A stretch of DNA of 59,648 bases, the filler included, from Streblomastix strix (lineage: Eukaryota): the NCBI GenBank assembly GCA_008636045.1. It is 3 parts of 3 records of this genome, joined end to end, with 100 filler letters (N's around TTAATTAATTAA, not from the genome) between each part and the next. Parts side by side here need not be neighbours in the genome. Positions count along the whole stretch, not along the records: positions 1 to 19,825 come from SNRW01000482.1; positions 19,926 to 39,738 come from SNRW01000483.1; 1 more part is not named here. One strand, written 5' to 3'. This document shows positions 1-59,648 of the stretch, one piece after another; within the stretch, counting starts at the first letter, position 1; each line of letters begins with the position of its first letter. Made by a program: the position numbers and the translations under genes. The notes beneath the pieces were generated by a model that saw only the letters and a list, made by a program, of their open reading frames with translations, did not search any database and had not been told where the DNA came from.

Positions 1-1129
1 CATAATATTAAAATATTATCACACATTGTATTGATATACTTCAATATTTTCTTTCAAAAACTATCGCTGGATATTGTTTCCATGGACTGAAAACAAATAT
101 TGATTTGTTATCCCCGTATCTCCTTATTTCACCTCTTTATTGAGATACCATTGTGGCTCCAATATGGTCGGTTCACGTACAGGAATCCGACCTATGGGGT
201 GGCCTATTTGATGTGGCAAAGATTTCAAATAAGAAAACAACAACTTTACAAAAGTAATAAAAATTACGTCCGAGTCCCGGTAAAGAGAGTTCGGCAAAAC
301 GAGGCAAGACAAGAAGAAATTAAAAATGTGATAGTCAGAGTGGGAAAAAATTAAATAGTTAAAACCCTCTTGGAAAGGAATTGATTAAAGTTAATAAAAA
401 ACCCAGTTAAATATATATAAACTTAGTAAAAATTTTATAAAAAACTAATATGAGAGTAAAATTTGATTTGAAAAAACTTCTCTCGTGGGGAAAATAAATA
501 ACTAAGAGTAAAAACCCCAATAAAATTGTTAAAATTAATGGTTAAACTGCTTTCATGAGGAAAAGAAATATAGATTCTCTTAGAAAAACCTCAGGAAATA
601 ATGGTATAAGTATAAAAGTAACTGTTAAAGTATTAAAATATAAAATTTAATGCGTTGATTCTTCATTTACTGCTTAATCTTTCTTTATGGATTGTTTGAA
701 CTTCACTCTTTAGTCTTATTTCTTCTTAATATTCGTCGAAACAACTCGTTGTCAACCTCTCTTTATTGATAATCCGTTATCAAACTATGACAGGGTAGTG
801 TCCTTATCTCTGCATTATCATTCCATGCGTTCCAGCCCACCTTCAGCATCATTTCTCTTGTTCGATCGTTTAGTTCTCCAGCAAATTCTTTCCTTAGTTC
901 TATTTCATCTTGGGTTGGGATACATATTTTGGGTGGGCCAGAGGTGAAAAAGGGAGATTCGGGAATAACAAATCATTATCCTGTCTCTTAAAATACATAG
1001 GAACAATAATTAGTAACCCTTGAATCTCCTTAATGCATCTCTTTATTGTGATACTTATTACATGCTTTCATAATCTTGTCCTGGAATATTTATCAATTAC
1101 CTATCTATGTCATATTTTTTTGTTAAAGA

Positions 1130-1720
1130 TGCGAAAATCTAATATTGTTGAACTGTACGAGAATACTAAGAATAATGTTTTAAAGTTGCAATGTCTCTTC
1201 TAGAAATTTTTTGCTTTTCTAATTAGGTTGTTACAGTGTGGCTTATTGAGAATGCTGACGTTTCAAAGTTATTCAATTTTTTTTAAAATTTTTAATATAG
1301 TTAGTTGATGTTTATTGTAATTGTTGGTTTATTAAATCCCTAGTTCTATAAAAAATTTTATTTCTATTTAGAAATTATTTATTTATTCTTTCAATCCATA
1401 TATAAATTATCTGATTGAGGCGTAATTTGTTATCATTAGCCTCATATACTTTATATCTTTCAATTGCATTTGCTTGTTTTGGTGCCAATCTTAGTGATGC
1501 TTGATTCTCTGTTTTGTTCATATTTGAGAATTTTAATCTAATTTCTACAATTTCATACTGTTTGAATAAACATATGGATATCAGTAATGAAACAACTTTG
1601 ACTTGTGGATCTTAGTTGCTCAGTTGTCTTTTCGATTAAATTTCTTCAATGATTGAATATTATTTTAATGTTTAAAATGTTTTAAAATCTCTTCTGAGAA
1701 ATAAATGCTTCTGATAACGT
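1130..1720 (-). pseudogene. Tyrosine recombinase domain of DIRS-like element
   Basis: VSLLISICLFKQYEIVEIRLKFS...LRLAPKQ...AFSISHTVTTQLEKQKISRRDIATLKHYSQYSRTVQQY; catalytic residues partly decayed. Confidence 0.7.
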
Positions 1721-2189
1721 CAAATTTATTAGTTTTTAAGTTGTTTAAATTACTAAAATTTTTTAAAATATGAAGTGGAGCTTTAATATTAAACATACTT
1801 TATGTGAGTTTATTGTCACAATAGAATTGTTTCGTCTTGTGCAGAAAGCGATTACTTTTGTTAATATTACTTCTGCGTCTTTCTTCATCATTTCATCTAT
1901 TGTTAATCTTTCAATATCTAACAAACCCTATAATAATTTTTGGGAGTAAAAATCTCTCTTAACTATATTAAATCTTTATCATTTGAATAGTAAGTTGACT
2001 CCATCTTCAGAGAATCCTCTCATCTTCATACATCTCATTAGTAAGTCTCTCCCAACATCTGCGACAGGTCCAGAAGGAAGGAGCCCACATTACCTAGAAA
2101 AAGGTTTTGATCCTCGTCTTTCATTCTCTGTTCCATCTCCAGAATCCTCTATTTTAATCCAAGGAAAAGGAATTTAATGGATTAATTCT

Positions 2190-2420
2190 TTAGTTTGTGT
2201 TCCAAGATTTGTTCGGCCAAATCGGTGCTATTATTATTCCCTATGCTTTGTCTTATTTCATTTTCTGTAATACTCTATTTAATACTGGTATTGGTGCATG
2301 GATATATAGTTTGACTTCGCTCCATTTATAATTAAACGCGTTATGGAAACGTGTCCCCAGATCGTTGGGATCTATCATTATATAGATATTAATTAGTTTT
2401 TATGTATCATCTATATTATT
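2190..2420 (-). pseudogene. DIRS N6-adenine methyltransferase-like domain
   Basis: NAFNYKW...LYIHAPIP(degenerate N/HPP motif)...VLQKMKQDKAQGIIIAPIWP. Confidence 0.75.
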
Positions 2421-3865
2421 CATTACTTCTATGTGTAATTTCCGATCTGCGTAGTCTGGGCAATGAATCTATTATGGAATTCCTTTTCCTTTGGAAGTTG
2501 ATTATTATTTTCTGTAAATATGGTATCTTTATTAGGTAGAATACTTGTTTTATCCTTTCTTACAGGTATTCTCGCGCTTTCCAATTATTAGTATCATAAA
2601 TTGCAGTAGAATTTTCTGAATGTATCAAGATTGCCTTATCTTTAATCTTATATATGATTCTGTTAAAATGGACAAAAATATATTGAAAAGCACTTATTTA
2701 GTACGCTTTACTCGGTTATTCTATTTTATGTCTCGTTCGAACACTCATATTATATTAATTCCGATAGGTTATCGTACATCGTTGTTGGTCCCCTGCACTA
2801 TTATGATGCATTGGTTGTCAGTATACATGTGAATGCTTTTTTTTTACTAACTATTCCGGTTGATAATATCATATTATCTTTATCTATTATTTCAATTTTC
2901 GAAATAACTTTTTTAATAATTAAAATATATTCATACAATAATTTTATTTTTAACGCATTTATCTTTTCTTTATCCAAGACTTCTAGGAATAAAGAAGCTT
3001 CTCTGTTTTTGGGTCTTATGATATTAAGTCTACCTATTTCTACTGTTAGATATCTTATCGTTACATTTCTATTCACATATATTAGAATACATTAGTTCCT
3101 CTGCACCTTTATCATTTTTGCTTCCTTTCTTCTTGTTTCATAATATTCTTTTTTCTAAAGTTCCATGTCGATCTCAATAATTTTTTTAATTATTTTGGTT
3201 CAATTTCACATTTCTCAATAGATATTGTCCATCCAAACTGTTTCAAAGTTCTCTTTGTTTTTTTATGTTTATTTTTTCAGTATTTATTTGTCTTGATAAA
3301 TAAATCGAATATAGTTGTAATTGTTCAAAATCTATATTTATAAGTGTTTTCTGATATATTTCAGAATCGATTTTATCGAAACTGCGTAGAAGTTTGGGCA
3401 GTGTTTAGTCCTGAATTGCTTAACTTTATATGGGAAGTTATTATTGTTGAAGTTGAATGCTTGATAATATGTTTAGTTAGGAGAAACTGTGGTGTGGTGA
3501 ATGCTGAATTTAAGTAGAGAGTGGTTGTACAATCCATTTGATTAGCTCTAGAATATTGATCAATGATGTTTCAATGGCTATCCTAAAATCTTTCAGCTTT
3601 GCATTTATTGACAAAGAAGTTCATATATGAGATCGTTCATCGTATTGGAATACTATTTCATTAATTAAAGAAGGAAATATAAGTTGGCAATAAATGATTA
3701 TGAAAAATTATTCATTTTTAAACAATTATTTCTAATAAAATTCATGTAATAGATTTTTGAATACGAATTTATTTAACTTTATTATATTCGTTAAGCAAAT
3801 ATAATACATAATAAAAATAAATGACTTAAAAGTATATAGAAGGTTGTTCCATGTTGATAAACTTT

Positions 3866-6419
3866 TCATTCTTCAAATGAATCAAATTCGCTATCTTCAT
3901 TCGAACAAGATTCATTTTCTTAATTCGACTCAAATTCATTTTCTTCATCCGAATCGAATTCATTCTATTTTTCTTAAGATTGCTCTTTCTTCTCTGAAAT
4001 CGATATTTAATCCAATTTCTTTATTATTTCCATCTCTTCAATATCTTTCTTGCAATGTGGGCATTTCAATCCACGATCTTTCCACATATAAGAACATCCA
4101 AGATGGAAATTGTGACCGCATTTCATCAGAACAAGTTTATTATCTTCCCCATTTTTGTTTTTGTGGCACAACGCACATGAATGAGCTAATGGAATAATAA
4201 CATTCTTTTCAATTCCATCTTCTTTAATTGTATGCTCCTAAGAATCAAATATTTGTTTCGTGTGTATGATCAACCGATTAAATTCTGCCATTCCAGCTTC
4301 TTATTCATCATATGTTGTATACTAATCTCCTGCTTTTCTCCAGGGTAATCGAGTTACTTATCCCCCAGTCTTCTGGAAATCAATACAATATATGCAGTTA
4401 TTGAACCCTGGTTTAATAGGCTTTATTGATGTGTAACATTACGGGCATTACGCTTAACTCAATTAGAGATCGAAATCTCCAAAATGTGCGTTGAATATAA
4501 CCATGTGACCATGAGCTGGACATCCTTAATTTTCACATAAGCCTAATTTAAAATATGATAAAAAAAAATAATAAATAATAAAATTTTGTTAATCAATCGA
4601 ATAACTAAACTATTTTCTATATTATTGTTCAAATACCTTCAATGCACAATCCATGCGAGGCAACTCTCCACTAAGGACCAGATTTTGACCATTGTCTCTT
4701 CACGATCGCATCCGTCTTCCCAACATCAACAAAACTCATTGGCATTCCACCTCCGCGAAGACGAAGCACCAAATGAAGCGTTGCCTCTTTAAAAATGCCG
4801 TAATCAAACAAAGTTTTCCCACTCTCAAGATCTTTACCAGAAAAAATCAGCCGCTGCTGGTCAGGTTCAGTTCCTTCTTTTTACTGGATCTTCTTCTTCA
4901 CATTATCAATGGTCTCATTGTTCATTACTTCGAGGGCGATTGTTTTCCCTATTAATGTCTTTACAAATATTTGCATAGAAACACCAAATTATATCAGCAA
5001 AACTGAACCTTTCTCTGGAAACCCACAATCTTGAAGTGTTAAACTGTCATTCAAAGGTTTATATGAATCAGATAAAATGCTTATTGCTTTTGGAAGGTCT
5101 TTTGCTGCTTCCATAACTTTTGCTTTCATTTCCTTTACGGTCATCTTCCTTCTGACATCTACATCAAATGTATATGATGAGAGAGTATTAACTTTTAATT
5201 TGAAGGGGAAATCTTCATTCTTGTCAAAGATACTCAAGATCATACCATTGGAGACATTTTTCTGGCAAATTTTAACATTTTCAATCTATTCAATGCATTC
5301 TCCATAATGTGAAGTTGTTTCCCATCCATAAATTTCCAGATCATTTTATTGCCCTTAGAATCTTGCTTCATCTAAAATGATCTGTTTCAATTGCTTCACC
5401 GGAATTTGAGTATATATCTATTTCAAATCATATGTTTTTCCTTAGAAAACAATGTTTATATCGATAGAAGCATATTCCAGGGTAACAATTTCATCTCCCA
5501 CAATCCAATAATCTGAAATAGTCTTTTCATTCTGAAGTTCTTATTCTTCGCCATTTTCATCTTTCAACTTGAGAATCTGGCAAGAAGGATGAACGGTATC
5601 AAAACAATATATCTTCCATTTCAATGAGAGAATGGTATAGTCATCATCTATATAAACTTTCCTCTTATATTACTGAGTTTGTACGTAAATAGACATCGCA
5701 ACTTTATCAATGACCAGATTATTCAAATCATCACCATCAAATTCACTCAGAATCTTATTTGTATCCAATAAGACTCTATCTTTATGCATGAAATAACCAG
5801 ATGGATCAATTTGGGCTCTAAAACAAGCTCTCTCACAGATATCTTCAATTTTCTCATCATTCTAACAGGATATACGAATTAATTATCTGTTTGGCATACG
5901 AATATTCAGATTCGTTGGGCCAGTTTATAACTGAAGCTCGGACCATTCTTTTATTCCTATGTTTCTGACTTACTGATTATTTGAAATAACTTTGAAATTG
6001 AATAGCAATTTCTACTTTTCTACAGATATTTAACTTTTCAACAAGATTTTCTGTTTCAAGTCTAACACAGAATCGTTATTGTTGAATTGAACTTCTATGT
6101 ATTTATCTTAACTTGAGTCCAACCAAACCAATATAGAGCCTTTACTAATGCTTGCTTATACACAACAACTAAGCCCAGTGCTAAAGAATCCAGTTAAAAG
6201 TTCAACATGTTTTTCAGAATTATATCCCATCACTTCTTCTTGATTTGTTGTAAGTTCTATTATATTGCAATACTCAGAAATGATCGAAAGTTTTGCCATC
6301 CCTGCTCCAATATAGGATTAAATTTGCTGAGCTACTCCTAGCAGAGTTGTTTAAGAATCAACTACTTATCTCTGCATTTCTTACCCAGTGTGATCCCCAA
6401 CGAAGACTATACTTAACAT
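3866..6419 (-). CDS. Tandem ubiquitin-like-domain protein with near-canonical ubiquitin unit, Cys-rich domain, RING finger and acidic tail
   Basis: Open in table 6 from ATG 6419; several divergent UBL units, then [17 protein letters not shown]...[44 protein letters not shown] intron 4543-4636; RING CALC...[10 protein letters not shown]...KCPHC; TGA at 3866. An upstream exon cannot be excluded. Confidence 0.85.
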
Positions 6420-6935
6420 ACCAATCTAGAAATAAATATATATCAATACAATTTCTTTAAAATAAAGAATTAATTTTATAAATAAAAAGCGGACAGAGCA
6501 AATAAACTCAGATTTATATAATAAAAGGATAATGGAACGAATCTTGTGAAATTAATATAAAATTTAGATTACATTAGTTGTTAGCAAACAAATAAATAGA
6601 AATATTAAAAATCGAAACTATGATTGATAAGGATAACAAAAAAATTATTCAATTTAGTCTCATACTTTGTTTAACATAATAATTTACTTATTATTATTAT
6701 TAATAAATTAAATTGTATATTATTTCATATATTTTATCAATTATTTATCAGGATAGAAATTTTTTTCAATTTATTCGCTCCGTACGCAAAGGCACCTTAT
6801 ATATTTTCGAACAAAATTAATTTTCTTGTCTAAATTGCGCATAGCTGCATTTTCTATTTGAGTTAAACTAATTTAATACATATTCAATGATCTGAATTCA
6901 CAATTTTATTTTTCGTTTTATATAACAGATTCGAT

Positions 6936-7563
6936 ATGAAACCTGGTGTTATTTCTGTCCCGGTTGTTGGCCCAGTAGATAATTATCCATTCCTACCACA
7001 TAAAGAGAATCTTAAAATTGAAGGAGAAGTTGGCAATTTTCACACATTTACCAATAAGACAAAAGAACAAACTACCATTTCCTTTGATCCAGCAATCAAA
7101 AATGGCGTAGTCAAATTCGAAGTGTTAAATATCAATAACATATAAGGTTTACTTTTATTTATTTTTTTTGAGTTTATTTATTTTATTTTTGTGAAATAGG
7201 GATTGGAATAGTTGACAAACCTGTAACATACTTCGAAAAAAAATAAGCTCCTGATGCTAATGGTATTTATATTTTTAGAATTCATTATTAATTACATAAT
7301 ATTTTCTTTATTCGATTTTAATTTCTATTTCAGGAAAGGATAAGATTATTGAATTTTCGAACTTGTTTGATATACATTAATTTATTAACACAAACTTAAT
7401 AATATTTATTTTTTCTTCTTATTTTTAATCATTGTTGCCCATAAATATATGTATGTACATAACTGTATACATATATTATATTATATAGAGGTATGATTTT
7501 CCATATTGAAGAATATCTCAATAATCTTGAAGGGTTTAATGATGGCGATCATATTGCTATGGA
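6936..7563 (+). CDS. SPRY/B30.2-like domain protein, multi-exon, apparently 3'-truncated
   Basis: TTISFDPAIKNGVVKFEVLN / GIGIVD / DKIIEF / GMIFHI...FNDGDHIAME in exons separated by GT-AG introns; the expected final exons were not found. Confidence 0.65.
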
Positions 7564-8193
7564 GGTTTATATAATATACAATTGATTAGCAAACTATTAT
7601 TAAAACATATATTAAATAAATAGTAAGAAAGTAATTAAATTAGTTTTATTTTTATTAAATTACTTATTTTTCATTTCTATTACTTGAATTTAATTGAATA
7701 TTTAATAATTTTATTTTTCAGCTGTGCAAAAATAGGTTGTTTTTATTTTTTAATTTTTTTCTTATTTTTTTCATCAGTTAAAATAAAAAATTATAAGATT
7801 TAATAATTTGCAACGTATATTTATTAAATTCACAAAAATTTAGTATTAAAATTGAGATGAAAATAGTGGTAATACGGCTGAAAACGGCTAAATAACGCGA
7901 TTTTTATTTTTCAGCGGTTCATGTTGCCTAAACATAAAAAATTATATTTAAATATTTATTAAATATTTTTTTAATTAAAATCAGCGAACCATTTTAAATT
8001 TGTAGCCGCTAATACTCGAAGAATCGACCTAAATTTTTTTCTAATGAATTTTTTCCATGACAATATTTTTTAATTTTCATTTACGAAAAATGTTTATAAA
8101 ATTCATATAAATATTTTTAAATAAAAAAATTGTTAATTTTTATTCTGGACGGAATCATCCATATAATAAATGCAAAAATAAATTACCTGTACA

Positions 8194-8400
8194 TCATTCA
8201 GTGATATTTAATTAATCTTTACTTTTAAGATATGCATTAGATATACGTATTATATCACGTATACTATTTAAGACAGCATATAGATTTGATGCTAATTTTT
8301 TCTTTGTATCAATTTCTTTAATTTCATTATTAAGTTGTTAGCATTCTTATTGTAATTTTGGTTCTATTTCTTTAAAATATTCATACATTTATTTGTCCAT
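8194..8400 (-). CDS. Small coiled-coil hypothetical viral protein (~68 aa)
   Basis: MDKQMYEYFKEIEPKLQQECQQLNNEIKEID...NITE-TGA in table 6. Confidence 0.5.
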
Positions 8401-8429
8401 TTTGAATAAATTACAAAAAAATAATCGTA

Positions 8430-9047
8430 TCAATATAAATCAAAATCATTGTATTCCTATTATTGTTCTTCTTGTGGTTGTTCTTGAATGATTTACTATT
8501 GTTCAAGTTAAATTTATTATGGCTCTTCCTTTTCAATTACTTATTTTGACTATTTGTTTCGTTTTGCTTTTAATTTATATTTCTCTATTTGTTTGATAGC
8601 GTCTTAATGCTACTGCTTAATAAATGAATTTTCTGTTCTTAATTTGATTAATTCTTCTAAATCAAGTTGTGAATTATTGTAATTAATTTATGGAGTTTTT
8701 GATATTTTTACAACTCTTTTTCTAATTTATTTCTTTAATGGTTTTTCTCGTACTTCGCTTATGGAATCATCACTTTCATTTTATTCCTCTTACTGTTCCT
8801 AAGATATAAAATCTTCATCATCAATTTATTTTTAAGATGCTTTTTAAACATTTTTCTTTGGAGCAACCCCACCTTTAGCTTATAACAGTAATTTATTCTA
8901 CTATGTTTAAGTTAATTTTTTTAACGTCTTTTTTCCTTCTTCGAACACTTTAATATCTTTATTAATTTGGATGACATATCCGTTATCAAAGTACTCAATA
9001 TTTGATCCATTCTCTATTAAATTCTTCAATGCGTGATGTAAGTCCAT
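8430..9047 (-). CDS. Hypothetical viral protein A (charged; homologue at 32310-33068)
   Basis: MDLHHALKNLIENGSNIEYFDNGYVIQINKDIKVFEEGKK...; probable frameshift near the C-terminus. Confidence 0.6.
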
Positions 9048-9103
9048 TTGAATAATTTTATATTAGAAAAATGATAAAGGGCATAGAAAGAAACTAAATT
9101 CGC

Positions 9104-9792
9104 ATGTCAAAATCTAAAAAATAAATATCTGAGATTAAACATAAAGAATTAACGGATGAAGATAAAATTAGATTGCAATTGATCGATGAAGCTATCGATA
9201 GGATTAAATCAATGCCAGCAGTCGATGAGACCATCAAACCTAAAGAAAATGAAACATAAACTGAAAATGAAATTATTACATCAAAGCCAGAATCATTAAT
9301 CCTAATAGAATAAAAAATTACTAAATATAAGAGTAAATATAATAAAGATAAAAATAAACAAGTAGATAGAACAACTGCTTAAATAGAACCAGAAGAAGTA
9401 GTTAAAAATACTTATCTTTTACATCCTAATCCAATGGTATGAAATTCATCATAGACAAATTATGGGCGACAATCACTACAAGAAAAAGAGGAGATGATTT
9501 CATATTCTCATCAGATAATTTCATTAAGCTTTGGTCATTAATCACGTAAGAAAATGAAGAAGATATAGAGATAGTATTAGAAAAACCATTGATGAGATCC
9601 CATTCATGCATAAGTAAATCATATAAAAAGAAGGATTTGATTCGTATGATGGAAATATTAATTAAAAATGTATCTGTAAAAGTATTGGATAATGTGCTCT
9701 ACAATTCAATTGAGAAACTGTATCGAGTAAATTGTGACTTTGTTCGTTTATCTGATGCACCTGAGATGGAGATTACCGATAATGACTTTTGA
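9104..9792 (+). pseudogene. Hypothetical viral protein B, one frameshift (homologue at 33156-33843)
   Basis: ...YLLHPN / MKFIIDKLWATITTRKRGDDFIFSSDNFIKLWSLITQENEEDIEIVLEK... aligns by eye to the copy-2 ORF. Confidence 0.7.
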
Positions 9793-9848
9793 TAATTATT
9801 TTAAATGTCTATTTTTTTACTGTTTATTTATTTTTACTTATTACATAA

Positions 9849-10286
9849 ATGCGTTCACAATCCGAAATCGTTAGAGGAAAATTGTTCATGAAACCTTAAA
9901 ATGTTGCAAAAGAAATATGCGTAGAACCAATATATTAATATAATGATGATTTCTATTAACGAACAGTAAATTAATATAATAAACCATACTATAAATTATT
10001 AAAGCGTTATGGAAATAATCAATGGATTCCATAAACAATTTACATTATGATCGAAAAAAGAAATAATGAACATATTGAAAAAACAATTAAACAGTATACA
10101 TAATAGATGAAAGAACTTTAGGATAGTACATCCAATTATCCAATACGTAACTTTACTGATGCAGAAGCAACTAAATTTTATGAAATGAAACATGCCATTA
10201 AATAAATATAAGAACAAACAAAATACAATAAATATGGTTAATGTGGAGTTAAAATTGAAGTCAATTGTATATTATACTACGTTTGA
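9849..10286 (+). CDS. Hypothetical viral protein (~145 aa)
   Basis: Open ATG-TGA frame in table 6: MRSQSEIVRGKLFMKPQNVAKEIC... Confidence 0.5.
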
Positions 10287-10310
10287 TGATCGATTATTTT
10301 TGCAATAAAA

Positions 10311-11084
10311 ATGGATAAATAATTAAGTGATTTAGATATTATTGATGAAGAAGAATAATCTATGTAATAAGAACAGGCAATTAAATTAATATAATTGTAG
10401 GAATAGTAATAAAAATACATAAATGATAGGAATAATTTATTTTAAATCATTGATTCAGAGATCATTAAGTACTTTAATTATTTGAGATAATTCTTTAAAA
10501 AAATCAAAGTTGATTTGACTAATTTTGTAACATTAAGTACTGATTAATTAATAACAGGAATCAAAACATTTTTATAACCAATCATTGCTAGTAAAATTGT
10601 TAAATAAGGTGGATCAAGTAACTAAATTCTATTAGCTAATGATGATACAATCGATAAAGATCAATTAGCCTATGAACCAATTGAGAATGCACGTTATTTT
10701 GCAATTGCATATGGAATGTATGAATAGCGAGTATGGAGATCATTAACAACATAAAATAGTAGAGTGTTTATTTCACTTCAAATAACTCGCTCAGATCCTA
10801 ATACAGTGTGGTAGTCAGGATATACTTTATTATCAATCGTTGATAGTACCATAAAACCAAAATTCAGTGGAACACCACATAACATACCATTAAATGCAGT
10901 TTTGTTTGCGTAAACAGTTATTGGTTATCCAATATGTTGGAATGGTGCTATTCCTATTGATTGTTACATTAATACTAATGGAAACGTTATAATAAATACA
11001 ATGTGTTAGCTAAGTTTGCCTGATTATTTTTGTGTATAAGTATGTGATTCATATGCAATTCATAATTAGTCGGCTAGTCAGTGA
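10311..11084 (+). CDS. Putative fibre/spike protein 1
   Basis: N-terminal coiled coil, tail-fibre-like motif FVTLSTDQLITGIKTF...KIVKQGGSSNQILLANDDT, beta-rich C-terminal head; open to TGA. Confidence 0.6.
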
Positions 11085-11273
11085 AACTGGCTTTACGTAG
11101 TAAGTTGAGCAATTTAAAAATAAACAAATGGACAGATTCAATGAGACAATCATCTATTCTCTGGAATAATTGAACATTAATTGGTATTCAATCTTTAAAA
11201 CGATTTGGGAAGCAGCAATCAAATATGCGTGCGAATCAAAGATATGCAAATGAAAAAATAATTATTTTTGTAA

Positions 11274-13217
11274 TCAAACAGCATTAATCGCACTACCAGC
11301 AAGCTCACCAATTACATCGATATTTAACACTTATGGATTAGGATTATTATCAAATGTAATTCGCATAAATGCATCGCATAGATAATGCATCATTGGAGTG
11401 ATGGATGCTTTAGTTGGATCAAGATAACTTCTCATAGCAATAAATTGGTTTAAATCATTTTAGTTCTATTCTTTATTTGAATCAGTATTATCTAATATTA
11501 CTTTAGTCAAATTACCATGTAAAATAACTTATATATTTGTTCTAGCACATAATTTTGAAGAATTATAGCCACGCATAAATGAATCAACAGTAGCAAATTT
11601 CCATGCAAGCATATATTTGTTAGGATATAGTGTTTTAGATGCTTTTGTCCCTACAAATAGTGTAGACGTATGAAATATATTCACATTGTCTTTCCCATAA
11701 AAGCCACCAGTTTTATCAGTGCAATAGAAATTTTCAAATGTAAGTGAATGATATAGATCTGATGGAGCACTAACAACATCTTAATCAACGATATAATCAA
11801 ACATTAGTCCATTAGCGGTTTGTGTCAGTGCTTCATATGGTGCAGGAATAACGTGTCGTTAATCACAAACTAAATCAAAATCATTAAGTAATATAGGATA
11901 AAACCAAGTTGGATACAATGACATGCCAAACGTCATGAATAGTGATTTAATATTAGAGAATGACATAATACTTTACATAGCTCCACTTGATTCAAAACCA
12001 CTAAATGGGAAATTTGATGATTAAAATCTAAATACTTAGGTAGGAAAATTAACTATTTTTTACTCTCTAATCATATTAATTATTGCATCTTCATTTTCAA
12101 CATTAAAGCTTATATTCTATATTTCTAATTTTTCAAATCGTGCATTATTAATTTAACTGATACTATTCTATGGTAATCTATCACATAATGCAGTATTTTA
12201 CATGTTGACTATTCGTACATTAAATTTCTTATATGCAAATACTGCTTAAGCAGTTGGTTCAGCTAATAGATATACTATGTCTAGTTTCTCAGGTGGAATC
12301 ATGTGATAAGCTTAGTGTTTATTTTTTACAGCATCAGTTTTATTGAGCCAAACTACTTTCAAATCTTATAGATAATCTTATATCCAGGGCTATAGATGAA
12401 GTTAAACATAATTCCGAGTAAGAACAGGAAATGAGTTAAAGATTGGATTTAATTAATTAAGATCAAGAACACCACTAAATGTGATATCAAATGGAATTTT
12501 AAAATACAAAGGAGTTGTAACTGATTATGTATCAATATCAGATAGATGAATTTCAATAAATATTCCACAATGACGTTTACCATTAATGATGCTTCCTAAT
12601 TGAGAAACACTAACGCTATTACTAGTGCATAAATCACTCAATGAATTAGAACTAATAGCAGCTTATTCTCTGGCATATATTGAAGTGCCCCATAATGCAG
12701 TGGCATCACGCATCAATTGAAATTGGTGAAATGGCTACCACGCAGTTGAGAATCCAAGCCAAAAACGTAATTGCTCAGATTTCTCTTCTCTTTCTGCTGT
12801 TTTACCATAATACTTTTATTCGGCTTATGTCATACTTTTTGCAACAAGAGCTTATGAATCTTCTAGTCCATTGAAGTTAATTCTCTTATTATATTCACCA
12901 TCTTCAAGATTTGTTTCATTTAATTATATCACTAATGTATTTCCAGGAATGGTAATTGTCCAATTTACTTAACATGTTTGTACCATTGTACAGGTGGCTA
13001 ATCCCCTTGCTCCTAGTGGTGCTCTAGTATATTTAACTCCACCAGATGTTAGTTCAGTTACTAGTTAATCGGTGAATTATTGCTCGGAAATTGAAAATGA
13101 TTCAGCATGAATCGTTAATGTTTTTAATATTTCACCTAATTACATATAACCAGCAACGTAATCAGAGTGTTACATTTTTTGCAAATGGGCTAAATAATCA
13201 CTAGATTTGAATGACAT
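11274..13217 (-). pseudogene. Putative major capsid protein (~650 aa), at least one frameshift
   Basis: MSFKSSDYLAHL...to ...IDVIGELAGSAINAV-TGA; beta-rich, well conserved in copy 2 (37005+), size and context fit a double jelly-roll MCP; the fold is inferred, not demonstrated. Confidence 0.6.
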
Positions 13218-13283
13218 TTCAATAAAACAAAAATAACTGTATGCTGATGACGATAATGATAATAAATTTTATATTAAATCAAA

Positions 13284-13493
13284 ATGGTATTCTTCTCTGG
13301 AATTGCGAATTTTGGTTCGAAAATTTTAAGCGGTGTTAAGAAAGCAGCGCAATGGGTAGCACCAGCATTACATAAAGTTTTATCAACAATATCTGGCCCA
13401 GTTGGAATGATTCATCCTGCTATTGGTGGCGCATTAGGTGCAGGAGCTAATCTTGCTGGTGCTGTTGATCGACTAGCAAATAAGCGTAATTGA
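13284..13493 (+). CDS. Small amphipathic-helix protein, adenovirus pVI-like membrane-lytic candidate
   Basis: MVFFSGIANFGSKILSGVKKAAQWVAPALHKVLSTISGPVG...; intact, divergent from the MCP gene, homologue at 36963(-). Confidence 0.75.
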   Translation: MVFFSGIANFGSKILSGVKKAAQWVAPALHKVLSTISGPVGMIHPAIGGALGAGANLAGAVDRLANKRN

Positions 13494-13513
13494 TGTAATT
13501 TATTTTTGAAGAA

Positions 13514-15831
13514 ATGAACAGTTCATTATTGTAACAATAAATCCGAACAGTTAGATAGTTAATCACTAACGATATTGCTTACTATATTTAATATTCGAAA
13601 CGTGGTGGATCAAGTGGTGGAATGATGTCGAATGATGAATACCAATTATTCAAAAATAATAACAATGCATTAGTCTACGCTGCTAACAATTAAATCATTG
13701 ATGGAATTGCATCAGATTACGCATTAAAAATAGATACTCTGGGATTACTAATGATAAAGAATTTGAAAGTGACTAATTTTGATTTTGTCGCATAGATTAA
13801 TTAGTTGATTAATTAAGTGAATTTATTATAACAATCAATTGGAACAACAGAATAGGATATCACTGATATAAAAAATGATATTTATACAATTAATTAAGAA
13901 TTGTCACGATAAGCACGTTTCAGAGGATATTATTTATTGAATACAGATATATAAAATTTACCTAATTCCGCTAATGGATATTTTTCATTTAGTGCGGAAA
14001 GTGGAACAGTATGGATGTATGATGCAGATTGTTATAATAGTGGAGATATTGTACCTGATTAAATTACACCAGCAAGTGATGCAACTCCTCTATCTGATGG
14101 TACAGCAACTGCAGGAATTAGCACCGAATATTCACGTGGGGATCACATTCATCCCTAAAATGTAACAATTACTATTCCACCTAGTGATTCTGCTAGTGGA
14201 TCAGTTGGTTCAACTAATTATTATGCCAGAAACGATCATTCTCATCCTATCAATATAACAACTACCATATCACCTCAAGATAGTGTTAGTGGATCAATTG
14301 GAATAACTAATTATTATGCTAGAAACGATCATTCCTATCCAATTAATGCAGAAACTAATGCTTCAAATATTCCTATCGTTAATGGTGTTGGTGCTAATGG
14401 AACATCAGCTTTTACGCTAGACATGATCATGTTCATCCATAGCAATTGACATATGATGGTAATGTTACGGAAACTAAGTTCATTAAGACAGGTGAAACTG
14501 CTTCAGAAGTGCTATGTGCCAATGGTGACACAACTACAATAGATAGTAAGTTATTTCGTACATATACAAGTAGTGGATGGATTAGATTATGTGTATTTCC
14601 TGCTTGTGATGGTATTGGTAATCCATTCATTGAATTTAAAATATATACATCTTATAATGCTGTTCAAATCATTAGACTATAGCCTTATTATACCGTCAAT
14701 GGAATCAATACTGTATATAGAGTATTTATGGCTCCAACTAGAGTTACTTCATAATATGTGATTGAAAATGGAGCACGTTCACCATTTCATAATCATTCTG
14801 GCTCTGGCACATCAGCTGTATATTAAGCAAATATTCAATTAGAATCGGTTGGTTCTATTACGATAGTTGTATCTGATAAATGTACTTATTTTACCAATAG
14901 AATCACGGAGATATTAACGTAAGATGTGGTTACAGGAGTATCAAGTGGAACAGTAATACCTATCAATTATAACTACGGATATGGTGGGTTTATGTAAAAT
15001 ACTTTATAAGTTAATCCAACAGATCGAACAAAATCCAGCTATAATAATGGTATTAGAATCGGAAATTTTAGTAATGAATCAACAACATATTTAGCCTGTA
15101 GTAATACAACAATTAATACTGTACAAGCAGGTCAATGGGAAATAAGTAAAATAAGTGATAATGCACTTACTATAAACCCATCATCTCTACGAAAAGCTGA
15201 TCATAGTGTTGGTTTAAGTATTAACGGTGATAGTTCAATAATAAAATTTAATGGTAATGAGTTAGTGAATGTCGGAACTGATTAAATAATTAATGGAAGA
15301 AAGACATTCAAAAATGACTAGTTTGAGGTATAACTAACAGATTCAAATTATCCATTATTAGTATTTAATAATAATAACCATTATTTGGAGTAAATGGTAA
15401 ATGGTAATGAATTGATATTGACTATTGATACTAGTTTACAAGTTGGTACTCCATTATATATTAATTGGCGGGGGAATACTTTAAGTACATAATACCCTGA
15501 TTCTAAATTAGTCACTAATTATGTTTTAAATGCAGGTTTATCTACTTCGTTTGCTGGTGTTACTTGTGGTGCAGTTTAAATTAATCCAAATTGAAACAAT
15601 TTTAATGAAGGATTAAGAATATCACGTTCTACCGTTAGTAATTATAGTGGAATTTATCTAGGGTGTAATCCAAGTTAAACTAGTGGAGCATTAATAGATT
15701 AGTGGAGTATAATAAATGCACCTACTGACGAATTAAGAATTGGAGTTGGAGATTAACTTCTTAATGATAATTTAGGTTTAATAATATCCGCTGATGGAAA
15801 TACATTATCATTCAATAAACGAACATTATGA
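13514..15831 (+). pseudogene. Long fibre protein 2 with phage-tail-fibre-like HxH repeats
   Basis: Coiled-coil N-terminus; repeats YSRGDHIHP, YARNDHSHP, YARNDHSYP, RHDHVHP; KFIKTGETASEVLCANGD; TDQIINGRKTF; ends GLIISADGNTLSFNKRTL; frameshift near 14412 and internal TGA near 15592. Confidence 0.7.
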
Positions 15832-15851
15832 TCATAATTATTTTTACAAAA

Positions 15852-16340
15852 ATGGAAAAAGTTGTAACATAACCTATCAAACAAATGTTCAATGAATTAG
15901 CTAAATAGCACTTTAATGATAACGATACAATTAAAGTTACAATTGAAGCATTACAAAATTTGTTAAAGAATGATGTAAAAGAATCAATCCATCCATTACT
16001 CTAAGAATTTATGAGAATCAATAAAATGTTCTATAATCATTAACAATAATTATAAAATATAAAGAAGATGGTTGATGAAGAAGATTATAAAAATAAGTTA
16101 TTTAATGAATAGTGTAAGTACTTCAAAAATAAATACCTATTAATCAAAAAGTCATTAGATATAAACAACTAACCATAACAAATAAAGAAGTACATTATCT
16201 CTGAAGTTATTGAAGAAGAAAAATAGATTTATAATTAATTTGTGAATGATGAGTAATACAGTAACATTGTCAATTACTATCAACTTAATTTAAAATAATA
16301 AGATTGTTGATGTATTAGATATATTAGATTATCTCTTCAA
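15852..16340 (+). pseudogene. Hypothetical viral protein, decayed
   Basis: MEKVVTQPIKQMFNELAKQHFND... with a frameshift. Confidence 0.4.
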
Positions 16341-16399
16341 TTTAATCTTGGATTGGTTCAATGAAAGTATAATGTTTTTTAAATTATTCATACAATTAT

Positions 16400-16898
16400 T
16401 TTTCCTATTAATCTAAGTCATTTGACTCGATTAGCGCTTCAAATATTTTGAATATCTCATAATCTGTGGCACAACACTTTAAACCAATATTTGTAGCTAA
16501 CTGATACAATTATTCCATTTCATTTAATTCAAACAATTTATTTTTAAGGTTAATTAAAAATTTTAAGATACAAGATATATCACCAATGAGTTGCCAATTC
16601 CAAATCTTTATTGGCTATTGCTTCATTCAAAAATGTTTCGATTTATTCTACAGATATCTATGACCAATGTATTCGAGGCTAGTTCTTATCCATTTTTCTT
16701 TTGTAAAAGAATTGTATAATGTAAATCGTTATATTTAATGGAACCAATACAACATCGAAATAACTCCATAATACTTTTACTACATTAACGGTGTCCATCA
16801 ATTTATCAGGAATTGACACAGATATAATAGATGTTACAAAATTAACGCCATAAAACATGTATTTCCATTATTCCACGTTTCAGAGCTAAAATGTTCAT
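16400..16898 (-). pseudogene. Small hydrophobic ORF plus small helical ORF (homologues at 36129-36560)
   Basis: SVEQIETFLNEAIANKDLELATHW*YILYL matches TDDQLEELIKEAILNNDIKLAMENRYQIYL in copy 2. Confidence 0.5.
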
Positions 16899-16912
16899 TT
16901 ATTATTTTTAAA

Positions 16913-17927
16913 ATGACACTGCAAGAATTATAAGATATAACATTTACGAACTAGGATCCATTGAATGAATATAAAACTACGCCAATAACGAAGAATTCGT
17001 TGTTTCTTATTAATGAAAATCATTATATTGTAGGAGCTGTTGGAAGTGGTAAAACAACATTAATGTGTAAGCTAATTGTGATAAATAAAAAAAATCATTA
17101 ATCCATACATATTATACTTCTCGAATTATGGTGCAGATGAAACTATGGCATTAAATCTTAATAGTAAGAACATTTAACTAACTAATGTAACTTATGGAGA
17201 AGCAATGATATTTCTACCTGAATTTGATGAGATAAAATACCGTTCTAAAGAGATGTATACATGGTACAAAATGAATGAACAAAAATAATCTTATACAAGT
17301 GATTTCATTAAGCGAATGGAAGAATAGATATTATAGATTAATGAGATAAAAAAGAATGAAAAACCTAATGATTATCTTAATTGAATTGCTGAACTATTCA
17401 AATAAAAACTAATCGAGACCATTAATACATATAGTTAACCAACCAAGATATTGAGATTTGATATTCCAGCACTAATTCAAAACGTCAGTTATTAAAATAA
17501 ATTCAAAATAGTTGATGAGGATTAAGTTGACATAAAAATAATTAAAATACCTATTTTAAAAAAAGCTTAATTACTCCATACACTAATGCTCTTCGATAAT
17601 AAAGGATCTAATGCAGACATTTAACGATTCAATTCATAACTCTTTAAACAATAACACTTCTCGTTAGTGATTCTCGTCATTCAAAAATTCTATTTTCTTT
17701 ATTGTTTACCGTCCATTTTATTTGTTTATGATAGCAGGGATATTAACCTATGTAATTTGCTTAGGCGATAATATTGGTGAAACAGATCTAAGATAAGTGT
17801 ACGATGAAAATACCATATAAAATTTAGATTTTTATGAGTTCCAATTATTATACAACACATTAAAGAAATATGAGTTCATCATACTCAATAAATGGATGGG
17901 AAAATTAGAGATTCTCAAAAATAAATG
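16913..17927 (+). pseudogene. A32/FtsK-HerA-type genome packaging ATPase
   Basis: Walker A YIVGAVGSGKTTLM (~17024-17065), Walker B-like TLMLFDN, SRH motif; frameshifts. Confidence 0.85.
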
Positions 17928-17932
17928 AACAT

Positions 17933-19825
17933 TCACACAAATGAATAGTCCTTGGCAGTTAATCAATACATATATGGGCAACAACTCTAATTGGAAAGTA
18001 CGATTGCTTTAGTATATATACCAGTGATTCTATTTTTTTCGATAGAAAACTGACTCATCTAATGATTCTTCTATCCTAATCTCATATTAGTGCATTTCGT
18101 TATCTTTCCTTCATTAATGCAATCGACTATATAATCTTTAGTGATTTTGTTAGTCTTCTAATTAACTCCTTTCAATTTTATTTTTGAATCATCGCAATAA
18201 TTTTTGAATATGATATAATTTTTAGGAGCTAATGCTATCATTGATGGTCCTTATCGTTCGATTGCTAATGCAAGGATTTTCTTCTCATAATAAACGTCTG
18301 ATTTAATTGTAGGGAAGAAGTATTTATCATTATCGTTATAAAAATCTCTATCATTAATGACAGCATTAAAATACTAAGTAAAATCTTCAATAGGATTACC
18401 ACTAATTGCCTAATAAGCTGAATCAGAATCTCCTTCAATAAAATGTATCCGATTCATATCTAAGCATTTATATATATGAAGTTATATATGAAGTTTAGAT
18501 ACCAATATTTAGCATTATCTAATACAAAGAATGAAACTTATAAAGGAGTTTTACAACTGCAAAGCTCAGGATTCATTTATACAATATAACTGTTTTCAGA
18601 TATCTTTTGTTCATCCATGAAGGCATAAGATCTAATTGCTATTTCTGTTTACTTTCTATTCATTATTTTAACTTTATGATATTTCTCTGTATTCATTCCA
18701 TCACTACCATATGAGCTATTCATAACTATCTTAAGTAATTATTCTTATCCTTTATTCTCATCTAATTTTGCTTCAATTCTGTTCTTAGTAAATTCCTTAA
18801 TAAATGAATTGAATTAATCATGTTTATTGAACAGAACCATATGCTTTACATAATCTATAATAAAATGACAATCATCAATTAAGAACCATAAATAATATGA
18901 GCTAAATGCCATGAATTCTCCCATCGTTGATGATAGATTAGTTAACTTTCTTTATTTTTGGTCAGTCTTAATCGTAATATCTTTCATATGTTTATACAAA
19001 TAACTGTCGATATTTCTTTCATCAGTTGTGAATTCGTAATTCCTTAGAATAGGTGGGAAGTTAATGAAATCGTTAATGTATTTGTCTTAAATATGACTTT
19101 TGACTTCTGCAATAAATAATCTTCCTTCTTATATAAATCTCCTATTGCTATTAATTATTCGTAGTATAGTTTATTTTGAATGGTCAATATTACCCTCAAT
19201 CTTTCCTGTTTATGATACACACATATACATTTTACCACCAATGCATTTAATAAATTTATTTGGCTCTGATGACATAACACTAGTATATAAAGAATTAAAA
19301 TCAACACCAACTACATGAGTTATTCGATAATCAGTTGTTAAAACAGTAACATATTTATTTATTTTGTCATATTAGATTCGTTTTATCAAATCAATTCCTG
19401 ATACATTTACTCTATGCGTTACATTTGATAATCCACCTGTGATGCGTTTCCTAATTAAATGATATACATCAATATCAGTAAGATTAATTGGTAAACATCT
19501 AATCATACAATATTTACGTAATTATACGAATAATTTACCTATATTTATGTCTTTGTTTGAACAAAAGCAATTACAATATAAATAACGTGGTCGAACGTTA
19601 TCTTTTGAATGACCCTTTGAATTGTCGATTCTATCAAATGTCGGTTTATTAGCAAAAGTGAGTTTACATTCGCAAATGTTGCAATTAAAATCTGTGAATA
19701 ATTATTTGAAATATTCCAAATCACTATCTTTTACATTTTTTGTTTTTTCTCTTCTTTATTGTTTATCTTAGGCTTAATATCGCCTCACTTTACTCTACCA
19801 ATATTTCTCTGTTAAATAAAATTTC
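17933..19825 (-). CDS. polB: Protein-primed family B DNA polymerase (C-terminal part; 5' end beyond contig; premature stop near end)
   Basis: ITGGLSNV; motif A VGVDFNSLYTS; motif B KIVMNSSYG; motif C FIEGDSDS; IALAPKNY; KLKGV. Confidence 0.92.
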
Positions 19826-19925
19826 NNNNNNNNNNNNNNNNNNNNNNNNNNNNNNNNNNNNNNNNNNNNTTAATTAATTAANNNNNNNNNNNNNNNNNNN
19901 NNNNNNNNNNNNNNNNNNNNNNNNN
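19826..19925. other. Artificial contig linker
   Basis: N-run, TTAATTAATTAA, N-run; 100 bp. Confidence 0.98.
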
Positions 19926-19926
19926 T

Positions 19927-20348
19927 AGTTTTCCGTCAAGCACAGCCTTGCATACACGTGTCATCAACGTCCGAAAATTGTTGGTAGCTTAATTTTTCAC
20001 ACCTGTTTGCATTGTTAAATTAGAGCTTTTTTTTTCCTCTAATAATGAAAATTTAAGATAATATAAAGTCATAAAATGTATTTAGAATTAATTATATTCA
20101 CAAAAATTCATAAGGATGTGTTATAAATTTCTGTTGGAGCAGAAAACTATAAAAAGTTTATAAATGCATTTTTCATGTGCTACGGAAAGTTTTTTACTAT
20201 AGGCTTTTTGTATAATTACAAAATAAGTTTTAATTGGTATTTGAAAATGAATTTATGTGTAAATCTAATTTCGTCGAACTAGTCAGGTCGCTATGGTACT
20301 TATGAAAAATAAAACCAACTTATTTTGTTGTTTCACATAAATAATTAG
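19927..20348 (+). repeat. Left terminal inverted repeat (~420 bp)
   Basis: AGTTTTCCGTCAAGCACAGCCTTGCATACACGTGTC... is the reverse complement of 39314-39737 with scattered mismatches. Confidence 0.92.
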
Positions 20349-20969
20349 TTATTTTATTATGATTAAAATGAAAAGTCCAACTATTCCAGAAGTAAAACCA
20401 TAATTCGAAAAGGAAATTGAAGTGTTTGCAGCTGTAGTTTCAGTTGCATCTTAAAATAATCCATTTAAATAACCATTTCAGGTGTAGGTTATTAGATGTG
20501 AAACGCCAACATTGTCAGCAAGGCGCGGAAGTTCAATACTAATTATTTTATTTCTTATTCAATAAGCTATTTCATACTTAATTCCTATTTCAACCATAAA
20601 TTTACTTAAAATTGACCTAAATCATCATTTTCTTGAATGTATTACTGATTACGCCGTGATTCAAATTATTAGTATTGTTTTACAGAACAATTTTAGCTTC
20701 GAGTTTCGAGCCTCAAGATTATTCCATTTTTACCAGATTTTTATTTTTTTTATTATTTTCTAATTTTTGTTTTATCGTATTTATACCTCTAGCCACATTT
20801 TTAATTTACATTTCTACTAATTTTCACTAATTTTATAATTTCGTTTTTCATTTTTAATAATTATTTTCGATACCATTTGCAGTATTATTTTATCGATTAG
20901 TTTTCACATTATTTATCATAAAATTACTTGATTTTATTACTTATCATCATCTTCATTATAATTCTCTTC

Positions 20970-22250
20970 TAAATGAGTATATTAAGATCTTTAAACTACG
21001 GATGTCATATTATAACAAACAAAAGAAAGGTTCAAGAGGAAGATAGGCAAATAAATTGATATGTTAAGAAGGATGTTTGGGAACACTTTTACAAGATACA
21101 ATAATCATAACAAAGCAAGAAAGACATAAAACAGGAGAAGCTTCAGTTTCAATCCAAGAGGAAGGATTAATCGCGAGTTTAAGTCAAATAGCTTCAAATC
21201 CAATATTTAATTGAATCGTACTGATGAAAAAAATAAAAAGCATTTTCTTCTAGGCGTGTTACTCGAAGTTCGGCTAGAGGTGACAGAGAACAGGACCTAT
21301 TCAAGTAGATTACTTCAAAGAAATAGTTCACTGATGATGCAACATAGTAAGTTATTGATGGAAGGCAAAGCACCTGGAGCCTGCACCGACGGGTAATCGG
21401 AGAATTAGAAGAATTTTAAACTTATTCAGGAAAATAATGGGAAGATTGAAATTCTATAAAAGTTCCAATAACTGTAAAATCAAACTTCATTATATAATTG
21501 ATCTCAGTTCATGCTAAAAATGCAAATTCCAATGCTTATTGAACCGCAGTTGGGATGATCTTCAGATTATAAGATTTTAAAGAAGATAGATTAAATGGAT
21601 TTATAATATAGTAGATTATGATAAAACCTCTTGCAATTGCTAGGAAGAAAAGAAAGGAAGAAACAATATATAAGTTAGATATCCTTCAAAAGTATATATA
21701 AGAAAAAGCTGATGGTTTGCAAAACATGAGTGAATAAGAATACTTATGACGCACAATATCTGCAATTCTTGCGTTCTCTACTCTACGATTGGCTGATATT
21801 CATCGTGCTTCAGTAATCATGAAGGATGATAATGTTTGTTAATTAAATGCATCAAAATGGAAAGGTGATAATTATGAACAAAATGTAACATTTAGTCCTC
21901 AATATTATTCCAAAGTTTACCCTACAGCATGGTTTTGCAATTGGATCGTTTTAAAAAGAGAGGAAAATTTTGGTAAATCACTTTGGTGGCGACCAAGTAA
22001 TAAGAAAATTTTTTCATATAAATATCCACCTAATGCAGTGTATATAGTCAAGTTACCATCTGGAGTAAGGAAAGAGAATTTAATAACTTCCATCCGCATA
22101 TCACCAATCACTAAGAACATTGATTTAGGAGCCACAATATATATATTATAAAAGAGTACTTGATATAAAGATGGAACTAGTACCGTCGCCGTTCTTTATA
22201 GCATGAATTTAAATGTTACAATAACATAGTGATTGACATTTTTTAAATGA
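20970..22250 (+). pseudogene. Second DIRS-like element remnant (tyrosine recombinase)
   Basis: ILAFSTLRLADIHRA...KWKG...VYPTAWF...LWWRP...ITSIRISPITK...TVAVLYSMNL. Confidence 0.75.
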
Positions 22251-22877
22251 TGATCAATTATCACAATAAACAGATAGTTAAGATTAAGTGAATGTTAGAT
22301 AATCTCATAACAATATGGAGACGTTATCGTAGCTATCCACGTATCTGGAATCCTACCTTTTTCCCTTTTAATGAACTTAATCCTCTTTCAATATCTATCT
22401 ATTTACAAAGAGTCTAGTTTACCTCATCCTTATGAGTGTTTTCATTTGAAGTACTAATATTTGATTTATTCATTCTATTTATTTTATATCTGACTAAGGG
22501 CGCATCACACTTTTATTTTGTCATATTTTATTTTCTATTATTTTTTTCTCTTACATCAGCTTATTTAACTCATCAATGGTGGCTCAACAAATTTTAAATT
22601 TCATATATTAACTTTTTATATTGAATATTATCCTTTAACTAGTCTATGCTTAAACGCTTTGACTTGAAAAATTATTTATAGCAATTTTTAGTTTTTACGT
22701 TTAAAGCAATTTTTAAATTGATTTTATTTATTTAATATTATGTTAATCATTTCGTGAATATTTTGGGTTTCGTTGACTGGACCCATTGCCATTGGTTACT
22801 TGCTCTCACAATAAAAAGGTAGTATTCCAGATACGTTGATAGCTACGAATCTTTTATTACAAATAATATTAAAATTA

Positions 22878-23010
22878 AATAATAAAAACTCTCTTAGGAA
22901 AGACAAATTAAATAATAAAAACTCTCTTAGGAAAGACAAATAAAATTATAAAAACTCTCTTAGGAAATACAAATTAAACAATAAAAACTCTCTTAGGAAA
23001 GACAAATTAA
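22878..23010 (+). repeat. Tandem repeat, 4 x 33 bp
   Basis: Unit AATAATAAAAACTCTCTTAGGAAAGACAAATTA, head-to-tail, no spacers. Confidence 0.9.
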
Positions 23011-23213
23011 GTAATATATGCCTCTTATAATATAATTTAAATGAAAATTTGATTTAAATTAACATGAAGAGAAGAGAAAATAAAAGAAAAAGTAAAAATG
23101 GATAAAAATGATAAAGAAAAATTTAATAATTAGTGAAAAAACTTAAAAATTAATAAAATAATAATAATAGAAAATGAAAGATTATATGGATCAAGCTCTT
23201 TTTACTCTAGTTT

Positions 23214-24730
23214 TCATTTCATTCTTGTGTTACTTTTTGTATTTTTTGATTATTCGTTTGAATGATCTATTATTTCATTTTATTTTCAAAGAGGGTTTAT
23301 TAATTTCAATAAATTTATCTATCAGCAAATATTAGCGTTTCCTCTTCTCTTGCTGTTTCAATTAGAAAATTATTATTTGCAAAATAATTCTCTAAAAAAT
23401 GAAATTAAGAAAATTCTTCATTATAAAATTACAATAATTAATCCTATTCCTAATCATGATGTATTAATTCATTTTTATCTGGAGATTATTCTTCAATTTA
23501 ATCATTTGGTTAATGTTAATGATATCCTCTATTGTTTTAATTTAATCTTCTCCTATTTCGATTTTATATTCTAGCATTATATACGAAATAACTTCTCTCA
23601 TCATCAACATTAATATTATAGTTTTGATTTTTATTATTATTATTCAAATAATTATAGTTTGTATTGTTTATTCGATTACTTATCCTCTGAGAAACAATAT
23701 TTTCATCATCATCATCATCATCATCATCAACACAAAACACAGCACAGCAACTGCACATCCTTTTAAGACAGTTCACAATCATCCATATAAACGATACTAA
23801 GTAGAACAAGGCAACTGGAATGAACGGCATCAGAATAATTTAAATTGGTGTTAGGTTAGTCTCTTAAGGTTTTGTAAGTGTTACTATTGAAACATTTCTG
23901 AAGTCGTAAAAACATTGGAAAAGTTCATGAGTTAATTAAGATGAACTACAACTGTTTATTAGCGGTGATTAATTTGAGGAATTTTCATTAATAGAAGTTT
24001 TTTATTATAATTAAGAAGGTAATTATGAAAATGTGCTTTAAGAAGATTAGTTTAATTAATCTCTTGTAGGCCAATTTGTGTATTTTCGAGAATAAGGTGT
24101 GCAATGCCCTTTACTAAATATTTTTTAAAAATTAAATGAAAAAATAACAAAAAATAATAAAAATAATTTGTAATTTGTTAATTATACCTAAGTTCAATTA
24201 TTTCAGCATAATACTTCTGCATTTAATTTTATTGCTGTGATTCATTTGTGTTCTTAAAAATATGAAAGCAAACATAAACTGAAAATTTATGTACACAAAA
24301 ACCACGAGATGAATCTGGAATTGAAAAATAAGAAATAACTAAAATGAAAAAATAATAATATTAATTTTGAAATACCACTAAATGGAAAAGGAAGTGTGTA
24401 GTTCTAATATTTAACGAGTTGACATTTAGAAGTAATAAAATCAAATCTAAGTAAATAATAGAAAATATTTAAATTGAAAAAAAAATAAATTTATGTACCT
24501 TAAATGCTACTGATAATTCTAAAATGAAATAATACTATTGACATAAAGTTGTAATGTGCATAAAACTGTATTGCAAATGAATAAGTAAATTTATAAATAT
24601 TGCAAATAAAATAAAATAAACCAATAAGGTGCAATGATACAAAGCATAAAGCCTTCTGAACCTTCGTTTGAGCATCTGGGCGTCGACCCAACCAGCATAT
24701 TGAAAGAACTTTATGTATATCTCTAAACAT
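23214..24730 (-). CDS. Intron-containing host-type membrane protein (two hydrophobic segments flanking a Cys-containing loop; acidic/Asn-rich tail)
   Basis: TM1 ALCFVSLHLIG...; exons DSSRGFCVHKFSVYVCFH, SKGHCTPYSR...FQCFYD; TM2 IILMPFIPVALFYLVSFIWMIV followed by CSCC and poly-D; exon structure approximate. Confidence 0.6.
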
Positions 24731-25451
24731 CACAACTTTTCAGGGGAAAAAATAATAAAATAATATATAATGTTAAAAATATTTTGTTTGCAATATCTTT
24801 ATTTAAATTAAAACTATATTTAGTAAGATAAGACCAATAAACGTCATTAAGAAATCAAATTAATAAAAAATGAATTTATTTAGCGTTAACATTTGTAAAT
24901 ATATGCTAATTTATAATTAAAAAATCAACAATTTAATTTTATTCTATAATTGATGTAAAATTCTATATATCGAACAATCATATTTGGTAATTCATGAATT
25001 TAATTTTAAAGATGTTTTTTATATTGATTTTTTAGTTAAAAGCAAAATTTTTGATAAAAAAATTGAGTACTTAATGGACTATGTTGTTTATTTAAGCATA
25101 AAAATAGTTTATATAGGTGGAGTGGTAAAAAAAACATTAAAAACAGAATTTTATAATAAATCAATAAAGTTAATCAATATAAAGATTTATTATTATTTAT
25201 AGGGCATATTTAATATGCGTCATTAGTATAAATATAAATAATGGAATTTTAAGGTATAAAAAGTCTTAAATTGATGAGATAATTGATATCGAACCAAAAT
25301 TTGAATAATGAGATAATTTATTACTCATATATATCCATGCTATTAATTAAATTTGTATTAATTAAAATTATTATACAAACTGAGTTAAAAATAACTATCC
25401 TAATAAGATCATTATGACTTTTATATATATGCTGTTAAATCCGTTTTAATT

Positions 25452-26115
25452 ATGGCTGATGCTTTGAAAAACAACGTTAGAATTATGAATCAATTATATA
25501 TTTCCGCAGATATTTAATTAATGAATCAATAATTGTTTGGGACACAAAGTTATATAGAGAGGTTAACTCCCAATCAAAAAAAAATAGAAATGGGTTTAGA
25601 TTAAGTAGATAAATTAGATTGAACGACATTAATAGAAAACTTTGCGACCAATCATTTAGTTAAATCGTAGCAAAGTAATTTTTATCTAATAATGACAATA
25701 CTAAAAATTAAATATTCCACTTAGATAATGATCTCGAGAATGATTCAGTTGATAAATTGTTATAGGTAGACTAATTTGATTATATTAGATACAACACAAA
25801 CAAGTATTATCAAAAAAAAACTAAAGACGAAATGAAAGATAAAAAATTAACTGATTTATTTATGTGTATGAATAGATTATTAGACAATTATGTTGTAGAT
25901 GAAGCATAAAATGTGTGGTTTAATAATCTTGATAGTAATAAGTATATGTTGCTAAAAATTAATGATAATGGGAAAGAAAACTTCTATATTAACGTTTCAT
26001 ATCAAGATATGATTGAATTTAAAATATATATTGAAATTTTAATGATAGAATTAAAGAATTAAAAATAATATTTTTAATAAATATTAATCCAATCCAAAAA
26101 ATTTATATTCTGATA
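25452..26115 (+). pseudogene. Decayed intronless hypothetical ORF
   Basis: MADALKNNVRIMNQLY... with internal TGA and frameshift. Confidence 0.35.
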
Positions 26116-26330
26116 TAAGGTGAAACATACCATGGGTTAAAATTAGATAGAATTTTTATTGATGAAAAGTCAGTAGTATTTATGCCGCCAACATAATTGG
26201 TACTTAAATTGATGTAAATTAGCTCACTGAACAACCATCCATATTTTTGAAAAATAAAACTGAGGTCTAAAATGACTTTTCTCTAACTCTATAATACATT
26301 TATTTATTTTAATTTTTTTTTAAAGAATAA

Positions 26331-27173
26331 AAATAATCAACTGCAAGGAATTTTGACCAAATTAAGTTCGAAGTAACTTCTAACGGTATCACGATCGTCG
26401 TACGAACCACTGACGAGTGGGTCAATGCGAGGATGATGGTGATATTGTTAAAGAATAGTGTTGAAAATAAATTAATGGACTTTTTTAAATCAAACAGCTG
26501 GATTGAGTTCTAAAACTACTTCAAATAGACGATATAAAATAGGTCCCCCGAAAATTCGTGGGACGAATTTTACGAGTAAAGTAACACATATCCAAACGAC
26601 TTAGTGAAATGGTACGCACATCCAAAATTAGTTAATTTTATCGCTATCTGGGCTAATCCTAAGTACGCTTTTATAATCAGCGAGATCATGGACTAAATTA
26701 ATAATAGTTCACTAGCTTAACATATTACTTATAAAAAATAAACAAAAAGAATGATAGAAAGATTAAATAATGAAATGATGAAATAATTAGCGATAGCTGA
26801 TTACTTAGCAAATGATCTTGAATAATTTACTCCATGAACAATATATGGTTTATAAAAATAAGCGTACATATTAGTCTTAAATTTATGCGATGTTGAAGCA
26901 AATCCATTCACTTTTGAGATGAGACATTTATGTAAAAATAAAATGAGAGAAAGAAAATATAATTAATTAAGGGATCAATCAATAAGAATCTACGATAATT
27001 TGCCTGCTACAGTCACGTCATATCACGAGATATAATTAGCATTAATAGTTAACTATGAATAAATTAGATTCAGTTATAATAAATTTACATTATCAACCGA
27101 TAAATAAATATAAGAACTACTAAACGAAGTACCTTAAGTAATTGCACAACAAATTGAATTGATGCACGAATGA
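26331..27173 (+). pseudogene. KilA-N/APSES DNA-binding domain protein
   Basis: NGITIVVRTTDEWVNARMM...DFFKSNSWIEF...WYAHPKLVNFIAIWANPKYAFIISEIMD; no clear ATG, one internal TGA. Confidence 0.85.
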
Positions 27174-27194
27174 TAAAATTATTTTTCCTCACAA

Positions 27195-28540
27195 ATGGCC
27201 ACATAAGGTATGAATGTATTGTCCACATCAACCAAAAAGGAGTTCGTTTAGTTGGAAACTACTTTTGCATAATTATATAACTAATTTTAAGCAAATGGTA
27301 TTTATAATGTACCAATTAATTTAATATATTATTTAAACAAAGATTATATTGAAATAACCCCAAATATTAGATCTACCGAATATTAGTAAGTTATGGAATA
27401 AGAATAATTACTGAATAATTTATTTAAATTAACAGCTATAGATTAACTTCCACAAATCAGAATTATGATGAATACGCATATTAATAACCATTATGTTAAT
27501 CATGAAGGGCGCTAGAGATATAAATTTAATCTATAAATTATTGTTCTAAAGAATAATTAATTTAATTAATTTACAGATAACTATAAATAATTTTTCAGAT
27601 AGGATGATAAAACCAACGGTTGGCCAATATGTTATAATTCAGTGGTAAACGAGTACACACAAAAATAATTAAATTTATATTCCCTGAACTAAAATATAGG
27701 TGAGAATTTATGTTTTTGTGCTAATATTTATATTAATTTACGCTTAGATTTAATTCTTTAACATTATTGGATATATAACCAATAATTATAGATTGCTTAA
27801 CGGGCGGTCAGGATAAATAAATTATATTTCCCTATGACAAATAATTATATAACTGATGTTGAACCTCATAAATACGACGAAAATAAATCCATAACGGTTA
27901 AATATAATTTCGGAATCTAATTTGAAATTAACAGAGATTCTATTTTACAAGCTGTAACATAGCCAATTAATGTATAAGAACCAAATTTATATTATTTTAT
28001 AAATTAAATTTATACATTTCCAGTTAGAATTATATTTTCCCTACTTGCTTTTTCTGCTAATGAGTGGGACTATATTTATATTAGTTAATAACGCCCTAAT
28101 GATTACGGTTAATTTGTACTGAAAGTTTTAGAATAGTTATATTGGGATAAATCAGAACTAACAAATATTTTAGAAATAGTAGAATTTAGTAACAATTTAC
28201 ATATCTAATTGACCAATAGTAATTAGCTATACGAGAACAACGATCGAGTAAAGTAAATGTAATTGGAAACGTGGTATTATAAAGTTAAATATTAAGCTCT
28301 GATTATCATTAAACATTACTTATATTTAGCCCTTTCATCGGTAATTTTATTGAATATTCAAAAATGTTAATTATAACTGTAAGTAATTAATAAAGAGGTA
28401 TAACGATGGAAGTTTTGGATAATAATTCATTTAATAATGTCGTATTCAAATAAAATTTAATTGGTGCTCCAGTAATATGGGGATAAAATAAGCTATCTCA
28501 CACAAATATTATTGAGTAGAATAAAGAAGTTATATTTAAA
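27195..28540 (+). pseudogene. Decayed ~450-aa ORF, possible minor capsid/penton
   Basis: MATQGMNVLSTS...; beta-rich aromatic composition, frameshifts; identity inferred from context only. Confidence 0.3.
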
Positions 28541-29034
28541 TTATATGATAATTTTGGTAGATAAGTACTAGTCTAATAAATGGATTAGTATAATAATTTG
28601 CTATTAGAAATATAGTATCAGAGAAACTGGCAGCAATAAAGTTACTACTAATGAAATTTGCGTAAAAATTTAACCTCCTAAAATTAGGCCCTGACTTTAT
28701 CGCTATAATTAGCCCAACAAATAATTTCCCAGAATTTTGAAAAATAAAACATTTGTGCAATCAACTTTTTCTCTGATCCAGAAAGTACTAACTTTATCAG
28801 CTGCATACTCGCTACCGAATTTGTCAGCGGCATAAATGTTAGTGTTTGAATTAATCATTCATTTATTTTTATTCTCAAATTCTTGAATTAGCTTTATAGT
28901 TGCCTATAGGCTATCTTCTTTAGCTATTTCCATTATTTCTTTTAATTATTCCATTCGTATTCTCCTATTAAATTATCGAAGTAAGAATAGCAATTTAATC
29001 TCAAGGTCTGATTTAGTAGTTTAACTTACGGGTA

Positions 29035-30300
29035 ATGAAAGAAGTTAACTATAATTTATAAATTCTAGAACTTCTAATGGTATTATTTTATATTATAAAT
29101 AAATATGACCAAATGAAGTATTAAGAGTAAAAGTAAAAATAGCTAGGCATCTTCATCTTCTTCAACTATCAGTTCTAAAAATCTAAAAGACTATAGCGAG
29201 ATAATTGTTAAAGTTAATTAAATAAAAGAAGTATCAATAGCAAGACATTAATTTAACGAATAGGGTATTAAAAATGGTCGAAAATTATTACAATTATTTT
29301 AGAAATTCCCTAATAAAATTACATTAATTAAAATATTAAATAGTAATATGGAGTATGAATAACTATTAAATTAATTTATTGCATTAGATCCTAAAATTAA
29401 AGGAAAAAATAGATTGCGAAGGTCTTAAATCTTTTCAAAATTTAAGTAATAAATCGTTTTAGGCTGAAGTTAGAAGAGCAATTTAAGATCCAAATTGGCG
29501 GAATATAATTAGTGTCCCACATTTAACGAAAAGAATAATGTAGAATGATGAGTTCAAAAAAGTCCAGTAATAATAATAGTAAATAATATAATTATTGACT
29601 GCCGATGTATAGAATAAAATGTAGAAATTAATAGAATTGAATGATGCGGTGAAAGATCCCAGATTCAGCGATATTGAATCAGCAGTACATTCAAAATTAA
29701 TACAAAATGGAATAGAGAGACTATAAGAATTTAATACTAATTAGAGGTTAGGTGAAGCTGGTAATCGCTTTGATCGTACAGAATTACCTATAGAGCCTGA
29801 AGAAGAATTTCAATAGCTAAGCTATGAAGCACCTTAGCAAGATTTGGAGATACTTTAATAAACTGATGGAGATTGCCAGATCAAGATGTTTTAAATTTGC
29901 GAATGGGAGAATAGCCAACATAATCAGTAACACATCATAAAATCAATAAACGATTCATTTTATGAAAGAATAAAAGTAATATGGCCAATTCAAAGATGTG
30001 ATGAGTAGAGAAGTATAGGACTAAAATGTTGAAGCAATTTATGCATTAAAATATCTAAATGGTGATACTGGTTGGGGTAAATAACCAATTTACGTCTGTT
30101 TTAATTAATTGCACTTTCCAGACAGGAAATATTAATGATTCACTAATGAAGGCTAAACTATATTTCGATAAGCTAAAATAAGAATTTATAAATAATCAAT
30201 GTTAAAAAATCCTCATAAAAAAGAAAAATTATATAGCAACCTGTTAACTAAATAAAACATTAAAAGCCCAAAAATAATTATTGTTATAGAAATGAATTCA
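29035..30300 (+). pseudogene. Decayed helical hypothetical viral ORF
   Basis: Long table-6 stretches such as AEVRRAIQDPNWRNIISVPHLTKRIMQ...AVKDPRFSDIESAVH. Confidence 0.4.
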
Positions 30301-30659
30301 ATTTTAAGATTAATTTTAAGATCTACTTATATATTTTTCGAGAATAGATATAACACTGTTAATGTCTTCTTACTTAATTATATATTTATTAAGTATCTTA
30401 GATATATCTAATAGTTTCGCCGTTATATCTTTTCTGAATTATTTAATCTTATCTCTTTAACACTATTTAAATAATTATCTCTATTCTTTAGCTCGCTATT
30501 TAGCTTCTTCAGTAGTAAAATATTTCTTAAACTTACCCTTAATTTTAGTTGGCATATTATCTTTAACTGTTTCATTAATTATTTCGTTAATTTTCTACAT
30601 TGTTTGGTTTAAAAATAAAAAGTTCAAAAATTTTTTTGTATTTATCTTATAATTAATCA

Positions 30660-31678
30660 AGATCACTAGATATAAATTTAGTATAATAACTAGGCACTTC
30701 AATTACTCTATATCTTTATAGGGCTTCAATAGCTTACAGGCTACATTACTATGATTGAATTTGATTAAAGTAGCTAACTCATTAAAGTTCCTACGCAACT
30801 TTTCGAATTAGTGCTTAGTTTTAGTTAAATCTAAATGTATCATAATTATATTTTCATGATTCAAATTTAATATTTAATCTTTTCTTCATAAATTAATTTT
30901 ACCTTCTAATTCTTATTACTTATTGACGTATGTTACTACCTTCTAAATCTCTTGATTCATTTACTTATGTTGACGAATATTTATTGCAAAAAGCTCTATG
31001 TTTTGAATTATTGTACTCGTTAGCTGCTTACTATGGTAATTGATTAGTAACCTGTTAATTAATTAATTTATTTCTCATATTTCTGGTCGCCTCATCTACC
31101 ACTCTATTTTAATTCGTAAATAAGGATTTATTATAAAAATATTATATGTTATGTTTAATTAATAGATCCCATATTTATTTACTTCCAAACGCAGCTTCAC
31201 CATCTGATCTAACATTTGTCACGTACTTGGATTATTTTAGCTACTCCAGAGCTGGGATTATCGATCGTGTCTCTTTTGTACGAATTGGATAAATAATAAG
31301 ATATTTAGTGCTAACATTGTTAATAAACTGGTCCTATAATTATTTGAAGAACGCAATATCTATTTCCCACGACCCAAGTTAAGGAGAAAAGTAAGATCGC
31401 TAATATTTCGCAAATAGATTCAATTTATAATCTTTAATTTTTCATTAGGCTAATATTGACTTTACTATTAATCTCTTTCAATATCTCTACGTTATTTTTG
31501 TATATTTTTCGCGTTATATTCTTCAACATATAAATTATACCACTATTCTATACTCTTACCTTAAAACTAATCTGAAATATTAATGTGCTTGTTGAACTAG
31601 TAATTAATATTATTATCTAATTCTTTTATAGTTAATTTTTTAATTAACCGATTAAACTTGTCTGTTATGAACTATTCG
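30660..31678 (-). pseudogene. Retroviral-type (rve, DDE) integrase
   Basis: YQRSYFSPQLGSWEIDIAF...NVSTKYLIIYPI...VTNVRSDGEAAFGS; frameshifts; start codon appears mutated to ATC. Confidence 0.82.
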
Positions 31679-31700
31679 ATTTGTGAGGAAAATAATTTTA

Positions 31701-32277
31701 TCAAATGAAGTCAACAAATCTATTGAACTTGGTATATTAAATTTAATGTCTTTTACCATTGATATCAGTCGTATAAACAAAGTTATAACCACATTTTGTT
31801 TCATTGATGCGAAACTATTTAAATTATATACCGTTAAAGAAAAAAATGTCGTTATGAAATTAAAAATTTTCGAATTAATAATTGCCATAATTGTTAACAA
31901 CTATACTTTCGTCATCAATTTCGTCAACATATATGTAATTGGCGTTAGTTTGATATAATTATTATCTTTTAATAATTCTCACTAGATATTACCTAGTGGA
32001 GATTAGTAAGAGAATTATTGTTTCTTTATTAGTCATAATGGTTTGTCTATGTTTTATTTTCAGAGTCGTTTGTAGGTATGAATTATAGAGTTACCAATGG
32101 ATGTAACTTGTATGTACAGCTATTTAATGTAACTTACATATAGCCATCAGAGATTTGATTAATACTTGGCTCAAACCTCTCAGATATAAGTTTAACATGC
32201 CATGGTTGTGTGGTTGTAATTTCGAGCTCCGGTTCAGCAACAAGTTGGACAAATTAATATTAATTATTTTCAGTCAT
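31701..32277 (-). pseudogene. HNH endonuclease (HNH_3-like)
   Basis: DGYMQVTLNSCTYKLHPLVTLQFIPTNDSENKTQTNHYDQQRNNNSLTNLHQVISSEN. Confidence 0.7.
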
Positions 32278-32309
32278 TTTGTAAGTGGATAAAAATAAAA
32301 ATAATTAAG

Positions 32310-33068
32310 ATTATTTCTACCAGCCAATGTTGGTGGCTTGATTTTTACACTAGTATCTTAGATGCCTCTGACAAAGTACGTAGCATTTATCTCAATGACA
32401 AATTTAATACTTTCTGATTCAGTGAAAAGATAGATTGTTCCAACGTTTTATTTTTTAAAATTTCAGGGAAATTTTTTTCTTTTAATAATTTTATCGGAAT
32501 ATTTCGTATTAACTATATTATTATTGCGGCTTTTAGCAATATTATTTCTATTATTCCTATTCTTCTACTTCTTTACTTACTTCTGGTTCTATTTATAATT
32601 ATTTTTACTTTAATTTAAAATATTTTAACGCCTTCAATTTATTTTTATATTTCTGATTCTATTTAATAGCTTCAGCTTGCTACTATTTTATAAATTTATT
32701 CTCAGTTCGGAAAAAAACTAATTCTTCAAAATCTAATTAGGGATTAATATATTAAATTTATGAATTAGTTTATATTTTCGTTTTAATAAGTTATGGATAA
32801 ATTTCTACCTATTAATCTTATTCATCGTCAAAATAGTCTTCGCTTGATTCTGATTCAAACAATTATTTCATTTATTATTAATTTTATGGAGTACCTCTTG
32901 CTTGCATCATTAATTTATTCTATTATACATATGTTATTAATTTTTACCCTTTCTTTCCATCTTCGAAACAATTAATTTATTTCGTATTTCTAATAAAATT
33001 TCCCTATCAAAATATTAATTAATTGTACCATTTTCCATCAAAAATTTATTCATTTACAACTTATCCAT
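32310..33068 (-). pseudogene. Viral protein A homologue
   Basis: FLMENGTINQYFD...VFEDGKKRVK vs LIENGSNIEYFD...VFEEGKKTLK in copy 1. Confidence 0.6.
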
Positions 33069-33155
33069 TTGTTTAATATAGAAATATTTCTTTTGATTAA
33101 AATGTTTCGTGGAGTTGAAAGGATACAATTACGATTCTCTAAAAGTAAAAAATAA

Positions 33156-33843
33156 ATGAATGAACTAACTAATCCAACTAACTAATAAAGATTATAGTAC
33201 ATAGATAATTTAATATCAAAAGCTCTAATAAATTAAGATATTAACTAATAAGTTGACTAGTAAGATATTATAACGCCACGCAATAAATAAGAACGGCACT
33301 GGATTAAAAATAAATATACTGATGCTGATAGTACAACAGCTTAAGTTATTTCATAAGAAGTAATAGATAAATTAGCCCAGCCAACTATTGAAATACTACC
33401 ATAACCATTGATCGTATCACAAAATGTGCCAACTAATGTCACGGACAATCATTTGAACGCATATCTATCCCATCCTAATCTGGAGGTTATGAAGTTTGTA
33501 GTCGATTGTATATGGCGAACAGTTACACATAGAAACAAAGGTGACTATTTCATTTTATCCTCTGAAAATTTTATTATAATTTGATCTTTAATAACATAGG
33601 AGAAAGAAGATGATATAGAAATTGTACTAAAGAAATCTATAATTGCAAAACACTCATGTCTAAGCAAATATTTTAAGGAAAAAGAAATAGTTAGAGTTAT
33701 GGATGTACTGATAAAAAAATGTTTCGATTAATATTATGAATAATGTGCACTAGAATAGCGTAGAGAAATTTTATAGAATTAACAAAGATCTGGTTAGAAT
33801 TAGTGAAGTTCCAGCAATTGATATTGATCCTTCTGAATTTTGA
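33156..33843 (+). pseudogene. Viral protein B homologue
   Basis: YLSHPNLEVMKFVVDCIWRTVTHRNKGDYFILSSENF...SLITQEKEDDIEIVL. Confidence 0.7.
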
Positions 33844-33872
33844 TTTTCGATTTATTTTTACGATTAATTTAA

Positions 33873-35036
33873 ATGGATGACCTAGAACTTCCAACCGAGG
33901 AATAATTATAAGCGATAAAAGATGAACTAGATAAAATTAGTGAAATAAAAAACAAATAAAAATAATTTGAATTATTATGTGAGAAATTGACGCCCTTCAT
34001 TGAATAATAAATAATTAAGTACTTTACTTATTTTTATTAATATATCAAGAAATCAAGAGATTACGTTACACCAGATACAGAATAAATAATAACTGGTAAA
34101 AAATAATTAACGCCCTAAAAGTTAAATATTTAACTAGTGTAATTCGTGCAAACTTAAGTGAAATTATCGCAGATGATATTGAAGCAATATAATTTATGTT
34201 ATCTGATGGTATTTTAAATTTAATATTACAAAATAATGGAGATACAATAGATTTCGATTAATTTTTACTAAAATAACATCCATTTGCTTTTGATGACCTA
34301 ACTCAATAGCCAATTCCAGACATTGATTCCAAATTAGGTGGATTTTAAATATGTAAGGGAATAGATAAAAATTTAGATAGAAATATTTATTTAGGAACTA
34401 ATTTTTATAGCAGTATAATTATATTTGATACCCATCTTTAACTAATTCCTACATTAGAATATGAATAGGCGCTATCATTGAAATATTCAAACACAACTAC
34501 TGGATTTCGTAATGAAAAACCATTTCAGATATAGAAAATGAGTGATGTAAATAATACAAATAAGGAATTATATATTGATAAAGATTGAAATTAATTAATA
34601 TTCAATGGATAAATTATTTCACCATAAACTGCGAAAAGGTGGGCAATTTCATGTTGCAGATAATGTAACTGTGCCAACTTAAGATTCATTAGCTTTGCAT
34701 AATATTTGAATTGTTTATGTTAGCTTTTATCTCCATTGGACATCTAGTGATGGGACATCTTACGATCAAATAATAATGGGGAACGTTGATGATGATTTTA
34801 TCTCTAAATTTTTCGATACACTATATATGTTACATTCAACTACTTCATCAGCTAATATAAATTAATATCCGGATTGTATAATAATTTAATAAGAACAAAT
34901 AATTATTAATTTAAATTCTCATACATCAATTCCAGCTTCACTAAATATGGAAATTAACGGGATTTATTTTTCCAATAATGTTGCAAATTGAAACCAATAA
35001 TTATAGAGTTAATTTCAGGCTCCGAGAAAAGGTTGA
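33873..35036 (+). pseudogene. Fibre protein 1 homologue with a different C-terminal region
   Basis: MDDLELPTEEQ... and DYVTPDTEQIITGKK match the N-terminal part of the 10311 ORF; downstream sequence not alignable by eye. Confidence 0.55.
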
Positions 35037-35059
35037 TTGTAACAACTTTTTATTTTTCA

Positions 35060-36092
35060 AAATATTTTGATAATTAATTGTTACGTTAATTTCAACGTTT
35101 AAATATTTCGTAAGTATTTAATGATTTGTTTATTAAGATAAATTCAAATTTATATAAACTGTTATAAATATTGATTAATTCTTATTCATTAAATTCTTAT
35201 ACAATATTTTTTACATTGATTTATTTCAAATCTTATTCTGATATGTTAGCCTCAACTACAATTACGTGGCATTATATAAGAGCTGGTTCAAACAAATAAC
35301 ATGGCCTTTACGTTCAAAAGAATATGGTATTTTTACTAAGCCATCTATCGGAGACCAAATGAGTAATTGATCTAGCCAGCTCACTAGTGTATCGTTAAAT
35401 ATCGGTATTAGACCCAATATCATCAAATATCATTAATGTAGAAAGTAATTATGGGTTCATAAGTAAGGTTATTTTTTAAAATTCTTATTCTCCGTCTTGT
35501 TCTGCAATTTTTTATTTCTTAGAATATTAAACCTATATAGTTATCGGGGGAACAATGAATCGCATAATAGATGTGGGCTAACTTAATTCATTAATTTTTT
35601 TTATAGTCTCCATTTGGAAAATATCCCTTAATCTATGTTAATATTATTTATCTGTTTCTTATTCGCCATGTTAATCTTTTTATTTATTATTATCAACTAT
35701 TGATTCTTTCATTCTAGTTATATAATCTGAGTCATATTTCATATCTCGTTCTTTTAATTTCCAATAGGTATATATTTCTTTTACTTTATATTTAACTTAA
35801 TCGAATTATGGTAGAAAAGATTGAGCTTCTACTTAAGTAATATTAATTAATTTTATACCTTTATTATTTAATTTAATCGCCATTGTCTCATCTGGTCCAT
35901 AGCTAGAGAAATATAATATGTATGGATTAATGTACCGTTAATATAATACAATTAATTATGCCATTAATGTTGTTTTACCACTTCCTACAGATCCAACTAT
36001 ATAGTAATTTGCGTTAATAAGAAAGATAGAATGTGATGCTAGTAGCCCAATTTTATATTCTTCTAGTTATGATTAATCGTCGAATTGTACAT
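35060..36092 (-). pseudogene. A32-like packaging ATPase, copy 2
   Basis: YYIVGSVGSGKTTLM...INPYILYFSSYGPDETMA...TLMIFDDIG. Confidence 0.85.
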
Positions 36093-36128
36093 TATTTATT
36101 TATTGAGTATTCATTTAAGTAAATATAA

Positions 36129-36560
36129 ATGAATACGATTAGTGTAATATAATTAGTTTAAATTAGTTATTTTATTGGATTAATTTTATAGTATCGATTA
36201 TCTAAGTTAGTGTATCAATCTAATATATTTCACTGATTAAACAATTATAGGGTTTCTAGATAAAGTATTAGTTCTTGTAAATATAGTCGTATATTTAATT
36301 TAATTTTGATACCTTAGAAAGAAGATGAAATAAATAAACGAATCATAAATCAAAAAATTTACTGATGATTAGTTGGAAGAATTAATTAAGGAAGCAATTC
36401 TAAATAATGATATAAAACTAGCGATGGAAAATAGGTATCAAATATATTTGAATCTACTGAATATCAACTCTGGCAGCAGAGCTGACTCGATCTTTAATCG
36501 CGTTGGCGGCATCAAAGATGCTAATTAGAGCTCAGTTTGAAAAATTATTTTTTGGAGTTG
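36129..36560 (+). pseudogene. Small hydrophobic plus helical ORF pair, copy 2
   Basis: MNTISVIQLVQISYFIGLIFIVSII...; QLEELIKEAILNNDIKLAME. Confidence 0.5.
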
Positions 36561-36829
36561 AAATGTAATAAATATAAGGGTTAACTAATTAATGGAGATC
36601 TGTTATTTATTAATTAATTTTAACTTAGATTTAATATTATTTGTAGTATTTGAAAAATTAAAGTAATAATTCAGGTGTAATATAAGACGAAAATTATTAA
36701 TTTTTATTGATAATTAATCAGCGTTAGTTTACGCGGACAAATAATATATAACAGATGGGTCCGCTTGCATCTTCGTATTAAAAATAAATACTGATGGAAA
36801 ATTAGTATTTCTCGATCTTACTTGTTGTT

Positions 36830-36963
36830 AGATAATTAGACCCAAGCGGCCCAGATGCAGCTCCTATAACTTTATGTAGCACCAGTGCGACCCTTTTAGC
36901 TGCAGATGTTACTCCATGTAAAATTTTTGAACCGAAATTCTTGAGATCTGACAAAAACCCCAT
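36830..36963 (-). pseudogene. pVI-like amphipathic protein, copy 2 (3'-truncated)
   Basis: MGFLSDLKNFGSKILHGVTSAAKRVALVLHKVIGAASGPLG. Confidence 0.75.
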
Positions 36964-37004
36964 TTGTTAGTGAATAACAGTTTGAAATTTATTTCAATCA
37001 ATAA

Positions 37005-38750
37005 ATGTCGTTCAATACATCAGATTATTTATCCCATTTATCGAAGACCTCACATTCCGATTATGTTTCATCATACTCTACACTAAATGAAGTGCTAAGA
37101 ACTTTGACAATTGAACCTTAATCATTCGCAATATCCAAATAGAAATTTTTTGACTAACTAAGAAATATTTTAATTTCTGGCGGTACTAGATAGACTAGTG
37201 CTCCATTAGAGGCTTGAGGTAGTGTTAATTATTGTAGTGTCTAGACTTATTAAGTTAATTGGACAATAACTATACACACTAATAGTTTAGGTATGTAACT
37301 AAATAAAATAATTACAACATAAGGTATGTTATGCTCTATAGAATTTTGTCGAGCGAAAACTAACTTCAATGGAACTGCAACAGCTACAACAGCTCTAGCA
37401 GATGGCATTAAATAGCCAACATAAAAATACAATGTTTGTGAAATGCTGAAATTTTGGCTAGGGTTCTCAACTACCTGTGGTTCTTTCTAACAAATAGCTA
37501 TTTGTCATGATAATACAAAACTTTAGGAAACTTCAATTTACGTTAGAGAATAGGCGATCATTTGTTCTAATTCGCAATCTGATCATACCATTAATAAATT
37601 AGTTTCAATTTCATCTCTTGAAAGTATAGTTTAGGTTATGCGTCACTGCGGTGTATTTATTTATATTCCTTTGGTCGACATTGCTGCCGCTTCTGCAAAA
37701 ACTGCATTTTATTATCGCAATCCCAAAGATATTACATTTTCTGGATTAATAGATTCGAATTAACTTAACCCTATTTTTAATGAATTTCCTGCTCTTAATA
37801 AAAATTATGCCTCGTTATATTTGTAACTTTGGATGACTGATTTCCTATAAGATTTAAAAATAATTTGATTAAATAAATCATTTCACTCATTTGATACTTT
37901 TTTTAGCTTACACTATGATACCAGCGGAGAAGTAAGATATAATTGCACTTTTGAATGATAGCGCAACACCTGCCAATGTTTAATTTTCAGTTTGATTGAT
38001 TAATTGTAAAGATTTAGATAATGCCGCTTCAGATCCTAAAAATAATATATAATAAATTGATTCAGCATATCTTGATAATCAATCTATACATAATTTATGT
38101 TTTACAATGGAAAATGAAATGTCAATCATTGATATGATTAGAACATAAAAGGTAATAAATTTCCCAATGTAAGTACTTAAGACACAATCAACTAAATATC
38201 CTATGTCCGGATCTCAAATTTAAACAATAATATCATTCTCTAACATAAAAAGTGTATTTATGACATTCGCTATGTAATAATATCCCACATGGTTCTTCCC
38301 ACTTTTACTGAAGAAAGATAACTTAATCAATGACTAAAAACAGTCGACACCCAATATTTATGAAGCACTTACCACTGATGTTTATGGATCAATGTTTTAA
38401 TGTTTTGTTGACTAAAATATTGTATCTGCACCATCTGATCTTTATCGTTCACTTACTTTCGAGAACATTAATATGAATGATAAGATCAATTCATACGGAA
38501 AAGATGATGATATAAATGTTGAAACATAAGATAACATATTTTATAAGACTACACACTTTAAGGGATCTAAAACAATTAGAACGTACAACTCAAATAAATT
38601 TATGCTTGTATAGAAATTAGCTACTGATGGCTCGATTATGCAAGGCTATAATAGTAATAGAATATGTGCCAGAACAAATATATAAATGGTTCTTCTTTAT
38701 AACTTTATAAACTGGTAGACAAAAGTTCGTCGAAATTTTTTTAAACATTT
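37005..38750 (+). pseudogene. Putative major capsid protein, copy 2
   Basis: MSFNTSDYLSHLSKTSHSDYV...RHCGVFIYIP...LNPIFNEFP; colinear with 11274-13217; stops and frameshifts, 3' end lost. Confidence 0.6.
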
Positions 38751-39313
38751 GATATAACTATAATTTATCAAATAACTATCTTATGCATAAATGATATATA
38801 GTATATATTTAAGGTATGTATCTATTATTATTTATAATTCACAACTTAGATGTAATGCTTAAACTCCAATAATTATATTAAAAAATTGCTCAACAATATG
38901 TGTTTTTTATTGGACAAAAGCTCAGCAACAAAAATTTTAAATTTAAACCTATATCTGGACTTAAATTTATTTGAGTAACTATTATGATTATAATTTATAT
39001 AGACAATATCAATATAAAAACATAATAATAGAAACAATTACATCTCTTTTTAGAAATTTAGAACTGTGAAGCTAATAATTTTTTTTTATATTTTTGGTTT
39101 TAATAGTTTTTCCTGTTATATTATTAAATTCTCAATTGAACTTAAATGGACAAGAATAATTTTATCATTACTAAAATAATGTACAACCTACTTATAATTA
39201 TATAATAATTATAAATTGAATATTGCCATACCGCTAGATATAGCCACTTTTCTCGCCCATATTGTATCAATAAAGGATAAACTTACTGAGTGAACCGCGG
39301 GAGTATAAGCTAT

Positions 39314-39737
39314 CTAATTATTTGTATGAAACAACAAAATAAGCTGGTTTTATTTTACATAAGTACCATAGCGACCTGACTAGTTTGACGAAATTAGATT
39401 TATACATAAATTCATTTTCAAATACCTATTAAAATACATTTTATAATTATGCAAGTACTCCTATAATATAAAACTTTCAGTAGCACACAGAAAATGCATT
39501 TATAAACTTTTTATAGTTTTCTGCTCTAGCAGAAGTTTATAACACATCCTTATGAGTTTCTGTGAATACAATTAATTCTAAATCTATTTTATGACTTTAT
39601 ATTTTCTTAAATTTTCATTATTAGAGGAAAAAAAAAGCTCTAAATTAAACAATGCAAACAGGTGTGAAAAATTAAGCTACCAACAATTTTCGGACGTTGA
39701 TGACACGTGTATGCAAGGCTGTGCTTGATGGAAAACT
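39314..39737 (-). repeat. Right terminal inverted repeat
   Basis: ...GACACGTGTATGCAAGGCTGTGCTTGATGGAAAACT; reverse complement of 19927-20348. Confidence 0.92.
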
Positions 39738-39738
39738 G

Positions 39739-39838
39739 NNNNNNNNNNNNNNNNNNNNNNNNNNNNNNNNNNNNNNNNNNNNTTAATTAATTAANNNNNN
39801 NNNNNNNNNNNNNNNNNNNNNNNNNNNNNNNNNNNNNN
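39739..39838. other. Artificial contig linker
   Basis: N-run, TTAATTAATTAA, N-run. Confidence 0.98.
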
Positions 39839-40204
39839 ATAACTGGTTTATTGCGTCAGAGTCAACTATACCCGATGAGGGTTAGTACTCTTGCCCATTA
39901 ATAATAGCCTAAATGAAATGCACCGGCATTTTTCCGGATAACATATCACCATATCATAATTTTTAGAGATTTAAATCAGGGTGTTATATATGATCATATC
40001 GCCATATTTTACTATTTAATATATTATTATAACAAATCACATAACACATCAAATTAATTATATAAATTTTATATTAAATTATAATATTTGATACACCCAA
40101 TTAAAACATTTGCATATCACATAAACACATCACTCTAACATTTCAAAATAATTTGAAAGAAATTACATTTCACAATACTTTATATATACTCTTTATATGA
40201 CCCT

Positions 40205-40644
40205 TTGTATTCCAATAAAAGAATGAAGGCCGAATAATGGCCTGGGTAGTGAGAAAACCAGAGGAACGGTTGGGTTTTAAAACAACCCAGCAGTTAATGA
40301 GGCCTTCATTCTATTTAACTTTAACAAATCTAACATTTATTCTATATTTACACAGCCTTCAACAACTCAAATCACAGTCTCCGTGCACAAATGACGCAGT
40401 CGAGCTGTTGACATTTGAGGATCAAACCACTACTACTTCAGAAACTGAAGAAGATGAGCAATGAAACGCGATAGGAGGTTTCAAGCGAAGTATTGAAACG
40501 ATTGACGCATTTCACTGCATTATTTTATAAGCATTTTGCTATGGTATTTATTATCAAGTCAGTTTGTTTCGATCTGACCCATTGACTGGTCGGTTGTATT
40601 CCAATAAAAGAATGAAGGCCTCATTAACGGCTGGGTTGTTTTAA
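40205..40644. repeat. Mixed direct/inverted repeat cluster
   Basis: TTGTATTCCAATAAAAGAATGAAGGCC at 40205 and 40594; 40277-40312 is the reverse complement of 40609-40644 with one mismatch. Confidence 0.85.
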
Positions 40645-40859
40645 TGTTTATTAAGTAAAGAGAAAAAAGAAAGAACAAAGAAACATTACAAATCGGGCCT
40701 TATAAATGAAGGACAAGTATAAATGATGAAATAAAGGAAATATAAACTTGAAATAATGTTTGTGATTAAAATATAGTTAATATAAATAAATAATATAAAA
40801 ATTAATTCATAAGCTCATAGATAAAGGAGAAAAAGGTGCATAAAAGTTAAACACATAAA

Positions 40860-41620
40860 ATTTATCAATTCCCACTAAAATAATCTTGAATTATTCTTGT
40901 TAACGAAGTTCAATATTGCTCTTTTCGCTTTATTTTCATAATTCTAGATACAATTATAATATCCTTTACTGCTTAATTATGCATCAATTTTTTCTTTTGC
41001 TCTTTCATCCATAATTTTATCTTCTGACCTTTAAGCAAGAGCAGGTTATGGTGAAAATGATAAATACTGAGTATTTTAATCAAATTTCAAACTTTAACCT
41101 TTACTTGCTCGAGTGTCAGTAGAGTAAATTGAAGAAGAAGGAGCAAATGAAGAATTAGAAGCATAAATGAGTAATAAAGGATATTATGGTAGTATCAAGT
41201 ATTGGGCAAACAAAGCCAAAGTAGCGACACTGAACTTCTATATTGACTAGAGCAATTCATGTTAAAATTAGTTTCATAATTGAAGTGTTTGATCCATTTC
41301 ATATTCATGCAAATATATACTTCGCTGTTACAGCTGACTAAGAGACTTTTTATTCATGATTATCTCTTATGATGGGTTTGGTACTGATGATTATGATTCA
41401 GATTATTTGTTATTGGATGAGTTATTCAGGGATTTGATGTTTGATTTGTTCAGTTGAATAGGATTTCTTGTTCCATTTCTGGTTGAGCGTTTGGAAGTAT
41501 TCTGAGGAGAATATGGCTGTGAAATAAACGGTAGAATATTAATTGAGTGTTAATAATAAAGAGAAAATGTTAATACAATGAAAGTTGAGATATTGAATTA
41601 TTGAAGGGTGGTCGCATTCG
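40860..41620 (-). pseudogene. Hypothetical protein fragment
   Basis: Long table-6 frame (Ser/Asn-rich, then helical) with an in-frame TGA near 41275. Confidence 0.3.
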
Positions 41621-42308
41621 TAGCAAAACAAAACGCAGGATTGATTTGTAGTAGACACGGTTAATATTGCAGTCCCGATGCTTCAGGGCTTTATATCTAA
41701 ATAACCTACAAAATGTACAAAGCAAGTATAATAAAAATATTAAAAAATATTAAAAAAGCGAAATGGAGAATTTATATTTAATTTTGTAGAAGCAATTTAG
41801 CGTTATATATATTGAATAATTTGCGTTTTAAAAATTAAAAAATACTGCGGAGATATAATTGATTGAAATAAAACCTAAAATTATGATGAAGACAATTTGT
41901 TTAAAGAGATATATATCGATTTTGCAGAAAAAAATTCAAATTGGAATTAAATATTATTTTACTGTATAAAAACTTTCTAGATGCAGTATCAAACTTGCAG
42001 TTAAATGAAAAATAGATACAAAATAGAGTTAAATTAGATTATACTGTTTAATTTTTATGATAAAATTAGATTTTGTTAAATAGAGTAAAATTTCACGTAA
42101 TTTTTAGTTAAAATTTTATAATTATATTTATAATGAATTAATAATGGATACATATTACTAATTATTTGAAAACGAAAGAAAATTGCCTTCAAGATATCGA
42201 GCAAGCACGAAAAAATTATCAACCTTCAAATAATGTGAATAATAATTAGTTATAAATAATTTTATTTTTGTTAAAAATTAAAATTCTTTCCAAAGAGTAC
42301 TTTTACAG

Positions 42309-42484
42309 TCAAATAAACTTATATATTTTCCGCTTATCTATTCCACTGATATCGGATACATTGTACAATTCTTTCAGTGAAATAAATTCCCAATCATCAT
42401 TAGTTGTATCAAAGATGAACTTAAATTTATAAATAATAATCTCAAATTAAAAAAAAGAAGAAAATTGGGTCATACGAATGAATT
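42309..42484 (-). repeat. Tandemly duplicated last intron and exon of the kinase-SPRY gene
   Basis: FIFDTTNDDWEFISLKELYNVSDISGID vs LTFGTMNDEWEFISLKELDKGPDLSRIE. Confidence 0.8.
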
Positions 42485-45400
42485 TCACTCATATTTGAAC
42501 CGCCATCTTTCCTCGATTCTACTGAGATCAGGCCCTTTGTCAAGTTCTTTTAGCGAAATAAATTCCCATTCGTCATTCATAGTGCCAAAGGTCAACTGTA
42601 ATAAAATACATAAATAAGACTAATTAAATAAAATACAAATAAAAGTCATACAATAAATTTCACTCTATCTGGAAAGCTTATCACAGTGAATGGTTGAATT
42701 TCATTATTGATCTTTATGTTGAATGCGTGTGGATAACTTTCAAGATCAACAATAGCACTGACTTCATCACCAGACTTAATCTCTTCGCTATCTGAGCAAA
42801 TTTTTCCTATTCCCTTTATCCAAACAGTTTCCCCAAAGTAGCAAATGGAATCTAATTTAGAATAATAATAATAATAATAGAAAAAAGATCAAAATATTAA
42901 TATTAATAAATAAAGTAATGAATTTTAATTAATATGTTAAGATTTTGTAAAAAATATATAATTCAAACTGTTGTTATTAGAACTTCTAATGTTGAATGGA
43001 TGTGGAATTTCTATTTGTCGAGCATCAATTATTCCAATTCCTGCTGCATTTCTAATTATATTTCCTTTTGCTGTAAATTTCCAAATTCCAGAACTGATCA
43101 ATTAATCAAATGCAACCATTGTATTATCATTATTCTTAAGCTTAATGATGCTATTTTATGTTAATGAAATTGAGGCCATTTTTGAGAACTTGAAATGGTT
43201 AGGAGTTATATCTGCTGGTTTAATGAGAGTGACCTAATTTTATTCTTTAAGAGATGTAATAGATTATTACTTTTGTAATTATTATTAACTTGATAATAAT
43301 TTTCGATTTTATTGATGTGGGCTTTATTAAGGAGAAGATAATGAAGATTAGTATGATTATTATTTAATAAGATTAATAACAATGTTAAACAGATCTATTT
43401 TATCTGGATGTTTATCTGTGATGTGATTATTCATTTCACTGGAATATTAACTTGATTAACAAAATGGACAGGAAATATATTCATATTATTTATTAAGTTA
43501 TTGAGCATTGACAATCATTTTTATATTGTTGATGAATAATTATCCACCAGAGTGAATTTAGATGTGTTCAATGATATTGGTAGAAGGATGGGTTTATTTG
43601 CAAATATGACATTATATCTAATTATCTTTTTAATTACTATCTTGTTTATTTTACTATTATAAGTTTTGTTCAATTAAATTTAATTATTAATGGTGTTAAA
43701 GAAGTTATGTGAATAATGGATGTTTTTCTTCATGTCTAATATTTATATGAAAATATAAAATTGAAGTTTTTGTATTGCAGATCAGACAATCAAGATTTTC
43801 TCCCCTTTTATTTTTATATTCTCCTTTATCGTTCAATTCCAAGTGAGAAAGAAGATCTGAAGTATTTTTGTATAATTATTATTAATCTTTATTATGCGTT
43901 TTAATGTGAAAATCAATTTACTAATATTCAATTTGTTAATTACAGAACGGGCAATCAATTAAAGAAATTTTATTATTTTGTTCTTCTATTGCATTATAAT
44001 CTTCCATTCTTTCTTTCTCTCTTTAACTAATTTTTTTTTATTCTCCCATTTCATCATATTCAATTCTAATTCTATCTTCATCTTCTTCATCTTCTTATTT
44101 CTTAATCAATTATAATGTTAATTTAATGTTTTAAAATAGTAGATTGTATTATTCTTATTATTATTCTGTATGTTTTTCATTCAAATGATTTATAATTTCT
44201 TAAGTATCTACCATTAAATAGCAAAATGGGCAATATGCATATTTATCTCTATAAGAAATGTTTTATTCAAATTTATAGTCCGATTATTCAAGAATTGATT
44301 TTGTAATGTCTTTTATATTATTATATAATAATTCTTTTTCTCTATGAAACTAATGGATATGATCTTATATTTCTGTTGCTGATGTGTCTATATCACAATA
44401 TGGACAGAGTATTTTTCCTTCTCTAAATAATCTTTCCTATTCAACTTCCTTTCTTTTTATTTCATTTAACCTTTCTAATTTCAATTCTAATTCAATTGTA
44501 TGAAAAAGAAGATCAAATTAATTATTTTGTTCATTGTGTTCTCTTTTAACATGATCTTATATATATGCAGAATCTTATTATTTAAAGCAGAATGGACATT
44601 GAACATATTCACCCCATTTGATGGTTACTTATCCTCTATAGTCAAATTATTTATTTTTATTGATTGTTTATGTTATTATCTTTATCTTATAATATTAATC
44701 TTCTTATTCATTATGCCATATGCGAATATGACTGAAGAAATCTGATCCTATTTTTGGGTAATTGCAAAATGGGCAAATAATCATTCCTATATCAAATGCT
44801 TTTTTCTCTTCCTCTTATTGGAGCTTTAATGCACCTTTCTTATTTTCTTCTTCTTATAATTAATTTCTTACCCTATCTTATACATTTATTTATTATTAAT
44901 TTCCCCTTTACATTTATTCAATTAGTCTTAATGATGCTTCTTCTTCTTTTTTCTTCCTTACTATTTCTTTTCTTTCTTCTCTTTATACCTTTTCTATATA
45001 TTTCTTTGATACTTCTTCTTCGTATTTTTATTTTCTTCTTCTTTCTTCTAATTCTCTTTATTACTTTTATTCATCTCTTCTTCTCTAATAAGATTAATTG
45101 TGTTCATCAATATGTTATTGATATTTAGAGAATGGAATTTTGTTATGGCAAATTTCACATTCTATTAAAGTCATATCAGTATCATCATTTTATCTCTCTT
45201 TTTCTTTTTCCTTTTCTTTTTCTTTTAGTTTACTTTATAAACTGCTATTCTCAGATTATTTACTATTCAATTCTTATAAATTCAATTGATTTGACAGTTA
45301 ATTGGATTAATTTTATTATGCATATGAAGATCCTGATTGTATTTGTAGACTATTTAAAATAAGAGGTGATTATTACTTTAAATTAATATTTGGGCTTTTT

Positions 45401-45817
45401 GGTTATGGTTGAATATTTGTATTTAAATTAGGAAGTTCAGAATTATTCTGATAATTTGGAGGTGTTATATATTGAGGAGTTTGTTATGAAGTATATTACT
45501 GAAATTATTATATATTTTATGTTTATTTGAATTAATTCTAAATTTATGGATATTGTAACTGTTATTGAATTTATTATTAATTATTAAATTACTTTTGATT
45601 CTGTTATACCAATTGTTAAACATCTCTAGAATACGATTCTTATACACCAGGATTTATTAATAGTTCTTGTTAAGGTTGAAAATGATATTCCTATTATTAT
45701 ATTTATGGTTATTGGTACTGATTTGGTGGATAAACTTATTGATTAATATTTGGAGCAACAACTGCAGGAGGAGTTTAGTAGTATATTTATTATTGTAATG
45801 GTTGAATGGCAGGAATA

Positions 45818-45856
<39 letters not shown>

Positions 45857-48366
45857 GGTTAATATACTTAATTATATTATTATTATGGGTAATATTCTGG
45901 GTTATATTATTATTACGTGTTAAATTATTATTACGGATTTTGTGGATTATTCTGATTTACTGGAAGAGGTTATTATGCTATTTGAATTTGTTATTATTAT
46001 AATATTTATGGTTATTGTTTTTGAGGAATTTAAATATCTGATTGAAATTGAATATTAGGTTTTGGAGGTAATAATATAGAATTTCCTAATTATTCTGAAA
46101 AAAATATAAATATATATTGTATAAAGAAATTTAAAACAAAATAAACCAAATTAAGTTAAACTATTAATATTATAAAATCAAACATTCTTATTCATTATTA
46201 ACAAATCCTGAAATAGAAAGATCTCATTATAAAACTTAGGGAGTTATCTAAATAGGTTATAAATCTTATTAATCTTATTAATAATAATTAAATCGTGTTG
46301 AGAGTATTTTCTATTATTCAGCTTCAGGATTCATGTTCAAAAATGTCTATATAATAAATATTGGATATATATTAAAAAAATTAGTTAAAGATATTATAAC
46401 AAATGAATTAAAATACAATTAACAATTTTTATACATTATTTATTAAATACCATTATTTCAGAAGTTGGAGCTGTAAAAGTTTAATCTAAGTCATATTTTG
46501 TAATCTATTTATCTCCATTTTAGAATGCAATAGAAGCTATTATGAAAAATAAAATAAATAAAATTTAATAAACAAATCAATAAAACTTACTATAATTATT
46601 TTCAAATATGTTTGATTTAACAATTAATAATTATAATTAATACCATTTAATGAAATCTATCTCGCCTCAACATTAACTTCGGCAAAGGCTTGTGATGCTA
46701 AAATAATAATATTATTATTATTAAAAATATAAAAAAACAAATATTTTTTAATTAAAATATAAAATGATATAAGAAATGACACAAAAGTTTATTGATATTG
46801 TTCATACATGTGAAATATGAATGTTAAAGTGCTTGCTCTGCTGAGAATCTTTTGTTTGGATCAAATTCAAGAAGTTTTGTAAGAAGATCACGAAGTAAAT
46901 TATCTTTAATTAATTTAAATTATTCAATTCTTTACATTTTCATTTTTCTGTTGCAAATTGTAAAATATGAGAATAAAATGAAATAAATAATAATTAAATT
47001 TTAAATTATTAAATAATAAAATAAGAATAATAATGAAATTTTTAATAATATTTAAATTCTTCATTTAATAAATAGATAAAATGTATACTTTTATAAATCA
47101 AGAAGACTATTCGCTTTAATTGGATATTCATGAGTTGCAAGTTAGAAGAGTACAACTCCAACTGACCACATATCAACCTAAAATAATTGAAATATAAAAT
47201 ATAAAATATAATATAAATAAAATAATAAATAATTATATTCTATAATGCAATCATATTTTTCAAACTTTGTTATTTCCTGGTGAAGTGCCTAAAAGTAGTT
47301 CAGGTGCCTGAATGAATAAAATTATAAAAAATTAGTAGAAAAAATTATGATCTTAATTATATCAAAGTGTTTTTTAATATAATTTTTTTTAATTATTTTA
47401 TTTACAATTAATTCAAACCATATTAAATGGAGTTCCTAAATCTGTTACTGCCAATTATGCTTCTGAAATAACTTTTGCTAAGCCAAAATCTGCAATTTTA
47501 ACTTTGATACTTCCTGAATAATTAAATATTGAAATATATAATATTAATAAACTATATTAATTTATTATATAGTTTCCAATTTACAAACCACTTGAAGAAT
47601 GCATCATAATATTTTCAGCTTTAATATCTCTATAATAATAAAATTAATAAAATACTTAATATGAGTAATAAATAAAATTTGGTTCAATTAAAAGCTAACC
47701 TATGGATTAGTCCAGCAGCATGAACCAATCTCATTCCTTCAACTGAATTCAAAGATGAAAATATATTTGTAATAAAATTTAATAAAGAATTTAAGATGAA
47801 TTTAATAATCTATTAAAATAAAATTCATACGGATTTATTTTGACAGTGCTCGACATGTTCCGCTTGAGAGATTCTTTGTCTTGTCTTTGACAATTGAGTC
47901 AACAGACTATAAAGTTAATTATGCAAATGAAAAATAAATTTTCAAAACAATTAGATTTGTATAAATTTAATTAGGAAAACTAAGCAAACTTTCGCATTAG
48001 CATATTCCATCAAGATCACAGCATCCGTTTCAAATGCTTTTGCCCGAAGATACTTCATTATGAATGGGCATTGAAATTCAGGTCTATAAAACAAAAATCA
48101 ACCATAATTCAGAGCGAAGAGGAAAAGAAAATTTTAAGCGAACCGATTTAATTTGCCTGCTGCATCCCACTCTCGCTCATAAAACTTTTCAAGACTCATC
48201 ACCTTTGCGGAAATAATACCCAATTCGTTATTATACGAAAGGTAGACCCTTTGGGCAGAGAAAAAAATGAGAATTACGATAATTTGCAGAAAAAATGCAC
48301 AGCTAACCTTCCAGATGCTCCATTTCCTAAATTTTATTTAGATATTTTTTGAAATATTGTTGTCAT
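42485..48366 (-). CDS. Multi-exon Ser/Thr protein kinase with Gln/Pro-rich linker, coiled coil, several CxxC...H...H zinc-finger-like motifs and C-terminal SPRY-like domain
   Basis: LGNGASGR/VY, AK, LMEY, IH/RDIKAEN, IADFGLAK, GTPFNM/APE, DMWSVGV, DPNKRFSAEQAL over many GT-AG introns; CPFC..HIRIWH, CPYC..HIHQFH, CPFC..HIKTH; VAFD..SGIWKF..GIGI; start approximate. Confidence 0.88.
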
Positions 48367-49085
48367 AATATAATTTGCATACCGAGCAATTTGAGTGCCT
48401 ATACATGGAGAAAAGGATGTTGAAAATATAAATGGCAAATAGTTTGATAAGTAAAAATAATTAATTTAAACCTCGATGCTATTTTCCTTTAGTAATATAA
48501 CATCATCCATACTGATGGTAATTAAAGGCACCTGGTTGAACGTGCAACAAAATATGAACCAAGTGAAAAAAAATTTAAAACAATATAATCGATCAGCATT
48601 AATTTTTTTTATATTTATAATTTATAAGTAAAATATTTATATTACTTATAGTAAGATTGTGTTGTTTAAATTTGTCAATTTCGTCCATCGTGCCCAATTT
48701 TCATACGAAGAATCAGGCAAAATGTTATGAAAATATTTAAATTTGTTAAGCGTACCATTAACAAATTACAAATTGACGATTCTGCCACAATTTTTCCCAG
48801 TAACAGTTCCGTTACTCCAATTAATTTTTGACGGAAACATCAAATGATTAATTTCTAGTTAACAATTAAATGTTAATTTTTGTTACCATTTTAAAATAAA
48901 ATTACATTGATGATATATATAAATTTAAATATGAAATAATAATAAAATCTTGCTGTTTAGATTAGTTTGAAACAGAAGTGAAATAAATGACAAATTTATT
49001 TTTCTTTTAAGAACAATATAAATTTATGCTAAAAATAATTATTTACCGTGAATGTACACATATAAGCATATATTCAAATTTTTGA

Positions 49086-50824
49086 ATATGAGCATTTGCA
49101 AACGAAAAAAATTGTACTATATTATATTCAATAAAAAAAATTAATAAATTATAATTGTATCAAAAAATGAGCCACGGATGAACGAAATAGCTTGCTTGAT
49201 TCATGCAGCGCTGTATCGAAAATTGATTCCTAAACCTAGGACAGCGTTAAAAATGCGTTAACAAGCATAAATTGAATAACTTGAGGAGAAAATTGAAGAA
49301 TTATAGTAGATTATTTGCATAAATGATGGAATTAATATGCAAATATCTAGTTTTTCTCCTAAAAACTTAAATATTCCTTTGTTAACTTCAATAGTATATG
49401 GTAACACTTTTAGATAATTAAAATCAGAGAATATGCTATAGATTTCACATTCAAAATATATTATAGTGAAATAGAGATTAGCATTAGGAGATTTTCGGCC
49501 AATTTAGGAATTGCGCACTTAAGTTATATGAAATATTGGGATTCATTATTTAGCGGGAGTTATTACATTTTTCAAAAAGATTCTTCTTGAAGATGGGCTT
49601 TTGCTACAGAGTCAATTGATGAACAAGAACTTCGATATAACAAAGACGTCGACAACTGAATCAAATTAAATGAATACTGATAGAAAAAGGAGATATTGAG
49701 AAGAAAAAAATAAAAAAAAGAAGAAGAACTTAAACTGATGAGGAATATGTAGATCAAGGTATTTATGAAGATGATAGCAGGGATTCAACGTTTTGCATGG
49801 ATAAAGAAAAACCAGACATGAGTCACAAACCACAAAAGGAGAATAGACAAAACGATTCAGATAAGATAATTTATCTGAATGTAACTAACGGAGACTGTGA
49901 AGTTTTCAATCGAACTCTTTCCGCTTACTTCTTTCTGGATATCTTGGATGCACCAAATTTATGCATCTATGGCCTATATGATATTTTTTAAGAGAAAAAA
50001 ATGATATATTAAAGTAAAAGATCTCTCTTTCAAACTTTCTTTACACTAATCCCTTTCATTTAAATGAGTGAAAGAACATTTTATAATAAATCCCATAATC
50101 CACTTGAACCAATGTCTAGAATCGATCTGCGTAATGAATGCAACTAAGCCGATCTAGTTTTCTTCATGATTAACAATAAAAATGCCTAAAGAAGACATTC
50201 ATTCTCTGTCTCAATTGGCAATCAAGCTTCATCTATTGACTGTAAGACAGGCTGCGCTTCATGGTAATGAATCGCTAGTGCATGATATAATCATATATGA
50301 AAAAATATAATTAAATATAGAGAAAGTAATATATTTTATTCATACTATTTTAATTTTCAGATTCAACTTTGATAAGTTCGATTTGATAGCAGACTACTTA
50401 GATATTGGCAGATTTAAACAATTTCTAAGTTTTATAGAGAGTGATGGAAAAGTTGTGGCTCGTCCATTAACTGAAATTGACCAAATTGGCGAACAGAAGT
50501 ATAAAATGAAATCACTAGAGCGTAATGTTCGAGGAACACCAAAGCGATCAACGGTACCGATATTTAGTTCATGAAATAATAATTATTAATAGATTATGTT
50601 AAAATAATTCCATATTTTTTAAAAAAATATTATAAAAATTTCCGATTTAAAATAGTAATTCTTTTTTTTTTTTAATTTAATATATTGCTTTTAAAAATCT
50701 TTGAATAAAGACTGGTAGTGCGTTTTGACAACTTTAAATATAATATATGTAATATATATGTATTACACATTTTATTTAAACATATTTAAAAGAATTGAAC
50801 TTTTTCGTTTGCAAATGCTCATAT
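49086..50824 (+). mobile_element. TIR-bounded DNA transposon relic, possibly ISL2EU/Harbinger-like
   Basis: Perfect 24-bp inverted repeat ATATGAGCATTTGCAAACGAAAAA (49086-49109 / 50801-50824), readable as AT duplication plus GAGCA termini; decayed internal ORF; superfamily is an inference. Confidence 0.65.
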
Positions 50825-51309
50825 AAATTACTGAATAAGTGTTACGAAATTTGTAAGTTCCATCACTCAATTAAATTGTGACAGAAGCTTTCCTCCATTA
50901 ATTGGAGAAGAAAATAGTTTATAATTTGCAAGTACTATTTGATATTTATATCACATCTAGTATTTTCTTTACAATTAAATAATAAATTTATTATTATAGT
51001 CTATAAATGACTTTAATATGATTTATATAAATATTATTACCAGTTTCATATATATTAAATTCTAACTTAAATTTCGATTTTTTCAAACGATTATTAAATA
51101 AATTTTTGAACATGTTAAACTTAAATCATCATAATATACAATTTAATGAGAATTTTATTTAAATTTTTATAGCACTGATGTTAGACTTATTAATAAAAAC
51201 TGAATAAATTTTTTTAAAATAAATATTTCAATGCACACTATGTACATTAAAACTAATAATAAATTTATAATTTTTTCAAATTAAATTTAAATTTTAAATT
51301 ATTTTATAT

Positions 51310-52930
51310 TTTGATAAGAATCTATTAGATTAATACTTAGAGATGTTTATACGAAGCTGATATTAGGATTTAATGAACTGTTTAGAGCTTAATTAGATTA
51401 AATAAGAAGAATAAAGAAGCTATTAAATGGTATTTAAATTTATATATTAGAATATATATCCTGAGTTCAATTACATTTCAATTTATTTATTATCTTTCAT
51501 TTTGATTATAACAGGGGAGTCAGATACAGAGGATGGTAGAAAAGTGGAGATTATTGGTATTTAAAATTTTGAATTATAGTTATAATTATTTAGAAGCCTT
51601 TATAGTTTTATAGTAGTTTGAATTGAATCTCAATTTTTTAATGTGTGAAGTTTATCTTTGATAAAGTTGTAAATATTTAAATATTAAATAAGTGAATATA
51701 TTAATTAAAATATAAACAAATAAAATTTCATGATTGTACAATTTTTTAAATGTAAGTTTTTAGCTAAATTAATTGATGCTTTTGTTTTAGCTTAATTAAC
51801 TTTTCATCAAACCAGAAAATTATTTTATTATAATAAAAATAATTTATTTATTTAAAGAAATTATATAGAAGTTAAAAATTTAAAATACAAACGTTTGGAA
51901 TTTTGTATTCTTTAATTGAGCAGCATTTGTGACTTGGAATTTGAATAAAATACAATAATAATTAAAATTATACATATATAAATATAACTTGAATCACAAA
52001 AAATATTTACTAATACAAAATATTTAATGTTTGAGGTGAAAAATTATAGTAAAAAAATAATATTTTTGATCTCGATCAGGAAAGCATAAAATAATATACT
52101 TTCCAATTAAAATATAAATGAAACAAATCATGGAATAATAATTGTAGGATGAAGTTCCCTAATCGTACAAGAGTATGATTGAAATTAACTGAACTCATAT
52201 GTATAAATATAATATATTATTTATGAGCAGCTTATCAGGATCCGAGTTTATCCTGTTTGGACGGATTAATTCTCCATCCTATATAATCAAACGGAGTGAG
52301 ATCATTTAATAATAAAATAATTATTGATTTACTACCTGATCAACCTTATGATGTACATCAATCTATTCCAGCATTAGATAATTAGGGTATTTAATATTTA
52401 TATATATTGAGTATTTATTAATTAATTCATTAATTTATTTATTCTTTTATCGATAATATATTTATTAGAATAAAACAGCAACAATTGAACTACCAGGTTG
52501 CTTTGCTAAGTTCCAACGTTCACACAATCAGAATGTAACAAAATCAAAGTGGTCCGATGACGAAGATAAAGTCTTATAAGAAGCTGTGAAGGTTTACAAA
52601 CTTTTTATTATTACTATTATATTAATTTGTTATTATTATTTTATTCCTCAGCTTTATTGATTGAAGAATTGAGCATAAGTAGTCAATTGTTTAGATGGAA
52701 GAACAGGATAGTAGTGTTTACATAGATATTAGAAGACACTTGCACCTGATTTAAAGAAAAGGAAATGTGAATCTGAAGAAGATAGAAGATGAATAAAAAT
52801 AAGAAGTAGATGAATAAGAATAGAATCAAGGTGATGATATAATGATTAAGATGAAAGATGGTGAAGATAGTTCTTTCTTAGATGTGGATAAGAATAATTA
52901 AAGAATAAAGAGCTATAAAGATCATCTGAT
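51310..52930 (+). pseudogene. Myb/SANT-repeat protein, disrupted
   Basis: KSKWSDDEDKVLQEAVK / LY*LKN*AQVVNCLDGRTGQQCLHRYQKTLAPDLKKRKCESEED; in-frame TGAs; 5' boundary uncertain. Confidence 0.75.
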
Positions 52931-53364
52931 TCAATTTTGATTGCAAATAACTCAGAGTGGAGTTTTACCATACATACGCTTAGGCTCAATCTTCAATTGG
53001 TACTTTTCCAATTATAATTTTTAGTTTTTAAACTAATAAACAAAATTAAACAGATATGAAATTGTATTTAATATCCTTCTGTAAATGAGATTTAATACAT
53101 ATTTTATAGATGCTTTTTTCTATATTAATGTTGTTAAATAAATTAGTTTGGATAATTAAAATTATATAATTTTCAATCATTAATAATATATGTAGACTAA
53201 TGTTAAGTTATATGAATTATATATAGGATTATTGATAATATAAAAATTTTATGCATTAAAATTAATAAAACTCACTAATTGAGATGATAAATATTTTAAA
53301 TGTTATATATTTTGAGACATTTTTTTATATTTTACATATTTTTATAGATCGTCTAAAAATTTGA

Positions 53365-56300
53365 CATACTGATGGTAAAAACTGGCAAAGATTTAAAAGA
53401 TTCCTATTTACATAAACACAAGATTAGGCGTAACCGTAAAATTTAACAATATCCCTATACAATTGATCATCCTGCAAATGAGAAGTATCGATAGAAGATT
53501 TGTGGGCACGTATAATTGGGATTTAAGAAATTTGCCAGATATTATAGAATTGGAGCCTTTAGTAATAAAATTGATGTTAAACATGTGATGTACTCTTGCT
53601 GCGAAAGCGACTAAACTGGAAACTTATGTAACTGGGACAAGAGAGTAGAAGGTAAGATAAATGAAAAGAATATTTAAAAGAAATTAGGGCACACATGCCA
53701 TTTTGTCTCGAGAGTAATTCATGATTATGAGTAGTAAATGACAATAGAGGACATTTAATTTTCATTAATTCTTTTCATTTGTCGTGCAAGGATATCTTGG
53801 ATGTAAGCATCGTCAGAGGTTCTTATGGCATTTATATTTAAGTTAATGAGATATGCGTAATAACATCCCCATGATGATCCTCGCGTTTTAATCCACAACT
53901 TCGGTCGTAGATCTATATAAGAATATTTAGTTACTAAAGCAAAACAGGTAAAGCATTATTTATTAAACATTTTTTGAGGTTAACATAGTGGTATAGTGAT
54001 TGATTCTGCTCTAGTAAATGGTGAGAAATTGACAATTGCAAATTTACAGTGTCTCTCTTTAGATCTTGTTCCAGTAACAATAGCAACATTGTCAGGACCG
54101 TTAACTCGCATTTCACTTCTCAAATTCATTTGCAAAATAGCAAGAGTTTGTTAACAATATGATATAATATGGTCTGGTTCATGCTCCGACAATCTGGTAC
54201 ATTAAATTTAGAGTTTTGATCTCAGTTCATAAAATAATGTGGGTCATCATGCTAAATTAGATATACAGCCTTTAGGTGTCCCATGTGCAGATCACACCTT
54301 AAACTTATGTCTCACAGCCGAATTTAAGAAAGGAGGAAGACTATTTGAATTTAATGTAGCATTGAAAGGTATAGTGAGTAAAATAAAGAAAATGAAAAAT
54401 CATTTCTTATACAATAAACTGAAAAGATGTATTTAAAAGAGGTGGTTTGTGTAATCGGACATTCTTCAATTCATTGTTAAGTATTAGAGCGAAATTTTGC
54501 AAATACCTGATCTTACAGAAGATGAGAAAGAAATTGACTGAAACTGCTTCAAAACTTATTAAGTACTGTACGCAGCAAGAAAAGTTTCAGAGAAGATGGA
54601 ACAATAAACATATCCAGCGTGCAAGGCACGCAAAAACTTGTTAGCATTGCTATAATTTTATGATGAATTGAATAATAATTGGCATTAATAAGATAATAGA
54701 ATTTAAGTACATACTCACCTCCTGCATGTAATAGGAACCAATATCATATAGAGGTTTTTTGAAGGGTAAAATGGAGCAATATTTGCAGCACTTTCTGTTG
54801 TGTCATTTGAAGGTCGGATGGACTTCATACAAAAAGACATTAATCATTTAAAAGTTAATCAATTAATTATAAATGAACCTCTCATTACATCGTTTACAGA
54901 AATTGCTAAATCGAAAGAAAAGACAGAATAAAATGAAAATAAAAATTTAAATCAATAAAATGAATAATAAAATGAAATCAAAACTGATGCAAAACCACAT
55001 TCAGAATAACAATTAAATTAAATAGTAATAAAGCCAATCAGTAAATAATCTAGAAAGAGAAAAAATGATAACTACAAAAAGTCAAGATTAAAACTACTTA
55101 ATGATTCAAGATAGCAAACTGAAAAAAGTTAATAAAAACAAAGATTCAAGGAAACTTTAATGCCTAATAAAATTCAAACAAGAATTCATGACTAAAAACA
55201 GATTGATAATTTATAAAAATTAATAGAAGAAGAATAAGTTTCATAAAGTGATTCATACACATAAATTAATGAAATATCAAAATAAACAAAATCACACAAA
55301 CAGTAAAAGAAAAATTAAATTGAAATAGATGATGAATATATATTTGATGGTAATTCAGATTCAGATAATGAGCTTTTAGATACATTCATTTCAGAAAATA
55401 TTGATGATGAAAATAAGTCTGAATTAAATAGTGAGGGCTTTGAAGAAGAATAATAAGAAAATAACGAAAATTAATAATAAATATCGATATAAAAAGATTA
55501 ATCTAAAACATCAAATATAAAAAATCAAAATTAAACAAAAAAGGTGCAAGAACCGTTAATTTTAGGGAAATATATCGAATATATAAATAGAAAGCCTTGG
55601 AAATAAATTATTATAGATGAACTTAAAGAAATGTATAATTTGATGTATAATTTTGATGATTCAAATTTATTCAAACCACAACATTTAGATAATAATTAAA
55701 AAGATGAATTATAACATCATTAACTAATTGTTGATTAATAATTATATAATTATACCTCATAACCAGTTTCTCTAGCTCCTACTCCAAGTCTAACTTCATA
55801 GTCATCAGAAGATAACACTTCATAATATATATAACAAATCAATTATCGTTATCGGTCATTATAAATAGATTCAAATATATCTAATTAATCTCAATAACTC
55901 AAAATATCATCATCTGCTAATATTTTATTAATCAATCAATCTCAATATCAACAATCTCCACAATTTGATTTATAACAATAATCAATTTAATTTAATAATT
56001 CTCATTCAATACTTAACATTAACAAAAAATAAACTATTCCCTCTTATTAAACTGAAAATTAATTTTAAATGAATAAATAAGAATAATCTGATCATTTAAA
56101 TTAATATCATCATTCTTATTCAATTTAGCCTTAATTAATTTTTGAATCATAATAATCACATCACTCCTAATCTATATAATCATTTAATTCAACTATAGAT
56201 TCTTTTCAAACAGATCAGATATTTTCCTCAGAAATTAATGTTCAATCCTAGAACAAATAAGGATAACATCGATCAATTTCTCCAAGTATGAATTTATTAT

Positions 56301-57051
56301 TTAGTTAAAAATAATTATATCATTCTCTATCCACAGATTCTTAGTTATCTCCTGAATATCTAGAATAATCGCTTTAAAATTCTAATGCAAATTAGCATAA
56401 TTAAATCAGACTAAACAGACAACAATTATATCTTAATTAATAATAAAGTTAATTTTAATAATAATAATAATAAAATAGTACAATATAAATAAATAAAACT
56501 AACATTTCTAGATAACTATCCCATTAATCTTAATTTTAATAATTCCCCTAATATTTTAATTTAAAACCACGCATTAATTTCACAAACCATAATAATAATT
56601 AAGAACAATAATCACAAAATCACTATTCTTCTGATTTGAACGAAGACTTTGATTATGATATTTGTCAAAACTAAATTTTAATGAATAATGAGTTAAATAA
56701 ATTTTCTTCTTCTTAGGGATTAAAAGGAGGAAATCCAAAAAACCTAAATCTTAAAAAGAATAATAAAAAGAAAAAAAAATAGAAAAGTGACATATAAATA
56801 AATGAAAATGGGTCATACGATGAGGCAATATAAAATTAAATAATTCTTTAAAATGAGAATCTAGAAATAATTAAAGAAAATAATTAATAAAATTCACAAT
56901 CAATAGAAAATCATAAATTTTCATAAAATTCATTTAATAAATTCTAATAATTAAACAGAATATAATAATAATAATAACAATCATAACAACAACAAAATAA
57001 ATAATATTATTATTTTTAATAATAATAATAATAATAATAATAAAGTTAATT

Positions 57052-57085
<34 letters not shown>

Positions 57086-57137
57086 TAACAACAACAACAA
57101 TAATAACAATAATAATAATAATAATAATAATTATAAT

Positions 57138-57193
<56 letters not shown>

Positions 57194-57577
57194 TTGGAAT
57201 CTATTAGTTATTCCCCACTACTTCTATTAATTCCTGATAATGAAAACAAAAAATAAAGAAAAATCCATTAGTATTAATAATCACAAAAAGATATTGATTT
57301 TATATTAAATATATATCTTGAATAGCCTAAATTATAAATTAACAATAATGCAACCAATCAAAGCGAATTTAAGTTCTTTTAATATTTAGATGATAATTGG
57401 GATAAGTTTGGTAATGCTGGAGACTTTCTTTTAAGACTTTGGTCAATACCTGCAACTGAAGCTTCATGCGAACGCACCTTTGCTTCCCTGAGATCAACAG
57501 CTACATGTTAGAGAAGAAATTTGATAGGTGAATCACTAGTATCAGTGGAATTGCTTATATAATATAGCAAAATTTGA
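53365..57577 (+). mobile_element. hAT-superfamily transposase, N-terminal part frameshifted, with long low-complexity insert
   Basis: PCADHTLNLCL (CxxH motif) at ~54280; C-terminal LWSIPATEASCERTFASLR; TGA at 57575-57577. Confidence 0.82.
57019..57194 (+). repeat. (AAT/AAC)n microsatellite encoding poly-Asn
   Basis: Long AAT run with AAC interruptions. Confidence 0.95.
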
Positions 57578-57699
57578 ATTTTTTAAGTTTCATTTTAACT
57601 AGTCAACAGTTTAATATCTTTAACTTTAACACATAATAAAAATAAAAATGATTTCAAGAAATTTGAGTATCAGAATATTTACATTTTAGTAATAGAACG

Positions 57700-59470
57700 A
57701 GAAGAATTTTGTTATCATCAAGAACAGAGTTTTTTGATTCAATCCAAATAGCATCAACTGGTTCATCAAACCAAAGAACATCTCGAGGTGGTGGAATTTT
57801 CATTCTCTTTTCTTCTGATGCTTATTCTGATGCAATTACAGTTTCCTTTGATTATTCAATTATCTTTTTCACACAGAAAGGTACAAGTTCATCAAGCCAT
57901 TCACAAGTTTTTTTATTGAATTCTCCATATAATTCTACCACTGTTACAGCGTTTGGATTAAGTACAATTTTTCTCACTTATCCAAATCCACTACATTCTG
58001 ACTATCCTTATAATGCTCCTTCATGCAAATCATATAGACCAATACTTAATGCACTCAAACATGTTGTCTATCCAGTTCCAGTCTCACCAACAAGCATTAA
58101 TCCCCATCGAACTTCCATTGTTTCATAAACTTAAAGACAATTATGAATGAATTGTTATGCCGGTTGCATTCCTTATATTTTTGATGTTACTGATATCGCA
58201 TCTTGTAATATTGCATGTTCAATTGCTAGAATATTAACATTAAGAAATAGATCTCTAATGATATTCATAAAAAGTGGGACATCATCTGAAATGAATTTTG
58301 AAGTGATTGTATTACTTAATGCACTATTAAGCACAATATCTTCACTTAAGGTATCAATATAATTATACTAATCAAAACATGCCCATGCACCAGCTTACAC
58401 AAGTCCATAGAAGAATCTGCCCATCATTTAATAATCAATCTGATCAGAACAAATGAATACAACATATTGACGTGCAAGTACTTTTGCCTAATATTTTGTT
58501 GTTTCAGTCTTTCCAGTTGCAGCTGGAGCTGTTAGATTACCACCATGATATAATTATAGTGATATAGTAAGAGTAATATATCATCGATCTGTTAGAGGAG
58601 TTATTACAAGACGAGGTGAATTCCCCAAATATTCATATACATAAACAAATTCTGTGCTCGTCTGACGAACTAAACATTCATTCTTTTCAGAATCCCAATA
58701 ATATCTCAAGTTTCGTATGTGTAAATACATCAAGAGCTTAACGGATAACAAATTAGCTGGCTTTCTCATCTCAGTCTCAAAGTTCAATAACTAAGTCTCA
58801 ACTGGAAGATGTGTGTATACATGTTCAGTTAATTATACATACTCATTCTCTACACTGATTATAGTTGTAACATAATCAGATTTCTCCAATGGAACTTTAT
58901 TTGTATTTGTTCCAGATGGAGTCAGAGCTGGAGATGGATCATTGATTAGTTCATCATCTGATTTCTTCTCTCCAGTAATTGTAGCTTCTGATACAAAAGT
59001 GAGCGCATTGATTGAATCAAAGCATTTACTCATAAATGGTTGAACTGCTCGAACACCAGCTGTCTTAGCCAAGATTTGAAGCAGTTCATCATTTGATAAG
59101 AAATAGAAACGAAGGAATTTAACTCTTTTTGTTTCAAGGTAAGCTTCCAATCTTTTCTGGACTTCTTCTAACATCTTATTATTAAGTTGCATTCTATCTA
59201 TAAATCCATCCATTTCTAAGCAATGAATTCAATTAGGATTATCATGTGCTGCATTCATAACTAACTTCCATTATTCATCTTTAAAGAAATCATGCCTCTA
59301 CAAATCATCAAACATTTTACTTGGTTTGTTTCCACCACTTTCTTCTTCTTAACTCACTTTTTGTCAAATAAGTCTTCATCATAAATAAATTTCGCTTTAA
59401 TAACTTTCAATCTTTTTTTTGCAATATCCAAAATTCTCTTATCAATCAAAGGAATTTCGTTCATCTATAA
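57700..59470 (-). pseudogene. Axonemal-type dynein heavy chain fragment with internal deletions
   Basis: [43 protein letters not shown]; degenerate P-loops APAATGKTET and GETGTGQTT; AWACFD; WFDEPVDAIWIES..SVLDDNK. Confidence 0.9.
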
Positions 59471-59648
59471 CAATATTCTCGAAAAAAATATAAAATTATA
59501 AAGTAAATCTTTAATATATAATTTCCACCTCTTGTAAAAATAGTAAAAATATATAAATAAATATATGAATTTTTTATTTGATTAACAATTATAATAATAT
59601 TGGTGTTTATTGGTGTGATACACGATAGTTTTTTAAAAAATATTAAAA

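What the first reader, a model, noticed from the sequence alone, without database searches (positions are those of the whole stretch)
7720..39737. Family of endogenous Polinton-like viruses with a complete virion-type gene set, represented by two diverged copies
Seen: contig 1 has pPolB, A32 ATPase, an MCP-sized ORF and fibres; contig 2 has integrase, HNH, KilA-N, TIRs and clear homologues of at least seven contig-1 ORFs. Established: PolB + rve integrase + A32 ATPase + capsid proteins + long TIRs define Polintons/Mavericks. Inference: together the copies outline a divergent lineage of integrating dsDNA virus of a TAR=Gln protist, with several orphan core genes that are invisible to standard-code annotation. 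I did not recognise an adenain-like maturation protease in either copy.
Basis: partly seen in the sequence, partly recalled or inferred. Interest (0 to 1): 0.9.

Follow-up and report, generated by a model that had tools for sequence, protein, structure and literature searches.

The report
Second endogenous virus family in Streblomastix
Two pieces of DNA, likely from a termite-gut protist, hold broken copies of an integrated virus whose coat protein is predicted to fold like known giant-virus and virophage coats but likely belongs to a different family from the one already reported in that host.

Summary
Real, partly known. The window is three unrelated contigs in TAA/TAG=Gln code; 119 of 120 listed capsid homologues are Streblomastix strix proteins. 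Contig 1 carries an open double-jelly-roll capsid gene (fold predicted, Z 16), a small amphipathic protein, fibre-like ORFs, a broken packaging ATPase and a broken pPolB, near a spliced host gene. Contig 2 is a rearranged, more decayed subfamily (seven shared ORFs) with an integrase remnant, KilA-N and a weak penton candidate, but no PolB and no HNH. Its 433-bp inverted arms are real but look low-copy, so they are doubtful as family TIRs. Code-6 capsid elements in S. strix are published (Bellas 2023: one cluster, Trichomonas type). What looks new: this capsid and ATPase have no significant similarity to a Trichomonas-type Maverick fetched here, while PolB (46%) and integrase (E 4e-19) do. Standard-code metagenome relatives keep the capsid/amphipathic protein/ATPase block. 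No copy shows PolB and integrase together, and no protease was found. One earlier scan note, on another genome, has a similar theme. Verdict: likely a second, unreported capsid lineage of metamonad Polinton-like viruses.

The parts
3866..6419 (-). Flank, not viral: host ubiquitin-repeat/RING gene with a 94-nt GT-AG intron at 4543-4636
   Evidence: PF00240 E 7e-41 and PF13639 E 3e-6; intron joins the two frames
8433..9047 (-). Orphan ORF A, shared with contig 2 (32422-33006)
   Evidence: 60% over 50 aa, E 4e-11; z 18
9029..9439 (+). Orphan ORF B, shared with contig 2 (about 33081-33221)
   Evidence: 45% over 51 aa, E 6e-7
9439..9789 (+). Orphan ORF C, shared with contig 2 (about 33489-33840, three pieces)
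   Evidence: E 1e-14, 7e-11, 8e-8
9849..10283 (+). Orphan ORF D, no assigned homologue
   Evidence: no Pfam or PHROGs hit
10311..11081 (+). Orphan ORF E; N-terminus shared with contig 2 (33837-34478)
   Evidence: E 2e-4; z 9.4
11277..13217 (-). Major capsid protein, double jelly roll (predicted), frame open
   Evidence: 158 homologues; model of family alignment pLDDT 76, pTM 0.80; PBCV-1 Z 16.3, mavirus 12.8, Sputnik 12.2; 0 stops
13284..13490 (+). 69-aa amphipathic protein beside MCP; candidate membrane-penetration protein (inferred)
   Evidence: homologue on contig 2 (z 22) and in L001/L003 (E about 1e-8); hydrophobic moment above 1000 of 1000 shuffles
13493..15591 (+). Fibre-like ORF in two frames (assignment inferred from repeats only)
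   Evidence: 93-nt tandem repeat at 14141-14326; no Pfam or PHROGs hit
16895..17928 (+). Packaging-type P-loop ATPase, broken in four pieces
   Evidence: Walker A and B align with intact L001/L003 ATPases; 43-56% to contig-2 copy
17933..19825 (-). Protein-primed DNA polymerase B, C-terminal part; one frameshift near 18472, one stop, cut by contig end; HNH-like motif near 19635
   Evidence: PF03175; 46-47% to T. vaginalis PolB; stop 4 nt from the ATPase stop
19926..20358 (.). Left inverted arm of contig 2 (role as viral TIR doubtful)
   Evidence: 91% to right arm
26166..26834 (+). KilA-N domain ORF just upstream of the viral block
   Evidence: PF04383 E 1.4e-12
27195..28651 (+). Penton (minor capsid) candidate, two frames; weak
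   Evidence: C-terminal piece z 5.8 to L003 701-aa ORF, which has a weak virophage-penton lead in the Atlas (0.91, PF21507 on 10% of members)
28701..28833 (+). First of three copies of a 100-130-nt repeat (others 32362-32485 and 35006-35099, minus strand); function unknown
30721..31441 (-). rve-type integrase remnant, frameshifted
   Evidence: E 4e-19 to the integrase beside PolB in L010; two acidic motifs align; rve E 0.0087
32422..34478 (.). Homologues of contig-1 orphans A, B, C and E
35095..36114 (-). Packaging-type ATPase, one internal stop
   Evidence: 25% to L003 ATPase, E 8e-20; z 20.9
36721..36963 (-). Small amphipathic protein, 3' half frameshifted
37005..38712 (+). MCP pseudogene: 3 stops, 1 frameshift, ends at residue 567 of 646
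   Evidence: 74% to P0032
39305..39737 (.). Right inverted arm of contig 2
   Evidence: few contigs lie on it

Best explanation
These are two decayed, differently arranged copies of a multi-copy element that is likely an integrating Polinton-like virus of the oxymonad Streblomastix strix, with a capsid protein predicted to be a double jelly roll and likely of a second family, distinct from the Trichomonas-type capsid already reported in this host. Shown: code 6 throughout; MCP, small amphipathic protein and ATPase travel together in both copies and in standard-code metagenome relatives; PolB abuts the ATPase; PolB and integrase are of the Trichomonas-type Maverick lineage. Inferred mechanism: a linear genome of about 20 kb copied by pPolB, pumped by the ATPase into an icosahedral capsid with penton and fibre, released into the cell with help of the amphipathic protein, without a maturation protease, and inserted into chromosomes by the rve integrase. 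Its TAA/TAG-rich genes can only be read by a host with that code, so the lineage multiplied inside this host long enough to split into subfamilies before these copies decayed.
For: Fold: (15 highest rows are all DJR capsids; 7-11% identity). Host and copy number: 119 of 120 listed MCP hits named S. strix; all 28 S. strix rows plus both window rows form one clade apart from 10 environmental rows. Endogenous: spliced host gene on contig 1. Distinct family: L010's MCP matches the published S. strix reference by eye yet scores 1.4 bits against the family HMM, hhalign probability 1.7%, best z 2.1 in 16 pairwise tests; ATPase z 1.8 to contig 2. None of 4 published reference tags seen is among the 120 hits; 0 of 6 tags of this family occur in the stored supplement. 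Replication genes shared: PolB 46-47% to T. vaginalis; integrase E 4e-19. PolB linkage: 4-nt gap; two other S. strix gene models run from PolB into the antisense of this ATPase (P0289, P0376); PolB P0388 and MCP P0116 share a 14,667-bp contig.
Against: PolB and integrase were not seen in one copy; contig 2 and the 13.4-kb L003 have no PolB. Penton and fibre are weak; no Pox_A32 hit for any ATPase. The hhalign shows collinear motifs with the Trichomonas-type MCP, L010's ATPase scores z 4.6 to L003's, and L010 has a similar small protein (z 3.4), so the modules may be deep sisters, not swapped. The per-contig S. strix rows of the published table were not in the stored file. The confident model is of an environmental member (P0146); the S. 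strix-led model had pLDDT 45. No virion or expression data.
Confidence: 0.68

Rival explanations
1. These copies are just members of the Metamonada (cluster 40) Mavericks already counted among the 820 S. strix capsid hits.
For: Same host, code and PolB/integrase lineage; references were gathered by PSI-BLAST, which could have drifted into this family; Atlas features rank a Parabasalia cluster second at 0.96; faint collinear motifs.
Against: Cluster rule was 25% identity over 30% length; no significant pairwise or profile score to a cluster-40-type MCP; reference tags do not overlap.
Confidence: 0.17
2. Contig 2 is one whole element bounded by its own TIRs, which later lost PolB and took in other DNA.
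For: 19.8 kb fits the 15-30 kb range; both arms begin with AG after one base (AG termini of Polintons recalled); 9% arm divergence fits the gene decay; diverged non-coding TIRs could fall under the 82% laying threshold.
Against: On the right arm run X1 gives summed depth 45-113 against 565-10,033 in conserved MCP bins and 20-25 for exact-match pieces; X3 and X4 give 0 (depth is only a hint, not a copy number). One contig runs past the end. 6.8 kb between left arm and viral block holds a dynein fragment and other non-viral pieces. The MCP is cut 600 nt before the right arm. No arm-like sequence at contig 1's left end beyond 22-nt matches in opposite orientations.
Confidence: 0.3
3. The capsid block is a polymerase-less satellite or virophage-like module, and the PolB on contig 1 belongs to a neighbouring Trichomonas-type Maverick.
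For: No PolB on contig 2 or in L003; tandem integration and module mobility are described (10.64898/2026.10.13.758929, passages).
Against: 4-nt convergent packing and the same linkage on three other contigs.
Confidence: 0.1
4. The breaks are assembly artefacts and the elements are intact, or the contigs are free virus genomes.
For: PMC10120064 shows such artefacts in multi-copy elements; contig-1 MCP is fully open.
Against: An independently assembled contig of run X1 matches 37096-37853 with 0 differences, across the MCP stop at 37215 (X1 may be the source sample); spliced host gene on contig 1. Other breaks were not checked.
Confidence: 0.05

Closest known systems
Metamonada-group Maverick-Polintons (MCP cluster 40 of Bellas et al. 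2023; T. vaginalis, parabasalids, S. strix, Entamoeba)
   Same: Host and code 6; pPolB 46-47% to T. vaginalis; integrase homologous to that of L010; KilA-N; small protein beside MCP; DJR fold; multi-copy and fragmented.
   Different: MCP (about 650 aa) and ATPase have no significant sequence similarity to the Trichomonas-type ones in L010; gene order differs (in L010 integrase follows PolB directly); nearest capsid relatives are unnamed standard-code metagenome contigs.
Canonical Maverick-Polintons / adintoviruses (Polintoviricetes)
   Same: pPolB, rve-type integrase, ATPase, DJR MCP, chromosomal insertion.
   Different: No cysteine protease found; no Pfam match of MCP (0 meaningful families for 43 members); PolB plus integrase and TIRs not shown in one copy.
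Polinton-like viruses sensu Yutin 2015 (Aquintoviricetes)
   Same: Minimal morphogenetic module without protease (PMC4642659, passages); about 20-kb relatives.
   Different: Carries an rve integrase, rare in those PLVs; no relative found in IMG/VR in 6 scans.
Virophages (mavirus, Sputnik)
   Same: Large DJR MCP; top BFVD rows include virophage capsids; mavirus has pPolB and rve.
   Different: No protease; structural scores tie with or trail NCLDV capsids; 8-11% identity.

Membership tests
Maverick-Polinton | protein-primed PolB | tested here: met
   contig 1, PF03175 E 1.2e-8; 46% to T. vaginalis PolB
Maverick-Polinton | rve-type integrase | tested here: met
   contig 2 remnant: E 4e-19 to L010 integrase; Pfam rve only E 0.0087; no PDB hit
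Maverick-Polinton | PolB and integrase in one element | tested here: inconclusive
   contig 1 ends inside PolB; contig 2 lacks PolB; integrase homologue search gave 0 of 34 candidates
Maverick-Polinton | double jelly-roll MCP | tested here: met
   (model of an environmental family member)
Maverick-Polinton | A32-like packaging ATPase | tested here: inconclusive
   Walker A/B present; RH and Q motifs in L003 fit A32 (motif recalled); no Pox_A32 hit; PHROGs terminase E 1e-5
Maverick-Polinton | penton (minor capsid protein) | tested here: inconclusive
   weak chain of evidence; not folded
Maverick-Polinton | adenain-like protease | tested here: inconclusive
   no hit in 221 ORFs >=85 aa or in L003, no motif; but no copy is complete
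Maverick-Polinton | terminal inverted repeats and 6-bp target duplication | tested here: inconclusive
   arms present but low-copy; flanks lie beyond the contig ends
Metamonada group, MCP cluster 40 | MCP at 25% identity over 30% length to cluster members | tested here: not met
   against one cluster-40-type MCP (L010, assigned by eye): 1.4 bits, probability 1.7%, best z 2.1
Metamonada group, MCP cluster 40 | DUF4106 match | tested here: inconclusive
   0 of 43 members, but the L010 control also missed it
Metamonada group, MCP cluster 40 | PolB and integrase of the Trichomonas-type lineage | tested here: met
Virophages | virophage MCP family plus protease; dependence on a giant virus | tested here: inconclusive
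   no virophage MCP Pfam hit, fold ties; dependence not testable

The most novel reading that the evidence does not exclude
An unrecognised family of protease-less, roughly 20-kb DNA viruses of anaerobic protists, still present as standard-code genomes in metagenomes, whose capsid module was joined to the Trichomonas-type PolB/integrase module, invaded an oxymonad, was recoded to TAA/TAG=Gln and expanded to over a hundred copies beside the known Maverick family: a module swap and a code switch recorded in one host genome, and a bridge for placing the ungrouped metamonad Polintons.
Probability: 0.3. Interest if true: 0.72.

Novelty: new variant of a known kind. Interest (0 to 1): 0.5.

Why it matters
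A 2026 framework says metamonad Polintons remain ungrouped because their capsids are too divergent and more genomes are needed. A second capsid family in the same host, with intact standard-code relatives on contigs of up to 21.8 kb, gives new anchors, raises the viral share of the S. strix genome beyond the published count, and offers a testable case of capsid and replication modules with different histories. The conserved 69-aa amphipathic gene suggests how a protease-less virion could enter cells. The two window copies themselves are pseudogenised.

Tried and rejected
No whole genome was held, so copies could not be compared as DNA. IMG/VR: 0 confirmed relatives in 6 scans. GTDB genomes with the MCP alignment: 0 of 75 candidate stretches. 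PDB sequence searches with MCP, integrase and ATPase: nothing meaningful. Integrase against proteins and plasmids: nothing. First model (S. strix only) pLDDT 45; its BFVD rows were mostly DJR capsids but low-scoring. No RNA holder listed. HNH on contig 2 rejected. The many 262-aa PolB C-terminal models were considered as a conserved split and set aside: full-length frames exist (P0273). The high depth in the first bin first suggested a dispersed repeat; one search showed the arm itself is low, so that signal likely comes from sequence just inside it. The second fibre piece was in the wrong frame, so its comparison with L003's fibre is untested. The careful PolB tree did not finish; the quick tree has no Polinton outgroup. 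The Yaravirus passage was irrelevant.
Full report
Layout and code. The window is three contigs joined by N spacers: 1-19825, 19926-39738, 39839-59648; no genome is held. Table 11 leaves 3 ORFs of 100 aa or more, table 6 leaves 168. In seven viral ORF pieces 119 of 148 Gln codons are TAA/TAG (four host ORFs: 201 of 276). With Q masked, Gln is the commonest residue opposite TAA/TAG in homologues, 57 of 295 pairs.

Contig 1. A ubiquitin-repeat/RING gene with a 94-nt GT-AG intron lies left of a gene-dense block at about 8.4-19.8 kb: five orphans, an open 647-codon gene (11277-13217, minus), a 69-aa ORF, a two-frame fibre-like ORF, an ATPase in four pieces and a pPolB cut by the contig end. ATPase and PolB converge with 4 nt between their stops. 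I found no left terminus.

Contig 2. Seven ORFs have contig-1 homologues, in a different order, at about 45-60% identity. It adds KilA-N, an integrase remnant and a penton candidate, and has no PolB: 120 PolB homologues and the PolB ORFs of L004-L012 hit only contig 1. Its MCP has 3 stops, a frameshift and ends at residue 567 of 646; one stop is reproduced by an exact 758-nt contig of run X1, which may be the source sample. Runs of two other studies hold diverged 100-210-nt pieces of these genes. No HNH or protease appeared among 77 contig-1 and 144 contig-2 ORFs or by motif.

The arms. 19926-20358 and 39305-39737 are 91% complementary (396 of 435 columns) and start at the contig ends with AG after one base. 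But the laid contigs give the right arm a summed depth of 45-113 in X1, against 20-25 for exact-match pieces and up to 10,033 in MCP bins, and 0 in X3 and X4. Depth here is a hint, not a copy number, and diverged TIRs could be missed. With 6.8 kb of mostly non-viral pieces inside the left arm and a truncated MCP at the right, I give 0.3 that they are this element's TIRs.

The capsid. The gene has 158 homologues; of 120 listed, one is the window's own and 119 are S. strix hypothetical proteins, 12 labelled 'Major capsid protein' by UniRef. A profile of 46 of them found 211 representatives, 150 listed; ten long distant ones that I looked up are unnamed or 'hypothetical', three clusters on contigs of 20.0-21.8 kb. 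Three metagenome loci of 343 candidates are 28-34% identical. L003 is open under table 11 and carries MCP, the small protein, ATPase, a 701-aa penton candidate and a tail-like ORF, with no PolB or integrase in 13.4 kb. A 43-row alignment led by P0146 folded at pLDDT 76, pTM 0.80. The top 15 VIA rows are double-jelly-roll capsids (PBCV-1 Z 16.3, rmsd 3.4, 337 aligned; faustovirus 16.1; mavirus 12.8; Sputnik 12.2); Foldseek agrees (E 7e-11), as do Atlas features (0.95-0.97). In a FastTree all 28 S. strix rows and both window rows form one clade on a long branch, the two window copies in different subclades (long-branch warning).

What is in print. PMC10120064 (passages, one seventh of the text, searches of supplement file 2, which is cut when stored) reports 820 MCP hits in S. 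strix, all in one cluster, found by PSI-BLAST from the T. vaginalis capsid and read in table 6. The S. strix rows of its hit table were not in the stored part. Eight searches showed no paper on a second S. strix capsid family. 10.64898/2026.06.19.733378 (passages) leaves metamonad elements ungrouped; 10.64898/2026.10.13.758929 (passages) reports frequent reassortment of replication and capsid modules; their supplements are closed and may bear on novelty. PMC4642659 (passages) describes protease-less PLVs. PMC6048507 (passages) proposes an amphipathic helix for membrane rupture in mavirus; the parallel to adenovirus protein VI is otherwise recalled.

Same family or second family? A PolB scan of GTDB genomes gave 9 loci of 118 candidates. 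L010 is a Trichomonas-type Maverick whose MCP matches, by eye, the S. strix reference printed in the supplement. Against it the window family scores 1.4 bits, hhalign probability 1.7% and at best z 2.1 in 16 tests; the ATPases score z 1.8 (contig 2) and 4.6 (L003). By contrast L010's integrase finds contig 2 at E 4e-19, and contig-1 PolB is 46-47% identical to T. vaginalis PolB, inside an S. strix radiation in a quick tree of 44 rows. None of 4 reference tags seen is among my 120 hits, and 0 of 6 tags of this family occur in the stored file. Against a clean swap: the hhalign shows collinear motifs and L010 has a similar small protein (z 3.4), so the capsid modules may be deep sisters. This rests on one comparison element.

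Does PolB belong to this capsid block? Besides contig 1, gene models P0289 and P0376 run from PolB into the antisense of this ATPase type, and P0388 and P0116 lie two tags apart on one 14,667-bp contig; by reading contig lengths, that was the only shared contig between the two 120-row lists. PolB with integrase in one copy was not seen.

Mechanism. Shown: gene content, code, fold prediction, linkage, decay. Inferred from Polinton biology: protein-primed replication of a linear genome, ATPase-driven packaging, entry aided by the amphipathic protein (moment above 1000 of 1000 and 995 of 1000 shuffles in the two copies), integrase-driven insertion. Virions, expression and a helper virus are untested.

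Earlier notes. None by sequence or place; one note on another genome with a similar theme, not checked.

Verdict. A real endogenous virus family of a known kind in a known host; likely an unreported capsid lineage. Interest 0.5.

Noticed in passing
L010 (11.9 kb), also L004-L009, L011, L012: Nine contigs in bacterial MAGs of GTDB encode Trichomonas-type Maverick PolB; L010 has PolB, integrase, ATPase, small protein and MCP. Likely protist-virus DNA misbinned into prokaryote genomes.
   Followed up: partly
L003:5380-7293: Three tandem paralogous ORFs of about 210 aa (27-30% alike) with no Pfam hit, between ATPase and penton candidate.
   Followed up: no
window 28701-28833, 32362-32485, 35006-35099: A 100-130-nt sequence occurs three times between genes of the contig-2 element and not on contig 1; possibly a regulatory or recombination site.
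   Followed up: partly
window 25305-25619 and 57657-59213: Dynein heavy-chain fragments: a 45-residue AAA_6 piece inside contig 2 and broken AAA_6/DHC_N2 pieces on contig 3.
   Followed up: no
window 21750-22160 and 1-3200: Fragments that resemble DIRS retrotransposon recombinase and other domains (motifs recalled; no Pfam or PHROGs hit).
   Followed up: partly
window 22839-23036: 33-nt tandem repeat, about five copies.
   Followed up: no
window 54596-57574 and 42892-46185: Contig 3: Gln-rich ORF ending in a hAT dimerisation domain (E 4e-8) and a multi-zinc-finger ORF (zf-Di19, E 4e-19).
   Followed up: no
window viral ORFs: Conserved Gln positions sit on TAA/TAG (Gln opposite 57 of 295) far more than on CAA/CAG (5 of 68), suggesting the virus recoded its conserved glutamines to the host's reassigned codons.
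   Followed up: partly
window 40905-41238: 144-nt inverted repeat (73%) with a 46-nt spacer on contig 3.
   Followed up: no

What the first reader, a model, noticed from the sequence alone, without database searches (positions are those of the whole stretch)
11274..13217. Highly divergent candidate major capsid protein (~650 aa)
Long, beta-rich and well conserved between the two copies (for example SDYLxHL...HSDYV, RHCGxFIxI, LNPIFNxFP), located in the ATPase/fibre block. No motif identifies it by eye, so the MCP call is inference from size and context.
Basis: inference. Interest (0 to 1): 0.7.

Follow-up and report, generated by a model that had tools for sequence, protein, structure and literature searches.

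The report
Divergent capsid gene of protist provirus
This is an unbroken gene, written in the altered genetic code of a termite-gut protist, whose product is predicted to fold as the double jelly-roll shell protein of a Polinton-like virus lodged in the host genome; such viruses are already known in this protist, but this capsid family likely is a second, undescribed lineage.

Summary
11274-13217 (-) is one open frame of 647 codons when TAA/TAG are read as Gln (table 6), so no frameshift needs repair. With distant homologues in the alignment, AlphaFold gives pLDDT 79/pTM 0.85. The top 15 of 48,161 PDB representatives are all double jelly-roll capsid or scaffold proteins (best Z 20.1). Neighbours are a broken protein-primed PolB and a broken A32-type ATPase, so this is a decaying endogenous Polinton-like virus. 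Close relatives are all Streblomastix strix proteins (119 of 120 listed), 12 already labelled 'Major capsid protein' in UniRef. The window is three joined contigs, so the 'second copy' is a separate, broken element. Bellas 2023 already reported S. strix endogenous viruses in this code, and this scan saw TAR=Gln viral genes on other DNA (e1-7142348). What may be new: the family does not resemble the published S. strix capsid representative (not tested by alignment), and it has nine unnamed relatives at 20-28% identity, three on 20-22 kb contigs. Interest 0.35.

The parts
11274..13217 (-). Major capsid protein gene, 647 aa under table 6; predicted double jelly roll (domains about residues 33-372 and 388-636); frame open but drifting at conserved sites
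   Evidence: frame; fold; 27 of 277 conserved columns differ
13284..13493 (+). 69-aa Gly/Ala-rich ORF head-to-head with the capsid gene, amphipathic N-terminal half; candidate membrane-active virion peptide (inferred)
   Evidence: hydrophobic moment 0.5-0.57 over residues 3-36; 52% match in the second element; Atlas clusters of 54 and 75 members, commonest Preaxostyla; no common Pfam
13493..15594 (+). Fibre-like gene with coiled-coil start and internal repeats, split by a frameshift near 14.41 kb; the fibre role is inference, no family hit
   Evidence: searches (internal repeat 14141-14347; no significant family), 90 table 4 (contigs of all 4 runs differ by one base there)
16913..17862 (+). 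A32-type packaging ATPase, broken into three frames with one internal TGA
   Evidence: tblastn of intact homologue P0134: 16913-17092, 17088-17648, 17683-17862; 4 of 31 homologues carry PF04665
17963..19825 (-). [quoted passage not shown]
   Evidence: (PF03175, E 8.8e-8, 31.9 bits against cut-off 25.8)
8430..11084 (.). Left part of the element: several unnamed ORFs, partly shared with the second element; the shared multi-copy stretch begins near 8.43 kb
   Evidence: tblastx to 32.6-34.1 kb; depth step at about 8.4 kb in 3 of 4 runs
37005..38706 (+). Second, broken copy of the capsid gene on a different contig (3 TGA, 1 frameshift, 3' part missing)
35155..36114 (-). ATPase of the second element, one internal TGA
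36841..36984 (-). Broken copy of the small amphipathic ORF, again head-to-head with the capsid gene

Best explanation
This open 647-codon gene, read with TAA/TAG as Gln, encodes a predicted double jelly-roll protein that is likely the major capsid protein of a Polinton-like DNA virus integrated in the genome of an oxymonad, likely Streblomastix strix. Shown: the open frame, the code, the flanking pPolB and A32-type ATPase genes, host-type genes to the left on the same contig, and hundreds of diverged relatives. Predicted: the two tandem beta-sandwich domains. Inferred from known Bamfordvirae biology: trimers of this protein would tile an icosahedral shell, the ATPase would pump in the linear genome copied by pPolB, and the fibre-like protein and the small amphipathic peptide would serve attachment and membrane entry. 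The viral genes use the host code, so host ribosomes would translate them. This copy is likely dead: its polymerase, ATPase and fibre genes are broken and the capsid gene has drifted at conserved sites. The family is likely a lineage separate from the published S. strix/Trichomonas capsid cluster.
For: Fold: pLDDT 79.4, pTM 0.85. The top 15 rows of the search over 48,161 chains are double jelly-roll proteins, Z 20.1 to 8.5, and single beta-sandwich modules align separately to about 33-373 and 392-616. All 20 Foldseek rows shown are capsid proteins. The poorer first model (pLDDT 55.7) also ranked them first. Context: PF03175 above cut-off; ATPase homologues with PF04665, 4 of 31. No other capsid-sized ORF in this element apart from the fibre-like gene and pPolB. 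Code: at the query's TAA/TAG columns nine distant homologues have Gln in 47 of 236 cells (20%) against 4.2% elsewhere. Past selection: differences between the two copies over 546 codons are 193/165/280 at codon positions 1/2/3. Family: 189 hits, 326 with the profile. Decay: 27 of 277 conserved columns differ, rank 77 of 92, best copy 0.4%.
Against: The fold is a prediction. TM-scores to known capsids are only 0.33-0.42 by query length and identities 4-10%. No sequence-level match to any named capsid family. No integrase, protease, penton or terminal repeat was identified, and the contig ends inside pPolB. The best structural neighbours are giant-virus capsids (PBCV-1, faustovirus), not virophage ones. 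Separation from the published S. strix capsid cluster rests on IDs, three short motifs and inspection, not on an alignment; the Atlas first hit of the homologue P0192 is a Parabasalia-dominated cluster, which points to kinship.
Confidence: 0.92

Rival explanations
1. The protein is a capsid protein, but simply a divergent member of the already published Metamonada cluster (MMPC_40), and these loci are among the 820 S. strix hits counted by Bellas et al. 2023.
For: All 820 S. strix hits fall in one loose cluster, 25% identity over 30% length. The Atlas first hit of P0192 is a 583-aa cluster of 522 members, commonest Parabasalia, score 0.96, tied with NCLDV capsid clusters. By eye the N-terminal region of the distant homologues resembles the Histomonas capsid in Table S3. 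61 of 211 profile hits were not listed.
Against: None of the four S. strix capsid IDs seen in the supplement is among the proteins listed. None of 10 family IDs tried occurs in the stored part of the supplement (file cut before the S. strix rows). Three 9-residue motifs of the published 562-aa representative match 0 of 314 fetched proteins at up to 2 mismatches. No Trichomonas or Entamoeba name appears among the named hits.
Confidence: 0.3
2. The gene is a double jelly-roll protein with another role: a minor capsomer or scaffold paralogue (like poxvirus D13), or a gene domesticated by the host.
For: D13/Orfv075 scaffolds score Z 16-17, close to true capsids. The frame is open while three neighbours are broken.
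Against: It is the only double jelly-roll candidate found in the element. The open frame is not surprising: about 5 breaks in about 5 kb of neighbouring genes gives roughly a 1-in-6 chance of none in 1.9 kb (my estimate). The copy deviates at conserved sites more than most relatives, the opposite of domestication.
Confidence: 0.05
3. The stretch is a fragment of a nucleocytovirus (giant virus) genome, or a free virus contig co-assembled with the host.
For: The highest Z values are to PBCV-1, faustovirus and ASFV capsids.
Against: The polymerase is the protein-primed type. No Capsid_N or Capsid_NCLDV match. Host-type genes in the same code (ubiquitin-domain gene 4629-6659) lie on the same contig, and the viral genes are decayed.
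Confidence: 0.03

Closest known systems
Endogenous Metamonada-group (MMPC_40) Maverick-Polinton/PLV capsids of Streblomastix strix, Trichomonas, Histomonas and Entamoeba (Bellas et al. 2023, PMC10120064)
   Same: Same host, integrated, TAA/TAG=Gln, hundreds of copies, double jelly roll recognised only by structure prediction.
   Different: About 650 aa against 562 aa for the published representative; no shared ID or motif found.
Polinton-like viruses and Polintons (Preplasmiviricota)
   Same: Double jelly-roll capsid gene with A32-type ATPase and protein-primed PolB in a compact, integrated element.
   Different: No sequence match to named capsid families; integrase, protease, penton and terminal repeats not identified. 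A 2026 preprint leaves Metamonada elements ungrouped for this reason (10.64898/2026.06.19.733378).
Solved capsids: PBCV-1 (8h2i, 6ncl), faustovirus (5j7o), mavirus (6g45), Sputnik (3j26)
   Same: Fold over both domains, Z 15.6-20.1, 344-389 residues aligned.
   Different: 7-9% identity, rmsd 4-5 A, and about 250-300 query residues outside the shared core.

Membership tests
[quoted passage not shown] | Two tandem jelly-roll domains | tested here: met
   Predicted model, pLDDT 79.4; Z 20.1, rmsd 4.3, 353 aligned; top 15 rows all of this fold
[quoted passage not shown] | Trimeric capsomers forming an icosahedral shell | not testable with these tools
   Three copies exceed the complex tool's 1000-residue limit; needs experiment
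[quoted passage not shown] | Linked A32/FtsK-type packaging ATPase | tested here: met
   linked in both elements; 4 of 31 homologues carry PF04665
Polintons/Polinton-like viruses | Protein-primed PolB | tested here: met
   PF03175 above cut-off; in contig 1 only, none seen in contig 2
Polintons/Polinton-like viruses | Integrase (retroviral-type in Polintons, often tyrosine recombinase in PLVs) | tested here: inconclusive
   None among the ORFs scanned; contig ends inside pPolB
Polintons/Polinton-like viruses | Terminal inverted repeats and target-site duplication | tested here: inconclusive
   Only one end of element 1 is in the window; no repeat at 7.8-9.0 kb
Polintons/Polinton-like viruses | Single jelly-roll penton and maturation protease | tested here: inconclusive
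   No family hit; small ORFs were not folded
Metamonada capsid cluster MMPC_40 (Bellas 2023) | At least 25% identity over 30% length to a cluster member | not tested
   The published sequences were seen only in a paper supplement and were not aligned; indirect checks negative, one search suggests kinship
Metamonada capsid cluster MMPC_40 (Bellas 2023) | In S. strix, viral genes use TAA/TAG=Gln | tested here: met
Nucleocytoviricota | RNA-primed family B polymerase and NCLDV capsid Pfam domains | tested here: not met
   Polymerase matches PF03175, the protein-primed type; no PF16903/PF04451 in the query or in 11 distant homologues

The most novel reading that the evidence does not exclude
This is a second, uncounted lineage of Polinton-like viruses in oxymonads, with 600-700 aa capsids invisible to every profile library. 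Its living relatives are free viruses of about 20-22 kb in the standard code, and one branch invaded Streblomastix, switched to the host's TAA/TAG=Gln code and expanded to hundreds of copies. The unnamed relatives could bridge the still unplaced Metamonada elements to other PLV groups.
Probability: 0.45. Interest if true: 0.55.

Novelty: new member of a known kind. Interest (0 to 1): 0.35.

Why it matters
Metamonad Polinton-like elements are stated to be unplaced because their capsid genes are too divergent, and more related genomes are asked for (10.64898/2026.06.19.733378). A separate capsid family with at least 326 database proteins and nine distant relatives would raise the viral share of the S. 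strix genome and give a profile for finding its free relatives. It would also offer a case of a virus lineage adopting a host's altered code. As a single locus it is an ordinary decayed endogenous virus.

Tried and rejected
Standard code: gives only fragments, longest 83 aa in the region; rejected. Sequence searches for a named family found nothing: PDB by phmmer and by two profiles (only MINDY-1 at E 2.2, chance), Pfam, PHROGs. First fold from S. strix sequences alone was weak (pLDDT 55.7, best Z 5.5). Nine collection scans for DNA around relatives found none: viral contigs 5, metagenome contigs 2, prokaryote genomes 2. So the gene content, habitat and code of the distant relatives are untested. 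No whole genome is held for the window. No RNA holder listed. The left junction was seen only at bin resolution, and run X4 shows no depth step there. No earlier scan finding matched by sequence or place. The idea that the 69-aa ORF is an adenovirus protein VI homologue came from recall and got no support: no PDB or Pfam hit; nearest Atlas cluster with a family is cecropin at 0.78, a lead only. The 430-bp inverted repeats at both ends of contig 2 were considered as terminal repeats of the second element and left unresolved: they are 90-93% alike, cut by the contig ends, and DIRS-like fragments lie between the left arm and the viral genes. No complex prediction was sent. Papers without relevant content: PMC11071308 (0 matches), Yaravirus preprint, PMC12220804, PMC13215967.

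Full report
Observation. Under the standard code the region has no ORF over 83 aa. Under NCBI table 6, 11274-13217 on the minus strand is one frame of 647 codons ending in TGA, with 28 TAA and 5 TAG inside. A TGA-free run this long has a chance of about 8e-7 per start at the contig's TGA frequency. The code is supported without circularity: at the TAA/TAG columns, nine distant homologues have Gln in 47 of 236 cells against 4.2% in other columns. The window is three contigs joined by N spacers. The second copy at 37005-38706 is on another contig, is 49-50% identical, and is broken by 3 TGA codons, one frameshift and loss of the 3' end.

Family. The single-sequence search gave 189 hits among 6,934 candidates. 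Of 120 listed, 119 are named Streblomastix strix and one is the window's own protein; 12 of 120 carry the UniRef name 'Major capsid protein'. The profile search gave 326 hits among 7,998 scored. A full HMMER pass over 1.84 billion representatives gave 211 hits at E up to 1e-3, of which 150 were listed. Nine of the 146 newly listed proteins are under 35% identical to any S. strix member fetched. They are 462-696 aa long and 20-28% identical to the query. They are unnamed or hypothetical, come from Logan, ENA, JGI/IMG and NCBI, and three lie on contigs of 20,640, 20,667 and 21,847 bases. In a tree of 26 proteins the 17 S. strix-type sequences form one side of a branch with support 100/100, on a stem of 1.76 changes per column; long branches make the rest unsure and the tree is unrooted. 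That the nine use the standard code is inference from their full length; their DNA could not be fetched.

Fold. Sequence libraries name nothing. A first model from 92 S. strix sequences was weak (pLDDT 55.7), yet ranked double jelly-roll capsids first in three searches. Adding 13 distant sequences raised it to pLDDT 79.4 and pTM 0.85. Against 48,161 PDB representatives the top 15 rows are double jelly-roll capsid or scaffold proteins: PBCV-1 Z 20.1 (rmsd 4.3, 353 aligned), faustovirus 18.8, ASFV p72 17.7, mavirus 16.9, Sputnik 15.6, PRD1 12.4. The first non-viral row scores 8.1 over 108 residues. Foldseek agrees, with best E 5.9e-11 and 201 matches at E up to 1e-3, though TM-scores are only 0.33-0.42. 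The ranking among capsids does not place the lineage.

Context. To the right lie a 69-aa amphipathic ORF head-to-head with the capsid gene, a fibre-like gene with a frameshift near 14.41 kb, an ATPase in three frames whose homologues carry the Pox_A32 domain in 4 of 31 cases, and a protein-primed PolB (PF03175) that is broken and cut by the contig end. The ATPase, small ORF and capsid genes recur together in the second element. Host-type genes in the same code lie to the left on the same contig. Contigs of four DNA runs from three studies cover the whole stretch with many diverged pieces, and depth steps up near 8.4 kb in 3 of 4 runs, two of which share a sample. Run X1 may be the source sample, and depth is not copy number. 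No integrase, protease, penton or terminal repeat was identified.

How it works. Shown: frame, code, neighbours, copy family. Predicted: two jelly-roll domains. Inferred from established Bamfordvirae biology: trimers form the shell, the ATPase packages the genome, pPolB copies it, and the fibre and peptide serve entry. Membrane-active accessory genes, including cupiennin-like and protein VI-like ones, are described in adintoviruses and MELD viruses (PMC8502044, passages); for this peptide that is analogy only. The two copies differ at 193, 165 and 280 of 546 codons at positions 1, 2 and 3, a sign of past purifying selection. This copy differs at 27 of 277 conserved columns, rank 77 of 92. The five best-supported differences listed inside the gene all fall on second codon positions at such columns (that list is selected). 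With three broken neighbours, it is likely a dead provirus.

What is known. Bellas et al. 2023 (PMC10120064; I saw passages, the methods section on the capsid database, supplement searches and one part of supplement 2) report 820 capsid hits in S. strix, all in cluster MMPC_40, using TAA/TAG=Gln, found by PSI-BLAST from Trichomonas. The stored supplement is cut before the S. strix rows of Table S5 and the figshare data were not seen, so whether this family was counted is open. Against inclusion: none of four published S. strix IDs is among my listed hits, none of 10 family IDs is in the stored text, and three motifs of the 562-aa representative match 0 of 314 proteins. For kinship: the Atlas first hit of P0192 is a Parabasalia-dominated cluster at 0.96, tied with NCLDV capsid clusters, with a low recognition value. 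A 2026 preprint (passages and one section) leaves Metamonada elements ungrouped. Searches for a description of this family found none: Streblomastix plus capsid gave 3 papers, of which only Bellas is relevant by the listing and passages. The library lacks most subscription journals.

Verdict. The capsid call is confirmed as far as prediction allows (0.92). The kind of element is known in this host, and the label is already on some relatives in UniRef. The likely separate lineage with unnamed relatives is the part worth following. New member of a known kind; interest 0.35.

Noticed in passing
window 26166-26837 (+): KilA-N gene (PF04383, E 1.4e-12) among virus-like ORFs left of the second element. 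The egovirus preprint (10.1101/2024.03.23.586382, passages) says polinton KilA appears restricted to Parabasalia; if this gene belongs to the element it extends that to an oxymonad.
   Followed up: partly
window 13284-13493 (+) and 36841-36984 (-): Conserved 69-aa amphipathic ORF head-to-head with the capsid gene; Atlas clusters of 54 and 75 members, commonest Preaxostyla, no family. It contains no TAA/TAG codon.
   Followed up: partly
window 19927-20357 and 39305-39737: About 430-bp inverted repeat, 90-93% alike, at both ends of contig 2 and cut by the contig ends; either a repeat that broke the assembly or an element terminus.
   Followed up: partly
window 25460-26113 and 31701-32277; protein P0124: ORF pieces resembling by eye the C-terminal part of P0124, a 1057-aa database protein that joins this capsid family to an HNH domain (PF13392); probably a gene model joining two neighbours, which would link HNH genes to these elements.
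   Followed up: no
window 27195-28694 (+): 499-aa ORF under table 6 with no Pfam or PHROG match, between the KilA-N gene and the second element.
   Followed up: no
window 2124-2624 (-) and 21750-22206 (+): Fragments that look by eye like the methyltransferase-like and tyrosine-recombinase genes of DIRS retrotransposons (recalled; no Pfam hit).
   Followed up: no
window 3866-6659 (-): Host-type gene with several ubiquitin-like domains (PF00240, E 7e-41), followed by a frame with a RING-like Cys/His pattern (by eye).
   Followed up: no
window 57654-59228 (-): Broken frames resembling a dynein heavy chain motor domain (by eye, recalled).
   Followed up: no
window 22839-23036: Five tandem copies of a 33-bp unit.
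   Followed up: no

Follow-up and report, generated by a model that had tools for sequence, protein, structure and literature searches.

How a Maverick/Polinton-like virus might breach the membrane of its host is the question raised by a small gene in the genome of the termite-gut protist Streblomastix strix. Mavericks/Polintons are held to be viruses, and adenoviruses along with other DNA viruses of eukaryotes to descend from them. To our knowledge their particles have hardly been seen, and we know of no established route by which they enter cells. A preliminary description of the locus had proposed that the small gene, lying beside a putative major capsid protein (MCP) gene, encodes a membrane-penetration protein with a link to adenoviral entry, specifically to the lytic helix of adenovirus protein VI (pVI). 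We read it as a real, selected gene of an S. strix Maverick/Polinton-like endogenous virus. From its sequence we predict a membrane-active protein of the virion, likely to act in the manner of the pVI helix, and to this reading as a whole we assign a probability of roughly 0.55.

The window, meaning the whole stretch of 59,648 nucleotides that was analysed, is made up of three contigs joined by N44-TTAATTAATTAA-N44 linkers, the first contig ending at 19825, so that copy 1 and copy 2 of the small gene stand on different contigs. Open reading frames of at least 150 aa number 79 under genetic code table 6 and none under either table 11 or table 4, and for this reason the window was read with TAA/TAG as Gln. 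This is the code of the oxymonad S. strix, with TGA as the sole stop. The window contains Maverick/Polinton-like endogenous virus copies of this protist: the small gene adjoins the MCP-like gene, and the same element has an ATPase-like gene and a protein-primed DNA polymerase (PolB). Neither a maturation protease nor an integrase was found in the element parts within the window. The features are as follows.

10311..11084, plus strand: third fibre-like ORF (257 aa), bearing an ITGIKTF-type motif and lying beyond the MCP-like gene from the other two; no Pfam match
11274..13217, minus strand: MCP-like gene, copy 1, 647 aa from the ATG at 13217; the database model has 633 aa and starts 14 codons later
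13218..13283, no strand: divergent spacer between the MCP-like and small genes, 66 bp, presumed two-way promoter, with indels in related copies at 13240, 13246, 13248 and 13281
13284..13493, plus strand: small gene, copy 1, 69 aa, with a predicted N-terminal cationic amphipathic helix containing ..SGIANFGSKIL.., a Gly/Ala-rich hydrophobic part at about residues 36-61, a basic tail and TGA
13514..14449, plus strand: fibre-like gene A, with ATG at 13514 or 13493, coiled coil and YARNDHSHP-type repeats, directly downstream of the small gene
14728..15594, plus strand: fibre-like gene B, an ORF whose fibre-type segments continue in long database models
16913..17648, plus strand: packaging ATPase-like gene, copy 1, with a frameshift near 17090; the copy-2 ATPase finds it by tblastn in two frames (46-50% identity)
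17963..19506, minus strand: PolB gene (Pfam DNA_pol_B_2, E 3.2e-9)
35314..36114, minus strand: packaging ATPase-like gene, copy 2, 266 aa, intact, with Walker A GSVGSGKT
36841..36963, minus strand: small gene, copy-2 remnant, the first 41 codons (MGFLSDLKNFGSKIL...), family similarity being gone past residue 41
37005..38706, plus strand: MCP-like gene, copy 2, broken into two or more frame pieces; tblastn identity to copy 1 is 49%, with the last ~77 residues unmatched

The 69-aa ORF that had been claimed at 13284..13493 is present exactly there on the plus strand, with its ATG at 13284, its TGA at 13491-13493, a start that reads MVFFSGIANFGSKILSGVKK and no in-frame TAA/TAG. Since TGA is the only stop codon, the length of this ORF is uninformative by itself, and it is the conservation that goes beyond what chance would give. 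Among the best-supported letters of related-copy contigs from public termite-gut runs of three studies, 33 of 38 variants within the gene are synonymous and 5 are non-synonymous, when 52.7 of its 207 sites are synonymous, and this implies strong purifying selection. The same bias excludes a reading of 13284..13493 as a chance ORF. Comparison of copies 1 and 2, a check that the preliminary description had suggested, gives a dN/dS of 0.21 over 41 codons (pS 0.64). No indels among related copies are listed within the gene up to 13487, and some occur in the spacer and past 13488, while the TGA comes right after VNKR in three loose-end consensus sequences with mutually different downstream DNA. The small gene is real and selectively maintained, and such selection fits an element that evolved as a virus. 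Copy 2 begins MGFLSDLKNFGSKILHGV at 36963 on the minus strand, is 58.5% identical to copy 1 over 41 residues, beyond which the similarity is lost; it is decayed. Proteins near to copy 2 that extend further occur elsewhere, for example P0298.

The family to which the gene belongs is large. Its short homologues form 70 clusters of 52-102 aa, 68 of them named S. strix, so that conservation across other copies, on which the earlier proposal had been made to depend, is found both here and in the synonymous bias. A search of 1.84 billion proteins returned 108 representatives at E<=1e-3 and 54 at E<=1e-10; the distant members looked up (10) lie on short metagenomic contigs and carry uninformative cluster names. 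The N-terminus follows the pattern MG-(F/L)-(F/W/L)-x-x-(L/I/V)-(K/R)-(N/D)-F-G-(S/K)-(K/R)-(I/V), and within it the N-F-G-S core is conserved best between lineages whose MCPs are 27-49% identical. Of 52 aligned S. strix homologues 43 have Gly2, as do at least 90% of the 31 diverse members. Copy 1 in the window is the exception at this codon, with Val2; all public contigs covering 13288 read G there, giving MG, the usual form. Scans of IMG/VR with three family profiles (A1, A4, A6) and of metagenome contigs with one (A1) yielded no relatives, and an IMG/VR scan with W-x-x-I-K-N-F-G-S-x-I gave adenoviruses, phage proteins and chance ORFs with no Maverick-type relative. Pfam and PHROGs offered nothing usable for the small protein (0 Pfam families at E<=1), nor did Pfam match the genes of the related metagenomic locus L065. 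This is a family of at least 108 representatives that has no Pfam model, and those parts of the literature covered by our search held no description of it.

Both copies bear out the claimed head-to-head layout with the putative MCP gene, as judged from the ATG positions and the tblastn MCP match, with a spacer of 66 bp in copy 1 (MCP ATG at 13217, minus strand) and 41 bp in copy 2 (MCP ATG at 37005, plus strand). The MCP-like protein of copy 1 has 189 homologues, several labelled 'Major capsid protein' in UniRef, and reaches an Atlas feature score of 0.95 to Capsid_N/Capsid_NCLDV clusters and to a 522-member Parabasalia cluster; it has no Pfam match. The AlphaFold model is unusable (pLDDT 37.6, from 32 S. 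strix homologues), so the double jelly-roll fold of this protein is putative. MCPs have been reported in S. strix, according to the accessible part of PMC10120064. Five pairs of small protein and MCP were recognised in S. strix records, with locus tags 1-3 apart and the same stated record size, both as read from the record names; numbers of copies and gene order were derived from protein records and aligned contigs. In two metagenome contigs that use the standard code (L065 and L066, MCP 27% identical) a relative of 69 or 68 aa comes directly after the MCP gene, and that of L065 also directly precedes an ATPase-like ORF; aligned to the S. strix family by hhalign, this type of relative scores 95.1% (E 3e-8). 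The claimed position beside the capsid gene thus holds in three lineages: two of S. strix that have diverged to 49% MCP identity, and a distant one with the standard code. As to the packaging genes, copy 1 of the ATPase-like gene contains 14 stops when read in one frame, and the intact copy 2 draws weak P-loop Pfam matches only (best E 0.0019, all under the cut-offs).

On the other side of the small gene lies fibre-like gene A, relatives of which bear the UniRef name 'Tail fiber protein'; other copies conserve its upstream segment QQIRTVRQLITNDIAYYIQYSKRGG as coding sequence. The third fibre-like ORF has a weak copy-2 counterpart at 33870-34103. It could be argued that codons 1-64 of the small gene are in fact the first exon of the fibre gene, so that the helical N-terminal domain would serve to fix the fibre to the capsid vertex or shell and would not be lytic, or that a mixed form arises by alternative splicing. 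The domain is carried by 101 longer S. strix database proteins of 122-737 aa, 64 of 99 among them start MG(F/L/C)(F/W/L/C), and of the 37 that end clearly in ..NLAGxVDRL, 34 switch to fibre sequence directly after DRL. Codons 65-66 are GTA AAT in other copies, a possible GT donor (13477 is C>T in every contig covering the site), in-frame YAG acceptors exist in the window at 13547-13549 and 13556-13558, and one model (P0218) lacks a Met close to where the conserved fibre sequence begins. However, the predicted acceptors differ between copies (KRGN, YSKR, YQKR, QIRTVRQL...), and QIRTVRQLITNDIAYYIQYSKRGG is spliced out in many models, translated in others and conserved as protein, which looks like improvisation by the gene predictor. 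At +4 and +5 the donor GTAAAT also fails to follow the S. strix intron consensus, in which A, U and G are highly conserved at +3 to +5 according to the accessible part of PMC1501061, and the window's own copy has GCAAAT at this site. VNKR with its immediate TGA is kept in lineages with differing downstream DNA, and a separate ATG opens the fibre frame a little 5' of the conserved segment, at 13514 in the window and 10 codons upstream in another copy (loose end at 13535). In L065 what follows the relative is an ORF on the opposite strand and an ATPase-like ORF, with no fibre. We regard the first-exon account as quite improbable, and the roughly 100 S. strix database models that join the first 64 codons to fibre are probably two genes fused; were these models right, the function of the small gene would change.

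Taking the small gene as a separate gene, its product is predicted to be membrane-active. Hydrophobic-moment analysis, as had been suggested, supports an amphipathic and cationic N-terminus: the maximum moment falls at residues 3-20 and is 0.565 on the Eisenberg scale and 0.587 on the Fauchere-Pliska scale; of 5000 shuffles, 96 attained the former value and 14 the latter. The same computation gives 0.50-0.52 for the pVI helix, so the small protein is equal or higher, and its net charge is +6. From sequence analysis, then, the N-terminal ~20-35 residues are predicted to form a cationic amphipathic segment. AlphaFold models the chain as one continuous helix from residue 3 to 68 (pLDDT 73), too featureless for a fold search. 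A signal peptide was rejected because lysines break up the N-terminal segment. The weak look-alikes are all membrane-active or amphipathic, namely cecropin, frog peptides, orbivirus VP5, and the VP4 proteins of dicistroviruses and seadornaviruses. Possible N-myristoylation of the MG form was weighed against the pattern G-{EDRKHPFYW}-x(2)-[STAGCN]-{P}, which we take to be the relevant one: the relatives in L065 and L066 (MGLWDSIK) fit, most S. strix members are excluded by the Phe after Gly, in many distant members position 5 of the pattern is Lys, Arg or Asp, and the window copy has Val2.

Other structural or membrane roles must also be weighed. The protein could be an inner-shell cement or tape-measure protein, an internal-membrane protein, or a release protein of the viroporin or holin type. 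The single modelled helix would be similar in shape to extended cement and tape-measure proteins, the Pfam TMP repeat is the family matched by most members (4 of 31, at E>=0.3), and three solved tape-measure proteins appear in a PDB search with a best E of 0.0057. An amphipathic helix followed by a hydrophobic Gly/Ala segment and a basic tail would suit small pore formers too. Against this, no 19-residue window attains transmembrane hydrophobicity (maximum Kyte-Doolittle value 1.13, the maxima spanning 1.13-1.26), which excludes a classical transmembrane protein and speaks against a holin or any stably inserted membrane protein. The matches to tape-measure proteins are weak and reflect periodicity, and the best specific match is instead the pVI lytic helix, in register in 24 of 31 members. 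We consider these other roles unlikely. The data do not discriminate between a role of the small protein in entry and one in exit.

The resemblance to pVI was examined by profile comparison. Against an alignment of 12 pVI sequences, which covers mastadenoviruses only and was fetched by means of the motif itself, hhalign scored the S. strix family at 50.8% (E 1.6e-4), the family with independently found distant members added at 88% (E 3.1e-6), and the 31 diverse members at 64.7% over 21 columns. In a column-shuffle null none of 250 runs reached the observed score of 39.1 (mean 12.9, maximum 24.0). When members were compared singly, the 24 in-register cases all put their N-terminal motif on the same pVI register, with 4 members at a probability of at least 70% and 9 at 33% or more. 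One member (P0303) has WSGLKNFGS, a 9-residue identity to pVI variants, and another (P0357) has as its sole Pfam match at E<=0.1 the pVI family itself (MCPVI, E 0.088, 13.1 bits over 50 residues), below the 28.4-bit cut-off. The profile check came out mixed: the motif match stands in pairwise hhalign, but there is no MCPVI membership and the similarity ends after 15-21 residues. Pfam PF02993 (MCPVI) matched neither the window protein at E<=1 nor any of 52 S. strix members at E<=10, when true pVI proteins used as controls (L002 and L001) scored E 4.8e-101 and 1.3e-40. Over the rest of the chain, some 55 residues, local alignment to the ~75 pVI residues that follow the motif gave p values of 0.036-0.52 in 20 pairings, none of which survives correction. 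A HMMER search of the whole PDB with the S. strix-only profile returned no pVI; in other such searches pre-protein VI came last of 16 hits (E 2.4) or stood at E 0.057-1.5 among 48 hits that were led by designed amphipathic barrels and included tape-measure proteins. A pVI HMM gave real small proteins at most 7.7 bits, a score reached by 3-10 of 20,000 shuffles and non-significant database-wide.

The likeness could be convergent, as motifs of the W-x-G-I-K-x-x-F type are repeated in phage tape-measure proteins and so can arise or persist outside pVI. On such an account the product would be an unrelated cecropin-like cationic amphipathic peptide that has its motif in common with pVI owing to like biophysical demands, possibly acting on bacteria or other cells and not in virus entry. 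The nearest named Atlas cluster is Cecropin-A (0.78, rated as a lead only), Pfam Cecropin is matched by 3 of 31 members (best E 0.034) with others matching frog peptides, designed amphipathic helices are the top PDB hits, and beyond the motif there is no significant similarity to pVI. Yet amphipathicity needs no N-F-G-S, and that core is precisely what the diverged lineages conserve best. The match to pVI extends to nine identical residues, the position at the mature N-terminus and the adjacency to the capsid gene are common to both proteins, and the small protein lacks the hydrophobic core that signal peptide-like secretion would call for. We consider the cecropin-like account very improbable. 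Homology with the pVI helix may be real, and judging from the sequence comparison we would give common descent an even chance or slightly better; it is not needed for a pVI-like mechanism. As for the membrane-penetration protein and adenoviral link first proposed, what stands is the conserved gene beside the capsid, the amphipathic N-terminus and the pVI motif match; what does not is any wider correspondence, as other pVI features are absent and database-wide searches are non-significant.

We therefore return to the small protein as a pVI-helix-like virion component, one that likely aids virus particles in crossing the host membrane, as predicted from the features above. It would be packaged with the capsid and freed during entry, after a phagocytic or endocytic host takes up the particle. 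The amphipathic helix would then settle into the membrane interface, insertion or self-association may be contributed by the second half, which is rich in Gly/Ala and akin to a fusion peptide, and the vacuole membrane would rupture so that the particle or its DNA escapes. As the helix is at the very N-terminus as translated, unlike that of pVI, we propose that proteolytic unmasking would be unneeded.

A broader and more tentative idea, to which we give somewhat less than even odds, is that the pVI lytic helix is ancestral in the virion module shared by Polintons/Mavericks and adenoviruses. A free-standing 68-aa Met-Gly 'proto-VI' beside the capsid gene would then be widespread in Maverick-like viruses of protists, and pVI would derive from it through the gain of a propeptide cut off by the protease and of a long C-terminal extension. 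If so, an entry protein would join the few genes that link adenoviruses with Polintons, and the Mavericks of metamonads would make particles able to breach a host membrane. Real homology would extend the shared set from assembly proteins (capsid, penton, protease and ATPase) to entry machinery. A selected small gene beside capsid and fibre genes, bearing the signature of the pVI lytic helix, makes Maverick entry testable cheaply.

Several known systems invite comparison. Phage tape-measure repeats (Pfam PF05017, TMP repeat) share recurring W-x-G-I-K-x-x-F amphipathic units, seen in L064 and other loci, but belong to long multi-repeat proteins of tailed phages, whereas the 68-aa protein has a single N-terminal unit and a eukaryotic-virus capsid neighbourhood. 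The penetration peptides of RNA viruses (picornavirus and dicistrovirus VP4, reovirus mu1N, nodavirus gamma and orbivirus VP5) are alike in being small, starting Met-Gly, forming an amphipathic helix and presumably being released from the capsid, with weak Pfam echoes to match (Dicistro_VP4 E 0.16, Seadorna_VP4 E 1.4, Orbi_VP5 E 0.032); they differ in being cut from capsid precursors and have no significant sequence similarity to the small protein. VP4 and mu1N are typically myristoylated, whereas myristoylation is not predicted for most members of the small-protein family. Closer in setting are the accessory genes of adintoviruses and adomaviruses, Polinton-related viruses that carry small membrane-active proteins in the virion module, here likened by description only. 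Examples given in the accessible parts of the sources are PLA2X, GasderminX, a Cupiennin-like protein, the pVI/pX-like LO6 of adomaviruses and a gene labelled 'VI' in a non-animal MELD virus (PMC8502044, bioRxiv 10.1101/341131); these come from animal or other protist and fungal MELD viruses, and the same parts report none for metamonad Mavericks.

Adenovirus pVI itself differs from the small protein in size (238-279 aa against 68-69 aa) and in being encoded co-directionally with the capsid gene, whereas the S. strix gene is divergent from it and its host is a protist with another genetic code. In pVI an N-terminal propeptide is cut off by the viral protease and the C-terminus provides a cofactor peptide; the small protein has neither the 33-residue propeptide nor the C-terminal protease-cofactor peptide, its motif starting at residue 2-3 and its chain running on for 55 residues to end in a Cys-free basic tail. 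A PPxY motif is likewise absent from the 69 aa of the window's copy. Common to both are a gene beside the major capsid gene, a predicted amphipathic cationic helix of similar hydrophobic moment at the N-terminus of the mature chain (residues ~34-54 in pVI), and the core (L/F)(W/F)SG(I/L)(K/A)NFGS(K/T)I.

The 69-aa ORF at 13284-13493 (+) is a real gene under selection. It lies divergent from the gene for the major capsid protein (MCP), as the preliminary description had it, and its homologue in copy 2, the element on the second contig, is likewise head-to-head with an MCP-like gene (small gene starting at 36963 (-), MCP-like gene at 37005 (+), 41-bp spacer). A word-indexed search returned 70 clusters of 52-102 aa at 67-100% identity, 68 of them named S. 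strix, and an exhaustive profile search of 1.84 billion proteins gave 108 representatives at E ≤ 1e-3 and 54 at E ≤ 1e-10. Three studies supplied three public termite-gut runs, whose contigs were aligned to the gene at 80% likeness or better to collect variants. Counting the best-supported letters, the ORF has 38 variants, 33 synonymous and 5 non-synonymous under table 6 (TAA/TAG = Gln), with only 52.7 of 207 sites being synonymous. The listed indels fall in the spacer or at 13488 and beyond, with none inside the ORF up to 13487. Three loose-end consensus sequences keep VNKR followed immediately by TGA and differ from one another after it. The dN/dS ratio across copies, proposed earlier as a check, is 0.21 between the window copies, with synonymous sites near saturation. 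The window copy is atypical at V2, S16 and A65, where related contigs read G, G and V.

At codon 23 (13350) the window has CAA and nearly all related contigs have TAA; both encode Gln, so the element uses its host's code, with genes adapted to the reassigned stop codons. Streblomastix strix is a termite-gut oxymonad with TAA and TAG read as Gln (PMC10120064). Homologues of the window genes carry its name in protein records, and the window holds 79 ORFs of at least 150 aa under table 6 and none under the bacterial code or table 4. The linkers at 19826-19925 and 39739-39838 each consist of 44 N, TTAATTAATTAA and another 44 N; the window is therefore three contigs end to end, the first of 19,825 bp, and gene order across these two stretches is not real.

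The 647-aa ORF facing the small gene is taken as the MCP because several of its 189 homologues are named major capsid protein by UniRef, a feature search of a protein atlas scored it 0.95 to capsid clusters with Capsid_N/Capsid_NCLDV, and the 'Metamonada' group of Maverick-Polinton elements reported by Bellas et al. includes S. strix MCPs (PMC10120064). The atlas search also placed it at 0.95 to a 522-member Parabasalia cluster. A Pfam search of the ORF gave no match, and its AlphaFold model (pLDDT 37.6) is too poor for confirming the fold.

Features of copy 1 and of the region to its left
Within 3866-6419 (-): ubiquitin-ending protein, 596 aa (Pfam E 2.6e-41), with four ubiquitin stretches and then a C-terminal extension
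Within 3866-6419 (-): RING-finger protein (E 2.9e-6)
11274-13217 (-): MCP-like ORF, 647 aa, divergent from the small ORF across a 66-bp spacer
16913-17648: ATPase, frameshifted
17963-19506: PolB, split

Copy 1 is partly decayed, with its ATPase frameshifted and its protein-primed PolB (Pfam E 3.2e-9) split and truncated by the contig end, yet its capsid gene and small gene are intact. Between the copies, identity is 49% for the MCP, 46-50% for the ATPase and 58.5% over 41 residues for the small protein; after residue 41 the similarity of the copy-2 small gene is gone, and the copy-2 MCP is in pieces. Neither protease nor integrase was found in the element parts within the window. The genes at 3866-6419 are host-like, and the left boundary of copy 1 has to fall somewhere from about 6500 to 8400.

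Copy 1 also carries three fibre-like genes around the capsid gene (13493-15594 and 10311-11084), with coiled-coil stretches, repeated Y-A-R-N-D-H-S-H-P-type units and an I-T/N-G-x-K-T-F motif; they recall phage tail-fibre proteins, and some relatives are named 'Tail fiber protein' in UniRef. A search for longer proteins found the small-protein domain in 101 S. strix gene models, 122-737 aa in length. A clear ..NLAGxVDRL end is present in 37, and 34 of these switch to fibre sequence after DRL, hence a predicted intron beginning at codon 65, which would make the small ORF the first exon of the downstream fibre gene. We consider this unlikely. The acceptors vary among models, and many models excise a segment that is translated in others and conserved at the protein level. 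The donor, GTAAAT, is off the S. strix pattern at +4 and +5, A, U and G being highly conserved at +3 to +5 of introns in this species (Slamovits and Keeling 2006, PMC1501061). An ATG belonging to the fibre frame itself lies a short way before the conserved segment, at 13514 in the window and likewise in another copy, and the VNKR-TGA end of the small ORF is conserved. Given these four features of acceptor, donor, start and end, we think that the fused models are mostly artefacts; the roughly 100 that join the first 64 codons to a fibre gene (P0191-P0289; window 13476-13600) are probably two adjacent genes mis-joined.

The small gene lies beside MCP genes in other records too. Five peptide/MCP pairs occur in S. 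strix records, with locus tags 1-3 apart on contigs of equal size as judged by eye. Scanning with an MCP alignment gave three metagenome loci of standard code and 32-34% GC, whose MCPs are 27-30% identical, and two of the three (L065 and L066) have a 69- or 68-aa ORF starting MGLWDSIKNFGSRIF directly downstream of the MCP gene, followed in L065 by an ATPase-like ORF. This relative is a homologue of the S. strix family (hhalign 95.1%, E 3e-8 over 32 columns) and aligns with it gap-free over 61 columns. Capsid-gene adjacency is thus conserved and orientation is not.

The small protein is amphipathic at its N-terminus: its hydrophobic moment peaks at residues 3-20, at 0.565 (Eisenberg) and 0.587 (Fauchere-Pliska), values that 96 and 14 of 5000 shuffles attained. 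Its net charge is +6, and residues ~36-61 are Gly/Ala-rich and moderately hydrophobic. A classical transmembrane helix was ruled out, since no 19-residue Kyte-Doolittle window exceeds 1.13. AlphaFold predicts a single helix over residues 3-68 (pLDDT 73). Thirty-one diverse members give the pattern MG-(F/L)-(F/W/L)-x-x-(L/I/V)-(K/R)-(N/D)-F-G-(S/K)-(K/R)-(I/V)..G(V/I)KK...V(A/V)P(I/V)V.K, with Gly2 in at least 90% of them and Val2 in the window copy. N-myristoylation had been suggested for the Met-Gly form. Gly2 is strikingly conserved; judged by the N-myristoylation pattern, the residues after it look unfavourable in most members, and only the L065 type would fit. Six distant members of 98-110 aa (P0321, P0331, P0335, P0341, P0345 and P0362) share a terminal D/S-S-P-R-I-x-(L/F) motif, absent from the S. 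strix and L065 forms, that could be a cleavage or capsid-binding site.

Likeness to the membrane-lytic helix of adenovirus protein VI (pVI; Pfam MCPVI) had also been claimed. For comparison, natural pVI genes, all from mastadenoviruses, were fetched from IMG/VR by a degenerate DNA pattern of the motif and confirmed by Pfam MCPVI (E 4.8e-101 and 1.3e-40). Profile-profile comparison aligns family residues 2-16 to pVI 39-53.

Comparison of family alignments with pVI by hhalign
A1, S. strix members only: 50.8%, E 1.6e-4, 15 columns
A4, plus copy 2 and the independently found L065/L066 peptides: 88%, E 3.1e-6, 15 columns
A5, 31 diverse members: 64.7%, E 6.2e-5, 21 columns

The motif match exceeds all 250 column shuffles of the family alignment (mean 12.9, maximum 24.0, observed 39.1). 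Compared singly, 24 of the 31 members place the N-terminal motif in the same pVI register, the other 7 aligning elsewhere or not at all; the probability is at least 70% in 4 members and at least 33% in 9. The database homologue P0303 has WSGLKNFGS, nine residues identical to pVI variants, and P0357 matches only one Pfam family at E ≤ 0.1, MCPVI (E 0.088; its residues 7-56 align to profile positions 30-77). This part of the claim held; the similarity stops after 15-21 residues and falls below MCPVI and PDB-wide significance. The tails show no significant similarity (p 0.036-0.52), and Pfam MCPVI matches neither the window protein nor any of 52 S. strix members. Scored with a pVI HMM, the real peptides do not exceed 7.7 bits, and 3-10 of 20,000 shuffles score as high. 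In whole-PDB HMMER searches, the profile built from S. strix alone did not find pVI; pre-protein VI was last of 16 matches in one run (E 2.4) and, in another, at E 0.057-1.5 among 48 matches topped by designed amphipathic barrels.

Caution is also advisable because the pVI set was chosen through the motif and is confined to mastadenoviruses, and because the W-x-G-I-K-x-x-F-type motif is not unique to pVI. Phage tape-measure-like proteins in the IMG/VR loci L064, L006/L017, L012/L014/L016 and L077 have repeated W-x-G-I-K-x-x-F units, several in a row in L064. An 876-aa ORF on an 83.6-kb IMG/VR contig (L068:2661-5288 (+)) has M-W-D-K-I-K-N-F-G-S-S-I-F and then a long Ala/Gly-rich stretch, which resembles the build of the small protein, although here it is set within a large protein and the virus is much larger. 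The ORF has no Pfam match. In pVI loci such as L002:594-1343 (-), I-K-N-F-G-S is followed at once by a weaker I-K-N-Y-G-S (a second BLASTP segment), and the lytic helix may be a short tandem duplication. The small protein differs from pVI in having neither its propeptide, its C-terminal cofactor peptide nor its length. Because of these missing features, the short match, the lack of an MCPVI match, the weak database-wide scores and the motif's occurrence elsewhere, we do not file it as a pVI family member. On the sequences compared, we give common descent of the two helices about an even chance, perhaps slightly more.

The best-supported reading is that the small protein, whose gene sits between capsid and fibre genes, would be a membrane-active virion protein of an entry module. 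We infer that it would be packaged and released, and that, once the particle is taken up into a vacuole, the protein's N-terminal amphipathic helix would, like the pVI helix, disrupt the vacuolar membrane, the Gly/Ala-rich half helping insertion or self-association. A full-text literature search for the motif words gave nothing relevant, and passage searches of the work on S. strix elements (PMC10120064), a vertebrate Maverick study and a preprint from 2026 about the diversity of Polinton-like viruses turned up neither protein VI nor a membrane protein. Adintoviruses and adomaviruses do have known membrane-active accessory proteins (PMC8502044; 10.1101/341131), and a figure legend labels a gene 'VI' in a non-animal MELD virus (PMC8502044).

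What the first reader, a model, noticed from the sequence alone, without database searches (positions are those of the whole stretch)
13514..15831. Phage-like long tail fibre with His-x-His repeats in a eukaryotic virus-like element
Seen: four repeats ending YxRxDH(I/S/V)(H/Y)P, plus TDQxIxGxKTF and FIKTG...LCANG motifs and internally repeated C-terminal modules (YNNGIRI / FNEGLRI; GQWEI / DQWSI). Established: HxH motifs coordinate metal in trimeric phage fibres such as T4 gp37. Inference: a metal-stabilised trimeric receptor-binding fibre, perhaps acquired from bacteriophages in the same habitat.
Basis: partly seen in the sequence, partly recalled or inferred. Interest (0 to 1): 0.7.

Follow-up and report, generated by a model that had tools for sequence, protein, structure and literature searches.

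The report
Phage-type histidine-cage fibre, termite-protist virus
This is a broken copy of a gene from a virus-like element integrated many times in a termite-gut protist; intact copies likely encode a three-stranded attachment fibre whose histidine repeats, shared with bacteriophage fibre proteins, are predicted to cage metal ions, and whose tip domains differ between copies.

Summary
Observation confirmed, with a correction: the gene reads only under code 6 (TAA/TAG = Gln) and this copy is broken (frameshift at ~14,410, in-frame TGA at 15,592, one repeat histidine lost). It lies beside a major-capsid, ATPase and protein-primed polymerase gene set of a Polinton-like element. All named relatives are Streblomastix strix proteins (best 120 of 307 hits). 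The 31-33-residue YxRxDHxHP repeat keeps both histidines at 440 of 464 sites and recurs in tandem in phage tail and head fibre proteins, yet matched no Pfam, PHROG or PDB entry. An intact paralogue's shaft is predicted to be a homotrimer (ipSAE 0.50, controls 0.00), with all four repeats in register between chains. The following beta-sandwich resembles tailspike C-terminal domains (Z 9-11) and is exchanged among copies with near-identical shafts. Metal binding is inferred, not shown. The repeat is not detectably homologous to the T4 gp37 needle, and no donor phage could be resolved. Phage-like fibres in Polinton-like viruses are already described, so this is a new variant: an uncatalogued His-cage shaft. 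Boldest open reading: the fibre binds the protist's bacterial coat.

The parts
13514..15831 (+). Fibre gene, whole extent (code 6), broken into three pieces
   Evidence: colinear with unbroken public paralogue P0001, 778 aa
13514..13777 (+). N-terminal region, presumed capsid anchor (inferred)
   Evidence: median 90% identity in the 26 of 70 paralogues that cover it; only a weak hint of kinship to the fibre-like gene of related virus L150 (E 0.011; not found by HMM)
13778..13912 (+). Coiled-coil helix, about 44 residues
   Evidence: helix 89-132 in the AF2 model of P0001; heptad pattern
13919..14056 (+). Small alpha/beta neck domain (FRGYY...W)
   Evidence: pLDDT about 76-86 for residues 141-180
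14057..14439 (+). Shaft of four 31-33-residue repeats ending YxRxDHxHP; repeat 3 has HxY; frameshift before repeat 4's motif
   Evidence: trimer prediction; phage relatives
14410..14413 (+). Frameshift
   Evidence: contigs of other copies differ by a one-base indel here in 3 of 3 runs (17, 2 and 3 contigs)
14476..14526 (+). KFIKTG...LCANG knob, shared with phage tail fibres
   Evidence: hhalign to phage fibre L003: probability 89, E 2e-6, 32 columns; L003 matches PHROG tail fibres and Peptidase_S74
14539..14967 (+). Beta-sandwich domain resembling C-terminal domains of tailspikes; variable among copies
   Evidence: VIA Z 9.0, rmsd 3.3, 122 aligned to WceF 6tgf; Z 6.6 Fri1 tailspike; Z 10.9 from the P0001 model
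15004..15309 (+). Beta-sheet module 1 (QVNP...NGIRI...GQWEI) plus TDQxIxGxKTF linker
   Evidence: Z about 5 to phage spike and baseplate beta-sheets (weak)
15574..15828 (+). Beta-sheet module 2 (QINP...EGLRI...DQWSI), cut by in-frame TGA at 15592-15594
   Evidence: (30% identity to module 1)
11274..13217 (-). Major capsid protein gene, unbroken
   Evidence: 189 relatives, several labelled 'Major capsid protein' by UniRef; no Pfam or PHROG match
13284..13493 (+). 69-aa protein with amphipathic N-terminal helix (adenovirus protein VI-like; the resemblance is recalled)
   Evidence: hydrophobic moment reached by 40 of 2000 shuffles; counterparts at 36841-36963 and in L150/L151; no PDB match
10311..11084 (+). 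Second, shorter fibre-like gene with TDQxIxGxKTF and KxIKxGG...LAND motifs, no His repeats
16913..17919 (+). Packaging-type ATPase, frameshifted
   Evidence: tblastn with the second element's ATPase and with L150's ATPase
17634..19506 (-). Protein-primed family B DNA polymerase, in pieces, near the contig end
   Evidence: PF03175 E 3e-9; PHROG DNA polymerase

Best explanation
The stretch is a broken copy of a gene of a Polinton-like virus element of the oxymonad Streblomastix strix; intact copies likely encode a virion attachment fibre that is predicted to be a homotrimer. Shown: gene context, breaks, repeat conservation, the same repeat in phage structural proteins, and different distal domains behind near-identical shafts. 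Predicted: three chains wind together through the four repeats in register. Inferred: each repeat gives two histidines per chain, six per level, which would cage one Fe or Zn ion as in pyocin and T4 fibres (about four ions per fibre), registering and stiffening the shaft. The N-terminus and coiled coil would anchor it to the capsid, and the beta-sandwich and beta-sheet modules would bind surface glycans. Exchange of the distal part would change receptor range, as in phage fibres. The shaft was likely taken from a phage, because the repeat is widespread in phages and bacterial genomes and a related standard-code virus has a fibre-like gene without it. Odds: fibre 0.85, trimer 0.8, metal cage 0.65, phage origin of the shaft 0.75.
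For: Context: MCP, ATPase, pPolB nearby; at least 16 of 127 listed fibre paralogues have an MCP gene within two locus tags on a same-length contig (read by eye; the MCP list shows only 120 of 189). His columns are His in 68-70 of 70 aligned rows while the shaft is 75% identical at the median. Trimer: ipSAE 0.50 against best control 0.00, runs agree in at least 89% of contacts, pLDDT at least 78; the mark was reached by 21 of 30 solved one-chain pairs and 0 of 23 single chains (eukaryotes: 17 of 29 and 0 of 30). Among the lowest-error contacts are residues 207, 238, 269 and 302 with themselves, the same position of each repeat. As a monomer the repeats are unstructured. Phage kin: 19 of 24 IMG/VR loci from a tandem-motif scan carry the repeat, 2-9 units each; 13 of 15 distinct ones have a tail or virion annotation on the protein or a neighbour; 1805 clusters at E<=1e-3. 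Fold: named top BFVD hits are mostly phage tail fibres; the seven best VIA rows are tailspike, fibre, baseplate or tailspike-like chains. Swapping: of 449 pairs with shafts >=90% identical, 31 have distal domains >=80% identical. His6 octahedral iron site from three HxH copies: PMC6116203 (passages).
Against: No metal position was reported by the complex job and the ion chosen (Zn) was my choice; the job's calibration had no ligand and did not use my alignment. 27 of 122 other shaft columns are as conserved as the histidines, so His conservation alone is not special. Only one VIA match exceeds Z 8, and it is a bacterial enzyme with a tailspike-like fold; BFVD TM-scores for the whole model are <=0.18. 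No penton gene was identified in this element, so attachment to the capsid is by analogy only. 14 of 21 distal clusters are singletons, probably damaged gene models, which inflates the swapping count. The tree of three-repeat stretches is mostly unresolved and S. strix rows form two groups. Folding used a public gene model (P0001), not this broken copy.
Confidence: 0.75

Rival explanations
1. Trimeric fibre, but the histidines do not bind metal. They pack or hydrogen-bond with the conserved Arg/Asp of the motif, or act as a pH switch that loosens the fibre in an acidic vacuole.
For: Arg, Asp, Tyr and Gly of the motif are as conserved as His; the lowest-error axial contacts are the small residue after Tyr, not the histidines; a His-to-Tyr change recurs at the second His (11 of 464 sites).
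Against: HxH in register on three chains is the known signature of His6 metal sites (PMC6116203); both histidines are kept across phages of many hosts; the His-to-Tyr cases may be decayed copies such as this one.
Confidence: 0.2
2. The fibre binds the bacterial ectosymbionts that coat the protist (or gut bacteria that it takes up) rather than the protist surface, so the virus reaches its host by hitchhiking.
For: Distal domain resembles tailspike domains; Streblomastix cells carry numerous filamentous ectosymbionts (PMC2717939, passages); a virophage gp37-like tail bound Synechococcus cells in an LPS-dependent ELISA (PMC12724248, section 27); several distal types would suit several symbiont species.
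Against: No ligand evidence here; phage-like fibres are common in Polinton-like viruses of hosts without such coats (PMC12220804); a shared fold shows no function.
Confidence: 0.2
3. The element no longer forms particles; fibre genes are inert passengers of a transposon-like element, and the distal diversity reflects decay and gene-model errors.
For: This copy has a frameshift, a stop and a lost histidine; its pPolB and ATPase are broken; the second element in the window has almost lost the gene (40-aa trace).
Against: Several distal types have 4-57 members with long unbroken frames; the MCP here is unbroken; one MCP cluster has 29 members at 90% identity, which points to recent spread. It concerns present activity, not what the protein is.
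Confidence: 0.25
4. The contig is a bacteriophage or symbiont prophage with recoded stops, not a eukaryotic virus.
For: The assembly comes from a cell with many bacteria (PMC10120064 calls it a metagenome-assembled genome); the fibre parts are phage-like.
Against: Both TAA and TAG are read as Gln, as in the host; the same contig carries a eukaryotic poly-ubiquitin-like gene; no terminase, portal or tail gene was found among the ORFs scanned, and pPolB plus Polinton-type MCP are present; PMC10120064 reports S. strix viral elements using the host code.
Confidence: 0.03

Closest known systems
Phage-like fibres of Polinton-like viruses (PMC12220804, section 13 part 1 of 2 and passages read; PMC8502044, passages)
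   Same: Modular fibre in an element with MCP, ATPase and pPolB; phage-derived modules; presumed homotrimer for attachment.
   Different: The listed building blocks there (Peptidase_S74, laminin G, collagen, PTR PF12789, BppL_N, avian adenovirus fibre) were not found here by Pfam; a His-repeat shaft is not mentioned in the passages read.
HxH metal sites of T4 gp37/gp12 and R1/R2 pyocin fibres (PMC6116203, passages); Alteromonas phage R22Y fibre (PMC11705849, passages)
   Same: HxH motifs in a trimeric fibre; pyocin and R22Y have them in the shaft or N-terminal part, followed by a receptor-binding domain.
   Different: No sequence match to these structures; the unit here is a 31-33-residue tandem repeat with a YxRxD lead-in; it is in a virus of a eukaryote; metal not measured.
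Uncatalogued phage repeat (PxxDGTAxxGxSxxYSRxDHxHP) in tail and head fibre proteins
   Same: Same motif and similar period; up to 33 units per protein.
   Different: No Pfam, PHROG or PDB model matched it; here it is mostly four units inside a Polinton-type fibre.
DSLV2 virophage gp37-like tail proteins (PMC12724248; abstract, passages, section 27)
   Same: Phage-related fibre in a small eukaryotic DNA virus, proposed transfer from phages.
   Different: Three genes and a heterotrimer with a PF07484 collar there; one gene and a predicted homotrimer here; bacterial binding tested there, untested here.
S. strix endogenous viral elements, 'Metamonada' MCP group (PMC10120064, passages)
   Same: Same host, same genetic code, MCP-bearing elements.
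   Different: The main text has no occurrence of 'fiber' or 'tail'; supplements 1 and 3 have none either; supplement 2 (spreadsheet) was not read.

Membership tests
Polinton-like virus fibre | Encoded in an element with major capsid protein, packaging ATPase and replicase | tested here: met
   the MCP label rests on UniRef names of paralogues
Polinton-like virus fibre | Modular protein with phage-fibre-like domains | tested here: met
Polinton-like virus fibre | Homotrimer | tested here: met
   By prediction only: ipSAE 0.50 against best control 0.00 for the shaft of P0001
Polinton-like virus fibre | Attached to the penton or capsid of particles | not testable with these tools
   No penton gene identified in this element; needs particles
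Polinton-like virus fibre | C-terminal Peptidase_S74 chaperone (common, but reported absent from parabasalid elements) | tested here: not met
   No Pfam match in the window pieces or 7 paralogues; not required for the class
Polinton / Maverick element | Terminal inverted repeats and integrase | tested here: inconclusive
   This element is cut by the contig end; the sister element on the next contig has inverted ends of about 430 bp; no integrase among 23 ORFs scanned, no dedicated search
T4 gp37-type HxH needle | Sequence homology to gp37/gp12 metal-binding regions | tested here: not met
   No PDB chain at E<=10 with a repeat profile; only an unrelated coiled coil with P0001
T4 gp37-type HxH needle | HxH motifs in the distal receptor-binding tip | tested here: not met
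   Motifs lie at residues about 206-309 of 778, before the variable domains
HxH metal-cage trimeric fibres (mechanistic class) | HxH from three chains in register | tested here: inconclusive
   All four repeats lie in the predicted interface and in register, but side-chain geometry was not reported
HxH metal-cage trimeric fibres (mechanistic class) | Bound Fe or Zn in His6 coordination | not testable with these tools
   Ligand rode along but is not scored or placed in the output
Phage RxDHxHP fibre repeat (uncatalogued) | Motif and tandem period shared with phage virion proteins | tested here: met
   Profile from 340 S. strix units finds phage proteins at E down to 5e-45

The most novel reading that the evidence does not exclude
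A eukaryotic virus took a metal-caged phage fibre shaft and keeps a cassette of exchangeable, tailspike-derived tips that bind the bacterial ectosymbionts sheathing Streblomastix: it finds its protist host by recognising the host's bacteria, and the protist genome archives the tip repertoire in over a hundred copies.
Probability: 0.15. Interest if true: 0.8.

Novelty: new variant of a known kind. Interest (0 to 1): 0.47.

Why it matters
It adds an uncatalogued building block (a tandem His-x-His fibre repeat, 1805 clusters at 50% identity, no Pfam, PHROG or PDB match) shared by phages and a virus of a eukaryote, and gives a small, well-predicted trimer to test metal caging. The many integrated copies record tip exchange on a fixed shaft. 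Because the host is coated in bacteria, the intact tips make a clear test of whether such viruses bind the protist or its symbionts. The general fact that Polinton-like viruses carry phage-like fibres is known, and this copy is broken, which caps the score.

Tried and rejected
Standard code: no ORF over 139 aa in the window. The long inverted repeats at 19.8/39.8 kb first looked like an element inserted into this one; they include N-linkers between separate contigs. No whole genome is held. Single-sequence tblastn against INPHARED gave one weak hit for the repeats (E 6e-3) and none for the distal part. A repeat-only IMG/VR protein scan found nothing; motif scans did. ESM Atlas on the repeat region: best rows were Preaxostyla clusters, phage fibre clusters only at 0.75-0.77, a lead only. 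A resemblance of the neck domain to a domain of phage protein L001 failed (E 4.1). Kinship of the N-terminus to the L150 fibre is unproven. An S. strix-specific DNA pattern found 0 loci in JGI metagenomes. Scans for genomes of the closest phage-like relatives gave 0 and 1 loci. The tree (62 rows, 95 columns, quick method; 5 non-Streblomastix proteins and 7 of 20 S. strix-type proteins lacked three consecutive repeats and were left out) named no donor, and the one-clade test did not finish. No RNA holder listed. Read depth along the gene was not used, since all runs are contigs. Foldseek against PDB gave only WceF (E 7e-4) above noise; no VIA match covered the repeats, which are low-confidence in the monomer model. 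Literature: searches found no description of this fibre or repeat; most subscription papers are not covered, and the S. strix genome paper was not held.

Full report
Setting. Under the standard code the window has almost no ORFs; with TAA/TAG read as Gln it has long ones. It consists of three contigs joined by N-linkers at 19826-19925 and 39739-39838. The finding is on the first contig (1-19825). Every named relative of the gene is a Streblomastix strix protein (20 of 20; the best 120 of 307). PMC10120064 (passages) reports endogenous viral elements in this termite-gut oxymonad that use the host's code.

The element. Next to the gene lie an unbroken 647-aa ORF (11274-13217, minus) whose paralogues are in several cases labelled 'Major capsid protein' by UniRef, a 69-aa ORF with an amphipathic N-terminus (13284-13493), a frameshifted ATPase (about 16913-17919) and pieces of a protein-primed polymerase (PF03175, E 3e-9). 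At least 16 of 127 listed fibre paralogues have an MCP gene within two locus tags on a same-length contig (by eye). This is a Polinton-like element. I did not find its penton or integrase.

Observation. The copy is broken by a frameshift at about 14410-14413 and an in-frame TGA at 15592, and repeat 3 has lost its second histidine. Contigs of other copies differ from the window by a one-base indel at the frameshift in all three runs laid. Unbroken public paralogues such as P0001 (778 aa) are colinear with the three pieces and were used for folding.

The repeat. In 127 stored paralogues, 440 of 464 YxRxD-anchored sites continue H-x-H, and 85 proteins have four units, spaced mostly 31 or 33 residues. 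In a 71-row alignment the eight His columns are His in 68-70 of 70 non-gap rows; other shaft columns average 0.77, although 27 of 122 are as conserved as the histidines. The sample was partly selected with the repeat region. Neither Pfam, PHROGs nor PDB matched the protein or the repeat.

Phage relatives. A scan of IMG/VR for two motifs in tandem gave 24 loci; a profile built from 340 S. strix units found the repeat in 19 of them, 2-9 units each, E down to 5e-45. Of 15 distinct loci, 13 have a tail or virion annotation on the protein or a neighbour: after baseplate or tail genes (L012, L013, L018, L025), with fibre domains (L015 Gp53-like_C, L023 Mtd_N, L024 fibritin plus S74) or near a major head gene (L021, L024). 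A phage record with a single unit has it in a PF03406 tail-fibre protein after baseplate genes. A full HMMER search gave 1805 clusters at E<=1e-3. Of the 140 new proteins listed, 50 were at least 60% identical to named S. strix proteins, about 15 more look like diverged S. strix copies, and the rest carry up to 33 units; several match PHROG tail-fibre families outside the repeat. Eight of 120 bacterial loci from a GTDB motif scan carry it, in at least five phyla among the six named ones. The FIKTG...LxANG knob also matches a phage tail fibre.

Structure. As a monomer, P0001 gives a 44-residue helix, a small neck domain, an unstructured repeat region (183-328), a beta-sandwich and two beta-sheet modules. 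Three copies of residues 134-348 with four Zn passed the complex test: ipSAE 0.49-0.51, best of three controls 0.00, pLDDT 78-80, at least 89% contact agreement. The mark was reached by 21 of 30 solved one-chain pairs and 0 of 23 single chains; on eukaryotic proteins by 17 of 29 and 0 of 30, but by only 1 of 7 without an older solved relative; the calibration held no ligand. No solved relative was found here by sequence, so a pass from memory is less likely but not excluded. Low-error self-contacts at 207, 238, 269 and 302 are the same position of each repeat, so the repeats are predicted in register. The output does not place the metal. That three HxH copies form an octahedral iron site is established for pyocin fibres and T4 gp37 (PMC6116203, passages); applying it here is inference. 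[quoted passage not shown] Named top BFVD hits are mostly phage tail fibres, with low whole-chain TM-scores.

Exchange of distal parts. The 135 residues after the knob fall into 21 clusters at 55% identity among 115 paralogues; seven have 3-57 members and 14 are singletons that may be damaged gene models. Of 449 pairs with shafts at least 90% identical, 31 have distal parts at least 80% identical, 50 are 55-80%, 56 under 55%, and 312 give no long alignment. Median identity to P0001 is 0.89 in the knob and 0.48 in the sandwich region. This is the fixed-shaft, variable-tip pattern of phage fibres.

Origin. A metagenomic relative in the standard code (L150; MCP 26% identical, same small amphipathic gene and ATPase) has a 542-aa fibre-like gene with four xQTIxGxKTF-like units and no HxH. 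So the TDQ-type linker may be older in this virus group and the His shaft a later gain, on one comparison. The tree of three-repeat stretches puts S. strix rows among phage-type proteins, nearest to two unnamed proteins with tail-fibre matches (support 87), but it is mostly unresolved. Direction phage-to-virus rests on distribution; the donor and its habitat are unknown.

Comparison and verdict. Phage-like fibres are described for Polinton-like viruses (PMC12220804; PMC8502044), and a virophage tail related to gp37 binds cyanobacterial LPS (PMC12724248). The present protein works like these and like HxH fibres, but is not a gp37 homologue by sequence. I found no description of this repeat or fibre in the searches made; one supplement of PMC10120064 was not read. 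Two earlier AI notes on other genomes describe similar mosaic or broken fibres; I did not test them. Verdict: real feature, broken copy, new variant of a known kind, interest 0.47. The open and testable question is whether the tips bind the protist or the ectosymbionts that cover it (PMC2717939, passages).

Noticed in passing
window 19826-19925 and 39739-39838: N44-TTAATTAATTAA-N44 linkers: the window is three separate contigs of about 19.8 kb, so neighbours across these points are not real.
   Followed up: yes
window 19926-39738: A second, more decayed Polinton-like element filling a whole contig, with inverted ends of about 430 bp, MCP (50% identical to the first), ATPase, small amphipathic gene and a KilA-N gene (26433-26837); its His-repeat fibre gene is reduced to a 40-aa trace at 36700-36819.
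   Followed up: partly
window 13284-13493; 36841-36963; L150 3848-4057: 69-aa protein with an amphipathic N-terminal helix next to the MCP gene in all three elements; recalls adenovirus protein VI (from memory; no PDB or Pfam support beyond a weak Cecropin hit for L150). Several public gene models fuse it to the fibre, probably through a mispredicted intron.
   Followed up: partly
window 10311-11084: Second, shorter fibre-like gene on the other side of the MCP gene, sharing the TDQ and FIKxGG-type motifs but with a different C-terminal domain; the virus may carry two fibres.
   Followed up: partly
window 13610-13621: SSGG motif near the fibre N-terminus, conserved in paralogues; resembles adenoviral-protease cleavage sites (recalled); no protease gene was looked for.
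   Followed up: no
L150 1-13454, L151, L152: Standard-code relatives of the S. strix viruses in JGI metagenomes with MCP, amphipathic protein, ATPase, a 701-aa unknown gene (possible penton) and a fibre-like gene without histidine repeats.
   Followed up: partly
P0150, P0156, P0172, P0191, P0253: Unnamed proteins of 1100-2600 aa with 22-33 RxDHxH units and no Pfam match where scanned; they would hold dozens of metal ions per fibre if the cage model is right.
   Followed up: no
L001 7020-8978: Phage record with a reverse transcriptase gene and a preceding small gene near the tail module, suggestive of a diversity-generating retroelement; L028 also has a reverse transcriptase near its repeat-bearing fibre.
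   Followed up: no
window 4629-6419 and about 2000-3200: Host-type multi-ubiquitin-domain gene (PF00240, E 3e-41) and fragments that look like a decayed retroelement on the same contig as the virus.
   Followed up: no
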